From positions 1 through 57,877 of the forward strand of contig JAQWYM010000034.1 in the NCBI GenBank assembly GCA_029253965.1: a DNA stretch of 57,877 bases, in the 5' to 3' direction. Shown here piece by piece: positions 1 through 57,877 of this stretch (the first letter of the stretch is position 1; each line of letters begins with the position of its first letter). The translations under genes and the position numbers were made by a program. The stretch is from Gammaproteobacteria bacterium. Lineage in GTDB: Bacteria; Pseudomonadota; Gammaproteobacteria; UBA4575. Below the pieces are notes generated by a model that was given only the letters and a program-made list of their open reading frames with translations, was not told where the DNA came from and did not search any database.

Positions 1-67
1 TTACCCCAAGTGCCTTCGCTAGCATCTAAAGTAAGATTATTGAAAATTCACTGGAAGCTAAACCGAT

Positions 68-754
68 ATGCCAAAAGATCTCTCTACCAGCAATTCAGTA
101 AAGGCCTTCCTTGCCGCCAGCAAGCAACACCTGCCGAGTTCACAGCACAAGGCACAAGGCCGGCTATTATTCGCTATGGATGCTACGGCTAGCCGTGAAG
201 CTAGCTGGAGCATGGCCTGCAAAATTCAGTCTGAAATGTTCACTGCAGCGGCTGGTTTAGAGGTTGGCCTCTGTTATTACCGTGGACTTACTGAGTTCCA
301 TACCTTTCCATGGAGTCAAAATAGCACTGTTCTAAAAAAACAAATGCTCAGCGTTTCTTGCGCTGCCGGACAGACACAGATAGAACGCCTCTTAGAGCAT
401 GCCGTTCGCCAAGGTAGTCAGCAAAAAATGAAGGCCGTCGTCTTAGTTGCTGATTGTATTGAAGAGTCACTTGATAGCATCGCACATCATGCTGCACGAC
501 TCGGACTGTTGGGAATTCCCTTGTTTATTTTTCAAGAGGGATATAATGCCAATGCCGAAAAAGCTTTTCGTCATCTAAGCCAACTTAGCAATGGTGCTTA
601 CTGCCGCTTTGATATTAATAGCCTGGCACAGTTAAGAGATTTATTAGCCGCTGTGGCAAGCTATGCTGTCGGAGGATTAAAAGCCTTAAAAGAACATGAC
701 CAAGGCAAAAATGCCCTACTCACTCAATTAATTAAACAACTACCTGCAAAGTAA
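68..754 (+). CDS. von Willebrand factor A (VWA) domain protein
   Basis: 228-aa ORF with a MIDAS-like DATAS (DxTxS) motif near the N-terminus. Only a 4-nt gap to the next gene. Confidence 0.65.
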   Translation: MPKDLSTSNSVKAFLAASKQHLPSSQHKAQGRLLFAMDATASREASWSMACKIQSEMFTAAAGLEVGLCYYRGLTEFHTFPWSQNSTVLKKQMLSVSCAAGQTQIERLLEHAVRQGSQQKMKAVVLVADCIEESLDSIAHHAARLGLLGIPLFIFQEGYNANAEKAFRHLSQLSNGAYCRFDINSLAQLRDLLAAVASYAVGGLKALKEHDQGKNALLTQLIKQLPAK

Positions 755-757
755 CTT

Positions 758-1480
758 ATGGCACGCATTGTCTTACTTATTCTAGCGATTATCGCCGCAC
801 TGATCTTATTCCGTTGGTTGAAACGACAACCGTTGGAGAAACGCTGGAAAGTCATTGCGACGCTTATTGCTGCAGTCTTGCTGGTACTGGTTGCCACTGG
901 CCGCATGCATTGGTTATTTGCCCTAATTGGGGCAGCTCTCCCTGTCGCAAGACGTCTACTCGGCCTATTACGCTTTGCGCCACTGCTAAGAGGGGGCTTT
1001 AATCGTTTCAGTAGCCATACACCCAGCTCTGGCCAACAGTCGTTGGTAGAGACTCAATACCTGAGTATGAGCTTGGATCATGACAGTGGAGCACTCTCTG
1101 GTCGCATCAAAGACGGCGAACATGCCGGACTCAATTTGCAGCAATTAAGCCAAGATCAGCTCATAGCACTGCATCAGAACTACTGCCAACTAGACCCTGA
1201 CTCAGAACAATTACTAGGAAATTACATCGACAGAACGCATGGCACTGAATGGCGCGCTCAGAATCAATCAAATAAAACAGAAGAAACTAGTACTGCACAA
1301 CTATCAGAAAATGAAGCTTATGCAATCCTTGGACTAGAGCCAGGGGCAGATAAACAGAGTATTCTAAAAGCACATAAACAGTTGATGCAGAAGATTCATC
1401 CAGATCGAGGTGGCTCGAGTTACCTCGCCGTCAAGATTAATCAAGCACGGGATCTGCTGATCACTCAAATTACAGATTAA
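758..1480 (+). CDS. membrane-anchored J-domain co-chaperone (DjlA-like architecture)
   Basis: 240 aa with N-terminal hydrophobic helices. C-terminal J domain carries the HPD motif (AYAILGLEPGAD...KIHPDRGG). Confidence 0.75.
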   Translation: MARIVLLILAIIAALILFRWLKRQPLEKRWKVIATLIAAVLLVLVATGRMHWLFALIGAALPVARRLLGLLRFAPLLRGGFNRFSSHTPSSGQQSLVETQYLSMSLDHDSGALSGRIKDGEHAGLNLQQLSQDQLIALHQNYCQLDPDSEQLLGNYIDRTHGTEWRAQNQSNKTEETSTAQLSENEAYAILGLEPGADKQSILKAHKQLMQKIHPDRGGSSYLAVKINQARDLLITQITD

Positions 1481-1486
1481 ATTGCT

Positions 1487-3772
1487 ATGAACTTCAGATT
1501 TTGGCGCCGCAAAAAGAATAAACCAGTAGCATCTGTACCCATAGACTCAGATTACCAATATGAGATTAAGTCCTACTCTAAGGACGGTGGCTTTATTCAG
1601 TCCTTAGATCGTGCCGGACGAAATCAAAACGGTTCAATTTATGGGGGTATGAGTGAGCGTGAGATTCAGCTTCGCCTAGAACTGGTTGTTGAACAGGTGC
1701 TAACCACCGCACGCAGTGTCTTTGCGCCAGCGCAGCAACTCACCCAGTTCAGCCTGGCTGATCAAGAACGTTTTATCCAATCAGCAAACACCGTCTCTGC
1801 TATAGATGCTGAACTTTCATACCACTTTTGCCACCTTGCCCCAGCAGCATTAATGCTACTCGATGAAGGTGACTGGCTTGATTGGATTGAACACATCACC
1901 ACGCAGTATCAAGCACAGGATGTCACTGCTGCAATCACCGAAATGCGAGCAATAGAAGCCTATGTCGCCAGCAAGAGCAGTGCGCCGAGCTCAGTCAGCT
2001 ATGATGAAATATCCCGTGTTATTGAGAGCATTGTTCTCGGACTTAATGGTCGCTCACTGAGTCTGGAGAGCAGTGAAAATCTCTTCACTGATACTGAGAC
2101 CTTACATCTACCTGAACGCTTGAGTGAGTTCAAAACGCGTGATCAGAACTTTGCCTTATATAAGTCGATTGCTGTGCATCAATGGGCGCAGACATGGTTC
2201 GGCACCTTCCGCATCAATATTCAGCAGCTAGTAACCACCTTCAAAGATAGTGAGCGTGCATTAAACCTATTCCATGCGCTTGAGACCGTGCGTCTAGATA
2301 AACAGATAGAGCGAGAGCTACCCGGGATTGCTCGTGCTATGCGTCAATTTAATTCACTACTAGTAGCTACTGACCTACCAGAAGTCTGGCAACAGGCCGT
2401 CAAAAAGCTATCCATGCCTGAGGCGACTGTGCATGACACCGCAGAATTGCTTTATGCCCTTTATGATCAGGCCTACCTACCCGAACCAACGTTGTACCAG
2501 GGTGAGTTAGATCCCGAGTTGGCAAACGCTAAGATAAAAGAGCGCAGTAATCAGGAAAAAACTGAGCTGCAAGAAAAATTAACGGAGTTGCGTGAAGAAT
2601 TGATGTCGAGCTCAGACAGCATGCCAGGTGAAGGTGGTGGTGATGGTGAAGATGGTGCTGACGAGGAAAACTTTGAACTACGAGAAGTGGAAGATGATGA
2701 GAGACCCGATGGCTATCGTTACGACCTAGAGCTCGATGGTGAAACGGTGGATACACCCGAAGAAATTCAAGCACTCCTTGACTCTATTCAACAAGACTTG
2801 GGAGATATCCCAGAAGATTATTTAGAAACTAATGACAATAAGGCTGCTACGGATAACAGAGGCCTTGAAACCGATAAGGAGACTCTTGAAGGCGCCGGTG
2901 AAGCCCTTGCTTTGTATGATGAATGGGATCACTCACGACAGAAATATCGCAAAGACTACTGTCATTTATTTGAGCATACGGTGCCAGAGGTAACCTCAGA
3001 CTTTGCCGCGAAAACATTGAAAAAACACTACGGCTTGATGAAGAGTTTAAACCGCACTTTTGAGGCTTTACGTGATGACAACCGCCGTTTGCGAAAACAA
3101 CCCTATGGTGAAGATATTGATCTAGATGCCGTTATTGAGTCTTATGCAGATATCATCAACGGTCATGAACTCAGTCAAAACCTCTTCATTAAACAACGTA
3201 AAGTTGATCGTAATATTGCTGTTATGTTTATGGTCGACATGAGTGGCTCAACCTCTGGTTGGATCAACGAAATGGAACGCGAAGCCTTAATTTTACTCTG
3301 TGAGTCTTTGCAGCTCTTAGGTGATCAATATGCCATCTATGGGTTTTCTGGTAGAACCCATCAGCGCTGTGATCTATACCGAATAAAAGAATTTGATGAG
3401 CCTTACTCAAAAGAAGTGAAGGGTAGAATTGCAGGCATCAAGCCACAAGATTATACGCGTATGGGTGTGGCTATTCGCCACCTCAGTAAACTGCTAAGTA
3501 AGGTTGAAGCCAAGAGTAAACTGTTAATTACATTATCTGATGGTCGCCCAGATGATCAGGACGGTTATCGTGGTGTCTATGGTATTGAAGATACCCGTCG
3601 TGCCTTAGTTGAAGCCAAGTTTTTAGGTATCCACCCATTCTGCATCACCATCGATACAGAATCAGCCGATTACTTAAAGCATATGTATGGCCCAGTAAAC
3701 TTCACGATTGTCGACCAAGTTGATAAATTGCCGTATAAAGTGTCAGACATTTATAGACGAATCACAATGTAA
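1487..3772 (+). CDS. CbbO/NorD-family VWA-domain protein (partner of MoxR/CbbQ-type AAA+ ATPases)
   Basis: 761 aa. C-terminal VWA domain with a DMSGS MIDAS motif (VMFMVDMSGSTSGW), a long helical N-terminal region and an acidic linker. Size and architecture fit CbbO/NorD. Confidence 0.65.
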   Translation: MNFRFWRRKKNKPVASVPIDSDYQYEIKSYSKDGGFIQSLDRAGRNQNGSIYGGMSEREIQLRLELVVEQVLTTARSVFAPAQQLTQFSLADQERFIQSANTVSAIDAELSYHFCHLAPAALMLLDEGDWLDWIEHITTQYQAQDVTAAITEMRAIEAYVASKSSAPSSVSYDEISRVIESIVLGLNGRSLSLESSENLFTDTETLHLPERLSEFKTRDQNFALYKSIAVHQWAQTWFGTFRINIQQLVTTFKDSERALNLFHALETVRLDKQIERELPGIARAMRQFNSLLVATDLPEVWQQAVKKLSMPEATVHDTAELLYALYDQAYLPEPTLYQGELDPELANAKIKERSNQEKTELQEKLTELREELMSSSDSMPGEGGGDGEDGADEENFELREVEDDERPDGYRYDLELDGETVDTPEEIQALLDSIQQDLGDIPEDYLETNDNKAATDNRGLETDKETLEGAGEALALYDEWDHSRQKYRKDYCHLFEHTVPEVTSDFAAKTLKKHYGLMKSLNRTFEALRDDNRRLRKQPYGEDIDLDAVIESYADIINGHELSQNLFIKQRKVDRNIAVMFMVDMSGSTSGWINEMEREALILLCESLQLLGDQYAIYGFSGRTHQRCDLYRIKEFDEPYSKEVKGRIAGIKPQDYTRMGVAIRHLSKLLSKVEAKSKLLITLSDGRPDDQDGYRGVYGIEDTRRALVEAKFLGIHPFCITIDTESADYLKHMYGPVNFTIVDQVDKLPYKVSDIYRRITM

Positions 3773-3776
3773 TACC

Positions 3777-4955
3777 ATGCCTGATGACAAGCCTGCCCTT
3801 CTGCGTCCAAGCGCGCGAAGTCGCGCCGTTAAAAACCCTATAATCCCAACCGTCAATACTTGGGTGAAGCAATACCCAGGGACTGTTTCACTGGGTCAGG
3901 GTGTTGCCTTTTTCTCACCGCCGAATGAGGCCCTAAGAGCCGTTAAAGAACGCTTGCATGAGAAACAACTAGATCTCTATGGGCCTGTGCAGGGTATCCC
4001 CGAGTTAGTCACTGCTTTACGGCAAAAACTAGAAACAAAAAATCAGGTCCAGTTTGATCAAGGCCAAGAAGTTTTTGTCACTGCCGGCTCAAATATGGCT
4101 TTTAGCTCTTTGATGCTAGCCCTGCTCGACCCAGATGATGAGGTTATCTTACTGACACCCTTCTACTTTAATCATGAAATGGCTATCACCTTAGCTAATG
4201 GTAAAGCGGTATTAACGCCAACGCTGGATAACTTTCATCCTGATTTAGATGCCATAAAAAACAACATCAGCGCAAGGACAAAAGCCATAGTAACGGTTTC
4301 ACCAAATAACCCGACTGCGGCGGTCTATAGCAAAGAAGAGTTGACTGAGATCAATCAATTGTGTGAACGCCATGGTCTCTACCATATTTCAGATGAGGCT
4401 TATGAAGACTTTGTTTTTGAGGACGCTGAACATTTTTCAGCAGCCAGCCTAAGCCACAGTGCAAGCCATACAATCAGCCTCTATTCTTTTTCTAAGGCTT
4501 ACGGCTTTGCCGGTTGGCGGGTTGGCTACATGCTGGTGCCTGCTGACCTCACAGCAGCGCTGCACAAGATCCAAGACACCGTCTTGATATCACCCCCTAT
4601 TATTTCCCAACTTGCCGCTCTAGGCGCATTACAAGCTGACAGCAGCTACCTGCAAACACACCTGAATGAGATCAAAAGCTCCAGAACATTGTGCTTACAG
4701 GCATTGAATAGCTCAGGAGTTTTACTGCAGGAGGCCAGATCGGAGGGTGCTTTTTATATCTTTGCGCAGATTCAAAGTCAGCACAGTGATCTAGATACGG
4801 TGCATCACCTGATCCGTGAGCATGCCGTCGCCACCATACCTGGCAGCGCTTTTGCAAAAGCGGGTTATCTTAGAATTTCTTATGGGGCTCTGACTGCACA
4901 AAACGTTGAAGTTGGCATGCAACGTTTAATTGAGGGTTTGCAACAGTTAGCTTAA
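3777..4955 (+). CDS. class I/II pyridoxal-phosphate-dependent aminotransferase
   Basis: Start moved to the ATG at 3777, because the track ORF start at 3708 lies inside the upstream gene. Motifs SPNNPTAAVY and SFSKAYGFAGWRVGY (PLP lysine) are present. Confidence 0.8.
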   Translation: MPDDKPALLRPSARSRAVKNPIIPTVNTWVKQYPGTVSLGQGVAFFSPPNEALRAVKERLHEKQLDLYGPVQGIPELVTALRQKLETKNQVQFDQGQEVFVTAGSNMAFSSLMLALLDPDDEVILLTPFYFNHEMAITLANGKAVLTPTLDNFHPDLDAIKNNISARTKAIVTVSPNNPTAAVYSKEELTEINQLCERHGLYHISDEAYEDFVFEDAEHFSAASLSHSASHTISLYSFSKAYGFAGWRVGYMLVPADLTAALHKIQDTVLISPPIISQLAALGALQADSSYLQTHLNEIKSSRTLCLQALNSSGVLLQEARSEGAFYIFAQIQSQHSDLDTVHHLIREHAVATIPGSAFAKAGYLRISYGALTAQNVEVGMQRLIEGLQQLA

Positions 4956-4964
4956 ACGCAGTCG

Positions 4965-5456
4965 CTAGGTAGGCAAACCAACATGCAACGCCTGGTTACG
5001 TTGTTCCATTTCTTTACGCATTTCACAACGCATTTTTCCTGCTTCAAATAACTTTTTCTCTTCTGCAGAGTTAAGCTCTAAACGAGGCACTTCTAGGCCT
5101 TTGCCATCGTCATCTACTGCGACCATCGTGAAGTAGCAAGAAATAGCATGATACTTAGTTTTGCTCTTGATGTTTTCGGCTTCAACTCGGATACCAATCT
5201 CCATTGAAGAGCGTCCTACATAATTAACATTGCACTTGAATGTAATCAGATCACCCACCATAACCGCACGCTTAAAACCGACATGATCCAAGGCCGCTGT
5301 CACCACATAGGCCTTGCAGTAGCGTGATGCACATGAATAAGCCGCTTCATCAAGCACTTTGAGTAAGGCCCCACCATGCACTTTGCCGGAAAAATTCGCC
5401 ATATCAGGCGTCATCAGCCGCGTCATAAAAAGGGATTTCTCTTGTGCTTCGGACAT
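4965..5456 (-). CDS. acyl-CoA thioesterase (hotdog fold, YciA-like)
   Basis: 163 aa. The N-terminal VHGGALLKVLDEAAY block and overall length are typical of YciA/ACOT thioesterases. Confidence 0.75.
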   Translation of the reverse strand: MSEAQEKSLFMTRLMTPDMANFSGKVHGGALLKVLDEAAYSCASRYCKAYVVTAALDHVGFKRAVMVGDLITFKCNVNYVGRSSMEIGIRVEAENIKSKTKYHAISCYFTMVAVDDDGKGLEVPRLELNSAEEKKLFEAGKMRCEMRKEMEQRNQALHVGLPT

Positions 5457-5707
5457 ACTAGCGCCTCAAATTGCATAATCTCAGAACTGTACCTTCAAAA
5501 GAATTCAGCTAAGAATGGTTTTAATAAACAAACAATACACCATACTAAATTAGATTTTAGGCTCTGACTAGCTGATATAACGTATCTTGATTGTACAGGC
5601 AGGGAACTAAGCAACGCCAATCCACCTCGTACTGTTTTAGAAATACGCATATACTAGAAAAAAGCTAACTTGCTTAACGGCAACCTCTCAAAGAAGGCTC
5701 ATACACA

Positions 5708-7804
5708 GTGTTTAGAAAAAAACTCGTTCTGACTTTACTGACTCTGACAGCACTGCTCATAGGCAGCAGTGGCTTAATCGCCAAAACTTCAGACTTAGAG
5801 CCGCTGGCGCCATCAGCTGTTCATCTGAAAGCGACTAATCTGATTACTAACTTTCTAGAACGTTATCACTATCGAAAGTTTAATTTGGACGATAGTTTTT
5901 CAGACAAAATTCACAGCCATTTCATAGACAGTTTAGACCCAGGAAAGAACTATTTTTTAGCCAGCGACATCCAAAACTTCTAGCAGTACCGCTACCTAAT
6001 AGATGACTTTCTAGAGAACTCCGACCTCAGGGCTCCCTATGCTTTCATCACTCTCTATCAACAGCGTGTCAGTGAACGTGTGAGTTTTGCCATATCTCTA
6101 CTTGAGACAGATTTTGACTTTACCAAGGAAGAGGTTTTTTTAATTGACCGTGAAGATGCCTCCTGGCCACAAGGCCAGAGCGGACAAAACGACCTATGGC
6201 GTAAGCGCGTAAAGAACGATGTCTTGTCATTACATCTGGCAGAAAAGACAAAAGATGAGATAAAGACGACCTTAACAAAACGTTATGAAGGCATAAAAAA
6301 ACGCAGCCATCAGTTAAATTCAAATGATGTCTACCAAATTTTCATTAATGCCTTTGCAACCAGTATTGACCCTCACACCAGCTATTTATCACCTCGCAGC
6401 TATGACAATTTTGAAATTCGCATGTCACTGTCCCTAGAAGGCATTGGCGCAATGTTGCGTTTGGATGATGATTACACTCTAGTCAGCCGTGTAATCCCTG
6501 GTGGCCCAGCTGATCTCAGTGGTTTATTGAAGTCAAAAGACCGAATCATTGGTATTGCGCAAGCAGATGATGAAGTTTTTGTTGATGTGGTTGGCTGGCG
6601 TCTAGATGAAGTTGTCGACCTAATTCGAGGTAAGAAGGGTACCGTTGTTAGACTGCAACTGCTTCGTGGTGAACAAGGTGATGCGGCTGTCCCTGAAGAA
6701 ATAAGCCTGGTTCGCAATAAAATAAAACTTGAAGAGCAAGCCGCACAAAAGGCGAGCTTAGAGCTTGAACATGAAAATGGCAGCAGCAAGGTGGGCATCA
6801 TTACCATCCCTACTTTCTACATGGACTTTGCGGCCTATCAAAAAGGTGAAAAAGATTACAGAAGTACAACCAGAGATGTTGAGCAACTAATTGCGGAACT
6901 GAAAGAAGACGATATTGAGACATTAATATTAGATTTACGATCTAACGGTGGTGGCTCTCTGATTGAAGCTACTAATCTTGCCGGTCTTTTTATTGATCAT
7001 GGGCCTATAGTTCAGGTTCAGGACTCCACGGGTAACTTAGAGATACATCAAGATCTAAAAAAAGGTGCAGCCTACGAGGGCCCTCTGGTTATCTTAGTTG
7101 ATCGCTTTAGTGCATCAGCCTCAGAGATTGTAGCTAGCGCCCTGCAAGACTATGGCCGTGCTGTTGTTGTTGGTGAAGCGACTTATGGCAAGGGTTCAGT
7201 GCAGCAGCTTATAGACTTAAACCAGTTCAGTCGCAGCAAAGAAGATAAGCTCGGACAACTTAAAGCGACTATTGCCCAGTATTTTCGTGTTGATGGTGGC
7301 AGCACACAACACAGGGGTGTGTTACCAGACATCGACTATGCTGAAGGCATTGAGGTTAGCGATCGCGGTGAGCGCAGCTTAAAAAATGCCTTACCATGGA
7401 GTCAGATCACGCCAGCCAGTTATCAAGGTCAAATCATTGCTCGCAGTGTTATTCAGCAATTAGACAAACAACACCAAAGTCGTGTCGCTGATAATCAACG
7501 TTACCAAACCATGCTCAAGCTACTTAAATTGAATGAGACTTTAACTGATCGTAAGACGGTCTCGCTGAATGAGAAAATGCGTAAAAAACGCTTTGATGAA
7601 CTTGAAAATAAGCGTAAAGAGTTTGAAACAGCATTAGGTATGAAAGACAGCCAATCTGAAGAAAACTTTGATGAGGAAGAAAAAGTTAATCTTGAAGATG
7701 ACATTTTATTGTTAGAGGCCGCAGAGATTGCACATGACCTCAATATCTACTGGAATCGTAAAAGCCAATCTGTACAGCCTTTAAAGCAAACGGCTGCCAA
7801 CTAA
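5708..7804 (+). pseudogene. prc: tail-specific (C-terminal processing) protease Prc, interrupted by a single in-frame TAG at 5981-5983
   Basis: ORFs 5708-5983 and 6080-7804 are in the same frame, and the 96 nt between them are open. The joined translation aligns along its length with E. coli Prc (signal peptide, SLSLEGIGA, PDZ region, DLRSNGGG, RFSASASE, TYGKGSVQQ). Confidence 0.6.
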
Positions 7805-7823
7805 GATAGGCTATCATTTGCGG

Positions 7824-8627
7824 CTATAGCACAGTCGTTAACATGCGCAGACTGAGCAGTAAAAGGCAGACAGCAAATAATTTTTTAAGCAGTGCTGTAG
7901 GCAAGCTATGTGCCGCTCTAACCCCTAAGGGTGCCGTCAACGAACTCACCAGAGAAATAGCGATAACAGCAGGCAAATAGATATATCCAAAGACCCCAGC
8001 CTGCCCAGTCTCAACATTCCACCCCGTTATCAGATATCCACAGGCACCTGCGACTGCAATGGGCAGACCGACTGCAGCTGAAGTACCAATGGCCGCTTTG
8101 ATATCAATATGGCGCCACAGTAAATAAGGTACCGTCAACGATCCACCACCAATCGCTACCAGCGCAGATAGTGAGCCAATCGACAATGAGACAGCGTGAA
8201 CAGAGAGCTCATGCTGCGTCGTTTTTTTGCTTTGGCTAGGCTTAGAACAAAACATTTGTAGCGCAATGAATGCCATGAACAAAGTGAAAAATAATGCTAG
8301 ATATTGCGTACTCAGAATCGAGGCAAAGAAAGCTCCTGCAAAGGTGCCTATTAACACACCTGGTGTCATCATCCGCACGATAGGCCAATGCACTGCAGCA
8401 CGCGCATGATGTGCCCGCAGACTTGCGATTGCCGTCATGATAATGCAAGCCATTGATGTCCCTAAAGCTAGGTGAATGACCTGATCTAAGGGTAGCGACT
8501 GCCAAAGAAAGAGACTGCTGAGGATAGGCACCATAATACCGCCGCCACCAATTCCAAATAAGCCTGCAAAAAAACCAACGACAGCACCAAGCAGTAACAG
8601 TGCCACTAAAAATTCAATCGAGAGCAT
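7824..8627 (-). CDS. TauE/SafE family sulfite/anion exporter (DUF81)
   Basis: 267 aa and polytopic, with glycine-rich helices (GLFGIGGGGIMVP) repeated in both halves. Confidence 0.75.
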   Translation of the reverse strand: MLSIEFLVALLLLGAVVGFFAGLFGIGGGGIMVPILSSLFLWQSLPLDQVIHLALGTSMACIIMTAIASLRAHHARAAVHWPIVRMMTPGVLIGTFAGAFFASILSTQYLALFFTLFMAFIALQMFCSKPSQSKKTTQHELSVHAVSLSIGSLSALVAIGGGSLTVPYLLWRHIDIKAAIGTSAAVGLPIAVAGACGYLITGWNVETGQAGVFGYIYLPAVIAISLVSSLTAPLGVRAAHSLPTALLKKLFAVCLLLLSLRMLTTVL

Positions 8628-8684
8628 AGCTATTATTAATGCTCTTAGAGGTCAAACAGAAGGAACTGAGTGTCGCCGAACGAA

Positions 8685-9887
8685 CTAATACGCACTAGAA
8701 AGGCTGCCTATAATTTGAAAGCCAGCAATATAAGTGCCCAAGGCCGAACCCACCGTGCTCAGTAGAAAAACCAATATCACTCTAGCTACTCGATTACCGC
8801 GCCAACCAGAGAAGCTAGTACTGTCGTTGCGTAACTGCTGGAAGTCTTGCACCGTTGGCTTGCGTAGATAGATCTCAGCACCCGCGGTAACCACACCGGC
8901 ACCGATGGCAGGGTTTAGTGAGGTTAATGGCGCTGCAAAAAAGGCCACTACTACGGTCAAAATATGACCACCGGCAAGCAATGTGCCGGCTGCAGACAAA
9001 CCGCCATTAATGAGAATCCAATTAAAGACTAGACTCCACCCTAGATCGGAACTTTTATTAAAGCCAAAAGCAAAGCCAATGACGACAAGGAAGACAATCA
9101 ACCAAGGCAGGTAAGGCAATATACGGTTGCCTGCCGGTATCTCCTGCAGCTGCTGTATTCTCGTTAGAGGTGCACTCAGCCCTTCTTGCAGATGCTTAGA
9201 GAGACCTGCTAAATGGCCAGCACCGACCACAACTAAGATGTTTTGGTAGGCCTGAGTTTCTATGCTATTTGTAATCTTAGCCGCCATATATTCATCACGC
9301 TCAGCAATCAGAAGCTGCAATAGATCGGCTGCTGATTCTGAGAATTGGCTGAAGGCATTCTCAAGAATATCGCCCTGCTTAAGCTGTTCAATTTCTTCTT
9401 CAGAGACTTTTTCACGACTGAAAAGACTCGCAATCAGTCCTGAAACTACTGTCATTTTTCGCCACCAAGGGATACTCCGATACACTCTTTTTAAAGTGGT
9501 ACCAACATCGCGATCAATTAATAACAAAGGCAGTGCTTGTGCCGTAGCTAAGTCACTGGCTAGCTTCATCTCAGCACCGGGCTGAATCTCAAACTGCTCT
9601 GCTATGCGTTGTTGATAAGCACCCAGCGCAAGACTGGCAGCCACCATACTCGCCTTCCCCTGTTTAATAACCGCAAACAAATCCATCTCTGCATAGCCCT
9701 TAGCATCATTCATAGAGGCATAACGGTTATCGCAGAGTTCAATTGCAACCGCATCATAATCACCATTAACTATTTGATCTCTAACCGCCTCTACACTTTG
9801 TCTGGAGACATGCGCAGTACCAAGTAAGGTAATCCTACACTCGGCAAGCTGAATAATTTTATGCGGTTCATTCTCTAGATTAGTCAT
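8685..9887 (-). CDS. TraB/GumN family protein
   Basis: 400 aa. N-terminal LLGTAHVS motif and a C-terminal membrane domain, as in TraB pheromone-shutdown-like proteins. Confidence 0.65.
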   Translation of the reverse strand: MTNLENEPHKIIQLAECRITLLGTAHVSRQSVEAVRDQIVNGDYDAVAIELCDNRYASMNDAKGYAEMDLFAVIKQGKASMVAASLALGAYQQRIAEQFEIQPGAEMKLASDLATAQALPLLLIDRDVGTTLKRVYRSIPWWRKMTVVSGLIASLFSREKVSEEEIEQLKQGDILENAFSQFSESAADLLQLLIAERDEYMAAKITNSIETQAYQNILVVVGAGHLAGLSKHLQEGLSAPLTRIQQLQEIPAGNRILPYLPWLIVFLVVIGFAFGFNKSSDLGWSLVFNWILINGGLSAAGTLLAGGHILTVVVAFFAAPLTSLNPAIGAGVVTAGAEIYLRKPTVQDFQQLRNDSTSFSGWRGNRVARVILVFLLSTVGSALGTYIAGFQIIGSLSSAY

Positions 9888-9904
9888 AGGAGTCTTTTAA
9901 TTAT

Positions 9905-11272
9905 TTACTGGGCTGATGAATCAAGGGTTGCTTGCTCATTAATGAGCAAATCTTTTAATGTCTGTTGCGCTAAACCACGCCCTACCATTTGCTCTACACG
10001 ATCAATTAAATGCCGCTTTGATGCCTCTATATTAACAGCCATGTTCTCAGCATCTCGTTGTGGTTTGTGATGACGTATTGCCAAATAGACCTGTGCCAAA
10101 CTGAGGTCTTCTGCGGGTCTGGCAGGCACGTATCCTCTACCCACCCTATCGACAGCTACAATGAGATGGTGATCAGATAACTGTTTAAGCACTGCACGCA
10201 AAGCGAGTAGACTGCAATGACAACGCTCTACTAATTGCATCTCATTTATTGGCTCTTTTTTTTGATAATATTGATGCGCAATCATGAGCAAGGCATCCAT
10301 ACTTAAACATTCTTGAGAATATATATCTTTACTTTGGAACTCATTAGCATCGAAATATCGCCTTTCCGGATGCTGGTAAAGATAGGCGATACTAGAGCCC
10401 AAGAGCAACACAAACCAATTCAAGTAAAGCCAAAACATAAAGAAGAAAAGCGCAGCAAAGCCTGCATATATCGCTACTTGCGCCGAGGCATTAGCAACAG
10501 AGAAGGCATAAAGCCAACCCATTGATTGCCATAGCACTCCAGCCACTAAACCGCCAACCAGAGCCGCTCGAAACTGCACCTTAGTATTTGGGACGAAATA
10601 GTAAGTGAAGGTAAATGCAGCGATAACAAAAACATAAGGTATGGCATTGGCCCATAGCTGTAAGGCCTCGCTCATTACTGAAAAACCATTAACGCTTTGT
10701 GTAACTGTGTTATTCAATAGTTTTGCAGTCAAAGCTAGACCGGCAAAGACGAGCACAGGGCCGACTAAAACCACACTAAGATAACGACTTATACGTTCAT
10801 TCAGCGCGCGTAATCGGCCAACATACCAGGTGTAATTAAAAGCTTCTTCAATCTTTTGTAGCAGCGAAATTACAGAATAAAATAAAACCGCAATTCCAAC
10901 CGCACCTAACAAGCCAACCTCTACGTTATCCACAAAGCTAATAATCATCGCACTGATTTCTGGGCCGCGATCACCTAACTGAGTAAATATAGCCAACAGT
11001 ACGGGTTCCATCTGTCCATGAACGCCAAAGGCTTTAAGCACTGAAAAACTGACTGCTAAGAGAGGTACAATGGAAAGGATGGTGGTGAACACCAAGGACA
11101 TAGCACGCAGATTGAGCTGGCCATCAGACAGTTCCAACATCAAGGTCTGCAAGAAACGCAGGCAGCGAATAAAGAGCTGTTGAAGTGGGCCTACACTTGT
11201 TAACTCAGAAGACCATATATAGCTATGCCAGCGGTTTTTTTTCAGTTTTGGCATTGGGCGCAGTGCTTGCAT
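9905..11272 (-). CDS. YihY/BrkB family inner-membrane protein with a C-terminal soluble extension
   Basis: 455 aa with a YihY-like N-terminus (LNLRAMSLVFTTILSIVPLLAV) and six or more TM helices. The start is uncertain (M1 or M7), and it overlaps the moeB 3' end slightly. Confidence 0.7.
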   Translation of the reverse strand: MQALRPMPKLKKNRWHSYIWSSELTSVGPLQQLFIRCLRFLQTLMLELSDGQLNLRAMSLVFTTILSIVPLLAVSFSVLKAFGVHGQMEPVLLAIFTQLGDRGPEISAMIISFVDNVEVGLLGAVGIAVLFYSVISLLQKIEEAFNYTWYVGRLRALNERISRYLSVVLVGPVLVFAGLALTAKLLNNTVTQSVNGFSVMSEALQLWANAIPYVFVIAAFTFTYYFVPNTKVQFRAALVGGLVAGVLWQSMGWLYAFSVANASAQVAIYAGFAALFFFMFWLYLNWFVLLLGSSIAYLYQHPERRYFDANEFQSKDIYSQECLSMDALLMIAHQYYQKKEPINEMQLVERCHCSLLALRAVLKQLSDHHLIVAVDRVGRGYVPARPAEDLSLAQVYLAIRHHKPQRDAENMAVNIEASKRHLIDRVEQMVGRGLAQQTLKDLLINEQATLDSSAQ

Positions 11273-12006
11273 TCAGGGTCTGCCTTGACCTTAACGGTGC
11301 GCCACTCCATCGCTAAGGCGTCAAATAGATGTAGGCGACCAATACTGTTATCACCTAGCTTCAGCAATTGTTTTAAGGTCTCTGTCGCCATCATCATGGC
11401 CATGACACCAGCGACTGGTGCTAACACACCATTCTCACTGCAGTTTTCGTTTGTATCGCTGGCTGACGGGTAAAGGCAGGCGTAACAAGGGCCCTCGAGC
11501 GTGGGATTAAAATAGATCAATTGGCCTTCAAAACGGATCACAGCTGCAGACAATAAAGGCGTTTTTAATGCAATGCAGATACGATTATGCTGATAGCGAG
11601 AGGCAAAGTTATCCGTACCATCAAGGACCAAGTCAGCATCGGCCACCAAACTACTCAAGTCATGCAGATTTGGGCGCTGACAAATAGCCTGCACGGTGAC
11701 TTCAGGATTAAGCAGCGCCAATCGTTCACGCACAACCTCGGCCTTAAGTCGGCCAATGTCTGCTTCGGTATATAAGATCTGCCGCTGTAGATTAGACAGC
11801 TCGACAACATCATCATCAACGATAGTGATGTGGCCAACGCCACTACTTGCTAGATATAGAGCTAATGGACAACCCAGGCCACCCGCACCTAAAATGAGCA
11901 CACGGGCATCTAATAAGCGTTGCTGCCCTGTGATATCTACCTGAGGTAACATAATTTGTCGACTGTAACGCAACAGTTGCTGGTCGTCTAAATCACTTTC
12001 ACTCAT
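11242..12006 (-). CDS. moeB: molybdopterin-synthase adenylyltransferase (ThiF/MoeB family)
   Basis: RYSRQI motif, GAGGLG Rossmann motif, and two CxxC pairs (CYAC, CKHC). Confidence 0.8.
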   Translation of the reverse strand: MSESDLDDQQLLRYSRQIMLPQVDITGQQRLLDARVLILGAGGLGCPLALYLASSGVGHITIVDDDVVELSNLQRQILYTEADIGRLKAEVVRERLALLNPEVTVQAICQRPNLHDLSSLVADADLVLDGTDNFASRYQHNRICIALKTPLLSAAVIRFEGQLIYFNPTLEGPCYACLYPSASDTNENCSENGVLAPVAGVMAMMMATETLKQLLKLGDNSIGRLHLFDALAMEWRTVKVKADPECKHCAQCQN

Positions 12007-12060
12007 CGCAGTATTTTCTAATAATTAACAAATTAAGTAGTAGCTTACGGCAAGCAACCG

Positions 12061-12357
12061 CTACTTGTCACGAGCATTAAACTTATCTAACTGCTCTTTA
12101 GTGGGTGGTGTTTGGTATTTCTCTTTCCACTCAGAATATGGCATACCATAAACCAACTCTCGTGCCGCCTCGTATTCTATATCGAGGCCTTTATCTTCTG
12201 CCGCAGCAACATACCACTTTGACAGGCAGTTACGACAAAAGTCAGCCAAATTCATCAAATCGATGTTTTGTACATCGCTATGTGTTTGAAAATGTGACAC
12301 TAGACGCCTAAAAACAGCAGCTTCAATTTCCGTTGTCGTCATTTCTTTATCACTCAT
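12061..12357 (-). CDS. DUF1244 family protein
   Basis: 98 aa with the conserved FCRNCLSKWY block. Confidence 0.6.
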   Translation of the reverse strand: MSDKEMTTTEIEAAVFRRLVSHFQTHSDVQNIDLMNLADFCRNCLSKWYVAAAEDKGLDIEYEAARELVYGMPYSEWKEKYQTPPTKEQLDKFNARDK

Positions 12358-12557
12358 CTAAAAATCTCCTTGTACAGTCTCGAGTAGCAACACCGGCGAA
12401 ATCGTCTGATGACAAACCTTAGTAGGTACAGCCTCTTAAATGAGGGTTTATCCACTAGGGCCTATGACACAAAGCACACTAAATTTGGGACTACCCGTTC
12501 ATAGTGTTAGAGTGCAGCGATTTCAGCCAAGTCGCTTAATTCAGTTAACATAGCATT

Positions 12558-13154
12558 ATGGTTTCACATGATAACATCTCAGGCCTTATTCTAGCGGGTG
12601 GTCGCGCCCAGAGAATGGGCGGCGAAGACAAAGGACTAGTCTTACTTAATGGTCAGGCGATGATTGAATATGTACTCGCATCACTGGCACCTCAGGTGCA
12701 TTCGCTAGCGATTAATGCGAATAGAAGTTTTGAACACTACCAGAGATACGGGCATACCGTTATCGGTGATGAACTGACAGACTTTCAGGGCCCTCTCGCC
12801 GGTTTTGCTAGTGGCCTTAAGCAATGCACCACCGACTATATGGTGACTGCACCCTGTGATGGCCCCCTGCTTTGCAACGATTATGTACAACGCTTATACC
12901 AAAGCGCCTTAGAAAAGAAGGCTCGGATCAGTGTCGCCACTGATGGTAAGCGTCTGCAGCCGGTATATGCCTTACTGCATCAATCATTACTCCCTAGTCT
13001 GTTAGACTTCTTGGCTCGCGGCGATCGTAAAATTGATCTCTGGTATAAACAAGAAGGCTATGCAGAATGCGACTTTTCAGATCGTCCTGACATTTTTACT
13101 AATGTAAATTCGCGCGAGGACTTAACCACCCTCGGGCAACAACTAAAGCCTTAA
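12558..13154 (+). CDS. mobA: molybdenum cofactor guanylyltransferase
   Basis: LILAGGRAQRMGG...DKGL N-terminal motif and TAPCDGP motif. Followed directly by mobB. Confidence 0.85.
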   Translation: MVSHDNISGLILAGGRAQRMGGEDKGLVLLNGQAMIEYVLASLAPQVHSLAINANRSFEHYQRYGHTVIGDELTDFQGPLAGFASGLKQCTTDYMVTAPCDGPLLCNDYVQRLYQSALEKKARISVATDGKRLQPVYALLHQSLLPSLLDFLARGDRKIDLWYKQEGYAECDFSDRPDIFTNVNSREDLTTLGQQLKP

Positions 13155-13158
13155 AACT

Positions 13159-13692
13159 ATGCGTTATGATGATTGTCCGCTGCCTATTCTCGGATTCTGT
13201 GCCTTTAGTGGCACCGGTAAGACGACTTTACTCAGCCAGTTAATCCCAATACTGGTCGCTAATGGTGTCCGTATTGCGATGATTAAGCATGCTCATCATG
13301 CCTTTGACATCGATCATCCGAATAAAGATAGCTATCGCCTGCGCCAAGCAGGTGCCAAGCAAATGTTAATCTCATCGGCTAACCGCTGGGCTCTGATGCA
13401 TGATCATGAGAGTGAAGAAGATGAAGCCTCTCTAGCAGAACTCATACAGCAACTGGATTTTAATGCAGCTGATTTAATTTTAGTTGAAGGCTTTAAAAAA
13501 GAGCCTATTGCTAAGATTGAACTACATCGTCCGTCTCTAAACCTGCCTCTAATCTGTGAAAAAGATGATCACGTTATTGCCATTGCTAGTGATGAAAAAC
13601 TCGATGTGAAACAAGACATCCCGCAGTTAAATTTAAATAATCCTGATGAAATCGCGCAATTTATTCTAAAAACAGTATTCGCACAGGCTTAA
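13159..13692 (+). CDS. mobB: molybdopterin-guanine dinucleotide biosynthesis adaptor MobB
   Basis: P-loop SGTGKTTL, KHAHH motif and LVEGFK motif. 4-nt gap after mobA. Confidence 0.85.
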   Translation: MRYDDCPLPILGFCAFSGTGKTTLLSQLIPILVANGVRIAMIKHAHHAFDIDHPNKDSYRLRQAGAKQMLISSANRWALMHDHESEEDEASLAELIQQLDFNAADLILVEGFKKEPIAKIELHRPSLNLPLICEKDDHVIAIASDEKLDVKQDIPQLNLNNPDEIAQFILKTVFAQA

Positions 13693-14023
13693 AAAGTCAC
13701 AATTTCTACCTAACTGCCCATTTTGGTTATTATTTATTGGCTGAAGTGAGGTAAAATGCTCGATTAGTTCGGCTGCTATCGTGATGTTTTCTGGTAAGAC
13801 ATGAAGTAATTAATACTCGATAAAACCGGTGCTCAGCAAGTGTGCTAAGGCTATCTCAGGTGGCTTTAAACAACACCAGCTACAATAATAATTCGCAAGC
13901 TATTGATTTTAATAGCATATTTAATTAACACATTTATACTTTCAGATCGCTCCCAGAGTTAGACTGATTATTTATTAGTCTCGATACAGTGAGCGTATTG
14001 AATGAGAATCCAGGAGGACAGCA

Positions 14024-15337
14024 GTGTCTGACAACCCCAAAAATACAGTAACCATTACCGATAATAGCAGTGCGAAACAGGTAGAAATGCCAGTATTAGT
14101 GCCCACAGATGGTGCTAGCACTCTAGATATTCGCGCTTTGAACCGCGAACTTGGTTACTTCACTTTTGATCCTGGTTTTGTTTCTACTGCTAGTTGTGAA
14201 AGTAAGATAACTTTCATTGATGGCGACAAAGGTCGACTTTCATACCGTGGTTATCCGATAGAGCAGCTTGCTCAAAAGAGTAACTATGAAGAAACTTGCT
14301 ATCTGTTAATGAATGGTGAGCTACCAACGGCAGCGCAACTGGCCGAGTACAAGGCAACCATTGCTCAGCATAAAGCGGTTGATGACAAGCTCCCATTACT
14401 TTTTCAAGCGTTTCAGCAAGATGCACACCCAATGGCGATGCTCATCTCAGCAGTCGGCGCGTTAGCTGCAAAACACAATGACGAGGTTGATGTGCATGAT
14501 GATCAGGCCCGTCGCTTAGCAGCACATCGCTTAATCGCAAAGATGCCAACGCTAGCTGCATGGACTTATAAGCATCAGCAAGGTGAAGAGTTCCTTACCT
14601 CAGACCCAAAGAGTGGCTACACCGAAGACTTCCTACGCATGATGTTTGGTTCTAAAGATGGTTCTTATACACCGTCGAAGACCATGGTTCGCGCCATGGA
14701 CCTGATTTTGATCCTGCATGCTGACCATGAGCAAAATGCATCAACCTCAACGGTGCGTTTAACCGGCAGCTCAGAAGCAAGTCCTTACGCAGCTATCGCT
14801 GCAGGTATCGGTTCACTCTGGGGACCCGCTCACGGTGGTGCTAATGAGGCTGTTATTAGCATGCTCAATGAAATCGTTTCTTCAGGCAAAGAACTTGATC
14901 ACTATATTGCTCGAGCCAAAGATAAGACTGATCGATTCCGTTTGATGGGCTTTGGTCATCGCGTCTATAAGAACTATGATCCACGGGCCAAACTCATTCA
15001 GACTATCTGTCATGACCTCTTAAATGAAATGGGTGAAGACAATCCTAATCAGCCTCTACTGAAGACGGCCATGGATCTAGAAAAGATTGCCCTAGAAGAT
15101 GACTACTTCATTCAACGTAAGTTATACCCCAATGTAGATTTCTATTCAGGTATTATCTTCAAAGCGATGAACATCCCTAGCAGTATGTATACCGTGATAT
15201 TTGCGCTAGCACGCACCGTTGGCTGGCTCTCTCACTGGATGGAAATGATGTCTGATCCAACGAATCGTATCGGTCGTCCTCGCCAGTTATACACAGGCTC
15301 AGCTGAACGCGATTACGTCGATACAGATAAACGCTAA
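14024..15337 (+). CDS. gltA: citrate synthase (type II)
   Basis: 437 aa with a GTG start. Motifs: LHADHEQNAST, GFGHRVYKNYDPRA and PNVDFYSG. Confidence 0.95.
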   Translation: MSDNPKNTVTITDNSSAKQVEMPVLVPTDGASTLDIRALNRELGYFTFDPGFVSTASCESKITFIDGDKGRLSYRGYPIEQLAQKSNYEETCYLLMNGELPTAAQLAEYKATIAQHKAVDDKLPLLFQAFQQDAHPMAMLISAVGALAAKHNDEVDVHDDQARRLAAHRLIAKMPTLAAWTYKHQQGEEFLTSDPKSGYTEDFLRMMFGSKDGSYTPSKTMVRAMDLILILHADHEQNASTSTVRLTGSSEASPYAAIAAGIGSLWGPAHGGANEAVISMLNEIVSSGKELDHYIARAKDKTDRFRLMGFGHRVYKNYDPRAKLIQTICHDLLNEMGEDNPNQPLLKTAMDLEKIALEDDYFIQRKLYPNVDFYSGIIFKAMNIPSSMYTVIFALARTVGWLSHWMEMMSDPTNRIGRPRQLYTGSAERDYVDTDKR

Positions 15338-15452
15338 GCTAGACGCTTATCGCGCGGATGTAGAGCAGATGACACTCACCCGCCTCAAGCACAGCATTTG
15401 CTTGGGGCTGGTGATTTAGCGATTTAACCCTGCAACAAGGTTTTTCGAAACC

Positions 15453-16601
15453 TTAGGTTTGTGCAAAGAAATCTCGCACCACAGGACCAAAGTGAGCTTC
15501 ATCGACTAAGAAAGAGTCATGCCCGTTGATTGAGTTCAACTGGATATATTCGGCCTTTCGCCCTGCCCTTTGAATACCTTCAGCTAATTCCTCTTGTTGC
15601 TGCACAGGAAATAAGATATCAGTTTCAACACCAATTATAAGGCTACTCTTGGCCTGAATTTTAGCCAATCCAGCATTCACTGAGCCACCATGTTCAGCAA
15701 CATCAAATAGATCCATGGCCCGTGATAGGTAAAGATAGCTGTTGGCGTCAAACGTACGCACAAACTTCTTTGCGTTGTAATCTAGATAAGACTCCACTTC
15801 GAATTCAATACCGAAGCGCTCATCTGATTTTCGGTCAGGGCTAACACGTGCGCGGTTAAAGCGTTGATGCCACTCTTCAGATGCACGATATGACATTAAC
15901 CCTAACTTGCGCGCCAGCATCATGCCATGTGTCGGTTCTTCATCCGCATTATATTGGCCATTCTTAAAGCCTGGATCACAACGGATAATCTCACGCTGTA
16001 ATGAACGCACAGCAATAGTGAAAGGCAAGGCACGTGCTGCTGCTGAAATAGATATTAAATGATCGACCTCATCGGGGTACATCAAGGCATAAGCCAATGA
16101 AGACATCCCTCCCATAGAGCCACCAACGACGGCATGTAAGTGGTCAATACCTAGGTCTTGGAGGGCGTGATGTGCTGATTTGGCAATATCCTCAATACTG
16201 ACATCAGGAAAGTCCAAGCCATAGCACTGTCCCGTTTGTGGATTGATTGAAGAAGGATTAGTTGAACCAAAACAACTACCGAAAGAGTTAACACAGATCA
16301 CATAGAAACGATCGCTATCAATAGGCTTACCGGGGCCAATCATGAATTCCCACCAGCCACGACTGGGATCTTCAAGAGATGATGCAGCATGTGCTGATGG
16401 TGAGAGACCACCAAATACTAAAATCACATTATCGTGATTGTCTGATAGTGAACCCCACGATTCATAAGCAATGACCACCTCTTGTAGAAGCCCACCGCGA
16501 TGCAGTTTGAAGTCAGCAGTTCCATAGTCGCCCACCAGGGTGACTAATTTACTGGCAGGAGGCATTCTATGTGATGCTTTTATAGCAATACTTTCGGTCA
16601 T
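15453..16601 (-). CDS. metX: homoserine O-acyltransferase (MetX type)
   Basis: 382 aa alpha/beta hydrolase with the GGSMGGM nucleophile elbow and the MetX-typical FPxxSIxD and GHDSFL blocks. Confidence 0.85.
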   Translation of the reverse strand: MTESIAIKASHRMPPASKLVTLVGDYGTADFKLHRGGLLQEVVIAYESWGSLSDNHDNVILVFGGLSPSAHAASSLEDPSRGWWEFMIGPGKPIDSDRFYVICVNSFGSCFGSTNPSSINPQTGQCYGLDFPDVSIEDIAKSAHHALQDLGIDHLHAVVGGSMGGMSSLAYALMYPDEVDHLISISAAARALPFTIAVRSLQREIIRCDPGFKNGQYNADEEPTHGMMLARKLGLMSYRASEEWHQRFNRARVSPDRKSDERFGIEFEVESYLDYNAKKFVRTFDANSYLYLSRAMDLFDVAEHGGSVNAGLAKIQAKSSLIIGVETDILFPVQQQEELAEGIQRAGRKAEYIQLNSINGHDSFLVDEAHFGPVVRDFFAQT

Positions 16602-16680
16602 ACGGTTGTCGCTTTATCGGGGTATTTTGGGCGAAAAATAAGCAATTATATCGTGGATGACTGTCTCAGACACCTACGCT

Positions 16681-17181
16681 TTATAACTTATTAGTATTTC
16701 GGGGCAAACGAACTACCACGATATTAATCAGTAACAAGAGAGTGAATAAACCAAGAGTTTGCTCTGGAATGGATAGACCCAAAAAGGTCCAACTCACTTC
16801 AGCACAGCTACCTGAGCCATTAAAAACCTGTCCAAAGACATCCTCTAAGGACATCACATCCAACATAAAATAAAGACCTGGGCCACATTCCGGCACCTGT
16901 TCAGGGGGTAACCCCTGCAGCCAAATATGGCGCAGCGTTACAACCACGCCGGTGCTTGCAACCAAGCCTGATAGTACGCCATAAATAGTTCGCCCAACAG
17001 CCTGTGGATGCTGTAGCCAAGCCATCACACTTAGCCCTGCAATGAGTAGTAAAAGTGCTCTATCGACCAAACATAAGGGACAGGGGTCTAGAAAGAGTAC
17101 ATCCTCAAGATAAAACACAGCAAATGCGAGAGCCGCTAAAACTAACAGCACAATTAGTAAGTGATACCGGCGATAAGTCAT
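16681..17181 (-). CDS. dsbB: disulfide bond formation protein B
   Basis: 166 aa with four TM helices, CPLC in the first periplasmic loop and a second Cys pair in loop 2. Confidence 0.8.
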   Translation of the reverse strand: MTYRRYHLLIVLLVLAALAFAVFYLEDVLFLDPCPLCLVDRALLLLIAGLSVMAWLQHPQAVGRTIYGVLSGLVASTGVVVTLRHIWLQGLPPEQVPECGPGLYFMLDVMSLEDVFGQVFNGSGSCAEVSWTFLGLSIPEQTLGLFTLLLLINIVVVRLPRNTNKL

Positions 17182-17329
17182 TATTCTAAATTCTCTTTAA
17201 GCATTAATGCGCATCGAAAACATCATAGGCAACTTCTAGATAAAGCCCTATGACAAATTTTCACTATAAAAGATTCACTAAGGTCATATTATAACAGCAG
17301 CTGTAATCTAGATATCCTCGAATTCGATA

Positions 17330-17881
17330 CTAACGTTCAACTAGAAATGGCGCTAAAGCTTGATACTGCTCGCTGATGTCTTGCAGGCTATAGGCTGCAT
17401 TAGCAGGGCTTGGATTAGGCGTAATCAACACGGGGGCAGCTAGCTCAGGCACTGAGCATAAGCCCCAATCCCAATCGCGCTTTAGACCATAGGCATAGGT
17501 AAAAAATTTAGTCACTGCGATCTTGCCATGAAACCAAAGTAGCATGGGTTGATAATGCTCTATCTTCTCTCTGAGAAGCGGTGCATCACGCCTAAAATCA
17601 GCCGCCCTAAGTTCATGCCCCATGCGGCTAGGACGTTTCACGACATCTGTAAAACCAATCCTATATTCTGTCTGCAATCGCTGTTGACTGCTTAGCGAAC
17701 GATCAAGCGTTTCAGGAAGAATATTAGCGGCATTCAGTGCTGACCAAAAGCGATTCCTTGGATTAGCAAAATAGTAACCTGCTTTTACTGAAGGAATAGA
17801 CGGATTTAAACCGATAGACAAACAAAGTAAATCTTCACTAATGAAATCATCCAAGGTTGTTGCTGTTATATGCGCATTCAT
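17330..17881 (-). CDS. mismatch-specific uracil DNA glycosylase family (Mug/TDG-like)
   Basis: GLNPS...ANPRNRFW and PNPSPAN motifs align with E. coli Mug (GINPG...AHPANRFW, PNPSG). Confidence 0.7.
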   Translation of the reverse strand: MNAHITATTLDDFISEDLLCLSIGLNPSIPSVKAGYYFANPRNRFWSALNAANILPETLDRSLSSQQRLQTEYRIGFTDVVKRPSRMGHELRAADFRRDAPLLREKIEHYQPMLLWFHGKIAVTKFFTYAYGLKRDWDWGLCSVPELAAPVLITPNPSPANAAYSLQDISEQYQALAPFLVER

Positions 17882-17935
17882 ACTTGGAAATATGCAATTC
17901 CCTAGCTAATATTACAAGCCGTTGGAGAACTCGTT

Positions 17936-18637
17936 ATGAATAAACCCTATGAAATCGTCAGTATGGAACTGGGTCCCATGCAAAACTTTGTTTACCTGAT
18001 CATTGATCGGGATAGTAAACGCACTGCTATAGTCGATCCCGCGTGGGATATGCAGCCCATTCATGACTACGTCAGCCAGCATCAGCTCAAGGTTAGCGAC
18101 ATATTGCTGACTCATAGTCATGATGATCACATTAATGGCGTCGAAGAGATCTTGCAGCAATATGACCCTGAGCTGCACTTACTCAAGGCTGAGGCTGATT
18201 TCTGGCAGGCAGAATTACAACGACCTAGCCTGCATGCTGGTGGTGATCAAATTCAACTAGGGCGCACAGCCCTTAATATCTTGCACACCCCTGGGCATAC
18301 GCCAGGCTCAGCCTGCTATCAGTTAGAGGATGACATCATTACCGGTGACACTCTTTTTGTCTTTGGCTGTGGTCGTTGTGATTTAGACGGCAGCAACCCA
18401 GAAAATATGTTTAAGACTTTGCAGAAGATGAAGCACGAGTTACCCGCCAAGATGCTACTTCACCCTGGCCATAATTACTCCTGTGCAAGTTGCTCAAGCA
18501 TAGAAGAGCAGATCGAAGGTAACCCTTTCCTACACTTTTCAGATAGTGAAGGCTTTACCGACTACCGTATGAACAGACACGACAAGATCCGCTCTACTCC
18601 TTACCAACCAGTGCAGATAAAGGATCTTTTAAGTTAG
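17936..18637 (+). CDS. MBL-fold metallo-hydrolase (glyoxalase II-like)
   Basis: THSHDDH metal motif, with downstream HTPGHTPG and GD motifs. Confidence 0.8.
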   Translation: MNKPYEIVSMELGPMQNFVYLIIDRDSKRTAIVDPAWDMQPIHDYVSQHQLKVSDILLTHSHDDHINGVEEILQQYDPELHLLKAEADFWQAELQRPSLHAGGDQIQLGRTALNILHTPGHTPGSACYQLEDDIITGDTLFVFGCGRCDLDGSNPENMFKTLQKMKHELPAKMLLHPGHNYSCASCSSIEEQIEGNPFLHFSDSEGFTDYRMNRHDKIRSTPYQPVQIKDLLS

Positions 18638-18643
18638 TCTTGC

Positions 18644-19006
18644 CTAGGTTTTAGCTAGACGATGCAAGACCTCAATCAAGTCAGGAGCCTGACCAAGGTA
18701 AGGTGATAAGGAAAGCTTAACCTCTGGGTACTGTGTTCGCTTAGCCTCAACAAAAGCGGGCACATCTTCACGCACATGTCTTCCCGCAGAGAGGAAGTAA
18801 GACAGCACCGTAATATCATCTGCACCATCTGCAATCAATTCATCAATAGCATCAGGAATAGAGGGCTGCGCAATCTCCAAGAAGGCATGCCTTGTCAGTG
18901 CGAAGTCATCGCCCACTTGCTTTCTAAGTGAGGTGGCCACCACTGCAATTTCAATATTAGATACTGTTCGACGACTTCCATGTGCCACAAGTAATAAAGC
19001 TTTCAT
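18644..19006 (-). CDS. CbiX/SirB-type chelatase domain protein
   Basis: 120 aa. The N-terminal LLVAHGSRR motif is typical of CbiX. Confidence 0.65.
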   Translation of the reverse strand: MKALLLVAHGSRRTVSNIEIAVVATSLRKQVGDDFALTRHAFLEIAQPSIPDAIDELIADGADDITVLSYFLSAGRHVREDVPAFVEAKRTQYPEVKLSLSPYLGQAPDLIEVLHRLAKT

Positions 19007-19121
19007 TCCTATCCCTTATATAAATTAGGCTGACATTCAACCACTCAAACAAGGCGTGAACAAGACTTAAACGCTATTCACATATACAACACTGGTGCAG
19101 TGCAGTATTAGCCTGCAGGGT

Positions 19122-19427
19122 TTAACTGTTTTGCCGCATCCAATCTTTAAAGGCTGGCCAACTCATCTTGAGCAATTCATCACCCTCAGTGCCCGCCTGT
19201 CTGCGCATCAGCATAAAACAGATATGTGGAATCTTGCCAAAGAGCAGCGCCAGTGACATCAACGCAATACCGATCCACAGAGATTGCTCACCACCCGAGG
19301 TGTAGCCTAGTTTCCAAAGCAATAAAGAGACCAGCAGTATTAACACCACAATACTTAGGTTAATACCTCTATTTAAGCGATTAAATTGATTTTTAATTTG
19401 TTCAGTAGTCACAGCCATCTCAAACAA
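19122..19427 (-). CDS. small membrane protein, unknown function
   Basis: 101-aa ORF with two clear hydrophobic helices. No recognisable family. Confidence 0.4.
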   Translation of the reverse strand: MFEMAVTTEQIKNQFNRLNRGINLSIVVLILLVSLLLWKLGYTSGGEQSLWIGIALMSLALLFGKIPHICFMLMRRQAGTEGDELLKMSWPAFKDWMRQNS

Positions 19428-19797
19428 TCAGTAAAAGGAATTGAGTAACCAGCCCTGTTCAAAGCCAGCGCCAATGCTCCAAGGTGCATCTAGTCAGTTT
19501 AACGCATTGAGAATTCGTATTGCCAGCGTGCAGTCATTAAATAGCATCAAGCCGCTTGGCATGTTGCCCTGATCTTATTCCATGTATGGCATGCTTTGAT
19601 ACTAATGCTCAATGTGAGCATCAAAGAGCGATGTTGCAGACAGATGACAGCAGCTCATCACTCGTCTGAGAATGCGAAAAGTGCTGCGTGAACTACTTAT
19701 TTAAACTAATAAACTAGCAACTGAGGGCAATCGACAGTACTCTAGCGCTCATAATTTTCAGCAGTTACAGTTAAACTAAACTTTAGGAATCAACATC

Positions 19798-20235
19798 ATG
19801 AGCTCACAACTAAGCCTAGAACAAGCCAACACCATCATTGCAAATGCTTTCACTAAAGGAGCGGAACTCGGATTAGCTCCTTTAACCGTTGTTGTCTTAG
19901 ATGCCGGTGGCCATCTACAAGCCATGCAACGCGCTGACAAGGCAACATTCTTTCGACCACAGATCGCCTTTGGTAAGGCATGGGGTGCATTAGCGCTAGG
20001 GATGTCATCACGCACACTATTCAATATTGGTGAAGATCGCCCAATGTTTATGAACTCTTTAATTGGCTTAGCCGATCAAAAGTTGGTTCCTGTACCCGGT
20101 GGTGTTTTAGTTCGAAACGCCTCTGGTGATGTTATTGCTGCAGTAGGCATTACTGGTGACACCTCAGATAATGATGAAGCCTGCGCTATCGCTGGTATTG
20201 AGGCCGTCAACTTAGTCGCCGATGCCGGTAAGTAA
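19798..20235 (+). CDS. GlcG/HbpS-like heme-binding protein (DUF336)
   Basis: 145 aa. The GGVLV...G..IAAVGITGDTSDNDE block is typical of GlcG. Confidence 0.7.
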   Translation: MSSQLSLEQANTIIANAFTKGAELGLAPLTVVVLDAGGHLQAMQRADKATFFRPQIAFGKAWGALALGMSSRTLFNIGEDRPMFMNSLIGLADQKLVPVPGGVLVRNASGDVIAAVGITGDTSDNDEACAIAGIEAVNLVADAGK

Positions 20236-20294
20236 ATCGCTTTGATATGTTCATTACCTATACGAAATAAACCTTTAGCTATTCATTTGTAACT

Positions 20295-20327
20295 AAAAAA
20301 CAGGTGGGTTAGGGATAATCCACCTGT
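20295..20327 (-). terminator. hairpin with a U-tract when read on the minus strand (possible intrinsic terminator or regulatory hairpin)
   Basis: ACAGGTGG (20300-20307) pairs with CCACCTGT (20320-20327) across a 12-nt loop. An A-run lies at 20295-20300 on the plus strand. No obvious minus-strand gene lies upstream of it. Confidence 0.35.
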
Positions 20328-20401
20328 AATCAGCCGTTTATAGCTATACAAGCTATGTACAACCTGTATTGAATAATCAATATACAGGTGAAGTAAGTTA
20401 T

Positions 20402-20415
20402 ACTGTGTACACAGT
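20402..20415. promoter_or_regulatory. perfect 14-bp palindrome ACTGTGTACACAGT, 20 nt upstream of the DUF2892 start
   Basis: Read directly from the sequence. A candidate operator with unknown regulator. Confidence 0.3.
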
Positions 20416-20435
20416 CAAAACACAAAGGCAGTAAA

Positions 20436-20615
20436 ATGAATTGTAACGTTGGCGATACTGAACGTATGGCACGAATTTTAGTGGGCATGTTTATTGTCGG
20501 CGTAGGTATTGCACAACCCACTTGGTGGGGTGCATTAGGTGTAATACCCGTTATGACAGGACTTTTCGCTTGGTGCCCAGCCTATCTACCCTTTGGCATA
20601 TCAACTAGAAAGTAA
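20436..20615 (+). CDS. DUF2892 (YgaP C-terminal-like) small membrane protein
   Basis: 59-aa ORF below the track cutoff: MNCNVGDTERMARILVGMFIVGVGIAQPTWWGALGVIPVMTGLFAWCPAYLPFGISTRK. The N.G..ER..R...G and G...WCP pattern is characteristic of the family. Confidence 0.6.
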   Translation: MNCNVGDTERMARILVGMFIVGVGIAQPTWWGALGVIPVMTGLFAWCPAYLPFGISTRK

Positions 20616-20731
20616 TTAAAAGCGACACACACTGATTAGCAATATATCCAAAACTTTTACACTTGGATGATGACCGGCAAACAATCCGGCTTCTAAAATA
20701 ATTTAATAATTTACATTTGGAGATTTAAGAC

Positions 20732-21046
20732 ATGTTCGGATTTGGCAAAAAGAAAGATTACACAGCTACAATATTAAACACCGGTGAAAGCTTTGAAGTT
20801 AAAGGCGGTATTAACCTTCTGCAAGCAGCAATGAATGCAGGTGTAAAATGGCCACATGAATGCCGTGTAGGAAGCTGTGGCAGCTGTCGTGCAACGGTAA
20901 AAAAAGGAAAGATTAAGGCTTTAAATGACTTTGCCTATGTCCTTGATGGAGCGCAGTTAAAATCAGGCATGGTTCTCGCCTGTCAAACACGTCTTCAGAG
21001 TGATGTTGAAATTGAAGTTGATTTTGAGCAAGGTGCTATTAACTAG
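20732..21046 (+). CDS. plant-type [2Fe-2S] ferredoxin
   Basis: 104 aa with the cysteine ligand pattern CRVGSCGSC...C(Q). Confidence 0.85.
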   Translation: MFGFGKKKDYTATILNTGESFEVKGGINLLQAAMNAGVKWPHECRVGSCGSCRATVKKGKIKALNDFAYVLDGAQLKSGMVLACQTRLQSDVEIEVDFEQGAIN

Positions 21047-21070
21047 ACCTTTCAAAGTTAAAAGCCAGTC

Positions 21071-21102
21071 AAAAAAAGACCCGCTTAAGCGGGTCTTTTT
21101 TT
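21071..21102. terminator. bidirectional rho-independent terminator
   Basis: Perfectly symmetric: A7-GACCCGC-TTAA-GCGGGTC-T7. It lies between the convergent ferredoxin and MerR genes. Confidence 0.85.
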
Positions 21103-21125
21103 GACTATGAAAAAGTATTTTAAAA

Positions 21126-22127
21126 CTAAATACTAATGTTCTCATGCTTCAATAAATGCGCTAAAGCATCTTCAAGAATCGCACGTGATTGAGCTGTTGT
21201 TGCATGTAAGAAAGCATGCATTCTAGCGTCATCATCATCTTTATTCTGACATTCAGCACTGTAGATTTCGAAGGCAACTAAGTTTTTAATTAGATCCGAT
21301 ATATGTTGTGGGCATTCACATTGAATTGATGTTGGGAAACGTGAAAGGCTCTCTAATTGCTTAGAACTATAGCGTCTCATCGGTATCGACTCTTCCATGT
21401 AAACGGTGCCAACTGCAGTGGTTGTAACAAATTTGGAATCACCACCGACACGGTCAACACAGAGACGAGCTAGTTCATAGACGTCTATTGAAGAACGAAT
21501 AGCACTTACTTGTGGACTCTGTAATTTATTAATTTCTGACTGAGATCCAAAGCCATATAATGCGACGACATGCCATGCGCCTGTGCGCTTGAGAATCTGT
21601 GATATATATTCACGCGTGTCTTCATTGATTGTTGGCCGCTCAATAATAACAACATGTACGGGGTGATCATCTTTAGTTTCTGACCACTCATCCAAGCCGA
21701 TGGGTTGGTCAACAACCTCAATGCCTTCAAAATCTGACATTCCGTCTAAAACACGCAGTGGAAACTCTTCACCAAGAAGTAAAACCCTACATTTTTGTGT
21801 GCGACTGAATTCACGTGGTTGGGCATTATCAATATCCTCCCATTTCATACTATTAGCCGCTTGATTAGAATTTTCCCATTTCACCTTAAGTTCTGATAGC
21901 GATAGATGCGCTATGGTACCAATAGAGTTACCGACATCGACTAGATTTTTCAGCATGAACAGCTTAGATAAATTATCAGCATCATAGACACGATCTCCAG
22001 ACTCAGAGCGTTTTGGAACAACGGCTTTATATCGTCGTTCCCACGCACGTAATGTTTCCGTACCAATACCGGTAATTTTGGAAACTGCACCAATTTTGTA
22101 TTCGTCGTTAGCAATTTGAGTCTGCAT
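21126..22127 (-). CDS. MerR-family transcriptional regulator with a ~230-aa C-terminal domain of unknown function
   Basis: N-terminal MerR HTH (YKIGAVSKITGIGTETLRAWERRY). The rest is unassigned. Confidence 0.75.
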   Translation of the reverse strand: MQTQIANDEYKIGAVSKITGIGTETLRAWERRYKAVVPKRSESGDRVYDADNLSKLFMLKNLVDVGNSIGTIAHLSLSELKVKWENSNQAANSMKWEDIDNAQPREFSRTQKCRVLLLGEEFPLRVLDGMSDFEGIEVVDQPIGLDEWSETKDDHPVHVVIIERPTINEDTREYISQILKRTGAWHVVALYGFGSQSEINKLQSPQVSAIRSSIDVYELARLCVDRVGGDSKFVTTTAVGTVYMEESIPMRRYSSKQLESLSRFPTSIQCECPQHISDLIKNLVAFEIYSAECQNKDDDDARMHAFLHATTAQSRAILEDALAHLLKHENISI

Positions 22128-22720
22128 AATAATCTCTATGTGTATAAAGTAAGTTTAGATATATTACTAACAAAATAGCACTCTGTACATAATGTTTATA
22201 TCTTACCCACTATAAATACCCTATACACCCCTATAGCGTCCATGCCCAGTCCATACAACATCTTGTTCAGTAATTGGCTTTGCACAGCCGTAGATAACGG
22301 GTAATTACTCATAGCAGCCCGGTGTAATCAACAAGCCGCACTTAAGATGTACGGCATTAAAATAATTCACGATGACAACAAAATGTGCGCAGCCTAGTGT
22401 AATTTAAACAGCAAAAACTCAGTCGAATAGAATTAAAATCTTAAATCCAAGCTGATTAAGTCACCTTATTGGTGTCGCTGCCTTATCATTAATCAACGAA
22501 AGTCGGCTATATGTGGGCCTGATAGTACTGAATCAGTCTTAACACCACTGCTAGGTGCCTGATTTAAATAATCTAGAGAGGAGCTAGAGAATGCTTAAGC
22601 AAGAAACCTGCTTATTAAGTGATTTACAAAATAGAGAAGAAGGCTATTTAATGCCATACCACTCATCTAAGACAAAGGCATCCCTACTCAAAACACGTTT
22701 TTGAAAATCACACAGAGAGT

Positions 22721-22996
22721 TCAATCTAAAGGCTTAGGATAATTAGAGAGTAATAATGGGGCGATATCTCCCTCCTCCGCTAACATCTGCAGTTCATTCT
22801 CAAGAATATACAGGGCCCAGCCAGGACAGGGACGGGCACTCACTAAGCTAGGTGAAGCACTCCATGACTGCACTGTTCGTGTAGAAAGATGATCTCCCGT
22901 TACCGTTGCAATTAAGGTAGCCACTTTATTAGAGGGCTTACCATATAAAATCATCAATTTTTTAAGTCTAATCTTATTGTAATCAATCAACTCCAT
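22721..22996 (-). CDS. small putative HTH DNA-binding protein
   Basis: 91-aa ORF. The stretch KVATLIATVTGDHLSTRTVQSW looks like an XRE/Cro-type helix-turn-helix. No firm family assignment. Confidence 0.35.
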   Translation of the reverse strand: MELIDYNKIRLKKLMILYGKPSNKVATLIATVTGDHLSTRTVQSWSASPSLVSARPCPGWALYILENELQMLAEEGDIAPLLLSNYPKPLD

Positions 22997-23170
22997 AATA
23001 AATTAACCTCTTAGCCGGTCAATCCGATCCTTACCGAACCCCTTCTTTAATGCATCCTCAATATTTTGATGGGATTGAGATTCAATTGGCCGATATAATT
23101 TAGATGATACAGTAGACTCTAATTAATTGTATTATTATACTATAACGTTAATTAATCAACGCACAAAGTG

Positions 23171-24082
23171 CTATCGAACCGCCCCTGCCCGCCAAAGTCG
23201 CCATAGTATTGGCCAGCAATAAATGAGAGGATGCTTGCGATGTCGGTCATTTATTTCAACGCGGACGCCACTGTGTCGCTCTATTTTCCAAGCCAAGTAA
23301 TCAACGCCATTTTCGAAGGTGGTTGCTGCTTTAAGTAAGCGAGCTATAGACAGTAACTTGCCCCAAACTGAGCGTATAACCCAATTCAATGCGGTCCACC
23401 CTGATGCCTTAGAAGAGTGACTAAAGCCTGCACTTAACAAGTGATTGAAGGCGTCGTCATAATGCCTTTTATTCGCATCATAAATGAGGCTTGCACGCGC
23501 CTTGCTCTCAGCACGCAGTTCAGCAGCATAGGTCTTTTGTAAAGCCTCTACCCAGAACTCTTGCGCTGTTGGCAGACCATCGAATAAGCCAATAGCCTGG
23601 GTGTATATCGTCGTGATTGAGTTAAGTTGGGCTTGAACAACCTGACGCCGCGCCTGCTCATCAAACGCATAAATTAATGCAAACGGTTGCGCAAAACGCG
23701 CCCAGAAATAAGAGTGATAAGCACGCACTGAGGTTTGTCGCAGTAGATCTTTTTCTGATAGCACTGCATACTTGGCCTGTACTTTTAGACCGTTTATTTC
23801 TACTGTTTGAAAGTAGACATTTGGCGCTAAAAAAGCATTAAGCAAGGCATGCGTTTTCGAGTCATACGCTTCCTTATAGTCATCGACAACCGCATAGAAA
23901 TCCAACATCGCAGCGTTATATTGTCGGCTACGCAGGCATGAGCCATAAAACATAACTGTACGCAATGATGAACCAAACTTGGCTTTTAGTGCGTTAGTAA
24001 ATGCCATCAAGGTTTCATCACTCACCGTAATGAGCTGCTTATCAAGATGTTGAAACAATGCTGTTGTATTAACGTTATTCAT
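23171..24082 (-). CDS. Tam41/Mmp37-like nucleotidyltransferase (candidate lipid-phosphate cytidylyltransferase)
   Basis: 303 aa. The pattern FYGS...AMLDFYAVVDD...NVYFQ...AKYAVLSEKDL parallels the N-terminal NTase domain of mitochondrial CDP-DAG synthase Tam41/TAMM41 as I recall it. ATGA overlap with the upstream kinase gene. Confidence 0.45.
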   Translation of the reverse strand: MNNVNTTALFQHLDKQLITVSDETLMAFTNALKAKFGSSLRTVMFYGSCLRSRQYNAAMLDFYAVVDDYKEAYDSKTHALLNAFLAPNVYFQTVEINGLKVQAKYAVLSEKDLLRQTSVRAYHSYFWARFAQPFALIYAFDEQARRQVVQAQLNSITTIYTQAIGLFDGLPTAQEFWVEALQKTYAAELRAESKARASLIYDANKRHYDDAFNHLLSAGFSHSSKASGWTALNWVIRSVWGKLLSIARLLKAATTFENGVDYLAWKIERHSGVRVEINDRHRKHPLIYCWPILWRLWRAGAVR

Positions 24083-25047
24083 CGCGTCAGGAAATATGCC
24101 GTTGTATTAGCATCAAGCCAAACTTCACTTGTTTTATCTTCGCCACCAAACAACTCACCATCAAGAGTAAAGCCACCTGCAATCATCAATCTAACTGTAG
24201 CTAGCTTGAGACTGATATAACCCTGATCATTAACACGCGGAGCACGGCCCCATAATATGCGCAGGCTGGCTAGTACTGATTTTTTTGAATTCACTTTGAT
24301 CAAGGTTAGTGCTAATTCATTTTCAGACTGCGCCTTACCCCAGAACGGATAAATCCCACCAATAAGGCGCTCTAAAGTAGAGGCAAGAATCACTGAAAAC
24401 TCATCCTTGGCGATTAGCTGCTGACCATGATGTACTTCTGCCATCGCAGATTGGATCAGTTTGCCACGGGTTACCCAATCTAAAAGATAGCGAAGCACGG
24501 CTAATGTTGGCCCCAACTCACCGGCAATACCGCGTGAATGAATATTCTGTCGACAATATAAAATACCTGAGTAGACAGCTCCGGCACCAAAAAACATGCC
24601 ACAGACTTCTCTGTTCTCCGCGGGAATACGCATCCGCAAGATAGGTCTTGAGCATTCCTTAACTTTATTTTTCTCACCTGAGACATAGGCCAAAAGGTCG
24701 TTAAATAGCTCGTTCAAACCGGCATTGAAGCCGATATCACCAAAGGTCATATTGGTTGTACCAGCTCGTACCACAGCAAGTTTTGGCGCATAACCTTGTG
24801 CGGCGGATCGTGACAAAAAGCTCAGCACCTTATGTAAGGTGCCATCACCCCCATTAATAATGATGACTGGAACCGCTGCAGACTGACAGGCCTCTAAGAC
24901 ACCATCCATATCACTTTCTGCACGCGTCACCTCATGCTGAACCTGTGGATAAGCTGCAACGACATCACAAAAACGTTGGAACTGACCACGCTTATTCAAG
25001 CCACTATTAGGATTGCTAATGGCTGTGATTAAAATAGCAGAGTCCAT
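24079..25047 (-). CDS. diacylglycerol-kinase-family lipid kinase (candidate ceramide kinase)
   Basis: 322 aa with the DAGK catalytic-domain motif IIINGGDGTLHKV. Confidence 0.75.
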   Translation of the reverse strand: MDSAILITAISNPNSGLNKRGQFQRFCDVVAAYPQVQHEVTRAESDMDGVLEACQSAAVPVIIINGGDGTLHKVLSFLSRSAAQGYAPKLAVVRAGTTNMTFGDIGFNAGLNELFNDLLAYVSGEKNKVKECSRPILRMRIPAENREVCGMFFGAGAVYSGILYCRQNIHSRGIAGELGPTLAVLRYLLDWVTRGKLIQSAMAEVHHGQQLIAKDEFSVILASTLERLIGGIYPFWGKAQSENELALTLIKVNSKKSVLASLRILWGRAPRVNDQGYISLKLATVRLMIAGGFTLDGELFGGEDKTSEVWLDANTTAYFLTR

Positions 25048-25053
25048 ATTAGT

Positions 25054-26370
25054 TTATCTTCTGTTTGAGCGTTTAATCAGCGAGGCAATAGTAGTGTCTG
25101 CTTGGCGCCCAGTAAACCATTGAATCACCCGTGAAGACTTTGCTTGTTCTGCATCGACGTCTTCAATCCATGGACGTAAACGACCGATAAATAAACGATA
25201 GAAAGAGGCATGTATAAAGCGTAGCGCGAGCAAAATAGTTGATAAGGCACTCCACAGTACAACCCATATAAAGCCAGCTTCAGCGTTCATCAAATAGAGC
25301 GCGATGCTCAGCAAGACTATGCAAGGATTACGTCTTGCTGTGAATAAGCGATGATACGCATCGATTGGCTTCCAGCAGAAGATCTCAATATTATCAAATG
25401 AGATCTGGAATAAGCCCTCAAATAATCGTCCACCAACATAGGCCAGTAACATCACTATAAAAAGGTGATCGAGCATCATAACCCGCCCAAAAATATCGAG
25501 CTCATTCAGCCCTAAACCCATCGCCCAACACCAGTACCATATGGGTGGATGTATAATATCTAAACCATGATCCATCCAATGCCCAAGCTTACTTGACTGC
25601 AAGCTCACGCGTGCCAACTTACCATCTACGGTATCTAAGAAAGTCATCAGCCATGCCGCTAATAGACCAAGTGCAAACTGCCCTTGGTAAAAGAGTACAC
25701 CGGCAATAACAGTCAGTATCCAGCCAAAAGATGTCACCTTGTTGGGACTGATATTCATCTCCACACAACGTCTTACCACCCATCTCGCAGGAGCTGGCCA
25801 TAACCATTTAGTGACAAAATCAGTAATGCCTTTATAAGATTTATCATAGAGGTAGTTTTCTATCTGCACTTGATCCTCTGCCACCACCTTAACCACATGC
25901 GATAGATTGAATTTGCGCAATTTAGGGTCATAGCCCCCGGTTAATGCTTCTGGCGAAAATAGTGAGACCGCCTCCCCCGCATCCTGAGCAATTTCTTGCG
26001 CTGAGTCTTCCTTCTCAATTCGAGCTAATAAGGCTGGTGCTGCGGCTGCTGAAGTCCAGGCGGCAACCACCTTGTCATCACTTGAATCAGTCAGCAGAGT
26101 GCTGCTGCTAGTATGTGTTTGTGAGATAATTTTAGACAGCAAGTAAGCGTCATATAGATAGTCTAGACGTAATATTAAAACGGCATCATCCGGCTGCAAC
26201 AATCTAAGATCATCTAGCTGCTCGAAAGCGCCTAATTTCCGCAGATTTTTTGCGATTCGCTGTTCTGGACTGACTCCCCAAAGAGGCACGTCACATTGTT
26301 TAACAAGATGGTAGTACATATCTGCTTTATTTTTGTTATGGTCAAGACAATCAAGAGACTGAATCGACAC
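25054..26370 (-). CDS. CDP-alcohol phosphatidyltransferase with a ~190-aa N-terminal soluble extension
   Basis: Exact D-x2-DG-x2-AR-x8-G-x3-D-x3-D signature (DTVDGKLARVSLQSSKLGHWMDHGLD) in a polytopic C-terminal half. The track start is a GTG. An ATG 17 codons downstream is an alternative start. Confidence 0.8.
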   Translation of the reverse strand: MSIQSLDCLDHNKNKADMYYHLVKQCDVPLWGVSPEQRIAKNLRKLGAFEQLDDLRLLQPDDAVLILRLDYLYDAYLLSKIISQTHTSSSTLLTDSSDDKVVAAWTSAAAAPALLARIEKEDSAQEIAQDAGEAVSLFSPEALTGGYDPKLRKFNLSHVVKVVAEDQVQIENYLYDKSYKGITDFVTKWLWPAPARWVVRRCVEMNISPNKVTSFGWILTVIAGVLFYQGQFALGLLAAWLMTFLDTVDGKLARVSLQSSKLGHWMDHGLDIIHPPIWYWCWAMGLGLNELDIFGRVMMLDHLFIVMLLAYVGGRLFEGLFQISFDNIEIFCWKPIDAYHRLFTARRNPCIVLLSIALYLMNAEAGFIWVVLWSALSTILLALRFIHASFYRLFIGRLRPWIEDVDAEQAKSSRVIQWFTGRQADTTIASLIKRSNRR

Positions 26371-26374
26371 TGAG

Positions 26375-27358
26375 ATGACTAATAATTCGAATCACGATAC
26401 CACTAAAAAAGGAGCGCATGCTAATGAGTCTTTCCGATTCGCGCAACTTTCAGACCCTCATCTTTCACACCTTAAAAATGCGTCAGCCTTAGAGCTCTTC
26501 AATAAGCGCATTCTGGGCTATTTATCATGGCTAAAAAGGCGTCGTAACTCGCATAAACGTGAAATTGCTGAAATTGCCATAGCGCAGTTAAAGCAGCAAC
26601 AAATTGACCATTATGTGGTCACTGGGGATCTTACCCATATCGGCCTAGAAGATGAATTCAAACAAGTTGCTAGCTGGTTAGAACAGATTTCTAGCGCTGA
26701 CAATGTCACTGTCATTCCAGGTAATCATGATCTCTATGTGAATACACGCTGGGAGCACTCTTTTCATCATTGGCAGCCATACATGCTCGGTGATGACATG
26801 ACTGAACCCGGTGAGGCCTTAGAACAAGATGCCTTAAATACATTGAATAATGTCTACCCACATGTCCGTATCCGTGGGCCTGTCGCCTTCATCAGCCTTT
26901 CCAGTGTCTTTGCTGCCCCTTGGTTTAGAGCAACAGGAAAGATCAGCTCCGCACAAATCAGTAAGCTCAAGATACTATTAAAAGACCCAAAGCTGGCTAG
27001 CTTATGCAAGGTGCTGTTGATTCATCATCCAGTCAGTAAGCATCATGTCAAAGCGCGCAAAGAATTAATTAACCAAGAAGAACTCATAGATGCCTTAATC
27101 GATACACCGGTTGAGTTAATCTTGCATGGCCATGCACATAGTCGTTTTCATGACCGCCTACAGATAGATGAAGAACGAAGTATTCCAGTTGTTGGAGCCG
27201 CCTCATGTAGTAGCGTCAGTCAGGCACAACCTTATCGTGCCCAATACCTAGTGTTTGAAGTGCGCCAGAGCGATAAACAATGGCATCTGTCTTACCAAGA
27301 CTTTGCCTATGATGCCAAGCAAGGTTTATTTGTTAACAGTAAGCGAACAGCACTCTAA
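26375..27358 (+). CDS. calcineurin-like metallophosphoesterase
   Basis: The motif series DPH, GDLTH, GNHD, HHP and GHAH appears in the canonical order. Confidence 0.8.
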   Translation: MTNNSNHDTTKKGAHANESFRFAQLSDPHLSHLKNASALELFNKRILGYLSWLKRRRNSHKREIAEIAIAQLKQQQIDHYVVTGDLTHIGLEDEFKQVASWLEQISSADNVTVIPGNHDLYVNTRWEHSFHHWQPYMLGDDMTEPGEALEQDALNTLNNVYPHVRIRGPVAFISLSSVFAAPWFRATGKISSAQISKLKILLKDPKLASLCKVLLIHHPVSKHHVKARKELINQEELIDALIDTPVELILHGHAHSRFHDRLQIDEERSIPVVGAASCSSVSQAQPYRAQYLVFEVRQSDKQWHLSYQDFAYDAKQGLFVNSKRTAL

Positions 27359-28431
27359 GTCCTAAGCTTGCGTAGGTATGTGAGTAATAGTAAAGCTAGA
27401 ATGGCAATCATACTAGGTGAGCCAGCCACAAAGACCGGCTGCCAAGCGAGTGCAAAGCCAAGATGGTTGATGATTTGGCTTAGGACATAAAAGCTCATCC
27501 CTGTGAGAACACCCAACGTAATCCTCTGCCCTGTACTGATCTGTCTTTGTGACCCAAAAACAAATGACAGCCCTAAGATGATCATAATACCTGCGGCTAG
27601 CGGTGACATCAGCTTCTGCCAAAACAAGACTTCAAACGGATAAGACTTTTCGCCTCGTTGCTTCAGGCCTTTGACAAATTTATTAAGATCAGTGATCGAT
27701 AGCGCCTGTGGGCTAGAGATAATCACACCCAACTGTTGAGCCGATAGAAAAGACTGCCATGGCAGCACATCATGATGCTTTTTCTGCATCCTCTCACCGA
27801 CTAGTATCCTTTCACTGACATTGTATAAAAGCCATTGATCTTGGCTTTGAATATCGGCATAGCTGGCAATCAAGTATCGTTGCAACTGATAATCAACAGT
27901 GAACTCAAAGATTTCAATATCATAAGGTTTACGACCTTCTTTAATATTTTTAATATGGATAAACTGGCCATCTAGTTGCGCCCAATATCCCGACTGACTG
28001 ACAAAATCACCTTGGCCAAGCGTAGCTAGGGTTTTTTCTATCTGCGCGTGTTGAAGTGTTTTAGGCACCACATACTCAGCGCTGATTAACATCAGACTCA
28101 TTATCAATGCTGCTGCGATCAAGACACTGCTGGTTATATTTCTCGGTGTCCCGCCTAAGCTTTGGATGGCAATCAATTCATGCTTCCCTGCTAAGGCACC
28201 CAAGACAACAACTGCGGCAATCAAACTGATTACCGGAGCAAAATCATTCAATATCATCGGTACATGAAGTAAGACGTAACGCAGTGACATACTCAAGTTA
28301 TAGTGACCTGTACCAATATCATCTAATTCTTCAATCAAGAGAATGATCGAAAATAGCCCAACAATAATGAGCGCGGTAATAACAAAGCCAAGGAGTACAT
28401 TACGCGCTAAATAGAGTCTCAAAATCCACAT
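27355..28431 (-). CDS. LptG-like permease (LptF/LptG, YjgP/YjgQ family)
   Basis: 358 aa. Three TM helices, a periplasmic beta-jellyroll-sized insert, then three more TM helices. Aligns loosely with E. coli LptG along its length. Confidence 0.7.
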   Translation of the reverse strand: MWILRLYLARNVLLGFVITALIIVGLFSIILLIEELDDIGTGHYNLSMSLRYVLLHVPMILNDFAPVISLIAAVVVLGALAGKHELIAIQSLGGTPRNITSSVLIAAALIMSLMLISAEYVVPKTLQHAQIEKTLATLGQGDFVSQSGYWAQLDGQFIHIKNIKEGRKPYDIEIFEFTVDYQLQRYLIASYADIQSQDQWLLYNVSERILVGERMQKKHHDVLPWQSFLSAQQLGVIISSPQALSITDLNKFVKGLKQRGEKSYPFEVLFWQKLMSPLAAGIMIILGLSFVFGSQRQISTGQRITLGVLTGMSFYVLSQIINHLGFALAWQPVFVAGSPSMIAILALLLLTYLRKLRT

Positions 28432-28434
28432 AAT

Positions 28435-29481
28435 CTAAGCCTTCCTATAGCCACTAAGCGCTGTGATTACAGCCAATACCATGACACTCAGCCAAAGCCC
28501 CGGCAGCCTGGAAATTAGACTTTGTTCAATCCACGTCATGAGCACCAGACTTCCAGCATGCACTAACAAGAAAAGAGACAAGCCTAAAACTAAGATGCCA
28601 TAACGACCTCTGCGCGGTGAGGTTTTAGCTAAAAATATGGCTAATAAAGCCAGCAAAAAGGTTTTAGCCACCATCGTTAAACGCCACTGCAACTCAGCGA
28701 TATCCTTCGCATTATCACTTTTCCAGAGCTGTAGGGTTGATGTCGCTTTACGTTTATAGCCCAATGGTTCACGTTGCTTGATATCGGGATGCAAGATCAT
28801 CTCTTGGAAATTAATCACCTGATCATTGCCGTCATCAGAGAGCCTATAGGCGCTACCCTCTGTAAACTTCAGGCTGCCATTATTACCGTCGCTGGATGAT
28901 AGCTGTAGCCCTTCTCTAGCAATGATAATCTGACTGTTATCGTCAGCACCTTCATACATGAAGATATCTTCTTTTACCTCACCTGAACCTAGCTTTTTAG
29001 TGAAGTAAACGCGACCCGTGTCTTCACTTTCATAGAAATAGCCACCTTCTAGACGCTCAAAATCATAGCTCTCAGTCGCTTCATACTGAACTTCATACCG
29101 CAGCTGATTGGCCCATGGGCGCACCATCGTTGTCAGTATTGCGGTGATCATCGTCAACACAACAATCAGCGGTAAGAATGTTCTTATTAAGCCAGAAACG
29201 CCCATACCAGCGGCCTGCAATGCACTAATTTCCTGTTCGCTATAGAGCCTGCCTAAACCCATTAGCAGGGTAATAAATAAGGCCAGTGGGAGAAATAACT
29301 CAAATGAAGCGATGGTCTTAGCAAAGATCATCTGCGCTAACAACGCAGCTGGAATGAGGCTACTCATGGGGTCTGCAAGTAAGCTCAAGGCACTAAAGCT
29401 GACCATAAGCACTGATAGAATCAAGCTGATAGTAAGCAGTGGGCTTAAAATTTCTTTATTTAAATAAGCTCGGACAATCAA
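28435..29481 (-). CDS. LptF-like permease (LptF/LptG family)
   Basis: Same architecture as the LptG-like gene. Start placed at the TTG at 29481, giving MIVRAYLNKEIL (compare E. coli LptF MIIIRYLVRETL) with GAGAG upstream. The track ORF extends to 29553. Confidence 0.7.
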   Translation of the reverse strand: MIVRAYLNKEILSPLLTISLILSVLMVSFSALSLLADPMSSLIPAALLAQMIFAKTIASFELFLPLALFITLLMGLGRLYSEQEISALQAAGMGVSGLIRTFLPLIVVLTMITAILTTMVRPWANQLRYEVQYEATESYDFERLEGGYFYESEDTGRVYFTKKLGSGEVKEDIFMYEGADDNSQIIIAREGLQLSSSDGNNGSLKFTEGSAYRLSDDGNDQVINFQEMILHPDIKQREPLGYKRKATSTLQLWKSDNAKDIAELQWRLTMVAKTFLLALLAIFLAKTSPRRGRYGILVLGLSLFLLVHAGSLVLMTWIEQSLISRLPGLWLSVMVLAVITALSGYRKA

Positions 29482-29604
29482 GGTTAATCTCTCATTATCG
29501 CTGTTTCCAATCCAGCAACTTACATTCGTATTAGCGTCACTGACATGTAGCACGGCATAGGGCTTCAGGGTAGACTAACCCAGAACTTTAATTACATCAT
29601 TTCC

Positions 29605-30339
29605 ATGAAAGCTATCATCCTCAGCGCTGGGCAAGGACGTCGTCTTCTGCCGTATACCAAGTCTACCCCAAAATGCCTACTGGAATTAAGCCAAAAGCCT
29701 TTCATCCAATATCAGATTGATACGCTACTAGGTTTGGGTGTCGATGAGATAGTGGTCGTCGTTGGCTATGCCGCTACTGACGTTGAGCAGGTCTTACGAA
29801 AAAATTATGACTCTAGTCGAGTCCGCACGCTATACAACCCCTTTTATGAAGTTGCCGATAACCTCGCAAGCTGCTGGATGGCGCGTGAGGAATTACACGG
29901 TGAATTCATGATTTTAAATGGTGACACCCTGTTTGAAGCAGCCATCATTGAAAAACTCATCCGTGCCGATAATTATCCAATCACGCTAGCCAGTGATGAA
30001 AAGCCTGCTTATGACGATGATGATATGAAGATCAGCCATCATCAGGGGCGTATTCTCAGAATTGGTAAAAAGCTACCCTTAGAACAGGTCAATGCTGAAT
30101 CAATCGGCGCTATGAAATTTTCTAGCGAGGGTGCAACACTTTTTCGTGACCAAATCTGTCATGACATGCATCAGCCTGAAGCCTTAAGCCGTTGGTATTT
30201 ATCGGTGATTGATGAATTGGCTGCCAGTGGTAATGTCGGAACCATATCGATTCAGGGGCTAGACTGGACTGAACTAGATTTCGTACATGATCTAGAGCTC
30301 GCCAGAGCGATGGTAAGCAAATGGGCAGAGCAAGGCTAA
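29605..30339 (+). CDS. sugar/alcohol-phosphate nucleotidyltransferase (NTP_transferase family)
   Basis: N-terminal signature ILSAGQGRRLLP (GxGxRL). 244 aa, comparable to LicC / inositol-phosphate cytidylyltransferase-type enzymes. Confidence 0.75.
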   Translation: MKAIILSAGQGRRLLPYTKSTPKCLLELSQKPFIQYQIDTLLGLGVDEIVVVVGYAATDVEQVLRKNYDSSRVRTLYNPFYEVADNLASCWMAREELHGEFMILNGDTLFEAAIIEKLIRADNYPITLASDEKPAYDDDDMKISHHQGRILRIGKKLPLEQVNAESIGAMKFSSEGATLFRDQICHDMHQPEALSRWYLSVIDELAASGNVGTISIQGLDWTELDFVHDLELARAMVSKWAEQG

Positions 30340-30349
30340 GGCTAGGCGC

Positions 30350-31123
30350 TTAAAGATAGCGCTGCAGCAGCTCATAATCGGCAACGGAATCAACATCCAC
30401 CGAAATCTCTGGGGCGTCACGCACGATAATTTCTACATGTGCTGCGCTAAGCGTTGATAAATAGGCAGAAGCCTGTGCAAGTGTCATCTTGCCAAACTTA
30501 TACTTGATCAAGTTAATCATCCCTAATTTAGCAATAATCTGTAATGGATTTTTTCGCTTTTCTTCCATCTCTCGCCAGAAGTGCAAGGCCTCTTTACCGG
30601 CATGACTGCGCACCGCAAACAGGCTAGAAAAGCACAGTAAACGCTGCTCGAATGTGTAGGTTGTTTTACGAATGGTGGGTAGCTTTTTTATAATGGACTC
30701 ATGCGGTACTGCAGCCACCACAAAGTCTGCATCACTGTCATCGGCTGCCACACAGTATTCATCAATCGCCTGACTGGTAATAAACGGCACATCACAGGTT
30801 GCTATCAAGCAGGGGTAGCCTTGCCTATGTTGCAAGCCTTTGAGCGCACTTAGACTAGGGCCTTCAGCCTTAGCTAAATAATCAAACTGATACTGTTCGG
30901 CTAGTTCCTGAATACAGGCATGTGGCTGACTAACCTCACTATCCGGGCCAACAATCGTAATATGTCCGATATGCTCAGCTTCTACTAAAGCCGCTATAAC
31001 CCGCGATAGCTGTGTCTGCCCAGAAAAGCGAACGGCAGCTTTGCATGTAACCCCAGCAGCTTGTAACAAGGGATCATTCGGTCCACGGTCTCCTGCGAGA
31101 ACGACTGCATTCCATTTATTCAT
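30350..31123 (-). CDS. MobA-like nucleotidyltransferase family protein
   Basis: 257 aa. NAVVLAGDRG N-terminus and TCDVPF motif, as in MobA/CobY-like NTP transferases. 8-nt overlap with the upstream GNAT-like gene. Confidence 0.55.
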   Translation of the reverse strand: MNKWNAVVLAGDRGPNDPLLQAAGVTCKAAVRFSGQTQLSRVIAALVEAEHIGHITIVGPDSEVSQPHACIQELAEQYQFDYLAKAEGPSLSALKGLQHRQGYPCLIATCDVPFITSQAIDEYCVAADDSDADFVVAAVPHESIIKKLPTIRKTTYTFEQRLLCFSSLFAVRSHAGKEALHFWREMEEKRKNPLQIIAKLGMINLIKYKFGKMTLAQASAYLSTLSAAHVEIIVRDAPEISVDVDSVADYELLQRYL

Positions 31124-32264
31124 CCGGCTTACTCATTAGCTTCTTTTCAAAAACACGGTAGGTTTTATAGCGCTTACCCCCCGTAGATTGCATTACCTTA
31201 TTTAAGCGCTTGTTATCCTCTAAGACCCAAGACATCTCTACCGTATTATAGCCCTTTGCCACAGTCGACAGATGCAGTTCATGCAGCAGCATAAAGGTTA
31301 GCGTTGAACCCATCAGCGAGTTCTGAAACTCTTGCCGTATCCCCATCAAAGCGATACGCCCAGACTTTGCTGGTGCAAAGCGCAGCCGATAAAGCAGCTT
31401 TAAGAAACCAAAGGGAAAGAGCTTACCTTTCAAGTCTCCTATTAGGCTGTTGATGTTAGGAATGTAAGCAACAAAGGCGGCCGCCTTGCCTTCAACTTCA
31501 GCAAATTTGATAAAATCCGTGGGCACAATTTGCATCATCTCTTTACCGATCAAAAGAAATTCTTCCTCAGTAAAAGGGATAAAGCCCCAATTCTTCCGCC
31601 ACGCATCATTAAATAGATCCAGCATTATAAGTAGGTCACGCTTATAGTGCTTACGGTCGAAATCACGCATCACACAGCGCCCTTTGTGTTGACTCAGAAT
31701 ACGTTGCATCGCTGCTGGGAAACTACGATCGGCATCACTCTTCCAAGCATACAAATCTTTAGCTTTTGCGTAACCATTAGCTTCATATAACGCCTGATAG
31801 TAAGGCATCGCATGACCCATCATTGGGAATGGCGGTGTATCAAAACCATCAATCAAACAGCCACTCTCTTGATTAATTGAAAGGCTAAATGGGCCTCGCA
31901 CCTGATCACAACCATTTTCTGATAACCACACTTCAGCTGCAGAAAATAAACATTTGGCAACTTCTACGCCATCAATACAATCAAAATTGCCGATAAAACC
32001 CATCCCTGGCATATCGTGCTGCCAAGCCAACTGATCAACCTGCGCACTGATGCGTCCAATATTCTGACCGTCACGCTTCAATAACCAAAAACGAGCTTTG
32101 GCATGCTTAAAGAAAGGATGTTTGGGGTGTAGTTGAGCTAGACGCTCGACAAGTAGAGGACTAACCCAGTTTGGATCGTCCCGCATGATTTCGGAGGGCA
32201 GTTTTACAAATTCTTTTTTACGTCGTCCATCAGTGTTATCAAACGACTCTAGTTCTATGCTCAA
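31116..32264 (-). CDS. GNAT-fold acyltransferase-like protein (candidate bacterial ceramide synthase)
   Basis: 382 aa. Belongs to a recognisable family (DPNWVSPL...GFIGNFDC...RGPFSLSINQESGCLIDGFDTPP) that is usually annotated GNAT N-acetyltransferase. Its cluster context is with spt/cerR. Confidence 0.45.
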   Translation of the reverse strand: MSIELESFDNTDGRRKKEFVKLPSEIMRDDPNWVSPLLVERLAQLHPKHPFFKHAKARFWLLKRDGQNIGRISAQVDQLAWQHDMPGMGFIGNFDCIDGVEVAKCLFSAAEVWLSENGCDQVRGPFSLSINQESGCLIDGFDTPPFPMMGHAMPYYQALYEANGYAKAKDLYAWKSDADRSFPAAMQRILSQHKGRCVMRDFDRKHYKRDLLIMLDLFNDAWRKNWGFIPFTEEEFLLIGKEMMQIVPTDFIKFAEVEGKAAAFVAYIPNINSLIGDLKGKLFPFGFLKLLYRLRFAPAKSGRIALMGIRQEFQNSLMGSTLTFMLLHELHLSTVAKGYNTVEMSWVLEDNKRLNKVMQSTGGKRYKTYRVFEKKLMSKPDE

Positions 32265-32297
32265 ATTATCTCTCCAAGATAGAGAGATATTGGATCT

Positions 32298-33017
32298 CTA
32301 CCGTTCTTCTTGAGCTTTGCTAATTTGCGCCACCCATGGATACTGACTGATCTCACTATCGGTATAACCCAGATTGAAGACCGTCTCACTTTTCTCGACA
32401 TTATTACCCTTATCGTAATGCGTCCTAAAGACTCTGTCCCAGAAAAAGTTAGTGATCCCATAATTACCCTTTTCATTACGGAAGTGATGCAGTAGATGTA
32501 ATCGCTTCATATTACGCAAGAATTGGCTTTTAGGCGTGTAATGTAGATGTTGGATACAATGACAGTATTCATAAAACATCGTCACTAAAATGCCAGACAC
32601 CGTGCACGCAACCGCACCATAGAAACCTGCAAGAACATAACCTAATGGAATACTAAAGGCTAACACTGTTGGCAGCGTTGTGTACAAAGCGCCAAACAAT
32701 ACGCGTAGATCATTCGGGTCACGATGATGATCGTAATGGATTCGTTTCCATACTTTGGCAAAACCTTCAAAACGATATAAAAAGCGGCTATGCAAAACGT
32801 AGCGATGTAATAAGTACCAAATCAATGGATAAAGGGCAGCTATCAGTAGCACGGGGGCTACTAGAGTCCAGCTAAAAGCATTATTCATGCCCAGCACTAA
32901 AAAGCCAGCCAATGCAATTAGTGCGTAAGCGACAATCGCAGGATACTGAATGTAAGAAACAGTCAGTTCACTTAGAGTCATATCTTGGAGGTGATGTTTT
33001 TTAGATAACCAGAACAT
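32298..33017 (-). CDS. fatty acid hydroxylase / sterol desaturase superfamily di-iron membrane enzyme
   Basis: Histidine boxes HRYVLH, HYDHHRD and HLLHHF. Start moved to the ATG at 33017, because the longer track ORF would overlap the divergent HIT gene. Confidence 0.8.
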   Translation of the reverse strand: MFWLSKKHHLQDMTLSELTVSYIQYPAIVAYALIALAGFLVLGMNNAFSWTLVAPVLLIAALYPLIWYLLHRYVLHSRFLYRFEGFAKVWKRIHYDHHRDPNDLRVLFGALYTTLPTVLAFSIPLGYVLAGFYGAVACTVSGILVTMFYEYCHCIQHLHYTPKSQFLRNMKRLHLLHHFRNEKGNYGITNFFWDRVFRTHYDKGNNVEKSETVFNLGYTDSEISQYPWVAQISKAQEER

Positions 33018-33151
33018 GTGCGTTTGTTTCTCAAGAGTGCTAAATTTTAATCTATAAGAGTATAAGCACCTAGTCGACAAGGTGAAACACCTAATAATGT
33101 GCTTGTACAACAAAAACCCAATGATTTTCAAGTAACCGGTTAGGAATATTT

Positions 33152-33598
33152 GTGAACACGACCCTTGCGAAGTTCGAGTACCCACAATCTGAAATAAAGC
33201 ATTTTGAGCACTGGAGTGTTTTGTTACGACCTAAACAAGTCACCTTAGGCTCTTTAATTCTGATCGAACGAAGTGATGCGACTGCTTTTTCGGAATTAAC
33301 AGACGCTGCAATGACTGAACTCACGACTGTCATCCGTGACATTGAAGTCTGCCTCAAGTCAGCTTTCGACTACGATAAAATTAATTATTTAATGTTGATG
33401 ATGGTCGACCCGCATGTCCATTTCCATATCATTCCTCGTTACAGCTCAAAGCGGAGTTATCAGAATAACGTATTATCTGACCGTTCATGGCCAAAACCTG
33501 CTGATTTAACGGATGATCTTTTATTATCTAGAGAGGAAATGCAGGGTTTAGCTGTTTTTATAAGCGAAAACTGGCCAAAACCTGTGAAAAGAGGCTAA
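33152..33598 (+). CDS. HIT-family nucleotide hydrolase/transferase
   Basis: 148 aa with a GTG start. Histidine-triad motif HVHFHIIPR. Confidence 0.65.
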   Translation: MNTTLAKFEYPQSEIKHFEHWSVLLRPKQVTLGSLILIERSDATAFSELTDAAMTELTTVIRDIEVCLKSAFDYDKINYLMLMMVDPHVHFHIIPRYSSKRSYQNNVLSDRSWPKPADLTDDLLLSREEMQGLAVFISENWPKPVKRG

Positions 33599-33873
33599 AA
33601 GTCCACTTAGTTACGGTAACTTCCCTATATTTCCAGTATAATATGTTTTTATACGTAGTTGTAATCTGAGCTGATTATAGATAACTCACGATATGCGCAA
33701 ACCTCAACTTTTGACGCTTCGAGAATTTTTGTCTATAAAATTAATCATGCTAGACTTAGACAATTAAAAATTGACTGAGTAAATTTTTAATAGTTACGGA
33801 TACAGCGCTGGCTAAGATGCTAAGCGCCTACACACAGATTTAGAACCGAATTGAATACGGACCTCAACAAATT

Positions 33874-35646
33874 ATGACCGTAAAGGCCACACCGACTCAG
33901 AACTCGCTAGCACTCCATACTGACCTCTTTGACAACCTTGCTTCCGCTTTAGATTATGCAGCTCAAGGCGAGACTGGCGCCAATTTTTACGGCAGCCGCG
34001 CTCAGCTCATCGACAGCATCAGTTATAAACGTCTGGCGACAGAATCAAAACAATTAGCGCAAAAATTAATTGCACTCGACTTTGTCGCTGGTGATCGTGT
34101 TGTTATTATTGCTGAGACTAACGCTAATTTCATGCGTGGTTTCTTTGCTTGTCAGTATGCTGGGCTGATTCCTATCCCAGTACCTGTGCCGATTCAATTA
34201 GGTAGCCGTGCCGCTTACGTGCGTAAAACACGCGACCTCTTAATTAGTGCACATGCCACCGCTGTATTCACCCCAGAGACGGTTTTACCGATGGTGAATG
34301 AAGCATGCCAAGATATTGATATGAAATTTGTTGGTGATATCCAACAGTTCCATGAGCAGAGCTTTGATGACTCCATTGAGTTACATCAAGCAGATCCAGA
34401 AGATACCGCATACATCCAGTTCACCTCGGGTAGCACACGCTTCCCTCGTGGTGTTGTGATTGAACAAAAAGCAGTGATGAGTAACTTACAACGCATCATT
34501 AACGATGGCATCAAGATCCGCCGCAGTGATCGACTGATGTCATGGCTTCCGTTCTACCATGACATGGGCCTGGTTGGACAGATGCTAGCACCTGTCGCAT
34601 CTCAAACTTCTGTTGATTATTTAGATACTCGTGATTTTGCTATGCGCCCAAGGCGTTGGCTGGAAATAATGTCACAGAATAAATCCACTATTTCATTCAG
34701 CCCACCCTTTGGCTATGAATTAGTCGAACGCAGGCTGCGTGAAGCTACTTGTAAGGATTATGATCTTAGTAACTGGCGTGTTGCTGGTATTGGTGCTGAA
34801 ACAATTCGCCCTGAACCCATGTTGCGCTTTGCAAAAATTCTATCCAACTGTGGCTTCGATGCAAAAGCATTCTTACCTTGCTACGGCATGGCTGAGTGCA
34901 CACTTGCTGTTAGTTTTGCTGACGTTGATAAACCATTGAATATAATAACGGTTGATGGTGACAAGTTAGCAGAAGAAAATTTGGTAGTTATGGCTGACCC
35001 AGCAGAGAGCACCCGTATTGCTCAATTCATTGATTGCGGCAAAGCGCTACCAGAACACACCATGGAAATTCGTGATCATGAAGGTAACGCACTTGCTGAT
35101 AGCAGCATCGGTGTAATTCATGTTTCAGGCCCTAGCGTTATGTCGCACTACTTTGATAACAGTGAAGAGACTGCACGCACATTACAAAATGGCTGGCTAA
35201 ATACTGGTGATATCGGTTTCATGATCGATGGTAGTGTCTTTATTACAGGGCGAGAAAAAGATCTTATTATTGTAAATGGCCGAAATATTTGGCCTCAAGA
35301 CATCGAAGCTATAGCCGAACAACAGCCAGAAATAAGAACTGGCGATGCACTAGCATTTTCTGCACCCAACTTTGATGGCAACACCACAGTTGTCGTTGTA
35401 GTGCAGTGCCGAGATCGAAATGAAGATAATCGCATCGACCTCATCTCACGTATAGAAACAGCGGTCATAAACGGTGTTGGCGTACGTTGTTTTGTTAAGC
35501 TAGTTGCACCGCACACCCTACCGCGAACCTCTTCAGGCAAATTATCGCGTTCAGCAGCACGTCGTGATTACATGGAACAAAATGGTATTAGTGAAGGTTA
35601 TCTTGCTGAGACTGATAACAACAGCACCGTCAAATCAGCGATCTAA
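33874..35646 (+). CDS. fatty acyl-AMP ligase / acyl-ACP synthetase
   Basis: 590 aa. AMP-binding motifs YIQFTSGSTRFPRGV, WLPFYHDMGL (FAAL-typical), TGD and the C-terminal SSGK. Confidence 0.85.
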   Translation: MTVKATPTQNSLALHTDLFDNLASALDYAAQGETGANFYGSRAQLIDSISYKRLATESKQLAQKLIALDFVAGDRVVIIAETNANFMRGFFACQYAGLIPIPVPVPIQLGSRAAYVRKTRDLLISAHATAVFTPETVLPMVNEACQDIDMKFVGDIQQFHEQSFDDSIELHQADPEDTAYIQFTSGSTRFPRGVVIEQKAVMSNLQRIINDGIKIRRSDRLMSWLPFYHDMGLVGQMLAPVASQTSVDYLDTRDFAMRPRRWLEIMSQNKSTISFSPPFGYELVERRLREATCKDYDLSNWRVAGIGAETIRPEPMLRFAKILSNCGFDAKAFLPCYGMAECTLAVSFADVDKPLNIITVDGDKLAEENLVVMADPAESTRIAQFIDCGKALPEHTMEIRDHEGNALADSSIGVIHVSGPSVMSHYFDNSEETARTLQNGWLNTGDIGFMIDGSVFITGREKDLIIVNGRNIWPQDIEAIAEQQPEIRTGDALAFSAPNFDGNTTVVVVVQCRDRNEDNRIDLISRIETAVINGVGVRCFVKLVAPHTLPRTSSGKLSRSAARRDYMEQNGISEGYLAETDNNSTVKSAI

Positions 35647-35688
35647 TCTTCTGATTAGATCAGAGCTAATAGTCTAATAAGGCCTATT

Positions 35689-36630
35689 GTGAGCACAGCA
35701 GTCACCTCAAATAAGACTGTTGCTCTAACTGGGGCTAGCGGATTTGTCGGTCAATCACTCTTAAAAAAACTAATTGCATCAGGGCATAAAGTTCGTGTCC
35801 TTGTGCGCAACCCAGATACTTTCAAACAGCCCAGACTTCAAACCAGCGATCAGTTGGAAGTCATCCAGGGCAACTTAAAGCCAGGCCCACATCTAGGCCA
35901 ATTACTGCAGGGTGTAGAGGCCTTAATACACTGTGCTGGTCGCGTACGTGGGCAGTGCTATAGTGAATTTGAGGAAGATAATGTTCACGGTACAATGGCA
36001 CTCATTGATGCCTGTAAGCAGTCTCCAGCGAGCATTCATTTTATTCAGATATCCTCTCTAGCGAGTCGTCAACCCCAGCTGTCGCATTATTCAAAAAGCA
36101 AATATGAGGCCGAGCAATATCTGCAAAAAAACCACCTTGGCCGATGGAGCATTATCAGACCCCCCGCTATTTATGGTGGTGATGAACAAGAAATGAGACC
36201 ACTATTTGATTGGATGCAGAGAGGCCTGTTATGGCTGCCCTGTAATGCAAATAATCGCTTTTCATTAATCCATATCAATGACCTAGCAGAACTCATAGTT
36301 AGCCATAGCTTAGAGCAGCTCAGTCTGCATAAGATTATTGAGCCAGATGATGGTCATGAGAATGGTTATTCTTGGTATGAAATTCATACTATTGGCAGTT
36401 CTGTATTTAAGCGTAAAATTCATTTACTAGCCCTGCCTCCACTATTGCTTGAAACCGCCGCTAGAGTTAATGTGGTAATCTGTCGTTTATTAGGTAAAAG
36501 CCCTATGCTGACGCCAGAAAAGCTCTCTGAACTGAGGTTTCCCAACTGGGTTGCAGCAGCAGAACTGGCCGCAGAGAACTGGATTGCAGTGATACCCTTG
36601 AATAAGGGCATCCTCTCCATATACAAGTGA
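35689..36630 (+). CDS. NAD(P)-dependent epimerase/dehydratase-family reductase (candidate ceramide reductase CerR)
   Basis: GTG start. Rossmann motif TGASGFVG and catalytic YSKSK (YxxxK). Sits between the FAAL and ACP-spt genes, as in the Caulobacter module. Confidence 0.7.
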   Translation: MSTAVTSNKTVALTGASGFVGQSLLKKLIASGHKVRVLVRNPDTFKQPRLQTSDQLEVIQGNLKPGPHLGQLLQGVEALIHCAGRVRGQCYSEFEEDNVHGTMALIDACKQSPASIHFIQISSLASRQPQLSHYSKSKYEAEQYLQKNHLGRWSIIRPPAIYGGDEQEMRPLFDWMQRGLLWLPCNANNRFSLIHINDLAELIVSHSLEQLSLHKIIEPDDGHENGYSWYEIHTIGSSVFKRKIHLLALPPLLLETAARVNVVICRLLGKSPMLTPEKLSELRFPNWVAAAELAAENWIAVIPLNKGILSIYK

Positions 36631-36663
36631 TATACAGCCAAAGAAATAATTGAAGAGAAACAC

Positions 36664-36915
36664 ATGCCCTCAGCCGAAAATAAAACACTAGCCGCCGTGA
36701 TTGAGATCCTGAGTCCTTTTGCCCCTGAAAATATTACAGTTACACCTCAGTCGACACTAATGAAAGACTTAGAACTTGATTCGGTTAAGGTCATGGAATT
36801 GATGATGAATCTTGAAGATCATTTTGATATATCAATTCCATTGAATGTTTTACCTGAGGTTAATGACATCCAAGATCTTGTTAATGAAATCGACAAAATC
36901 ATAGGCACAGTTTAG
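36664..36915 (+). CDS. dedicated acyl carrier protein
   Basis: 83 aa. LELDSVKVMEL contains the phosphopantetheine-serine motif (DSx). Confidence 0.85.
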   Translation: MPSAENKTLAAVIEILSPFAPENITVTPQSTLMKDLELDSVKVMELMMNLEDHFDISIPLNVLPEVNDIQDLVNEIDKIIGTV

Positions 36916-36917
36916 TT

Positions 36918-38120
36918 ATGAGTATCATGCAAAAGTTGAGTTCTATTGCTGAACAAACCTCCGGCTTAATCAACGAAAGTGGCAGCCCAATTGGCTCAAG
37001 AATTGAACGTGTTTATTCCGCCACAGAAGGTGACATTGGTGGCAGTAAAAAGATTCTCGTTGGAACTAATAATTATCTCGGTCTAACTTTTGATAAAGAG
37101 TGTATTGCGGCAGGACATGAGGCGGCATGCCAATACGGAACCGGTACAACCGGATCACGCATGGCCAACGGCTCTTATGCTGAGCATCTAGCCTTAGAAA
37201 GTGACTTGGCTGAATTCTATGGCGTTGAGCATTGCATCGTCTTTTCAACCGGTTATGTTGCCAATCTTGGCATGATCTGTTCATTAGTTGGCCCAGAGAA
37301 CACTATTTTTCTAGATGAGCATTGTCATGCCTCTATCTATGATGGCTGTAAGCTCAGTGGCGCTACCATCATTCATTTTCGACATAATAATGCCGCTGAT
37401 CTCGACAAGCGCCTGCGTCGTCTAGGGGATAATAGTGCTAACGCATTAATCATCACTGAAGGCCTCTACAGCATGCTTGGTGACAAGGCTGCCCTCCGTG
37501 AGATTGTTGAAGTTAAGAACAAATATGATGCCTTGCTTATGCTCGATGAGGCGCATTCACTAGGCGTTTTAGGCGCCACCGGCAGAGGCCTCGCTGAAGA
37601 GCTTGGCGTTGAAGATGACATTGATTTCATCACCGGTACTTTTAGTAAGAGTCTAGCGGGCCTTGGTGGCTTCTGTGTCAGCCGTCATTCTCAACTAGAA
37701 GCGGTTCGCTTCTCAAGCCGTCCTTATGTCTTCACGGCCTCACCATCACCGGCGACTATAGGCTCCGTTCGTGCAGCCCTACGCGTCATGCAAGCACGCC
37801 CCGAATTACAAAAGAAGTTATGGGACAACGCTACATTTTTGTACCATGGCTTAAAGGCCATGGGCTTCGAATTAGGCCCAGAAATTGGACCCGTAATAGC
37901 GGTTGATGCCGGAGAAAAAGAGAACGCCCTATTCATGTGGCAAGCCTTATTTGACCAAGGTGTTTACGTCAATGTGGTGTTTCCACCAGCAACTCCTAAC
38001 AGCAGCTGTTTACTACGTTGCAGTGTTAGCGCTGCGCATAGCCGTGAGCAGATGCAAGCTGTGCTCGATGCCTTCACTCAATTCAAACAACTTCAGTCCG
38101 TTACTGCAGCTCAGGCATAA
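36918..38120 (+). CDS. spt: alpha-oxoamine synthase, serine palmitoyltransferase type
   Basis: 400 aa. NNYLGL and GTGTTGSRMANG motifs, and the PLP-lysine motif GTFSKSLAGLGGF, which resembles Sphingomonas Spt rather than BioF or Kbl. 2-nt gap after the ACP gene. Confidence 0.75.
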   Translation: MSIMQKLSSIAEQTSGLINESGSPIGSRIERVYSATEGDIGGSKKILVGTNNYLGLTFDKECIAAGHEAACQYGTGTTGSRMANGSYAEHLALESDLAEFYGVEHCIVFSTGYVANLGMICSLVGPENTIFLDEHCHASIYDGCKLSGATIIHFRHNNAADLDKRLRRLGDNSANALIITEGLYSMLGDKAALREIVEVKNKYDALLMLDEAHSLGVLGATGRGLAEELGVEDDIDFITGTFSKSLAGLGGFCVSRHSQLEAVRFSSRPYVFTASPSPATIGSVRAALRVMQARPELQKKLWDNATFLYHGLKAMGFELGPEIGPVIAVDAGEKENALFMWQALFDQGVYVNVVFPPATPNSSCLLRCSVSAAHSREQMQAVLDAFTQFKQLQSVTAAQA

Positions 38121-38139
38121 AGCGCTGAGCTAGGCTTAA

Positions 38140-38165
38140 CCTCCCTATTATCAGCCATAGGGAGG
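38140..38165. terminator. 9-bp perfect hairpin between convergent spt and GT2 genes (no U-tract)
   Basis: CCTCCCTAT (38140-38148) pairs with ATAGGGAGG (38157-38165). The 3' arm overlaps the last GT2 codons. Confidence 0.3.
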
Positions 38166-39149
38166 CAATAAATAGGCTAATGCACAAACATTGAGACGTC
38201 GCTTAAACAGGTAAGTTTTAGTCAACCCTGTCACCCCCCAGCCCTTAATCGCTAACCTTAGCCACATCTTAAAGACAACCTGTGCCAGGGCTATCTGATT
38301 GTAGACTCGCTTATCTCGGTTAGCTTGCAACAGCATCTGTAACCAGTCTGCAGCCCATAAGAAGAAGTCAGGATCAGTTTCAGCTAAAGCTTTAGGTCGC
38401 GCAATTTTGATGTGACGTTGCAGGTCTTCTGCTGTGAACTTTACACCGAGTTTCAAGAGAGCCTCTGCTGCAATAAGACATTTCTTTTGATCACCTACTG
38501 TCGAGGTATTAAAGGTGATTTGATCATCATGTTTTCGTCCTAGCACCAAGCGCTTTGGCAAGTTATGCAGCTCACCGAAGTCGGCTAGGCGCATTAATAA
38601 TTCATAATCCTGACAGCGGGTAAAATCGTTGTTATAGCCCAGCTCTTTTAAGACTGAGGCACGCGCCATAAATGTTCTATTATGAACTGCACAGTGAAAT
38701 AAAAGGCTCGCTTTGATCTTTTGGTTACTCAGCGGACGAGTACAGAGGCGCTTGATAACCTTACCTTCTGCGTTTATATACTGACTCCAAGAACCTAAGC
38801 CAACACACTCGGCATGAGCATCAAAGTAGTCCAGCTGTGTCTGTAAGCGCTTAGGCAGCATAATATCGTCACTATCTAATAGTGCGATGAACTCTCCTCT
38901 AGCTTCTTCTAAGCCTCGATTACGCGTTCTAGGGATACCTAAGTTTTTTTCATTACGGAACAGGCGTATACGTGGGTCTTGATAGGCCTCAATGATTTCA
39001 ATTGAACGATCAACTGAACCGTCATCGACTAATACCACTTCAAAATCAGTGAAACTTTGTGCTAGTACGCTATCGAGAGTCTCTACTAAATAACGCTCTC
39101 GGTTATAAACGGGAATAAAGACCGTTACTCTTGGGGCTGCTGTACTCAT
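38151..39149 (-). CDS. family 2 glycosyltransferase
   Basis: VFIPVYNRERYL...VDDGSVD...LDSDD (DxD) motifs. Confidence 0.85.
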   Translation of the reverse strand: MSTAAPRVTVFIPVYNRERYLVETLDSVLAQSFTDFEVVLVDDGSVDRSIEIIEAYQDPRIRLFRNEKNLGIPRTRNRGLEEARGEFIALLDSDDIMLPKRLQTQLDYFDAHAECVGLGSWSQYINAEGKVIKRLCTRPLSNQKIKASLLFHCAVHNRTFMARASVLKELGYNNDFTRCQDYELLMRLADFGELHNLPKRLVLGRKHDDQITFNTSTVGDQKKCLIAAEALLKLGVKFTAEDLQRHIKIARPKALAETDPDFFLWAADWLQMLLQANRDKRVYNQIALAQVVFKMWLRLAIKGWGVTGLTKTYLFKRRLNVCALAYLLPPYG

Positions 39150-39357
39150 ATATTAGAAAATGCCCTTGAATAAGGCGCTCTGCAAGAAGGAAGATGGCCA
39201 ACATTGTACGACTTAGGTCTAGATATGGCTAATGTAAGTCACTGCAGTCTAAGGATCCAGCTGATTGCGGGTGATCAACAAACACTGTTGATTAAAATAG
39301 TAGAGAAACTAACGCCGATTCATTTCCATAAAAAGCCAAATAGAATTACTATTCACT

Positions 39358-40170
39358 ATGAATCTACGTCGCACTCGCAAAGAAACAGCCGCCTACTCAC
39401 TGAGTAAGCGCCTAGCTAGCTATTTCCGAAGTAGTACGGGAGTACTGCTGAAGCGCATGGATGTTAGCTTTGTTAGTCTTGGCAAAAAACAATATAAGCG
39501 CATTACTTGTATAGACAACTACACTCCCATACATATGCAAGATCTTTTAGCCCAGGTGGCTAGAAGCCGCTATTTCCCGAAGACTTTAATTCGATATGAG
39601 AATGAAATCTGGGTTGAGTTTGTTGATGGCGATATCGTCAAGAAAATTGATTCATTTTTTATTCAACAGATCATAGATTTTTATTCTTCTCTCTATCAAT
39701 GTGCTTCGGCGTTAAAGAGTTCAGAAAACTTTCTCGGCGCTGCATTAATTGATCTAGAGTTTCTAATGGATATGGAACTGCTTTCTGAACAAGACCATGA
39801 ACAACTACGGCATCTCTTACTAAAGAATGCGCCTGAAAAAGTATGGGTTGGCTTGGATTACACCGATGCTTTATTGAAAAACTTTGTTCAAGAAAAGGGC
39901 AGTAACCGCCTTGTCGCTATTGATATTGAAAGCTTACAAGATAAGCGTTTAATCGGTTTTGGCTTAGCCAAAGCACATACAACTTGGATGACAGACCAAC
40001 AGTTTGATCAAGTCATTGAAGGCATGCGCATGAATGAAACGCCGGCGTTTTATGATTATTATCTGTTTGTATTGCTTTGTTTTCGTGCGCGCTGGTTAAA
40101 AAGTCTTTTCTTACGCAAAAAAATGAAACGACTCAAGATAAATCTATTGACCGATTTAATCACTGATTAG
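39358..40170 (+). CDS. hypothetical protein, possibly with a protein-kinase-like / lipid-sugar kinase fold
   Basis: 270 aa. LDYTDALLKNFV...LVAIDIESL resembles the catalytic-loop and metal-binding segments of Kdo/WaaP-type kinases. The resemblance is weak. Confidence 0.35.
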   Translation: MNLRRTRKETAAYSLSKRLASYFRSSTGVLLKRMDVSFVSLGKKQYKRITCIDNYTPIHMQDLLAQVARSRYFPKTLIRYENEIWVEFVDGDIVKKIDSFFIQQIIDFYSSLYQCASALKSSENFLGAALIDLEFLMDMELLSEQDHEQLRHLLLKNAPEKVWVGLDYTDALLKNFVQEKGSNRLVAIDIESLQDKRLIGFGLAKAHTTWMTDQQFDQVIEGMRMNETPAFYDYYLFVLLCFRARWLKSLFLRKKMKRLKINLLTDLITD

Positions 40171-40198
40171 CACAAACAATAAGGCTGTTTTCAGTCTT

Positions 40199-40897
40199 TT
40201 ATCGTCCCAACATATTAAGCAAACTTTGTCTAAAGCTGAGTTTATTAATCACCACAATAAATACCTTTCGGTACTGCCCTTGGGGACAGGTAATCTCTTC
40301 GACGCCATGCCAGCTATTTCCATTACGCGAAAATAAGAGGCTGTTGTTGCCGGTTGCATTCGCTCGTTGTGAACTTTTGAAATCAGAAAACTTTGGACTA
40401 GATTGGCGTTTAAACTGGCCACCATCATCAAGAATTAAAGTATCCCCTCCCCACTCCGGCTGCCACTCTTCGGGCGTATTAAAATAGAAGATATGAGAAC
40501 CAATCTTACGCATCGCGTCGCAGTGTGGTGATACCGAGCAGCCACGTGGTGTGTAATGCCAATGGAAGCGCAGCTCAATCCGATTGAGACCTGTCATGCG
40601 CTTAATAAATTGTTTGTAGTCATTCGATGTGAGTTCCTGCATAAACTCTTTCCATGCAGGCGATAAGGCCAACCCAGAATGATACTCTAAAGCTAAACGA
40701 TCATGGCTTTCCTGACCGAACTTGCGCTTGTGTCCAAACTTTTCATCAAACAGTGTGGTTTCAGGCATGGAGTCAATAAGTGCCTGATAGCGATCCGCTT
40801 GGATAAACTCAGAGATACCCAGCCAAGGATAAGGACTTGTCGTTTTATACGACTGCTCATCTAAACCTTGCATCATTGTTTGATTAAGATATTTCAT
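40199..40897 (-). CDS. 2OG-Fe(II) oxygenase-like protein
   Basis: 232 aa. HxD (SPHCD) plus a distal His (SWHGV) in a double-stranded beta-helix-like context. Confidence 0.5.
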   Translation of the reverse strand: MKYLNQTMMQGLDEQSYKTTSPYPWLGISEFIQADRYQALIDSMPETTLFDEKFGHKRKFGQESHDRLALEYHSGLALSPAWKEFMQELTSNDYKQFIKRMTGLNRIELRFHWHYTPRGCSVSPHCDAMRKIGSHIFYFNTPEEWQPEWGGDTLILDDGGQFKRQSSPKFSDFKSSQRANATGNNSLLFSRNGNSWHGVEEITCPQGQYRKVFIVVINKLSFRQSLLNMLGR

Positions 40898-40933
40898 TTT
40901 TTAGTATCCCAAAGCGGCGTCATTACAGCCAGA

Positions 40934-43282
40934 TTAACTGCGATAATTCAGTTGTCGTGAAATAAAGGATACGGTATCCAATAACTCAGCATCAGGCTCA
41001 TCCATCAGTACAAAATCATTTTCTGTTAACTCTGTAATCTCATCCAAATAGCAGATATGTTTGCGTAGCTTCATATTCTCCAAGAATCCATCAATATCAC
41101 GCACAGATGTCATCCAGCCATTCGCAATAAACTGGTCATATAACCGTGCCAAACTATTTTGTTGCTTCGGTGTCCCACGATAACTTGCTGTTCTCTGCTG
41201 ATAGATTGCAAGCCATTGAAGTCCTCGAGTCAAAGCCATTAATACATCGAGCCTTTGTGGCAAACGCTGCACATAAACCTGCTTCTTGAGCTTACAGATT
41301 TCGCTGATCATGGAGACACTATCGCCGGTCACTATGACGCTATCCGCTAATGAGAGGCAACCTAGATACGGGCTTTCTGCTTGCCCAGATTTCCACTCAA
41401 AAGCGATATTACGGCTTCTCAATTCCGCTCTAAACCAAGCTAAAGCATGCTTTGGTGTGCGTGGACTGGTGCAGATTAAAACGGATTGATTATTCTTTTT
41501 CGCCAGTTCATCCACGGCCTGAGCCATTTTCTTCATGACCGCCTGATTGATGATATACGGCCGGCTTGGGCCACCTATAACGACGCTTATATAAGGCCCT
41601 GGACATGACGACAACTGAGGCAGCAAATCAACCTCATTAGTGCGCAAGTGGTCGTTAGAAATACTATTAAAGGGCAGACAGTTTTGAATCACATTATTGC
41701 GTAACGGCAACTGATATTGCGGTGTCGTAACCACCAAATCAAAATGCTTTAGCGCACACCATGGACGCCCAATATGAATCAAACGTGTCTTACCTGCCGA
41801 TGCCTGTTTAATCCAGCGCGCAACAGGGGCTGCTCGACGCCCGGAAGAGAGTACGTAATCTGGCCATTCTGCCGATTTAAGGTTGGCTGCTGACTCTGAA
41901 GTAACACCCAGTAAGCTAGGCCCTAAAACGTAATTTGGAATATGGTTAAGCAGATGGAAACGCAGAGGTTTAGTTTCGCAATTCCAGCCCAACTCAGCAG
42001 CCAACTTCTCTAGCTGTGCATTATCACCTTTTCGATGAGTGGTTAATATCCAGACATTCTGCAGCCGACCGTGTTGACCTGATTGATAGCATACTTTTTC
42101 AACACCAGCCTGCGTAGTCCTCTGATAATTCAGCGTCCACTTTATAGATGGGAATGCATATGCAATCTCGAGAATCTGTTCACGCCACCAGCCTACTGAT
42201 TGTTGGTTACGTTCTATAGCATAGCCATCAGCGAGTAATAGCGGGGCATCGTGATACTCAACAAATAACTCGAGTACTTCATTGGCCGCAGAAAACAGAC
42301 TGCGTAGTAGCCAAGCGACATCAGTTTGTGGCACACGTTCAAGTAAGTGACGAGCTATCAGCCTTGAACAAGATAGTGACTGTAACTGTGCTAACTTATT
42401 ACTCTGGTGAGAACTGTCATTATCAGCTAGATCTAAGGTCGCTCCATTGACTGTCACCTGCCCCAGACTGACCGTTATCACGGCAGTAGACTCTAGATCT
42501 ACTGAGCCCTGTGTTTGAACATGCAATTTTTGCAGCGCAGAAAAAGCGGTACTCGTCTGCTCTGCGGTAAAGTTCTGATAGCCCTCATTGATGGCACTCT
42601 TTTCTAAATCAAACCAAAGATGACTCAAGCTATGCGGATGATAAGAATAGCTCTCTGGACTCGGCTGCCAAGGTTGTAAATGTAAGGCGGTAAAATGCAG
42701 CACCTTAGTCTCACCTTCAATATACTCGAAGTCGCGTGCGTTCCATTGCTGATCTGCAGAGCCCCAAAGGCCTTTCTGAGCTGCTCCACGCTGATTTAAT
42801 TCTTTTTTTGATTCTTGCTGAGCAGCCTCTAGATTCCATAAGGGCAACATACGCTGACAGTCGATCAACATCACCGAGGTATCACTCGCTGCGACCGCAA
42901 GGTAGGCATGCTCATCCATTTCAGCATCGAATAGCAGAGCAGGATCTTGAAGGTATATCTGATCAACATCGTTATAGATTGCACGTCCACTACCACCGGC
43001 AAGTGTCGGAATAGCGTATCGATAACAGGTAAAACCAGTACGCCAAGTAGAACGATCAAAACCCTTTAGGTTTTTCATGATATGAATTTCATAACTACGC
43101 TTCGGATCACGCACTTTTTCTATCGAATAGATAAAAACGCGTTCAGCACGATACTGGGCATCTTCAGAGCCTAAAAAGATACGCACAGGCGGCTTTGATG
43201 AGGCTGTTGCTGCAGGCAAAATAACCACTTCTGGGCTAGTGCTGTAGAAACTTGCTTGTTCTATGTGTTTGGGAGATTTCAT
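40934..43282 (-). CDS. fusion protein: N-terminal GT8-like nucleotide-sugar transferase + C-terminal ELM1/DUF1022-like putative glycosyltransferase
   Basis: 782 aa. The N-terminal part has AIYNDVDQIYLQDP (DxD). The C-terminal part starts VWILTTHRKGDNAQ, as in the ELM1 family. Confidence 0.5.
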   Translation of the reverse strand: MKSPKHIEQASFYSTSPEVVILPAATASSKPPVRIFLGSEDAQYRAERVFIYSIEKVRDPKRSYEIHIMKNLKGFDRSTWRTGFTCYRYAIPTLAGGSGRAIYNDVDQIYLQDPALLFDAEMDEHAYLAVAASDTSVMLIDCQRMLPLWNLEAAQQESKKELNQRGAAQKGLWGSADQQWNARDFEYIEGETKVLHFTALHLQPWQPSPESYSYHPHSLSHLWFDLEKSAINEGYQNFTAEQTSTAFSALQKLHVQTQGSVDLESTAVITVSLGQVTVNGATLDLADNDSSHQSNKLAQLQSLSCSRLIARHLLERVPQTDVAWLLRSLFSAANEVLELFVEYHDAPLLLADGYAIERNQQSVGWWREQILEIAYAFPSIKWTLNYQRTTQAGVEKVCYQSGQHGRLQNVWILTTHRKGDNAQLEKLAAELGWNCETKPLRFHLLNHIPNYVLGPSLLGVTSESAANLKSAEWPDYVLSSGRRAAPVARWIKQASAGKTRLIHIGRPWCALKHFDLVVTTPQYQLPLRNNVIQNCLPFNSISNDHLRTNEVDLLPQLSSCPGPYISVVIGGPSRPYIINQAVMKKMAQAVDELAKKNNQSVLICTSPRTPKHALAWFRAELRSRNIAFEWKSGQAESPYLGCLSLADSVIVTGDSVSMISEICKLKKQVYVQRLPQRLDVLMALTRGLQWLAIYQQRTASYRGTPKQQNSLARLYDQFIANGWMTSVRDIDGFLENMKLRKHICYLDEITELTENDFVLMDEPDAELLDTVSFISRQLNYRS

Positions 43283-43316
43283 TATCGCTTTTAAGTGAAA
43301 TTTCTAACTCTTTTGA

Positions 43317-43757
43317 ATCTTATTTTGCCACCACATACCGCTGGATGCATACCCAAAAGTGGGCAATAATATTCAATTGGCAATGCGACTCAACATCCAA
43401 AACCCCATCCCAATTGGAAACACCCTATTTTGGCAAGGCGAAGCTAATACCATTGAACAATCGCTGAGCCGAACAGCGCTAGTATTTGGTAATCACCAAC
43501 AAACCATCAATCGCATTGCTTGGTGTACTGGCGGCGCACAGACCTATATTAAACACGCCATTGATGTTAGCGCAAATTGTTTTATCAGTGGTGAAGTCTC
43601 CGAGCAAACCTCTGCCATTGCCCAAGAAAATAATATAGCCTTTATCTCTGCTGGGCATCATGCCAGCGAGCACTATGGCGTGCAGCCTTTATGCCAGCAT
43701 CTCAGCCAGCAATTTACGCTTAAGCATCGTTTTACTGACATCGAAAATGGAGCCTAA
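43317..43757 (+). pseudogene. 5'-truncated Nif3-family (YbgI-like) gene remnant
   Basis: The open frame from 43317 reads HHIPLDAYPKVGNNIQLA...IAWCTGGAQ...GEVSEQT...AGHHASE. This matches the C-terminal ~55% of E. coli YbgI, and roughly the first 100 codons are absent. Confidence 0.7.
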
Positions 43758-43831
43758 CTTTGATTAATATATACGTTAGGCCCATATAAAACATAGATAT
43801 TTAGTGTGACATGTTGTATTTGCTTAATTCA

Positions 43832-44194
43832 CTAACTTTCACTTTTAACGTATGTACCACTAGCACCAAGAAATTGACCAACTTGGTAGTCGCACTGAAT
43901 AGTGTTTTTGTCGACTGCTTTAATATAACCGGATACTTCTATCTTGCCATGAAAGTTAATATCTCCAATAAACGTATAATAAACTATATCATCTCCGGGG
44001 GCAGTTTCAGTCGTGGCATGAACAGCAACATGTACTAACTCTTCAGATAACACGGGGATTTTAATTGATACTATCCCTTTACAACATGAAATAAAAATTC
44101 CCCCAGACTCTCCATCTTTCCAGTCGCCTTCCAAGAAACTAGGATAAACAGGATTATTTAGTTTTCTAAGTTTGATTATTTCTTCTTTTTGCAT
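43832..44194 (-). CDS. hypothetical protein in an AT-rich patch
   Basis: 120-aa ORF with no recognisable motif and an AT-rich upstream region. Confidence 0.3.
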   Translation of the reverse strand: MQKEEIIKLRKLNNPVYPSFLEGDWKDGESGGIFISCCKGIVSIKIPVLSEELVHVAVHATTETAPGDDIVYYTFIGDINFHGKIEVSGYIKAVDKNTIQCDYQVGQFLGASGTYVKSES

Positions 44195-44371
44195 TTTTTA
44201 CTCTGTTATTTATGTATATATTAAGTCTCATAACCCACGAAGTATAAACTTTTTTTTTAATTATTAATATGTTTAATTATTTATATTTTTAATTGACTTT
44301 TACTTGCTGTTAGCAACGAAAATTTTGATTCAAACTTGCAGTATAATATTGTGCTTTAGTTTTATATTTTA

Positions 44372-44629
44372 ATGAGTGAAAAATTTGATGTTTGTGCGCT
44401 GGGTGCGGCGGGTGAAACTATTTTATCGATTTTAAATGAGCGAAATTTCCCAATTAATAACTTATACCCTTTAGCCAGCGCCAATTAAGCAGGCAAGAAG
44501 GTATTGCATCAAGGGAAGCAATGGACGGTGCAGGACTTAGCGACCTTTGATTTTTCTCAGGCACAGGTCGGCTTGTTTTCAGCAGATGATGTTATTTCTG
44601 AAAAGTATGCGCCAATTATAGAGCTTGCA
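44372..44629 (+). pseudogene. USG-1/aspartate-semialdehyde dehydrogenase family gene fragment with an in-frame TAA
   Basis: MSEKFDVCALGAAGETILSILNERNFPINNLYPLASAN*AGKK...DFSQAQVGLFSA matches the Asd/USG-1 N-terminus. Stop at 44486-44488, and homology is lost after ~86 codons. Confidence 0.7.
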
Positions 44630-44959
44630 TACAGCGCGAGTCGCCGAGCTAAAGCCATTTATTATGCCTTAACAGACAATTATGTTAGTTGTAAGGCCAC
44701 CTAACAGTTATCTGAGATTAGATATAATACCATTTAGCAGCAAAATCCAGCGGCTTAGGCTGAAGATTATGCCTACGCAAAGAGCACTCACTATGAGCAC
44801 TTTAGTGTTTCCTTTAAAGCCCCTATCTCAGTACAAAACTAGGCCTTAGAAAGTACAGACAGGGTGTTATACTGTGGCCGATCAGGCTAAGGCTTAACGG
44901 CTGAGGCTGGTTACTTTAGATTTCAGGCCCAGAAAATTCATTAAGGACAGTTACCTCTC

Positions 44960-47548
44960 ATGCGTAGTGCCACCATTGTAATCCCTACGCTGAATGAAGA
45001 GGGAAATGTAGATGCTCTGATGCAGCAACTTAATGCTGTGTCATCTCCAACCTGCGATCTAAAAATCCTGTTTGTCGATGACCAATCAGACGACCAAACC
45101 GTAGCAAAAGTCCATCAATGGCAGCAAAAACAAAACAATGTAGACGTTTTGCAACGCACAGGGCCTCGTGATCTAACGCAGTCCGTTATTGATGGTGCTG
45201 AGTATAGCCAAAGTGATTTTGTTCTCGTCATGGATGCCGATCTGAGTCACCCCAGTGAAAAAATCCCTGCGTTATTACAACCCTTAGTTGATGGCACTCA
45301 TGATCTCACTGTCGGTAGTCGCTATGTCAATGAGGGCGGTATTGCTGACTGGCCCCTTCACCGACGCTTCTTATCGTGGTTTGGTGGCTTACCCGCTAGA
45401 ATTATTTCTGATGTCAAAGATACCACCTCTGGATTTTTTGCCTGCCGTAAAGAATCTTTTCAGCATATCGCTGGTGAGGCCAAGGGTTACAAAGTCTTAC
45501 TTGAGCTCATGGTTGCAGGCCTAGACCAACTGCGTGTGAAAGAAGTTCCTATCGTATTCACTGACCGTGTTGCCGGTGAGTCGAAGCTTGGCAGTGCCGT
45601 GATGATTCAATATATGCAGCGCTTACTCGAGTTAAGCGGCGGCAATATTAGTGGCAAAACAGCAGGACGCTTTGCCCTAGTAGGCATACTTGGCGTCTTC
45701 ATCGATGCTTTCAGCTTTAGCCTAATGACCTCACAGGGTATCGCCATTGGCAATGCCCATGTTCTCAGTTTTATTATTGCAGCCTTGTCTAACTTTGTAT
45801 TGAACTCAAGATGGTCTTATCAGCACCGCCATGAGTCGATATCCAGCTGCTTAGATAACGCCAGTAAGTTTCTATTCTTTGGTCTACTCGCTTTAACGCT
45901 GCGTGGTGGTATTATTCACCTACTGGTTAGCTGGGGCATCAGCGCACACCTAGCGATCTATCCGGCTATTGTTGCTGCCGCATTAGTGAATTATTTTGGT
46001 GCTTCCTTTGTAGTCTTTGGGCATAAACAAACTAATGCTATGACCTCAATCAATTGGCGGGTTATCAGCACGGCCACGGTTGGCTTTATAGTGGCACTGC
46101 GCTTTCTTTACCTCGGTGGCAGTGAACTTATTCCTGATGAGGCCTACTATTGGTCTTATGCGCAGCATTTAGACTGGTCTTACCTCGATCACCCACCACT
46201 ATTAGCTTGGTTGATTGCAGCCAGTTGTAGTCTCTTTGGTGATAATGAATTTGCGGTACGCCTACCCTTCTTTATCGCTGGGATGCTGACCTTATGGTTT
46301 GCTTTCAAATTAGCTGACTTATTATTTGATCGCACCACCGCATTCATCAGCTGCCTGCTAATCGCCTGCTTACCTATCTTTTTCAGCACCGGCTTCCTTG
46401 CGACAACAGATAGCCTTCAAGCAACGTTTTGGATGGCCTCTTTATACTTCCTTGCACGAATATTTTTACACAACAAAGAAGAAGCTTGGCTGCCCCTTGG
46501 CCTAGTCCTTGGCCTCGGCATGCTCTCTAAATATACGCTAGTACTGTTGCTGCCGGGTATATTGCTACTGATGTTATTCAAAGCCAGTGCACGACATTGG
46601 TTTAAAAATCCACGCGTTTATGTTGCCGCGCTGTGTTCATTAGCTATCTTTTCTCCGGTCTTGTTTTGGAATTATCAGACGGACTGGAGTTCTTTCAGCT
46701 TTCAGACAGTACGTCGCCTTGATCGTGAGATTGAGTTTTCAGCACATTACCTGATCTTACATAGCTTGATTCTGCTCTCACCTATTGGCTTTTACCTAGC
46801 CATCAAGGCGCTATTTAAACTACCCTTAATGCAGCCTAGCGCATCAACAGCTGCTAGCAACAAAGATTATCAACACTTTGTATGGTGCTTTTTTGCCTTA
46901 CCCTTGACTGCCTTTATATACTTTAGTCTGACCTATTACCCACGCTTTCACTGGACGGCTCCGATCTGGCTTTTAGCCGTTCCTTTTATGGCTCACTTGC
47001 TGAGCCCAAGTCACGGCATGCAGTTCCCTGCCTTATCATCAGCACTGCGTAAGGCAACGCTATATTCAATTGCTCTGCTCTGCATACTCTATGGTGGACT
47101 CTTACATATCTCCACCTATGGGCCGCCACCAGGCGTGACAATACCCCTTTCAAATCACTATTTCTGGCGAACTACAGCCGCTGAAGTGACAGACTTAGAA
47201 AATCAGCTTGAAACCCTCAAGGGCCAGCGTCCGGTAGTCATCAGTTTAAGTAAATGGTCTATTGCTAGTGCGCTCAACTTTTATGATACGGATGGGCGCA
47301 GAGACAATATCCTCTCTCGTAATGCCATAGGTGAGTCTGCAACCATGTATGAGCAATGGACTCAGCCTAGTGCTTGGCAGGGTCATCCCGTGATCTTTGT
47401 TGCTATGAACAAAAAAGATATTACACAGCCAAATTTAGATCAATATGCTGACGGACTGGGCAAGTTGCAAACGAAGGTCATTATGCTCGGTGGAAATGAG
47501 GTGCGTACTCTCTACTATCGGCTAGCCGATAGTTACCAAGCAAGATAA
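44960..47548 (+). CDS. triple-fusion glycosyltransferase: polyprenol-phosphate GT2 (Dpm1/ArnC-like) + GtrA-like domain + GT-C (ArnT/PMT, GT39/83-like)
   Basis: aa 1-230: IVIPTLNEEGN...FVDDQSDD...MDADLSHP. aa ~235-355: four-helix GtrA-like segment (NFVLNSRWSY). aa ~360-862: polytopic GT-C with DEAYYW in the first loop. Confidence 0.7.
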   Translation: MRSATIVIPTLNEEGNVDALMQQLNAVSSPTCDLKILFVDDQSDDQTVAKVHQWQQKQNNVDVLQRTGPRDLTQSVIDGAEYSQSDFVLVMDADLSHPSEKIPALLQPLVDGTHDLTVGSRYVNEGGIADWPLHRRFLSWFGGLPARIISDVKDTTSGFFACRKESFQHIAGEAKGYKVLLELMVAGLDQLRVKEVPIVFTDRVAGESKLGSAVMIQYMQRLLELSGGNISGKTAGRFALVGILGVFIDAFSFSLMTSQGIAIGNAHVLSFIIAALSNFVLNSRWSYQHRHESISSCLDNASKFLFFGLLALTLRGGIIHLLVSWGISAHLAIYPAIVAAALVNYFGASFVVFGHKQTNAMTSINWRVISTATVGFIVALRFLYLGGSELIPDEAYYWSYAQHLDWSYLDHPPLLAWLIAASCSLFGDNEFAVRLPFFIAGMLTLWFAFKLADLLFDRTTAFISCLLIACLPIFFSTGFLATTDSLQATFWMASLYFLARIFLHNKEEAWLPLGLVLGLGMLSKYTLVLLLPGILLLMLFKASARHWFKNPRVYVAALCSLAIFSPVLFWNYQTDWSSFSFQTVRRLDREIEFSAHYLILHSLILLSPIGFYLAIKALFKLPLMQPSASTAASNKDYQHFVWCFFALPLTAFIYFSLTYYPRFHWTAPIWLLAVPFMAHLLSPSHGMQFPALSSALRKATLYSIALLCILYGGLLHISTYGPPPGVTIPLSNHYFWRTTAAEVTDLENQLETLKGQRPVVISLSKWSIASALNFYDTDGRRDNILSRNAIGESATMYEQWTQPSAWQGHPVIFVAMNKKDITQPNLDQYADGLGKLQTKVIMLGGNEVRTLYYRLADSYQAR

Positions 47549-47578
47549 AAATCTCTGTTTAAAATTGTCTCTCTAACA

Positions 47579-47818
47579 CTAGAGCCATTGCACTAAATAA
47601 TAGATAAACTGTCCTTCAGACGACTTTGATGGGCCCAGCACAATCGCCGCATAGCGTTTACTCGCAGGCTCTTGCTTGGCTAAAGCCTCCTCCTCATCAA
47701 CACACAGCGAGACACAGTTAGCAGCGAATCGATGGCGCTTGCTATGCGGCACATAGACCACAGCAAAATGTTCCTTTGAGACACCTCCAGCAGGGTCTGG
47801 TGGCACATAGCCGCGCAT
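47579..47818 (-). CDS. small hypothetical protein, start overlaps the stop of the upstream methyltransferase-fold gene
   Basis: 79-aa ORF with a 1-nt overlap at 47818. No family recognised. Confidence 0.4.
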   Translation of the reverse strand: MRGYVPPDPAGGVSKEHFAVVYVPHSKRHRFAANCVSLCVDEEEALAKQEPASKRYAAIVLGPSKSSEGQFIYYLVQWL

Positions 47819-48576
47819 TAAGACTGACTCCGTCGCACTAATCGGTATTCAAAGGTCTGATCTCGCCAATACTTTAAAAATTTCGTCAAGCCATAGCTTT
47901 CAAGTTGTTGGCGTAATTGCTTGGCCTGCAAATCGCGTCGTGAAATATGGGCGATACGATTTTGATATTGACCTTGTACGGCTAAGCCAATATTGAAATC
48001 AGCCGCCATAGGCAGTTGCCGGAACGCAGAACGCGCCTCTTGCCATTCCTTAGCATCAGCAAAATTCACCACCAAAACACCGTCTTTAGTGAGTTGACCG
48101 AGTAACCGACGCAGGTGAGCTTGTTGATAGCTAATCGCACGGAAGGGTTCACCATTTTGCTCATGAAAGACATCATCAATAATCAGGTCGTAACGCCCTG
48201 AGCGATTTTGTCGCAGCCATTCTCCAGCTTCAGCATGGACGATATTACACAGGCCCTTATCGACGCTGAAGAAACGTTTGGCGACGCTAATATGATGCTT
48301 ATCGAGCTCAATCGCATCAATCTCAGTGCTTGGGAAAAAACGCTGCAATAACTTCACCACAGCACCTCCACCCAAACCGAGCAGCAGCACCTTTTTAGGT
48401 GGCTGATGTCGATCAAAACTGCTGAGTAGAAACAACTCCCAGAGCTGACCTTTAAACGGATCTCTCGGGTTCCACTGACTATGCAGAACTGCATTCCGGT
48501 AGAGCCGAATAGAATGACCGGCTAAGCAGACTTTATACTCCGCCTCAGCCGTTACCTTATGCCAAACTAAAGCCAT
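47818..48576 (-). CDS. spermidine-synthase-like class I SAM-dependent methyltransferase-fold protein
   Basis: VLLLGLGGGAVV (SAM motif I) followed by IDAIELD. Confidence 0.65.
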   Translation of the reverse strand: MALVWHKVTAEAEYKVCLAGHSIRLYRNAVLHSQWNPRDPFKGQLWELFLLSSFDRHQPPKKVLLLGLGGGAVVKLLQRFFPSTEIDAIELDKHHISVAKRFFSVDKGLCNIVHAEAGEWLRQNRSGRYDLIIDDVFHEQNGEPFRAISYQQAHLRRLLGQLTKDGVLVVNFADAKEWQEARSAFRQLPMAADFNIGLAVQGQYQNRIAHISRRDLQAKQLRQQLESYGLTKFLKYWRDQTFEYRLVRRSQS

Positions 48577-48581
48577 CGAAA

Positions 48582-48989
48582 CTAAACCAGATCTAGCGCA
48601 TTCTTTTTCAAATCAGCCAGCGACACAATGTCCAAAGCCACTCTATTTGTCGCCTCGAGCACCACCATCGGCGCCTTCCCTACGCTGAAAGCTTCCAACC
48701 AACGCGCGGCACAGAGACACCAGCGATCACCCGGCTTTAATCCATCAAAGCCATGCTCCGGTCTGGGTGTTATCAAGTCATTACCCTGCTGCAAAGAGTA
48801 GTCCAGAAACTCCGACGTGACCTGAGCACACACCGTATGCGAGCCCACATCATGGGCTTGTGTTCGACACAGTCCATCACGATAGAAGCCAGTCATCGGC
48901 TGACAACTACATTCTAATAATTTCTCACCAAATACATTGAACTGTTGTTCTGAGGGCTGAATTTCTATATCGGACACGCTTAACTCCAT
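48582..48989 (-). CDS. DUF2237 family protein
   Basis: 135 aa. The conserved GFYRDG.C and RWCLC blocks are present. Confidence 0.65.
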   Translation of the reverse strand: MELSVSDIEIQPSEQQFNVFGEKLLECSCQPMTGFYRDGLCRTQAHDVGSHTVCAQVTSEFLDYSLQQGNDLITPRPEHGFDGLKPGDRWCLCAARWLEAFSVGKAPMVVLEATNRVALDIVSLADLKKNALDLV

Positions 48990-49971
48990 AAATTAATTGC
49001 TAAGCGATCTTAATCTATTGTTAGCTGCATAGAAAAGGCTTACTAAGCTGGGAAACAGCACAAATGATGAGCAATAGTGAGCGGAATTACTCTTTTTTCT
49101 AAAATACTCAGCGATATGGTTTTTTTATATACCAAAATACTTAAATAACAAAATTAGAATGGTTTATTCACATCTAATTAGCGTTAGTTATAATTATCCG
49201 CACTTTATTTGATGACATGAATCATAAATGAAGACATTCAACTCTATTAACAATGCCAATAGATCTAGTAATTTATAAAACATTAAATGAATACATAGCT
49301 TTACATGGAAATGACAAGTTAATTAAACCTACTTGGCAAATACGTATACTGCTTTTGGAGCAGACCTCAGTGGAGGGATCCTCTTAATGGCAATCGATTT
49401 AAGCAAAGAACAACTGTTGCAAGCTAGTAATTGGAAACACAGTGTGCGTGAGCATGAACTGTAGGTCGGCTAATAGTTAGAACTCACTGATCTTGATAAC
49501 CCAAGGGCTATATCCAAGTTTAGAAAAGCAGACTTCGGCTAAAACATCAGGTCGATAAATAAGGGACATGTCCTATCGAATACAAATAATAAAAATAAAT
49601 CGTGGATTTATAGTGATTGGAGCAGGACTGGAATGACATGAACGGGTTCAATTCCCACCACGCGTGTAAAAAGTAATCAGTTTATGAAGATTTAGTAATG
49701 CATGACTCATGACAAAAGGCATTACCTAAAACTCTATCTAGGCTTACTACTTTGGTTAAGCCAAGGAAAAGAGGCTATTAGAATAAGCCATTGAATGGAA
49801 AAAATTAAGTGATTCCACATGTAAATCCCATTGCTAAATTTTTCCCGTAGGATCGAATCTTTGCTTGATAAGGCTTAACACATTGGTGAAAAAGTTCAGT
49901 ATTTTTAACTTGTTGTTGCAGAAGTAACTGTTAACAAAAATCTATTCATCAATAAACTTATTTATGAAAAA

Positions 49972-51753
49972 TTAAGGTTTAGCAAAAATTCTTTTTATAA
50001 GAGATCTTAGTAACATTTTGATACCTAATAAAAAAAATTCACACTGCTTTATCTTAAGTTTTTTGTGTATATTTTTTCTAATACTTTGCGGCATGGTCTT
50101 TCGCTTTATTAAATTTTTGCCGTGTGATAGCGCATAGTTAAATAAAACTTCTGAGGACTTTTTTGTATTCTTTACAAGATACTTCAATACTATAAATTCC
50201 TCAAGAGAGAGAAAATCACCATCTCCTAGAGTCCAAATATACTCACCTTTGCATAATTTTATGGATCTTCTTATATTTTTTTCTGCACTATGTACTGAAT
50301 CCATATATTTATGGACTTTAATAAAGTCAAATTTCTTAACATATGAATCAGCAATTTCATTAGGGTCGTCACTGCTAGTATTCAATACTATAATTATTTC
50401 AGTTTGATTACTGAAAAACTTACACCAAGACGACAGGCTTCCTAGGGTCTTGTCTATTTCTTTAGCTCTATCAAACGATGGTATTAATATACTTAAATTT
50501 ATTCTTTTATCTCTTTTTTTATTACGATAAATTCTATCACCACTCTCACCTGACAGTAATTTTAAAGGTCCTCCAGCATCGAAATATAGGGCAACCGGAC
50601 GATTTATAGACTGAGTATCACTGATGGCTTCTGAAGAATTGCTTAGAATAGCCTTTCTCAATAAAGAAATTTCTTGTGATATTTCTTTATTGTCTAATTG
50701 GCTAGATTCAGGTTTTAAAGATATTTTTTCAAATAAGGTCTCTACAAATCCCGTGAAGCCATCAGGAATATTATGACTTTTTTCTTTTAAAAAAAGAATC
50801 GATCCTAATAGTTTGTTAGCTGCTTCTTTATCAAATAAATTGGGATTATTGCTCCATTGACTAATTTGAATAAGTGTTGCATTTAGAAAAAAGCTACCAA
50901 GGTTTTGGTGAGATACAATCCAGCAATCTTTCGATATCTCAATCTCATTAAATGATAAAATCTTATCAACTTCAATATTAGTACCACTGGACAAAACACG
51001 AATTAAATCTACAAGACCAGCTGTAAATGGGTAATAAGCGAATCTTTCACCATAAACTTTACCAAAATTGTACATTTCTTCTTCTGTGGTGTTTTGACTA
51101 TATGTTAAAACCGGATCACTAACAAAAGCACAGGGTTTATCGTAAAACATGTGCAAAAGAGAGAAGCTATGACTGTAAACTTCACTCTTTTTAGAAAATT
51201 TATTAAACACTTCTATGCAGAAGTCATCTTTTTTAAACAATAAGCATGACAACGTAGTTGTTGCTGATATTAGACCAAAATCTCTAAATAACCTTTCTCC
51301 AGTTTTATATAGAGTTACATTGCTTGTTGCTTTTATATAACTAATAACTTCATTATCTTTTAGTTTTAATTCCATATTTAATAACAAGAAGTGCGCCACT
51401 TCTTGTTTTAAAATAGGTATTATTTTATCCAAACAATTGTTAGATGGGATATCGTCATCACCAAAGCACCATATGTATTTTCCATTACAAAAATCCACAC
51501 TATGAGCCATACTAGATTCTGCAGTATGACGTTCTTTGAGATGTTTTTTATATTTAATATTTTTGCAATTTTTAGATGCATCTAAAACAACTTTTTTCAG
51601 GTCTCCTTGAGAAAAGTTATCGGCTACAACTATTTCAACTTCTGATGAATAGTTAGAATCTTCAAGGATATTAGAAAACCTCCCTAAAGCTTCAGACACA
51701 TGATCTAATCTGTTCCGAGTCGGTATTAAGATGGTTAGCAAACTTTTATTCAT
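49972..51753 (-). CDS. tandem GT2-like glycosyltransferase (full N-terminal GT-A domain plus a partial second copy)
   Basis: 593 aa and very AT-rich. LTILIPTRNR...FGDDD at the N-terminus, with a second LSILIPSFDR...LGDGD unit from about aa 415. Confidence 0.55.
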   Translation of the reverse strand: MNKSLLTILIPTRNRLDHVSEALGRFSNILEDSNYSSEVEIVVADNFSQGDLKKVVLDASKNCKNIKYKKHLKERHTAESSMAHSVDFCNGKYIWCFGDDDIPSNNCLDKIIPILKQEVAHFLLLNMELKLKDNEVISYIKATSNVTLYKTGERLFRDFGLISATTTLSCLLFKKDDFCIEVFNKFSKKSEVYSHSFSLLHMFYDKPCAFVSDPVLTYSQNTTEEEMYNFGKVYGERFAYYPFTAGLVDLIRVLSSGTNIEVDKILSFNEIEISKDCWIVSHQNLGSFFLNATLIQISQWSNNPNLFDKEAANKLLGSILFLKEKSHNIPDGFTGFVETLFEKISLKPESSQLDNKEISQEISLLRKAILSNSSEAISDTQSINRPVALYFDAGGPLKLLSGESGDRIYRNKKRDKRINLSILIPSFDRAKEIDKTLGSLSSWCKFFSNQTEIIIVLNTSSDDPNEIADSYVKKFDFIKVHKYMDSVHSAEKNIRRSIKLCKGEYIWTLGDGDFLSLEEFIVLKYLVKNTKKSSEVLFNYALSHGKNLIKRKTMPQSIRKNIHKKLKIKQCEFFLLGIKMLLRSLIKRIFAKP

Positions 51754-51768
51754 TTTTTATATCCAAAC

Positions 51769-51819
51769 AAGTGGTGCGCCCAGAAGAATTCGAGCTCCCA
51801 ACCACTTGGTTCGAAGCCA
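51769..51819 (-). repeat. degenerate copy of the 3' half of tRNA-Arg(UCG); candidate distal att repeat
   Basis: 42 of 48 positions are identical to 56624-56671 in the same orientation, plus the shared 3-nt flank AAG. The stretch corresponding to the anticodon arm (20 nt) is identical. The T-arm copy no longer pairs. Confidence 0.7.
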
Positions 51820-52350
51820 CATCGCCCCTGCAAAAAAAATGGTTAAGCATCTGATCTATAATGATTTTTTTATTATGTGACGGCAAATACAGCTACCCTA
51901 ATAAACAATTACTTACATGCTAACAGTATTTGTGATTGTTGCGAAATCAGGTGCATTTCTCATGTGCACTTAACGTGAATCTTCTGCGATTTATTAACCA
52001 TGTAGTTATTAACTCATCATTTTCTTCAGGAGCTATGTCTATTACTTCTTTTCTCAAAAGCCAAGCTGGCATAATTACTGCTCTATCTCTTACTGTCGCT
52101 TTCCTTATTTTCGCTTGTCAAGTTTGGTCCTTCTGGCCATGGTTCAGCACGAATTCCGAGGCACTGAGAAAAGCCTCCTTAATTATCTTGCGATAGTCAG
52201 CACACCACTCGCCGTTTGGCGGACTCTTATTGCTAATAAGAATACTGATATTGCCTATAAGAATACTTAATTTGCTGACAGTAATAGCTTTACCGATATC
52301 CTCACTAAAGCTATCGAGCAACTAGGTGCTACCACTGCAGAGAATAAACC

Positions 52351-52964
52351 GAATGAAGGCTCATCACGTGACAGATCATCAACGTGATAGATAAAATCGA
52401 GGTCTTGAAGAATCTTCAGCGTGTTTTCTGAATGCCGCATCCAGAACGCGTTAAAGCCCACTGGACGTTGACCTGTGATTTTTTCGATAACATCTGCACT
52501 CTTTATGTAGGACGCGCGTTCCTCTTCTGCACTCATCGAATATTGAGGCGTCCATTTATGGCCGTGAGCGGATGCTTCATGTCCTCTGGCGACGACTACC
52601 TTTGCCAATTCTGGATTTAGCGCCACCGCGCGACCCACCATATGTGAGGTCACTTTAATGTCATGCTTGTCCCACAGGTTGAGAAGCCGCGGGATACCGT
52701 CGTTCATCCCGTACTGATACCAAGTAGGAACGATCGTATCGGGATAATTCGGATCCGCCGGCGGAAATGGACCAGGATCGCTGTCGTCTTATGCCGTTGC
52801 CTCAAACTGCATGGAAATCGAAATCACTAGTTGGGCATCATCAGGCCAATATGGTTTCTGTTGTTGGGGAGCGTTTGCGGCAAGCGCAGGGTTACCGAAA
52901 AAACCTGTTGTGATTAAAAATACCGCGGTAATCGCTCGTTGCAGTGTGTGTGTTGATTCGTCAT
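52351..52964 (-). pseudogene. polysaccharide deacetylase family gene, disrupted
   Basis: The signal-peptide frame lacks a start, so the ATG at 52964 is out of frame. In-frame TAA at 52789-52791 (..MQFEATA*DDSDPG..). Homology ends at ..SRDEPSF, about two thirds of the expected length. Confidence 0.65.
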
Positions 52965-52992
52965 GCCATTCTCCTAAGAGGTTTTGAGAAAA

Positions 52993-53536
52993 TTACTTAG
53001 CCACCCGCGGTCCAGCAATAAACGGTAACGCGGCGATATCCATGGTGTGCTGATAGGTAAAGAAACCCTTCAGTGCGGCAGTGGCGCCTACAGGGACATC
53101 GAGTATGTCGACGTCCAGCGTATGTACTCGATAGGTATAAGTATGTTTACGACCGACTGGAGGACAAGGTCTGAGGTAACCCGATTCCCCCATATCAGTG
53201 TTAGATTCAACAGCACCCACGGAGAGGGCTTCCCCATCGACCGCGTTGACCGACGAAGGTATGTTGTAAACGCCCCAATGCCAGAAGCCACTACCGGTTG
53301 GTGCGTCTTGTTCGTAAAATGTGATGGCATAGCTCTTGGTTCCGTCAGGAGCACCAGACCACTTCAATCTGGGGCGCTCGTTGCTACCGTGCAGCCAAAG
53401 TTGTCCCAATATTGAGAAGGTGAGATGGAGGTGCTCGCATTAAGGTCTGCGCTTGAAAGTGTAAAGCCTTCGGCAGCGTGGCCGATGATGAATGGAAGCA
53501 ATGCACTAAGCAGTGTGATCTTTTGGTTGTTTTCAC
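52993..53536 (-). pseudogene. YbcL/YbhB (PEBP) family protein, with apparently two frameshifts
   Basis: The core reads GTKSYAITFYEQDAPTGSGFWHWGVYNIP...PCPPVGRKHTYTYRVHTLD. The signal peptide/N-terminus (KITLLSALLPFIIGHAAEG...DNFGC) lies in another frame, and the GTG start with GGAG lies in a third. Confidence 0.55.
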
Positions 53537-53567
53537 GACAGTCTCCGATTTCAAGTTAAATAATTGC

Positions 53568-54104
53568 TCAGTCGATGTCGGCAATGCCGAGCTGCTGCAG
53601 GAGCGTCAGGTTGTCCTCGAGGTGCCAGTTTTCGGTGATCATTCCGTCTTTGATCGTGTAGATGTCGACGGCTAGGAACGAGATGGCTTGACCTTCGCCT
53701 TGCACTTCACCAAATGCCCCGGTGAAGTGTCCGTCGAATTGGAGTCGCCCAATCACTTTGTTCTTTAAGATGTAAACAGACTTCACGGTCAACGTGAGAT
53801 CAGGGACGGCCAGGCGAAATCCTGAGGATGCCGCGAGTGGGCCTGTTGGTCCTTGTGCACGTCCTCTCGGCAAATTGAGATCGATAAAATCTGGCGATAA
53901 CGCCGCTTTGGCGTAATCTTCATTGCCGGTATTCCAAAATGCGAAGTACTTTTGTGCAATCTCTAATGCCCCCTCGGCATCTTGCGTGGACAGTCCGGTG
54001 GCAAACTGCACTTGCTCGGGTGTCGGCACGCCATCACCAGTTATAGCAGGCGTTGCTATGAGGGGCGCAGCGCAAAGGGTGAGAATGGATAATAAGTGTT
54101 TCAT
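53568..54104 (-). CDS. SnoaL-like ester cyclase family protein with a signal peptide
   Basis: 178 aa. N-terminal signal-like segment, then YFAFWNTGN...ENWHLED, typical of the SnoaL/ester cyclase fold. Confidence 0.6.
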   Translation of the reverse strand: MKHLLSILTLCAAPLIATPAITGDGVPTPEQVQFATGLSTQDAEGALEIAQKYFAFWNTGNEDYAKAALSPDFIDLNLPRGRAQGPTGPLAASSGFRLAVPDLTLTVKSVYILKNKVIGRLQFDGHFTGAFGEVQGEGQAISFLAVDIYTIKDGMITENWHLEDNLTLLQQLGIADID

Positions 54105-54149
54105 AAAATATGCCTCTGATACTTTTGTGCATGGGCGTCGACGACGCGT

Positions 54150-54525
54150 GGTGTCTTGTCAATGCCGCGTAACATTGGCCATCAGGATGGAACGATTCAT
54201 GTGACATTCGGCCCACGTGCCACAGCTGAGAAACTATGCGGCCTCTGGCAGCGCGGACCGCGTCGGTAATCGTCGGCCAATCAGCGACCTGGCCGTCGGT
54301 GTAGATTCCCGGGGTGAATGAGTACCCCTGCCCCTGAGCCGAAATCTGTGTCGCTTCCGTAATAATGAAACCGGCGTTCGCACGTTGGGCGTAGCACTCT
54401 GCTATCAGTGGGGTCGGCACATCGCCGGGTTCTTCGCTACACGACCTGGTCGTGAGGGCCATGACCACGCGGTTTGGTGTATCAATAGCGCCTGCCTGTG
54501 TTTGGGTGAAGAGTGGATTTTTCAT
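54150..54525 (-). pseudogene. N-terminal fragment of an Old Yellow Enzyme-type NADH:flavin oxidoreductase
   Basis: MKNPLF...NRVVMA.LTR...YYAQRA-like AECYAQRANAGFIITEATQISAQGQGY..TPGIY...QLWHVGR. Homology stops after ~120 residues of an expected ~360. Confidence 0.65.
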
Positions 54526-54703
54526 GTCCGTGTCCCCTTTAATCAGTCGCCGTCTTTCCATGGGTCTAAGTTACACTTTTGATAAAAATGCAGAATACGA
54601 GTAAATACGAAAATATAATTCAGATATGTCGAAGAATCGAAATACACCTTCACAGGGTCGCTCTTGAAGCGCGGTTGTGTTCGTTATGATCGCGCTGAAA
54701 AGC

Positions 54704-55050
54704 TCAGCGAGCAGTTGCACTGTTGCCGGTGTGAAAAGAAGGACCAATTATTGGTACGACAATTGCCGCAAAGGAATTGCTGCCGGACCCAGTTAACTGT
54801 CTATGACAGTGCCGCCGATCACGCCACCCATTGCGTTTGCAACGTTGAAGAAGATGGTTTTGGTCGCAGCAGCATGCACAGGTGCAACTGCACCGTATTT
54901 CATGACGCGCGCCTGTATAGGCGGCACATTGGCAAAAGACACCGTACCAAATAAAAACGCTGAAGCAACGAAAGCCCACAGGTTTGATGCAACAAAAGCT
55001 AACACCACCAGCGAGGCAATCGTTGCTATGAGCCACAGTATGAGGGAGCG
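54704..55050 (-). pseudogene. C-terminal fragment of an MFS transporter (frameshifted)
   Basis: Only the last few TM helices remain (LIATIASLVVLAFVASNLWAFVASAFLFG...ANAMGGVIGGTVIDS). There is no start codon, and the tail continues in another frame. Confidence 0.5.
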
Positions 55051-55153
55051 ACTTCAGTCAGCGTTAGAATATACAAGACACTAACATGGAGTTTTTTTTT
55101 AGAACAAAAAATAACGGCAGAATGGGGAGATCTCTTCAGATATACTGAAGAAC

Positions 55154-56101
55154 ATGGATACACTGGGTGATATGAATTTGTTCGTGCATGTGGTGCGAAC
55201 CGGCGGATTGGCCTCCGCGGGGCGGGAGATAGGTCTGTCGCCGGCCAGTATGAGCGCGCGCATCAATCGGATTGAAGAGCATTACGGTGTGCGATTGCTC
55301 ATGCGCACCACCCGAAGCGTTACTCCAACAGAGGAGGGCATTAGGTTTTACGAGGCGTGCCAGCGGGTGCTAGCAGAGGTTGATCAAGCTAAACTGCAGC
55401 TTACGAGTTGTCGGGAAGGTTACGCCGGACCGCTAAGGGTAACCGCAACATTCGATCTTGGAGAACAACACATCGTGCCGGTGCTTGATGCCTTTGTGGA
55501 CAAACATCCGGATGTACGTCCCTATCTCTTTCTATCTGACGGAGTCGTCAATGTTGTAGAAGATGGTTTTGATGTAGGCGTGCGTTATGGAGTGCTGAAA
55601 GACAACCGTCTGGTTGCCAGGAAGCTCGCAAAAAACCATCGTGTGCTTTGTGCGTCACCGGATTACATTAAACGAAAAGGAACACCACAAACCCCTAAGG
55701 AACTGTCTGATCACAATTGTTTGGTCATGGTAAGGGGGAACGAACCACTGGCCATCTGGCACTTTCAAACCGACAGCGGCCCCCAATCCCTAACGATTCA
55801 TCCGGCGCGGTCTACAAACAACGGTGCTCAAATACGACGCTGGGCACTAGCCGGTGCAGGAATCGCGTTGAAGTCATTCTGGGACGTGCGTACCGATATC
55901 GAAGCAGGACGCCTCGTCACGGTGCTGGATAAGTTCGTGAGTGATTTTACGCTTCAAGGAATGACCGGTAACGCGGATCTTCACGCAATCTATACAGATC
56001 GGCGGTTTCTTCCTGAACGGACGCGTGGGTTTATGGACGCGTTGATAAACCATTTTAATACGTTAGATCCCAGCTCTACGGCAACTCGGTCAAAACCATA
56101 A
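55154..56101 (+). CDS. LysR-family transcriptional regulator
   Basis: 315 aa. N-terminal wHTH (FVHVVRTGGLASAGREIGLSPASMSARI) and a LysR substrate-binding domain. Confidence 0.9.
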   Translation: MDTLGDMNLFVHVVRTGGLASAGREIGLSPASMSARINRIEEHYGVRLLMRTTRSVTPTEEGIRFYEACQRVLAEVDQAKLQLTSCREGYAGPLRVTATFDLGEQHIVPVLDAFVDKHPDVRPYLFLSDGVVNVVEDGFDVGVRYGVLKDNRLVARKLAKNHRVLCASPDYIKRKGTPQTPKELSDHNCLVMVRGNEPLAIWHFQTDSGPQSLTIHPARSTNNGAQIRRWALAGAGIALKSFWDVRTDIEAGRLVTVLDKFVSDFTLQGMTGNADLHAIYTDRRFLPERTRGFMDALINHFNTLDPSSTATRSKP

Positions 56102-56216
56102 TTCTTATTAAATAGGAACGCCAAATGGAACGCCTAAAATATTCCCTAAGGTGTACTAGAAAGATTCGAAGAAAAATAAAGAGATTTAATTTCTGAAAGT
56201 TTACAGACCCTGTTGA

Positions 56217-56507
56217 TTGATACCGCTCACAGAACATGCAGTGACTATACTGCGGCGCAATCTGTCCGAAGAACACGACCGTGTTTTTCGATACCGCGAG
56301 TAACCCATTCGTAACGCAGGAAGCACTGCATTTAAGAACACCCTCGCACGCTGCAGCATAGAAGTCTTCAAATGGCACACACTGCATCACACTTGGGCGA
56401 CATGGCACATCGTCCACGTTACCAGTCTGCAAAATTTAATGGTGATGGAGGGCTGGAAGGATATTCAATCAGTCATGATCTACGCGCAGGCGAATAAAAA
56501 CATTTAA
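56217..56507 (+). pseudogene. tyrosine recombinase (phage-type integrase) C-terminal remnant
   Basis: Reads ..LTEHAVTILRRNL..HDRVFRYRE*PI..STAFKNTLARCSIEVFKWHTLHHTWATWH...LMVMEGWKDIQSVMIYAQ. In-frame TAA at 56301-56303, and the N-terminal two thirds are missing. Confidence 0.7.
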
Positions 56508-56623
56508 AATAATACGCGGGCACTGTTTCAAGAAATAGAGTTGCGAAATCGGATACACCCTTCAGACAATCTAAAAAACTACCGAGCGCTTGAATCGTAA
56601 ACTTTTGAAATAGATAGGTTAAG

Positions 56624-56700
56624 TGGTGCGCCCGGAGGGATTCGAACCCCCGACCACTTGGTTCGAAGCCAAGTACTCTATCCAGCTGAGCTACAGGCGC
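56624..56700 (-). tRNA. tRNA-Arg (anticodon UCG)
   Basis: The reverse complement GCGCCTGTAGCTCAGCTGGATAGAGTACTTGGCTTCGAACCAAGTGGTCGGGGGTTCGAATCCCTCCGGGCGCACCA folds as a cloverleaf with anticodon loop CUUCGAA. Confidence 0.9.
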
Positions 56701-56907
56701 AATATCTGAATGTCTTAAAAATTATGTCACTACCGTAAGGACTGATAGATAGCCTTATTGATGGCTACAGATGCCTATATTAGAAGATTTAGACGCACTT
56801 AGGAACTAGATCACAACATAGGTAACGCTTGAAAAAATCGATTTGCTTGAATAACCCTGTAAAAGAGCTGAACTCAATATCGCATTATCGACTTAAAGAA
56901 ATAATCA

Positions 56908-56984
56908 TGGTGCGCCCGGAGAGATTCGAACTCCCGACCCCTTAGTTCGTAGCCAAGTACTCTATCCAGCTGAGCTACGGGCGC
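56908..56984 (-). tRNA. tRNA-Arg (anticodon ACG)
   Basis: The reverse complement GCGCCCGTAGCTCAGCTGGATAGAGTACTTGGCTACGAACTAAGGGGTCGGGAGTTCGAATCTCTCCGGGCGCACCA has anticodon loop CUACGAA. Close to E. coli tRNA-Arg(ACG). Confidence 0.9.
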
Positions 56985-57063
56985 GTTATTTCATGTAGGC
57001 GCGCATTATGCGGAATTCGCACCGCGCGATCAAATTTAATTTCAATTTAGGTACTTTTCAGAA

Positions 57064-57534
57064 CTAAGCTAACTGCTTGACAGCCTCTAGTACTTCTTGC
57101 ACATGATCTTTCACTTTCACTTTGCGCCATTCCTGCACTAAAGCGCCATCGGCGTCTATGAGGAAGGTGCTGCGTTCAATTCCCATGACTTTCTTGCCAT
57201 ACATGTTTTTTTCTTTAATGACGTCATACAGATGACAGGCTTTTTCTTCACTATCTGAGAGCAAATCAAAAGCAAACGCTTGCTTCAGTTTGAATTTCTC
57301 ATGTGAGGCCACTGAGTCACGCGAAAGACCAAGAATAGTCACCTTAAGCTGATTAAATTCAGCGATTGCAGCGGTGAAATCCAGCCCTTCTTGAGTGCAC
57401 CCAGGAGTAGCATCCTTAGGGTAGAAATAAAGCACCACAGGGGCACCACGCAAGCCAGAGAGGTTAATTTGTTGGTCACCAGTAGCGGCTAAGGTGAAGT
57501 CTGGGGCTTTATTGCCAATTTTAGGATGGGACAT
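57064..57534 (-). CDS. bcp: thioredoxin-dependent thiol peroxidase (peroxiredoxin Bcp)
   Basis: 156 aa with the active-site motif FYPKDATPGCT. Confidence 0.9.
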   Translation of the reverse strand: MSHPKIGNKAPDFTLAATGDQQINLSGLRGAPVVLYFYPKDATPGCTQEGLDFTAAIAEFNQLKVTILGLSRDSVASHEKFKLKQAFAFDLLSDSEEKACHLYDVIKEKNMYGKKVMGIERSTFLIDADGALVQEWRKVKVKDHVQEVLEAVKQLA

Positions 57535-57789
57535 TGGAAAATCTCCTTTTCTGACTCAGTATTGATTAATCTCAGCGCACAATATCAAAATCACTGTTAA
57601 CGATAAACCTAGACAACAAGATAACAAAAACCTGTTGTTTAGCCCTGCCTGTAAGCTGATTGGATTGATAGCGCGAAGATAGACTGACGAAGATAACAGA
57701 AGATAGGCCGTTGACGAGACCGTAGAACTGCGAGAGAGGTGATAAATCGCATCACCATTACAAGAGAAATCTTTACTATTCTCTTAATA

Positions 57790-57877
57790 ATGGCGGAGAA
57801 GGAGGGATTCGAACCCTCGATAGAGCTATAAACCCTATACTCCCTTAGCAGGGGAGCGCCTTCAGCCGCTCGGCCAC
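57790..57877 (-). tRNA. tRNA-Ser (anticodon GCU), partial; the 5' acceptor strand lies beyond the window edge
   Basis: The reverse complement GTGGCCGAGCGGCTGAAGGCGCTCCCCTGCTAAGGGAG...GAGGGTTCGAATCCCTCCTTCTCCGCCA has a long variable arm and anticodon loop CUGCUAA. Confidence 0.8.

Follow-up and report, generated by a model that had tools for sequence, protein, structure and literature searches.

The locus examined here raises the question of what a CDP-alcohol phosphotransferase, a DAGK-family kinase and a Tam41-like protein, encoded in that order by tightly packed, co-directional genes beside a ceramide-synthesis core, produce together, and by which route. The window (the whole stretch of DNA analyzed, 57,877 nucleotides) derives from a marine gammaproteobacterium of ~44% GC. 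The initial annotation had read the trio as a possible CDP-ceramide head-group pathway distinct from known bacterial routes; the observation itself is confirmed and the interpretation is partly supported. We consider it likely that the trio is a gammaproteobacterial cpgA-cpgB-cpgC-type operon, a module for head-group synthesis within a complete sphingolipid cluster whose product would be an anionic phosphosphingolipid of the ceramide phosphoglycerate (CPG) or diphosphoglycerate (CPG2) kind. As a gene set the trio has already been described: Caulobacter uses it to equip ceramide with an anionic phosphoglycerate head group.

Layout and domain content of the trio

The arrangement of the three minus-strand genes (Table 1) was verified from the open reading frames and the junction sequences: the transferase stop codon (TAA) is separated by 6 nt from the kinase ATG (25047/25054 junction), and the kinase stop overlaps the start of the 303-aa gene in an ATGA at 24079–24082.

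Table 1. Features of the sphingolipid cluster in the window, with the evidence for each assignment.
Feature	Coordinates	Strand	Basis
CpgC-like Tam41-fold nucleotidyltransferase, 303 aa; putative CTP:ceramide-1-phosphate cytidylyltransferase	23171..24082	-	homologue profile, fold, position as CC_1161
CpgB-like lipid (ceramide) kinase, 322 aa	24079..25047	-	PF00781 DAGK_cat, GGDGT
CpgA-like CDP-alcohol phosphotransferase with N-terminal soluble domain, 438 aa	25054..26370	-	PF01066, full signature, fold
Calcineurin-like metallophosphoesterase, position of CC_1158	26375..27358	+	PF00149 E 1.8e-12; divergent from transferase gene
Two LptF/LptG paralogues, candidate sphingolipid exporters	28435..29553 and 27355..28431	-	PF03739 E 2e-49 and 2e-66; equivalents CC_1155, CC_1156
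CpgD-like cytidylyltransferase, 244 aa, probable CDP-glycerate synthase	29605..30339	+	NTP_transf_3 and NTP_transferase matches
MobA/CofC-like nucleotidyltransferase, CC_1153-like	30350..31123	-	PF12804 E 4.9e-15; weak CofC and MobA NCBIfam matches
Probable bacterial ceramide synthase, position of bCerS/CC_1154	31116..32264	-	position alone
Fatty acid hydroxylase	32298..33185	-	PF04116 E 7.8e-21
HIT-family protein, CC_1157-like	33152..33598	+	PF01230
AasR-like acyl-ACP synthetase	33874..35646	+	PF00501 E 3e-51; equivalent CC_1165
CerR-like NAD(P)-dependent reductase	35689..36630	+	NAD_binding and Epimerase matches; equivalent CC_1164
AcpR-like acyl carrier protein, 83 aa	36664..36915	+	DSVKV motif; equivalent CC_1163
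Serine palmitoyltransferase (Spt)	36918..38120	+	NF047599 582.7 bits vs cut-off 500

The domain calls made at the outset for the transferase and the kinase were right. The kinase matches PF00781 at 45.5 bits (cut-off 23.6; E 6.7e-12), and it carries the GGDGT motif (ATP motif GGDG) and lacks the eukaryotic CERK motif CxxxCxxC, the published criteria for a CpgB-type bacterial ceramide kinase. Its nearest solved structure is YegS, a weak match.

The transferase matches PF01066 at 32.2 bits (cut-off 22) and bears a perfect signature (D246-x2-D249-G250-x2-A253-R254-x8-G263-x3-D267-x3-D271), each signature residue of which is invariant in 32 homologues. It had been described as a 438-aa protein with a ~190-aa extension devoid of a GxGxR motif; the absence of the canonical loop stands, and the length probably does not, since homologues begin at M18, so that translation probably starts at the ATG of position 26319 and yields 421 aa. 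The extension is predicted to be a folded domain resembling those of AF2299 and IPCT-DIPPS, the best fold matches spanning both transferase domains (AF2299, E 7.9e-10 over 384 columns with a TM(target) of 0.71; IPCT-DIPPS 4mnd, 452 columns); the membrane portion adopts the polytopic helical fold of the family.

The resemblance of the third protein to Tam41, pointed out initially, is now backed by fold and, for its homologues, by a family profile. The window protein itself has no Pfam or NCBIfam match (PF09139, Tam41_Mmp37, is absent even at E<=1). Of its homologues, 13 of 32 match PF09139 (best 1.1e-6), and a profile of homologues (A3) matches Schizosaccharomyces pombe Tam41 (6ig2/6ig4) at E 4.3e-7. 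A larger profile that includes the window protein (A1) gave no Tam41 match in the PDB at E<=10. The AF2 model (pLDDT 91) retrieves Tam41 structures as its top five Foldseek matches in the PDB (6ig4, 7ecd and 6ig2 among them; E 8.5e-8 to 8e-7, ~285 columns), with moderate TM values of 0.45–0.55. Residues Y46-G47-S48, D61, K104-Y105 and R129 are invariant, the nucleotidyltransferase G-S and D among them. By family profile and predicted fold, the 303-aa protein appears to be Tam41-like.

Two gene modules across genomes

Wherever all three genes were found in one locus (41 of 41 loci) they form the same colinear trio, with a spread over Gamma-, Beta- and Alphaproteobacteria, Nitrospirales and Desulfobacterales; this colinearity, together with the thousands of homologues in the family, argues against a chance assembly. 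Neighborhoods were counted in the 52 loci whose upstream sequence spans at least 8 kb, where an “absent” gene is one not found within 10 kb and may lie elsewhere in the genome. The proposed link to ceramide is borne out by the Spt score (Table 1) and by the neighborhoods: 47 of these 52 loci contain a gene of the ceramide core no more than 10 kb away.

Within this conserved setting, the trio resolves into two modules, the kinase with the CpgC-like gene and the transferase with the CpgD-like gene. The kinase adjoins a CpgC-like gene in 70 of 80 loci, and still does so in 15 of the 18 loci that have no transferase within 10 kb. Presence of the transferase follows that of the CpgD-like gene (28 loci with both, 16 with neither, 8 discordant; Fisher p 8e-7, phylogeny ignored). 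Plasmid pPNP1 has the kinase and CpgC-like genes side by side, with the transferase gene divergent and next to a LicC-like cytidylyltransferase gene; in published orthologue tables the genes of S. wittichii and H. neptunium are separated in the same way. An in-frame kinase–CpgC fusion in Nitrosomonas-like scaffolds supports the two proteins acting in consecutive steps.

The remaining neighbors vary in how closely they accompany the trio. The HIT gene accompanies the transferase in 20 of its 34 loci and occurs in 0 of the 18 that lack it; the metallophosphoesterase is present in 32 of 52 loci, and its Caulobacter counterpart CC_1158 contributes to CPG2 formation, for which CC_1153 is required. 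The probable ceramide synthase has no match in the domain libraries searched (Pfam, NCBIfam); 43 of 52 loci contain a homologue, which in Nitrosomonas-type loci occupies the place of Neut_1100, the listed CC_1154 orthologue. The LptF/G paralogues probably export the lipid, in line with a 2026 preprint, in which sphingolipid transport is reported to involve paralogues of LPS-transport proteins. The spt gene is bordered by genes of glycosyltransferase, 2OG-oxygenase and ELM1-like type.

A proposed stepwise route and its alternatives

In the route that we favor, the CpgB-like kinase would phosphorylate ceramide to ceramide-1-phosphate, a step we hold likely; for Caulobacter CpgB, ceramide kinase activity has been demonstrated biochemically. 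The Tam41-fold protein would then act on ceramide-1-phosphate to enable attachment of glycerate; the most plausible chemistry (CTP + ceramide-1-phosphate giving CDP-ceramide + PPi, after which a glycerate hydroxyl would displace CMP) draws on fold and genetics, and we regard it as an even call. In a third step, towards which we lean, the CpgD-like cytidylyltransferase would make CDP-glycerate, from which the CDP-alcohol phosphotransferase would move phosphoglycerate onto CPG to yield CPG2; here synthesis of the donor by Caulobacter CpgD has been shown in vitro, and the transfer is suggested by Caulobacter genetics. The order of kinase then Tam41-like enzyme, as put forward initially, fits the Caulobacter deletion phenotypes: without cpgB, C1P, CPG and CPG2 are all lost, whereas without cpgC ceramide phosphate is kept, accumulating, and CPG is lost.

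Could the operon transferase itself consume the CDP-ceramide? The initial annotation had advanced such a linear scheme, in which ceramide-1-phosphate from the kinase is converted by the Tam41-like protein to CDP-ceramide and the transferase passes ceramide-phosphate to a soluble alcohol, paralleling the path from PA via CDP-DAG to PG, PI or PS. Tight packing in one operon (colinear in 41 loci) and the Tam41 fold of the modeled third protein agree with this, as do the NCBIfam models nearest to the transferase, which include PIP and archaetidylinositol-phosphate synthases that take a CDP-lipid donor. We nevertheless find it unlikely that the transferase attaches the first head group: in two independent Caulobacter studies loss of cpgA/CC_1159 spares CPG while CPG2 disappears, CC_1160 by itself is enough to bring CPG back in a mutant lacking both CC_1159 and CC_1160, and across genomes the transferase goes with the gene for the CDP-glycerate synthase and not with the Tam41-like gene, whose pairing with the kinase persists in most loci where no transferase lies nearby. 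Because the first head group can be made without cpgA and the transferase follows the CpgD-like gene, its donor is more likely to be CDP-glycerate than CDP-ceramide; the alternative mentioned originally, a Kennedy-type reaction drawing on a soluble CDP-X, is the better fit.

The substrates of the second and third steps can each be read differently. Were the 303-aa protein a true Tam41-type CDP-diacylglycerol synthase, the trio would modify glycerophospholipids by way of phosphatidate and not ceramide; the kinship with Tam41 in sequence and fold, the automatic UniRef name of several homologues (“Phosphatidate cytidylyltransferase”) and the ability of CpgB to phosphorylate diacylglycerol as well (published supplement) are compatible with this. 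It is made very improbable by the accumulation of ceramide phosphate and loss of CPG in the Caulobacter cpgC mutant, by the position of the CpgC-like gene within ceramide-synthesis clusters and beside a ceramide kinase homologue in the great majority of loci counted above, and by the remoteness of the Tam41 similarity. The head group, for its part, could differ from phosphoglycerate in the marine host, because the closest solved relative of the CpgD-like enzyme is the CTP:phosphocholine cytidylyltransferase LicC (1jyk, E 1.4e-18, in a PDB set searched without CpgD structures, where 4jd0 was also matched); the same genes would then attach phosphocholine or another phospho-alcohol from a CDP-X made by this LicC-like enzyme, and the plasmid homologue is annotated in RefSeq as “phosphocholine cytidylyltransferase family protein”. 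Caulobacter CpgD also resembles LicC-type enzymes and 4jd0, yet uses phosphoglycerate, and the complete set of accessory genes corresponds to that of the CPG2 cluster, leaving a different head group quite improbable.

Returning to the stepwise route, we tentatively propose, at a shade under even chances, that the Tam41-fold protein here and Caulobacter CpgC are CTP:ceramide-1-phosphate cytidylyltransferases, and that the CDP-ceramide would be consumed by an enzyme other than the operon transferase, with CpgC itself or another cluster gene product as candidates. To our knowledge, CDP-ceramide has never been detected in any organism; if the proposal is true, it would constitute a new lipid intermediate, the sphingolipid counterpart of CDP-diacylglycerol. 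The initial statement that no CDP-ceramide route had been described needs amending: in 2024 it was already proposed in print that the Tam41-like CC_1161 makes an “NDP-activated ceramide”.

Relation to known systems

The 303-aa protein shares with the mitochondrial CDP-diacylglycerol synthase Tam41/TAMM41 (6ig2, 6ig4; Firmicutes 7ecd) a nucleotidyltransferase domain coupled to a helical/winged-helix domain, and the motifs YGS, KY(A/G)VxS, Y(L/F)xxRFxxP and (L/T)Yxx(E/D)(L/I)R are common to Tam41 and the CpgC-like family. It differs in that identity is only 12–20%, the window protein falls under the Pfam thresholds, and both its genomic neighborhood and Caulobacter genetics favor ceramide-1-phosphate over phosphatidate as the lipid that it acts on. 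The transferase is similarly built like Archaeoglobus fulgidus AF2299 (4o6m/4o6n) and IPCT-DIPPS (4mnd), in which a CDP-alcohol phosphotransferase membrane domain lies behind a cytosolic nucleotidyltransferase-like domain; the DIPPS donor is a soluble CDP-alcohol, as proposed for the window enzyme. Here identity is 12–17%, the acceptor would be a sphingolipid, and the N-domain lacks the canonical GxGxR loop, keeping only W31-G32...R38 and R68-x-D70. The 244-aa protein has its Pfam families and structural relatives (LicC-type enzymes and 4jd0, the latter reported for CpgD too) in common with CpgD (CCNA_01210, CTP:phosphoglycerate cytidylyltransferase; PMC12275187).

The closest parallel for the locus as a whole is the Caulobacter crescentus sphingolipid cluster CC_1152–CC_1168 (Zik et al. 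2022, PMC9393093; Olea-Ozuna et al. 2024, PMC11324152). The window departs from it in having a PF04116 fatty acid hydroxylase inside the cluster, in its marine gammaproteobacterial host and in the genes that flank spt; no counterparts of CC_1166–1168 (LptC2, flippase) were found among the window ORFs scanned, and beta- and gammaproteobacterial versions of the cluster have been reported without them. A phosphoesterase is present in the window, whereas in the published beta and gamma examples no CC_1158 orthologue was found. Besides the trio, every gene class of the CC_1152–1165 stretch is represented, the shared accessory genes comprising the phosphoesterase, HIT, LptF/G paralogues, two nucleotidyltransferases, bCerS-like, AasR, CerR, AcpR and Spt.

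The trio itself equals Caulobacter cpgABC (CCNA_01217–01219/CC_1159–1161) in domain types and order, cpgA encoding a PF01066 protein, cpgB the ceramide kinase and cpgC a protein with the Tam41 InterPro domain. Orthology is drawn from synteny, domain content and a chain via Nitrosomonas-type loci, as opposed to direct alignment: the window genes have homologues in two Nitrosomonas/betaproteobacterial loci (L077 and L050) arranged like Neut_1100–1106, and these Neut genes are listed in the published work as orthologues of CC_1154–1161. The view that the Caulobacter CPG route uses a different enzyme set was wrong; the enzymes of the window trio do not make up a new set, and their gene order, domain content and neighbors match those of CC_1159–1161 within the Caulobacter cluster.

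Operon organization and surrounding genes

The three minus-strand open reading frames have the coordinates, lengths and junctions given to them by the initial annotation: the transferase stop codon (TAA) is followed by 6 nt and then by the kinase ATG, and the kinase stop overlaps the start codon of the 303-aa CpgC-like protein as ATGA. The two enzyme assignments made there also hold. The 438-aa protein matches PF01066 above the family cut-off and carries a complete CDP-alcohol phosphotransferase signature (D246-x2-DG-x2-AR-x8-G-x3-D-x3-D271), none of whose residues varies among 32 aligned homologues; the 322-aa protein has a DAGK_cat match (E 6.7e-12) and contains GGDGT, the CxxxCxxC of eukaryotic ceramide kinases not being found in its sequence. 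A scan of positions 22000–27500 returned promoter-like sites at chance level (14 vs 12.5) and a mild excess of terminator-like sites (9 vs 4.4, sd 2.4).

Features of the operon and its surroundings in the window
Feature	Positions	Strand	Remarks
MerR-family regulator	21126–22127	minus	long C-terminal extension; just 3′ of operon
91-aa ORF	22721–22996	minus	no family match; 3′ of operon
CpgC-like protein, 303 aa	23171–24082	minus	
Kinase, 322 aa	24079–25047	minus	DAGK_cat
Transferase, 438 aa	25054–26370	minus	PF01066
Transferase N-domain	25860–26319	minus	residues about 18–170
CpgD-like cytidylyltransferase, 244 aa	29605–30339	plus	
Fatty-acid hydroxylase	32298–33185	minus	PF04116; within sphingolipid cluster
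HIT-family gene	33152–33598	plus	within sphingolipid cluster
Serine palmitoyltransferase	36918–38120		above NCBIfam equivalog cut-off
Genes downstream of spt	38151–47548		
Double-GT2 glycosyltransferase, 593 aa	49972–51753	minus	G+C 0.32 (window about 0.44)

The stretch from 23171 to 38120 holds one gene of every class in Caulobacter CC_1152-1165, with an AMP-ligase, an SDR reductase and an 83-aa ACP encoded upstream of the serine palmitoyltransferase gene. Across the loci surveyed below, an in-cluster hydroxylase occurs mostly with the transferase (20/34 loci having it, 2/18 lacking it); the sphingolipid acyl hydroxylase reported in Caulobacter is an unlinked DesA-family gene. The genes downstream of spt encode a GT2 glycosyltransferase, a 270-aa ORF that matches no family, a 2OG-Fe(II) oxygenase, a putative ELM1-like glycosyltransferase of 782 aa and a GT2-GtrA-PMT_2 fusion of 862 aa; these may further decorate the lipid. 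ELM1-like and hydroxylase genes also lie near the cluster on plasmid pPNP1 and at several other loci. The low G+C of the double-GT2 gene could reflect recent acquisition, and the MerR-type regulator and 91-aa ORF have no counterpart among 80 related loci.

Correspondence with cpgABC of Caulobacter

The Caulobacter crescentus genes cpgA-cpgB-cpgC (CCNA_01217-01219; CC_1159-1161), through which ceramide is turned into ceramide phosphoglycerate (CPG) and ceramide diphosphoglycerate (CPG2), lie in a published sphingolipid cluster of 17 genes, CC_1152-1168 (Zik et al, 2022, PMC9393093; Olea-Ozuna et al, 2024, PMC11324152). CpgA has a PgsA/PF01066 domain, CpgB is a DAGK-family kinase shown biochemically to phosphorylate ceramide, and CpgC, at first reported without a conserved domain, was later assigned an InterPro Tam41/Mmp37 domain; CpgC homologues are reported in alpha-, beta-, gamma- and deltaproteobacteria. 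The remaining genes encode a LicC-like nucleotidyltransferase (CC_1152, the CTP:phosphoglycerate cytidylyltransferase CpgD, which makes CDP-glycerate from CTP and phosphoglycerate; PMC12275187), a MobA/CofC-like nucleotidyltransferase (CC_1153), bCerS (CC_1154), two LptF/G paralogues (CC_1155/1156), a HIT protein (CC_1157), a calcineurin-like phosphoesterase (CC_1158), and Spt, AcpR, CerR and AasR (CC_1162-1165).

The initial annotation had set the Caulobacter CPG route apart as a different enzyme set. This was mistaken: the gene classes are the same, and the order phosphoesterase, transferase, kinase, CpgC-like is identical in the two genomes. A chain through Nitrosomonas-type loci links them further. 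The genes of two such loci, L077 and L050, are homologues of those in the window and stand in the order bCerS-like, (MobA-like), LptF, LptG, transferase, kinase, CpgC-like, which is also the order of Neut_1100-1106, listed as BLASTP orthologues of CC_1154-1161; a search from the L077 homologue returned proteins of N. stercoris, N. communis, N. oligotropha and Nitrosospira, with N. eutropha not among the matches. From synteny, domain content and this chain, we infer that the trio is orthologous to cpgABC.

Domain relationships of the CpgC-like protein and the transferase

No Pfam or NCBIfam model matches the 303-aa protein itself, even at E ≤ 1; it belongs to a family of at least 6911 proteins (E ≤ 1e-3). 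The Tam41 resemblance first read from its sequence is borne out for this family: PF09139 (Tam41_Mmp37) is matched by 13 of 32 aligned homologues (38–47% identical to the window protein; best E 1.1e-6), a profile of 18 such homologues matches S. pombe Tam41 (PDB 6ig2/6ig4) at E 4.3e-7, and the five best PDB fold matches of the AlphaFold2 model (pLDDT 91) are all Tam41 (6ig4, 7ecd, 6ig2; E 8.5e-8 to 8e-7; TM 0.45–0.55 over about 285 columns), followed by aminoglycoside nucleotidyltransferases. The family profile aligns with Tam41 at nvfY/gvyY, KYaVxS/KYGVTS, YlWgRFaqP/YLAGRFQKP and LsYaaeLR/LSYLGDIR, where the window protein carries K104-Y105-A106, W127-x-R129-F130-x-Q132-P133 and Y185...E188-L189-R190; these residues, together with nucleotidyltransferase (NTase) residues Y46-G47-S48 and D61, are invariant or nearly so in the family. 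Judged by profiles and predicted fold, the kinship is real. It is judged remote, since the 32-sequence profile with the window protein among its members failed to reach Tam41 in a search of PDB sequences, giving only a weak minimal-NTase match (E 0.018).

Homologues of the transferase are 408–425 aa long and have their first residue at the position matching M18, so its true start is probably ATG 26319 rather than GTG 26370. The gap to the divergent phosphoesterase gene (26319–26375) is then ~55 nt, or 4 nt from the GTG; any shared promoter region must be highly compact or fall within coding sequence.

The N-terminal extension of the transferase does lack a GxGxR loop, as the initial annotation had it, but is a folded domain rather than a mere linker. 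Its predicted fold is nucleotidyltransferase-like, resembling the cytosolic domain of AF2299 and of IPCT-DIPPS, with W31, G32, R38, R68 and D70 conserved, and the domain could serve in nucleotide binding or docking. We rejected an active cytidylyltransferase, given that the fold matches to MobA and CofC alone are not significant (E 0.2–1.4) and the GxGxR loop is degenerate. The CDP-alcohol donor of IPCT-DIPPS is soluble, in agreement with a CDP-glycerate-using role for the transferase. PIP-synthase entries among its best fold matches add little, because we take these to be crystallization chimeras bearing the AF2299 N-domain.

Proposed gene modules and head-group chemistry

A scan for relatives of the CpgC-like protein (one genome per species) found 595, from which the best 80 loci were kept. 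The cluster is widespread: these best 80 fall in Gamma-, Beta- and Alphaproteobacteria (Kiloniellaceae and others), Nitrospirales and Desulfobacterales, and the cluster occurs even on an IncP plasmid. The kinase gene lies directly upstream of the CpgC-like gene in 70/80 loci, and the trio is colinear within 3.5 kb in all 41 loci having the three genes. Upstream sequence of at least 8 kb is present for 52 loci, and 47 of these have one or more ceramide-core genes within 10 kb; the trio does not sit mostly in genomes lacking spt, the distribution that would have counted against the reading of the initial annotation.

The transferase is a non-obligatory partner of the kinase/CpgC-like pair: it is absent (within 10 kb, not genome-wide) from 18 of the 52 loci, 15 of which still pair the kinase with the CpgC-like gene. 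Its occurrence follows that of the CpgD-like gene (both in 28 loci, neither in 16, discordant in 8; Fisher p 8e-7), and the HIT gene is found in 20/34 loci with the transferase vs 0/18 without; both comparisons are uncorrected for phylogeny and refer to genes within 10 kb. On pPNP1 the kinase adjoins the CpgC-like gene and the transferase is divergent, beside a "phosphocholine cytidylyltransferase family protein"; in published tables for S. wittichii, the orthologues of CC_1153, 1159, 1157 and 1152 stand together (Swit_1306-1309), apart from Swit_3902/3903. This pattern suggests two modules, with the kinase and Tam41-like protein serving the first head group and the transferase, CpgD-like and HIT proteins the second. 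The Caulobacter paper takes CC_1157 as probably unrelated; the HIT gene adjoins CpgD and transferase orthologues in published orthologue tables, and may belong to the second-phosphoglycerate module.

In L081 (3941–5515) and L082 (4941–6095), both Nitrosomonas-like scaffolds from metagenomes, the kinase C-terminus continues in frame, without a stop codon, into the CpgC-like protein (read-through proteins P0266, P0309 and P0331). The sequences suggest a natural kinase-CpgC fusion, consistent with consecutive steps. An apparent "triple fusion" of 913 aa in L081 results artefactually from a scaffold gap of 100 N, and only its kinase-CpgC part is real sequence. Locus L083, on pPNP1, a 125-kb IncP plasmid from Pseudomonas sp. 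JS425 (NZ_CP073662.1, 59820–86680), holds a complete sphingolipid/cpg-type cluster near an IS5 transposase and a sul1-carrying class 1 integron, which points to horizontal mobility; a CpgC-like gene is also carried on Roseomonas megaplasmids.

Two roles had been proposed for the transferase, as a consumer of CDP-ceramide or, alternatively, in a Kennedy-type transfer. Deletion of cpgA in Caulobacter leaves CPG in place and removes CPG2, which argues against the former, and in the CC_1159/1160 double mutant CPG is restored by CC_1160 alone. The Kennedy-type alternative fits the role we favor, in which the transferase would move phosphoglycerate from CDP-glycerate onto CPG. Deletion of cpgC causes ceramide phosphate to accumulate, with CPG absent; the Tam41-fold protein would convert ceramide-1-phosphate and CTP to CDP-ceramide. 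An NDP-activated ceramide made by a Tam41-domain protein is an idea already published, and in a preprint of May 2026 the mechanism of CpgC is still given as unidentified; among the papers listed by a literature search, none contains "CDP-ceramide" or either related enzyme name, the matches all being to unrelated uses of "cPGC". The existence of CDP-ceramide is a testable question, previously raised in the literature, and the two-module split can guide the biochemistry of CpgC and CpgA.

The gene set and its conservation in other proteobacteria are already published. New here are an uncharacterized example of the gene set from a marine gammaproteobacterium (with proteins identical to it, or nearly so, in ocean metagenomes, Tara among them), fold- and profile-level support for Tam41 kinship, the extension of the taxonomic range to Nitrospirales and Desulfobacterales, and the two-module co-occurrence pattern. 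In Caulobacter, CPG2-type anionic sphingolipids can partly take the place of LPS in the outer membrane, and polymyxins target them; the same full gene set is now seen in a marine gammaproteobacterium.

Follow-up and report, generated by a model that had tools for sequence, protein, structure and literature searches.

A probable Caulobacter-type ceramide lipid gene cluster at a stable chromosomal site in an uncultured marine gammaproteobacterium

The DNA analyzed here (the window, 57,877 nucleotides from an uncultured marine gammaproteobacterium) carries lipid genes at 23171–43282, raising the question of whether they constitute a sphingolipid locus and, if so, whether it is a recently acquired island or a known cluster at its resident site. 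Domain and equivalog assignments, obtained for all 16 core genes, revealed that 33874–38120 encodes a fatty acyl-AMP ligase (AasR), CerR, AcpR and Spt. Together with bCerS, all components of the Caulobacter-type core are present, as the preliminary description had proposed. We consider it very likely that 22.7–38.1 kb is orthologous to the ceramide, ceramide-phosphoglycerate and LptF2/G2 cluster of Caulobacter crescentus (CC_1152–CC_1165), in the contiguous order published for gammaproteobacteria, and that it occupies a stable chromosomal site rather than a recent island. For CpgA/B/C, CC_1152/1153 and CC_1158, the orthology claim draws on shared domain families, gene order and published tables, together with intermediate sequences from Pelagibius and Robiginitomaculum and, for just two genes, from Caulobacter sp. 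D5.

The core operon lies on the plus strand. AasR (33874..35646), an acyl-AcpR synthetase, scored 755 bits against NCBIfam NF006624 (cut-off 600) and is 47% identical to its E. coli homologue, the BL21 counterpart having been shown to acylate AcpR (PMC9386255). CerR (35689..36630), an NAD(P)H-dependent 3-oxo-ceramide reductase of the extended SDR type (Pfam NAD_binding_10, Epimerase and 3Beta_HSD), displays GxxGxxG as GASGFVG and YxxxK as YSKSK, and is 35% identical to its E. coli homologue and 36–38% to those of Azotobacter and Pseudomonas. It is followed by the dedicated 83-aa acyl carrier protein AcpR (36664..36915; Pfam PP-binding), with an LDS phosphopantetheine site, immediately 5' of spt. 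The serine palmitoyltransferase Spt (36918..38120, 400 aa) contains a GTFSKS motif and is 55% identical to E. coli Spt. Identity to the E. coli set spans 35–55%, and the BL21(DE3) counterparts of Spt, AcpR and AasR have been tested experimentally (PMC9386255). The block had been described as running in reverse order, but aasR-cerR-acpR-spt matches the reference alphaproteobacterial locus in order.

Divergent from the aasR operon, a GNAT-like protein and a di-iron hydroxylase are both encoded on the minus strand, confirming their reported placement. The former, bCerS (31116..32264, 382 aa), is a ceramide synthase of the CC_1154/YghO type; many of its 6926 homologues carry PF00583, and it is 41% identical to E. 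coli YghO, listed as the counterpart of CC_1154 (PMC9386255), and 44% to the Caulobacter sp. D5 protein. The latter (32298..33185) is a fatty-acid/sphingoid hydroxylase (Pfam FA_hydroxylase, 7.8e-21) whose true start is probably at 33017, giving 239 aa, and relatives encode 239–243 aa; it lies directly upstream of bCerS also in Pelagibius and Nitrospirota MAGs. Between bCerS–hydroxylase and aasR, a plus-strand gene (33152..33598) encodes a CC_1157-like HIT-family protein (Pfam HIT, HVHFHII triad), in the position of FOB45_16300 of P. luteola and likewise in P. asuensis (L073).

Comparison of 23171–33598 with the Caulobacter CC_1152–CC_1168 cluster revealed a gene-for-gene match in the same order to CpgA/B/C, CC_1152/1153, HIT and LptF2/LptG2. 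The CpgC-like (CC_1161-type) nucleotidyltransferase (23171..24082, minus strand) itself gave no Pfam match; its homologues carry PF09139 (Tam41_Mmp37), and its AF2 model (pLDDT 92) found the Tam41 CDP-DAG synthases 6ig4 (E 5e-8) and 7ecd (2e-7) as best PDB folds, suggesting a CTP:ceramide-1-phosphate cytidylyltransferase. Its gene follows cpgB, as in Caulobacter, Azotobacter and Pseudomonas. The CpgB-like lipid (ceramide) kinase (24079..25047, minus strand; Pfam DAGK_cat, 6.7e-12; GGDGT motif) occupies the position of the ceramide kinase CC_1160, and the CpgA-like CDP-alcohol phosphotransferase (25054..26370, minus strand; Pfam CDP-OH_P_transf), which has an N-terminal cytoplasmic extension and a complete DxxDGxxARx8Gx3Dx3D motif, that of CC_1159. 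The CpgA-like protein likely starts at about 26319, its relatives being 417–424 aa long. On the plus strand, a calcineurin-like metallophosphoesterase (26375..27358; Pfam Metallophos, 1.8e-12; GDLTH, GNHD and GHAH motifs) belongs to the same domain family as Caulobacter CC_1158; in 41 of 80 genome loci, such an enzyme is encoded no more than 10 kb from bCerS. Two nucleotidyltransferases complete the set: a CC_1152-like sugar- or alcohol-phosphate enzyme (29605..30339, plus strand; Pfam NTP_transferase and NTP_transf_3), 52% identical to the Caulobacter sp. D5 protein and 55–57% to Azotobacter and Pseudomonas homologues, and a CC_1153-like enzyme of the MobA/CofC type (30350..31123, minus strand; Pfam NTP_transf_3, weak NCBIfam MobA and CofC matches), whose gene comes immediately after bCerS in 59 of the 80 loci.

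Two permease genes on the minus strand are embedded in the locus. The LptG2-type protein (27355..28431), placed like Caulobacter CC_1155, scored 295 bits against TIGR04408 (cut-off 240); against canonical LptG structures it reached 139–170 bits, compared with 194–308 for a pepA-linked Halomonas LptG. The LptF2-type protein (28435..29553), in the position of CC_1156, scored 242 bits against TIGR04407 (cut-off 230) and likely starts at about 29481, with relatives of 348 aa. LptF2/G2 function has been demonstrated in Caulobacter. In Halomonas the sphingolipid genes adjoin canonical pepA-lptFG. Here the LptF2/G2-type pair, seen in a single window, may be a second pair in its genome.

Could the oxoamine synthase operon instead serve a sulfonolipid, an alpha-hydroxyketone signal or a biotin or threonine intermediate, beside unrelated LPS genes? 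The enzyme does give significant sub-threshold scores with the BioF, Kbl and CqsA models, its 90% cluster is publicly annotated as '8-amino-7-oxononanoate synthase', and LptF and LptG of the locus pass LPS equivalog cut-offs. Spt nevertheless passed the SPT equivalog NF047599 with 583 bits (cut-off 500), 258 bits above BioF, while remaining below the cut-offs of the BioF, Kbl, CqsA and ALAS models. Its best solved relatives are the characterized SPTs of Sphingomonas paucimobilis (388 bits) and S. wittichii (387 bits), more than 160 bits over Kbl (224), with BioF at most 203, ALAS 150 and CqsA 131 bits, which upholds the earlier assignment to the Spt type rather than BioF/Kbl/CqsA. The dedicated AcpR/AasR pair, bCerS and CerR are all in the locus, and their linkage with Spt recurs in dozens of genomes; a non-sphingolipid product is thus scarcely credible.

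A different head group on the same ceramide backbone deserves more weight, yet is still unlikely. A CDP-alcohol transferase and an IPCT-like nucleotidyltransferase could build a phospho-inositol or other phospho-alcohol or phospho-sugar instead of ceramide (di)phosphoglycerate. Among NCBIfam models, the 438-aa CpgA-like protein is most similar to archaetidylinositol-phosphate synthase (E 2e-11) and PIP synthase (5e-10), the best similarities of the 244-aa CC_1152-like protein include inositol-1-phosphate cytidylyltransferase/DIPP synthase (E 6.5e-18), and the enzymatic roles of CC_1152, 1153, 1159 and 1161 are putative even in Caulobacter. These matches fall far under the family cut-offs (44 versus 180 bits and 65 versus 580), indicating superfamily membership only, and the locus contains no inositol-phosphate synthase. 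Each of the six Caulobacter CPG2 genes is matched in the locus by a gene of the same family, and the five that also occur in A. vinelandii and P. luteola keep the published order, favoring ceramide phosphoglycerate.

The less charted part of the locus lies right of spt, where a slot of variable content is followed by a conserved three-domain fusion. In the window the slot holds a GT2, a kinase-like ORF, a 2OG oxygenase and a two-domain glycosyltransferase; in sister lineages it holds a nonulosonic-acid cassette instead. The GT2 glycosyltransferase (38151..39149, minus strand; Pfam Glycos_transf_2, 1.5e-36) shares 47% identity with a homologue located next to Elm1 in Halomonas (L014) and was not found at loci L163, L110, L006 and L160. 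The 270-aa ORF (39358..40170, plus strand), conserved (84–95%) only in near relatives, gave a thiamine-kinase match with an E of 0.043 and contains a DxxxxN...IDxE motif, a weak indication that it is possibly an APH/ChoK-like small-molecule kinase. The 2OG-Fe(II) oxygenase (40199..40897, minus strand; Pfam 2OG-FeII_Oxy_3, 1.3e-6) is 52% identical to a homologue from the Halomonas locus. The ELM1/GtrOC1-family glycosyltransferase (40934..43282, minus strand; Pfam Mito_fiss_Elm1, residues 419–678) combines an N-terminal GT8-like GT-A with a C-terminal GT-B domain; in its AF2 model (pLDDT 86) one domain resembles LgtC, glycogenin and GT8, and the fold of the other matches MurG, 2-epimerase and polysialyltransferase. 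Its orthologues (38–41% identity) lie beside sphingolipid genes in Halomonas and on the Pseudomonas plasmid pBYT5-2. The 862-aa GT2-GtrA-PMT_2 (ArnC/GtrA/ArnT-like) fusion (44960..47548, plus strand; Pfam Glycos_transf_2, GtrA_DPMS_TM and PMT_2) is a probable periplasmic modifier of the lipid. It adjoins the cluster in all relatives with 51–99% identity and enough flank; at 37–44% identity it was found beside CC_1152-like and HIT genes in 18 loci, spt-acpR-cerR-aasR in five and cpgB/cpgC in one.

The gene content is consistent with a pathway whose established steps are assigned by homology to model organisms. [quoted passage not shown] The CpgB-like kinase would then form ceramide-1-phosphate, and LptF2/G2, powered by the housekeeping LptB, would draw the completed lipid out of the inner membrane. 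Other steps are proposed more tentatively. The hydroxylase may act on the acyl chain or long-chain base, and the Tam41-fold CpgC-like enzyme may activate ceramide-1-phosphate with CTP. The CpgA-like transferase, two nucleotidyltransferases, phosphoesterase and HIT protein may jointly assemble the head group, an anionic one of the (poly)phosphoglycerate type. Sugars could be added and tailored by the variable cassette, and the fusion could use a polyprenyl-phosphate sugar to decorate the lipid on the periplasmic side. The predicted product is an anionic ceramide lipid, made, decorated and exported by an already described Caulobacter-type cluster.

A contiguous Caulobacter-type cluster of 13 genes is published for the gammaproteobacteria Azotobacter vinelandii and Pseudomonas luteola (Olea-Ozuna et al. 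2024; PMC11324152), and the spt-to-cpgC order in those tables is identical to that of the window. The shared order, spt-acpR-cerR-aasR-HIT-(FAH)-cerS-1153-1152-lptF-lptG-(MPE)-cpgA-cpgB-cpgC, is also identical in Azotobacter beijerinckii (L056), P. asuensis, two gammaproteobacterial MAGs (L006, L017) and three Nitrospirota MAGs (L046, L060, L081), at pairwise protein identities to Azotobacter and Pseudomonas of 25–57%. The arrangement also occurs in Halomonas and on a conjugative Pseudomonas plasmid, and the five-gene ceramide core is found in 75% of the complete E. coli genomes (4068 of 5426). A gammaproteobacterial host is not unusual, and the earlier view of an uncommon context is outdated. 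Within 23171–43282 we counted 15 additional genes for lipid, head-group, glycosyl or export functions, in keeping with the 12 or more first reported, which are mostly known CPG2 head-group and LptF2/G2 genes. The head-group and export genes are not a new assortment, and novelty may be confined to the sugar-adding genes.

The preliminary description further proposed an island of about 20 kb, which would be horizontally acquired, with a truncated housekeeping gene as its right edge and a gene-poor stretch as its left. This type of cluster clearly moves over evolutionary time, with identical order in Nitrospirota and Gammaproteobacteria and a copy on the conjugative plasmid, and transfer from an alphaproteobacterium to gammaproteobacteria has been suggested (PMC11324152). 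For a recent event, however, the island is largely refuted, and overall it is improbable. The composition of 22.7–43.3 kb is indistinguishable from flanking 5-kb windows (GC 43.9% versus 44.2%; tetranucleotide r 0.95), and no integrase, transposase, tRNA or direct repeat was found at the cluster edges. When the flanking 862-aa gene rather than cluster genes served as the query, the cluster was recovered from all relatives whose flank was long enough, to as low as 51% identity and with the same right-hand neighbors. The cluster was present and collinear in all relatives examined, so the island reading fails and the locus is a stable chromosomal one.

On the right, the truncation is genuine: a 5'-truncated NIF3/YbgI remnant (43320..43757, plus strand) is homologous (43320–43748) to residues 101–257 only of a 259-aa NIF3, whose N-terminal 100 residues are absent everywhere in the window. 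It marks an indel and not a boundary, lying within a 1.6-kb species-specific segment (43326–44934, GC 38.8%) replaced by 303 bp in L012 and L013; relatives are collinear across 43282 at 76–78% nucleotide identity, with synteny continuing into 44935–48998. On the left, relatives carry a urease/urt operon and the window MerR and other genes, and therefore some rearrangement occurred at this junction. The supposedly gene-poor stretch there holds a 91-aa ORF (22721..22996, minus strand) with no Pfam or NCBIfam match, a conserved companion at the cpgC end in gammaproteobacterial relatives that always directly follows cpgC, with 86–89% identity in L004 and L015 and 72% in a distant MAG (L006/L017).

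The 400-aa oxoamine synthase encoded at 36918–38120 on the plus strand contains the PLP-binding-lysine motif ITGTFSKSLAG (GTFSKS) in its translation, and the Aminotran_1_2 domain spans its full length. Comparison with NCBIfam models gave 583 bits for the SPT equivalog NF047599 (cut-off 500), while the protein stayed below the models' own cut-offs for BioF (325), Kbl (309), CqsA (229) and ALAS (212). Against PDB sequences it scored 388 bits with the SPT of Sphingomonas paucimobilis, 387 with that of S. wittichii and 288 with Sphingobacterium SPT, versus 224 for the best Kbl, at most 203 for BioF-type enzymes, 150 for ALAS and 131 for CqsA. Because NF047599 is passed and the SPT structures outscore Kbl, BioF, ALAS and CqsA, the protein is assigned as Spt on profile and PDB sequence scores. 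It is predicted to be a bacterial serine palmitoyltransferase of the Rhodobacteria type.

The acpR gene (36664–36915, plus strand), encoding an 83-aa ACP with an LDS site, ends directly upstream of the spt start at 36918. Further upstream on the same strand, the block 33874–38120 contains the genes for CerR (35689–36630), an extended SDR with Rossmann GASGFVG and YSKSK motifs, and AasR (33874–35646), a fatty acyl-AMP ligase matching NF006624 with 755 bits (cut-off 600). CerR shares 34–38% identity with its operon counterparts from E. coli, Pseudomonas and Azotobacter. An FA_hydroxylase gene is divergent from the aasR operon, its start probably at 33017 to give 239 aa as in relatives, and a HIT gene (33152–33598) lies between the two. 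Neither Pfam nor NCBIfam matched the 382-aa protein encoded on the minus strand at 31116–32264, even at permissive E-values. The GNAT domain PF00583 is frequent among its 6926 homologues; its identity is 41% over 361 aa with E. coli YghO and 44% over 364 aa with a homologue in Caulobacter sp. D5, whose contig, the only Caulobacter contig found, ends at this gene. The protein is classified as a putative bCerS, a GNAT of the CC_1154/YghO type.

Domains, motifs and scores for AasR, CerR, AcpR, Spt, bCerS and the hydroxylase thus uphold the sphingolipid reading and the gene content of the preliminary description, and the NCBIfam and PDB scores dispose of its main stated alternative, that the oxoamine synthase groups with BioF, Kbl or CqsA. 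By homology to model organisms, AasR would acylate AcpR, Spt would condense serine and acyl-AcpR to 3-oxosphinganine, bCerS would N-acylate the Spt product, and CerR would carry out the reduction step. The cluster hydroxylase may modify the acyl chain or the base.

The best-described counterpart is the 17-gene Caulobacter locus CC_1152–CC_1168 (Olea-Ozuna et al. 2024, PMC11324152), equivalent to CCNA_01210–01226 (Olea-Ozuna 2021, 2024; Stankeviciute 2022; Zik 2022; Uchendu 2026). Its five ceramide genes are aasR (CC_1165), cerR (CC_1164), acpR (CC_1163), spt (CC_1162) and cerS (CC_1154) (PMC11324152). Six more are required for ceramide phosphoglycerate and diphosphoglycerate, encoding the Tam41-like CpgC (CC_1161), the ceramide kinase CpgB (CC_1160), the CDP-alcohol transferase CpgA (CC_1159), a calcineurin-like phosphoesterase (CC_1158), a MobA/CofC-like nucleotidyltransferase (CC_1153) and a further nucleotidyltransferase (CC_1152); the locus also encodes a HIT protein (CC_1157) and second copies of LptF, LptG and LptC (PMC11324152).

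On the minus strand of the window, the lipid kinase at the CpgB position (24079–25047) has a DAGK_cat domain and a GGDGT motif, and the 438-aa protein at the CpgA position (25054–26370) has a CDP-OH_P_transf domain with a complete DxxDGxxARx8Gx3Dx3D motif. The genes at the CC_1152 (29605–30339, plus strand) and CC_1153 (30350–31123, minus strand) positions encode NTP_transferase and NTP_transf_3 domains, the former being 52% identical to its counterpart in Caulobacter sp. D5. A metallophosphoesterase gene (26375–27358) is intercalated in the cluster order. The 303-aa protein at the CpgC position (23171–24082) had no match in Pfam or NCBIfam at permissive E-values; its homologues carry PF09139 (Tam41_Mmp37), and it is 33–41% identical to homologues in Pelagibius and on a Pseudomonas plasmid. 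The best folds for its AlphaFold model (pLDDT 92) are the Tam41 CDP-diacylglycerol synthases 6ig4 (E 5e-8) and 7ecd (2e-7), which rank above other nucleotidyltransferases. The three-gene order cpgA-cpgB-cpgC matches CC_1159–1161 and Avin_44350–44370. By domain and gene order, the head-group genes appear to be same-family counterparts of the known CPG2 genes. The further lipid, head-group and export genes noted around the core are not a new assortment and follow the known CPG2 and LptF2/G2 order.

The head-group enzymology is unresolved even in Caulobacter (PMC11324152). By homology to the model organism, the CpgB-type kinase would make ceramide-1-phosphate, which the Tam41-fold enzyme may convert to CDP-ceramide; the CDP-alcohol transferase, the two nucleotidyltransferases, the phosphoesterase and the HIT protein would then build an anionic head group of the (poly)phosphoglycerate type. 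NCBIfam similarities also suggest an inositol-phosphoceramide, which we regard only as a minor rival because the inositol-phosphate scores all fall far under their cut-offs and the locus has no inositol-phosphate synthase. A second choice concerns the transporter genes lptG (27355–28431) and lptF (28435–29553), both on the minus strand between the CC_1152-like gene and cpgA. LptF scored 242 bits against TIGR04407 (cut-off 230) and LptG 295 bits against TIGR04408 (cut-off 240). No ABC ATPase is encoded within 22.7–47.5 kb, so no LptB accompanies the pair there. The pair could be the housekeeping LptF/G, a reading prompted by a Halomonas cluster that abuts pepA-lptFG. The window genes have no pepA neighbour, and the window LptG scored 139–170 bits against canonical LptG structures, compared with 194–308 for the pepA-linked Halomonas LptG. 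These results are suggestive, but not decisive, of a paralogue of canonical LptG.

A 2026 preprint reports that LptF2/G2 of Caulobacter are required once sphingolipids are made and bind the single LptB, and that many sphingolipid loci of alpha- and gammaproteobacteria contain lptF2/G2. If the window pair is the paralogue, LptF2/G2 with LptB would export the lipid, as shown in the model organism. The Halomonas sp. IOP_31 locus (JAIRBP010000010.1) is laid out differently: a ceramide core, an MsbA-like ABC transporter, GT4, ELM1, GT2 and 2OG oxygenase genes adjoin the canonical lptG-lptF and pepA-holC-valS. This layout indicates that in some gammaproteobacteria the sphingolipid genes abut the housekeeping LptFG and have no pair of their own.

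Compared with Caulobacter, 14 of the 17 locus genes have a counterpart in the window at the level of protein family; homologues of LptC2, the Wzx-like flippase and CC_1167 are lacking. The window order is the gammaproteobacterial one, with cpgABC at the far end from spt, whereas in Caulobacter they are adjacent. The FA_hydroxylase gene lies inside the window cluster, while Caulobacter uses the unlinked CCNA_00202, and the window adds a glycosyl cassette and a GT2-GtrA-PMT_2 fusion gene. Contiguous clusters have been described in A. vinelandii (Avin_44240–44370) and P. luteola (FOB45_16280–16340) (PMC11324152, Fig. 7 and S2 Table), with the order spt-acpR-cerR-aasR-HIT-cerS-1153-1152-lptF2-lptG2-1159-1160-1161 (PMC11324152). 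In the direction from 38120 to 23171 the window genes follow this order exactly, plus the intercalated hydroxylase and metallophosphoesterase genes. The order was also confirmed, at 25–57% identity, in loci of the congeners A. beijerinckii (L056) and P. asuensis (L073), both without these two genes. Beyond the Azotobacter and P. luteola clusters, the window has the hydroxylase, the metallophosphoesterase, a 91-aa ORF (22721–22996, minus strand; no Pfam or NCBIfam match at permissive E-values) and the right-hand glycosyl genes; no CC_1158 orthologue is reported for A. vinelandii or P. luteola (PMC11324152). The sphingolipid reading is correct, but it describes a published kind of cluster.

The yghO-spt locus of E. 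coli B and UTI89 has aasR-cerR-acpR-spt, a divergent yghO and accessory lptF/lptG (PMC9386255; Uchendu 2026), and Spt, AcpR and AasR of E. coli BL21(DE3) have been characterised biochemically (Padilla-Gomez 2022, PMC9386255). Identity to the E. coli proteins is 55% for Spt, 47% for AasR, 45% for AcpR, 41% for YghO and 35% for CerR. The fetched part of the E. coli locus differs from the window in having none of CpgA, CpgB, CpgC, the nucleotidyltransferases, HIT or hydroxylase, its neighbours being YtfJ and a flippase-like gene. At least 80% of aasR-cerR-acpR-spt-yghO was found in 4068 of 5426 complete E. coli genomes, beside glcC and with accessory lptF/lptG, so that three quarters of these genomes carry the core; RefSeq names the gene at this locus spt. 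Given this frequency, and the same order in published gammaproteobacterial clusters, the uncommon host context first proposed falls away. At its core the locus adds a member to a system already described, in a phylogenetic setting that no longer counts as unusual.

The cluster is widely distributed. Two divergent gammaproteobacterial MAG chromosomes (L006 and L017) carry all 16 genes in the same order, including the 91-aa ORF, at 41–73% identity. Three Nitrospirota MAGs keep the order of 14–15 genes, including HIT and hydroxylase genes in L046 and L081 and the phosphoesterase gene in L060, and two of the three have an ELM1-family gene next to spt; identity of this order with the gammaproteobacterial one implies that the entire cluster was transferred from one phylum to another. 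In the alphaproteobacterium Pelagibius sp. CAU 1746 every gene except the 91-aa ORF has a homologue, hydroxylase included, and cpgC lies next to spt as in Caulobacter. A genome scan by bCerS alignment returned more than 588 relatives; among the best 80 loci kept, many of them on truncated contigs, spt was found within 10 kb of bCerS in 48, lptG and lptF in 41 and 40, the phosphoesterase gene in 41, cpgC in 34 and a CC_1153-like gene, downstream of bCerS, in 59.

The cluster is also carried by the conjugative Pseudomonas plasmid pBYT5-2. This 136-kb MOBP/MPF_I plasmid of Pseudomonas sp. BYT-5 (NZ_CP097491.1) encodes spt-acpR-cerR-aasR, bCerS, a CC_1153-like protein, lptF/lptG, a lipid kinase, a Tam41-like protein and a metallophosphoesterase, together with a 781-aa ELM1/GtrOC1 protein, an Asp/Asn beta-hydroxylase (LpxO-like), a CDP-alcohol transferase and a cytidylyltransferase; an IS481 transposase gene and a replication gene lie nearby. 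Cross-phylum order and plasmid carriage make deep horizontal spread of the cluster type likely, and horizontal transfer has also been suggested previously (PMC11324152). The whole set of about 15 genes appears to travel between phyla, and on a conjugative plasmid, without change of order. Metagenome contigs from Tara Oceans, JGI and ENA encode proteins at least 90% identical to those of the window. An abundant marine gammaproteobacterial lineage, uncultured and represented by Tara Oceans and JGI metagenome contigs, joins the organisms predicted to make Caulobacter-type anionic sphingolipids and to use LptF2/G2 for their export.

To the right of spt, a four-gene block (38151–43282) encodes a GT2, a 270-aa ORF, a 2OG-Fe(II) oxygenase and a 782-aa ELM1/GtrOC1 protein (40934–43282, minus strand). 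A PDB sequence search with the 270-aa ORF found nothing, and its APH/thiamine-kinase-like signal (E 0.043) only weakly suggests a small-molecule kinase. AlphaFold models the 782-aa protein (pLDDT 86) as two domains: an N-terminal GT8-like GT-A domain matching LgtC, glycogenin and 3tzt, and a C-terminal GT-B domain matching MurG, UDP-GlcNAc 2-epimerase and polysialyltransferase. In Acinetobacter, attachment of the third Kdo/GlcNAcA to the LOS core depends on an ELM1-like protein (PMC10936431). That A. baumannii protein, A1S_2903, shares Mito_fiss_Elm1 and the GT-B-like fold with the window protein, which differs in its length of about 780 aa, its extra N-terminal GT8-like domain and its position beside sphingolipid genes instead of an LOS core locus. 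NCBI names its homologues "ELM1/GtrOC1 family putative glycosyltransferase". The Pseudomonas plasmid and Halomonas sp. IOP_31 both have an orthologue (38–41%) next to their sphingolipid genes, and in Halomonas the GT2 (47%) and the oxygenase (52%) accompany it.

The 862-aa protein encoded beyond this block (44960–47548, plus strand) is a fusion of GT2, GtrA and PMT_2 (ArnT-type) domains. It shares with the ArnC/ArnT and GtrA/GtrB/Gtr systems, which glycosylate lipid A or O-antigen in the periplasm, the GT2 polyprenyl-phosphate-sugar synthase, GtrA and PMT_2/ArnT GT-C domains, but unlike ArnC/ArnT it fuses all three and is linked in many lineages to sphingolipid, not lipid A, genes. Fusions 37–44% identical to it lie beside CC_1152-like and HIT genes in 18 loci, beside spt-acpR-cerR-aasR in five and beside cpgB/cpgC in one. 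In many metagenome contigs among L117–L149 (e.g. L120, 10001–15944), such a fusion is immediately followed by CC_1152-like and HIT genes (46–52% identical to those of the window), separate from the ceramide genes; in L120 this trio is followed by an FA_desaturase-family gene and a histidine phosphatase gene.

The contents of the stretch between spt and the fusion gene vary. Where the window has the GT2, the kinase-like ORF, the 2OG oxygenase and the GT8+GT-B ELM1 protein, three loci of more distant relatives (L163, L110 and L109) lack the four-gene block and spt directly abuts the 862-aa gene, and sister lineages (L160 and L006) hold a nonulosonic-acid cassette with NeuB, NeuC, a PLD-like protein, a methyltransferase and a CMP-sugar synthetase. 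In the sister loci (L160, 2059–9660; L006, 831–4106), NeuC is a UDP-GlcNAc 2-epimerase, and the space further encodes two uncharacterised proteins, each around 455 aa long. From this linkage, the stretch would be a variable glycan-cassette slot bounded by spt and an Arn-like periplasmic modifier, and the association of a nonulosonic (sialic-acid-type) cassette with a ceramide locus gives a hint of ganglioside-like lipids in bacteria. The cassette enzymes may add sugars, and the fusion protein may modify the lipid in the periplasm.

We tentatively propose, while considering it rather unlikely as a whole, that these marine gammaproteobacteria display a glycosylated, anionic sphingolipid that resembles an LPS core and varies between strains, ganglioside-like and sialylated in sister lineages, exported by LptB-F2G2 and modified by an Arn-like single-polypeptide system; neither such a lipid class nor such a locus architecture was found in the literature searched. 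The linkage of the glycan cassette and the Arn-like gene is the part worth following. The recurrent association of sphingolipid genes with ELM1/GtrOC1, the ArnC/ArnT-like fusion and, in sister lineages, sialic-acid-type cassettes is a potentially useful lead. It suggests that bacteria carry glycosylated sphingolipids, so far undescribed, on the cell surface; such lipids, if they exist, would matter for outer-membrane biology, for susceptibility of the polymyxin type and for lipid biomarkers in seawater.

The preliminary description regarded 23171–43282 as an island. GC content is about 44% throughout 1–49 kb, with 43.9% in 22.7–43.3 kb versus 44.2% in the left flank, and the tetranucleotide correlation to the flanks is 0.95 (5-kb windows, 0.91–0.93 inside versus 0.88–0.92 outside). 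No integrase or transposase is encoded among the ORFs of 20–48 kb, no tRNA lies at the edges (tRNAs occur only at 56.6–57.9 kb), and the longest direct repeat between the proposed ends is 13 bp, which is chance level. A promoter and terminator scan of 22.0–41.9 kb, in which promoter-like sites were at chance level (44 versus 40 expected), is given no weight. DNA alignment to two relatives (L012 and L013, 76–78% identity) is collinear over 30985–43325, 44935–48998 and 56614–57877, so synteny runs on past the proposed right edge. The interruption at 43326–44934 (1.6 kb, 38.8% GC), where L012 and L013 hold 303 bp and relatives at 76–86% identity about 0.3 kb, contains a 5'-truncated NIF3/YbgI remnant (residues 101–257 only) and a 120-aa ORF without matches, the sole exception among ORFs of at least 110 aa in 22.7–47.5 kb to a lipid-related neighbourhood. 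The truncated housekeeping gene taken to mark the right edge is thus truncated indeed, but it is not an edge, synteny continuing to 48998. Insertion of the cluster into NIF3 was considered and rejected: the N-terminal half was not found at the other cluster end or elsewhere in the window, and the remnant lies within an indel absent from relatives, indicating a local event and not an insertion scar. Full-length NIF3 occurs about 3 kb from sphingolipid genes in Ca. Litorirhabdus singularis (L096, 1582–2361), which may be coincidence.

Since searches anchored on cluster genes cannot show empty sites, a metagenome scan was anchored on the flanking 862-aa gene. All five relatives that are 84–99% identical and extend 10 kb upstream retain the genes from Elm1 to Spt, and at 51–54% identity spt lies upstream in five of the six loci with more than 2.6 kb of flank, the sixth being too short to tell. 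No presence/absence polymorphism with conserved flanks was seen; the cluster is present in all relatives seen. Composition, mobility genes, repeats and relatives all speak against a recent island at 23171–43282, which is not supported. Two assumptions are thereby corrected: the host range of the pathway is not narrow, and the locus here is not an island.

The only discordance with relatives is on the left side. Relatives (L004, 19594–21149; L015; L016) have a complete urease operon and a urea ABC transporter right after the 91-aa ORF, while the window instead has, at 21126–22720, genes for a 333-aa MerR-family protein, a ferredoxin, an HbpS-like protein and CbiX, with no urease remnant. By exact look-up, the MerR-like protein matched no other contig and the 862-aa protein matched short contigs only. 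The left cluster junction is a rearrangement or indel point. What looks like a real island is not the sphingolipid cluster but the window-specific stretch 48999–56613, which spans 7.6 kb against 163 bp in L012 and L013. This stretch adjoins two tRNA-Arg genes (56624–56700 and 56908–56984). It comprises a block of 31–33% GC with a 593-aa double-GT2 gene (49972–51753) and a short polysaccharide-deacetylase ORF, followed by a block of 51–52% GC with SnoaL-like and LysR genes, and has a tetranucleotide correlation of 0.71 to the rest of the window.
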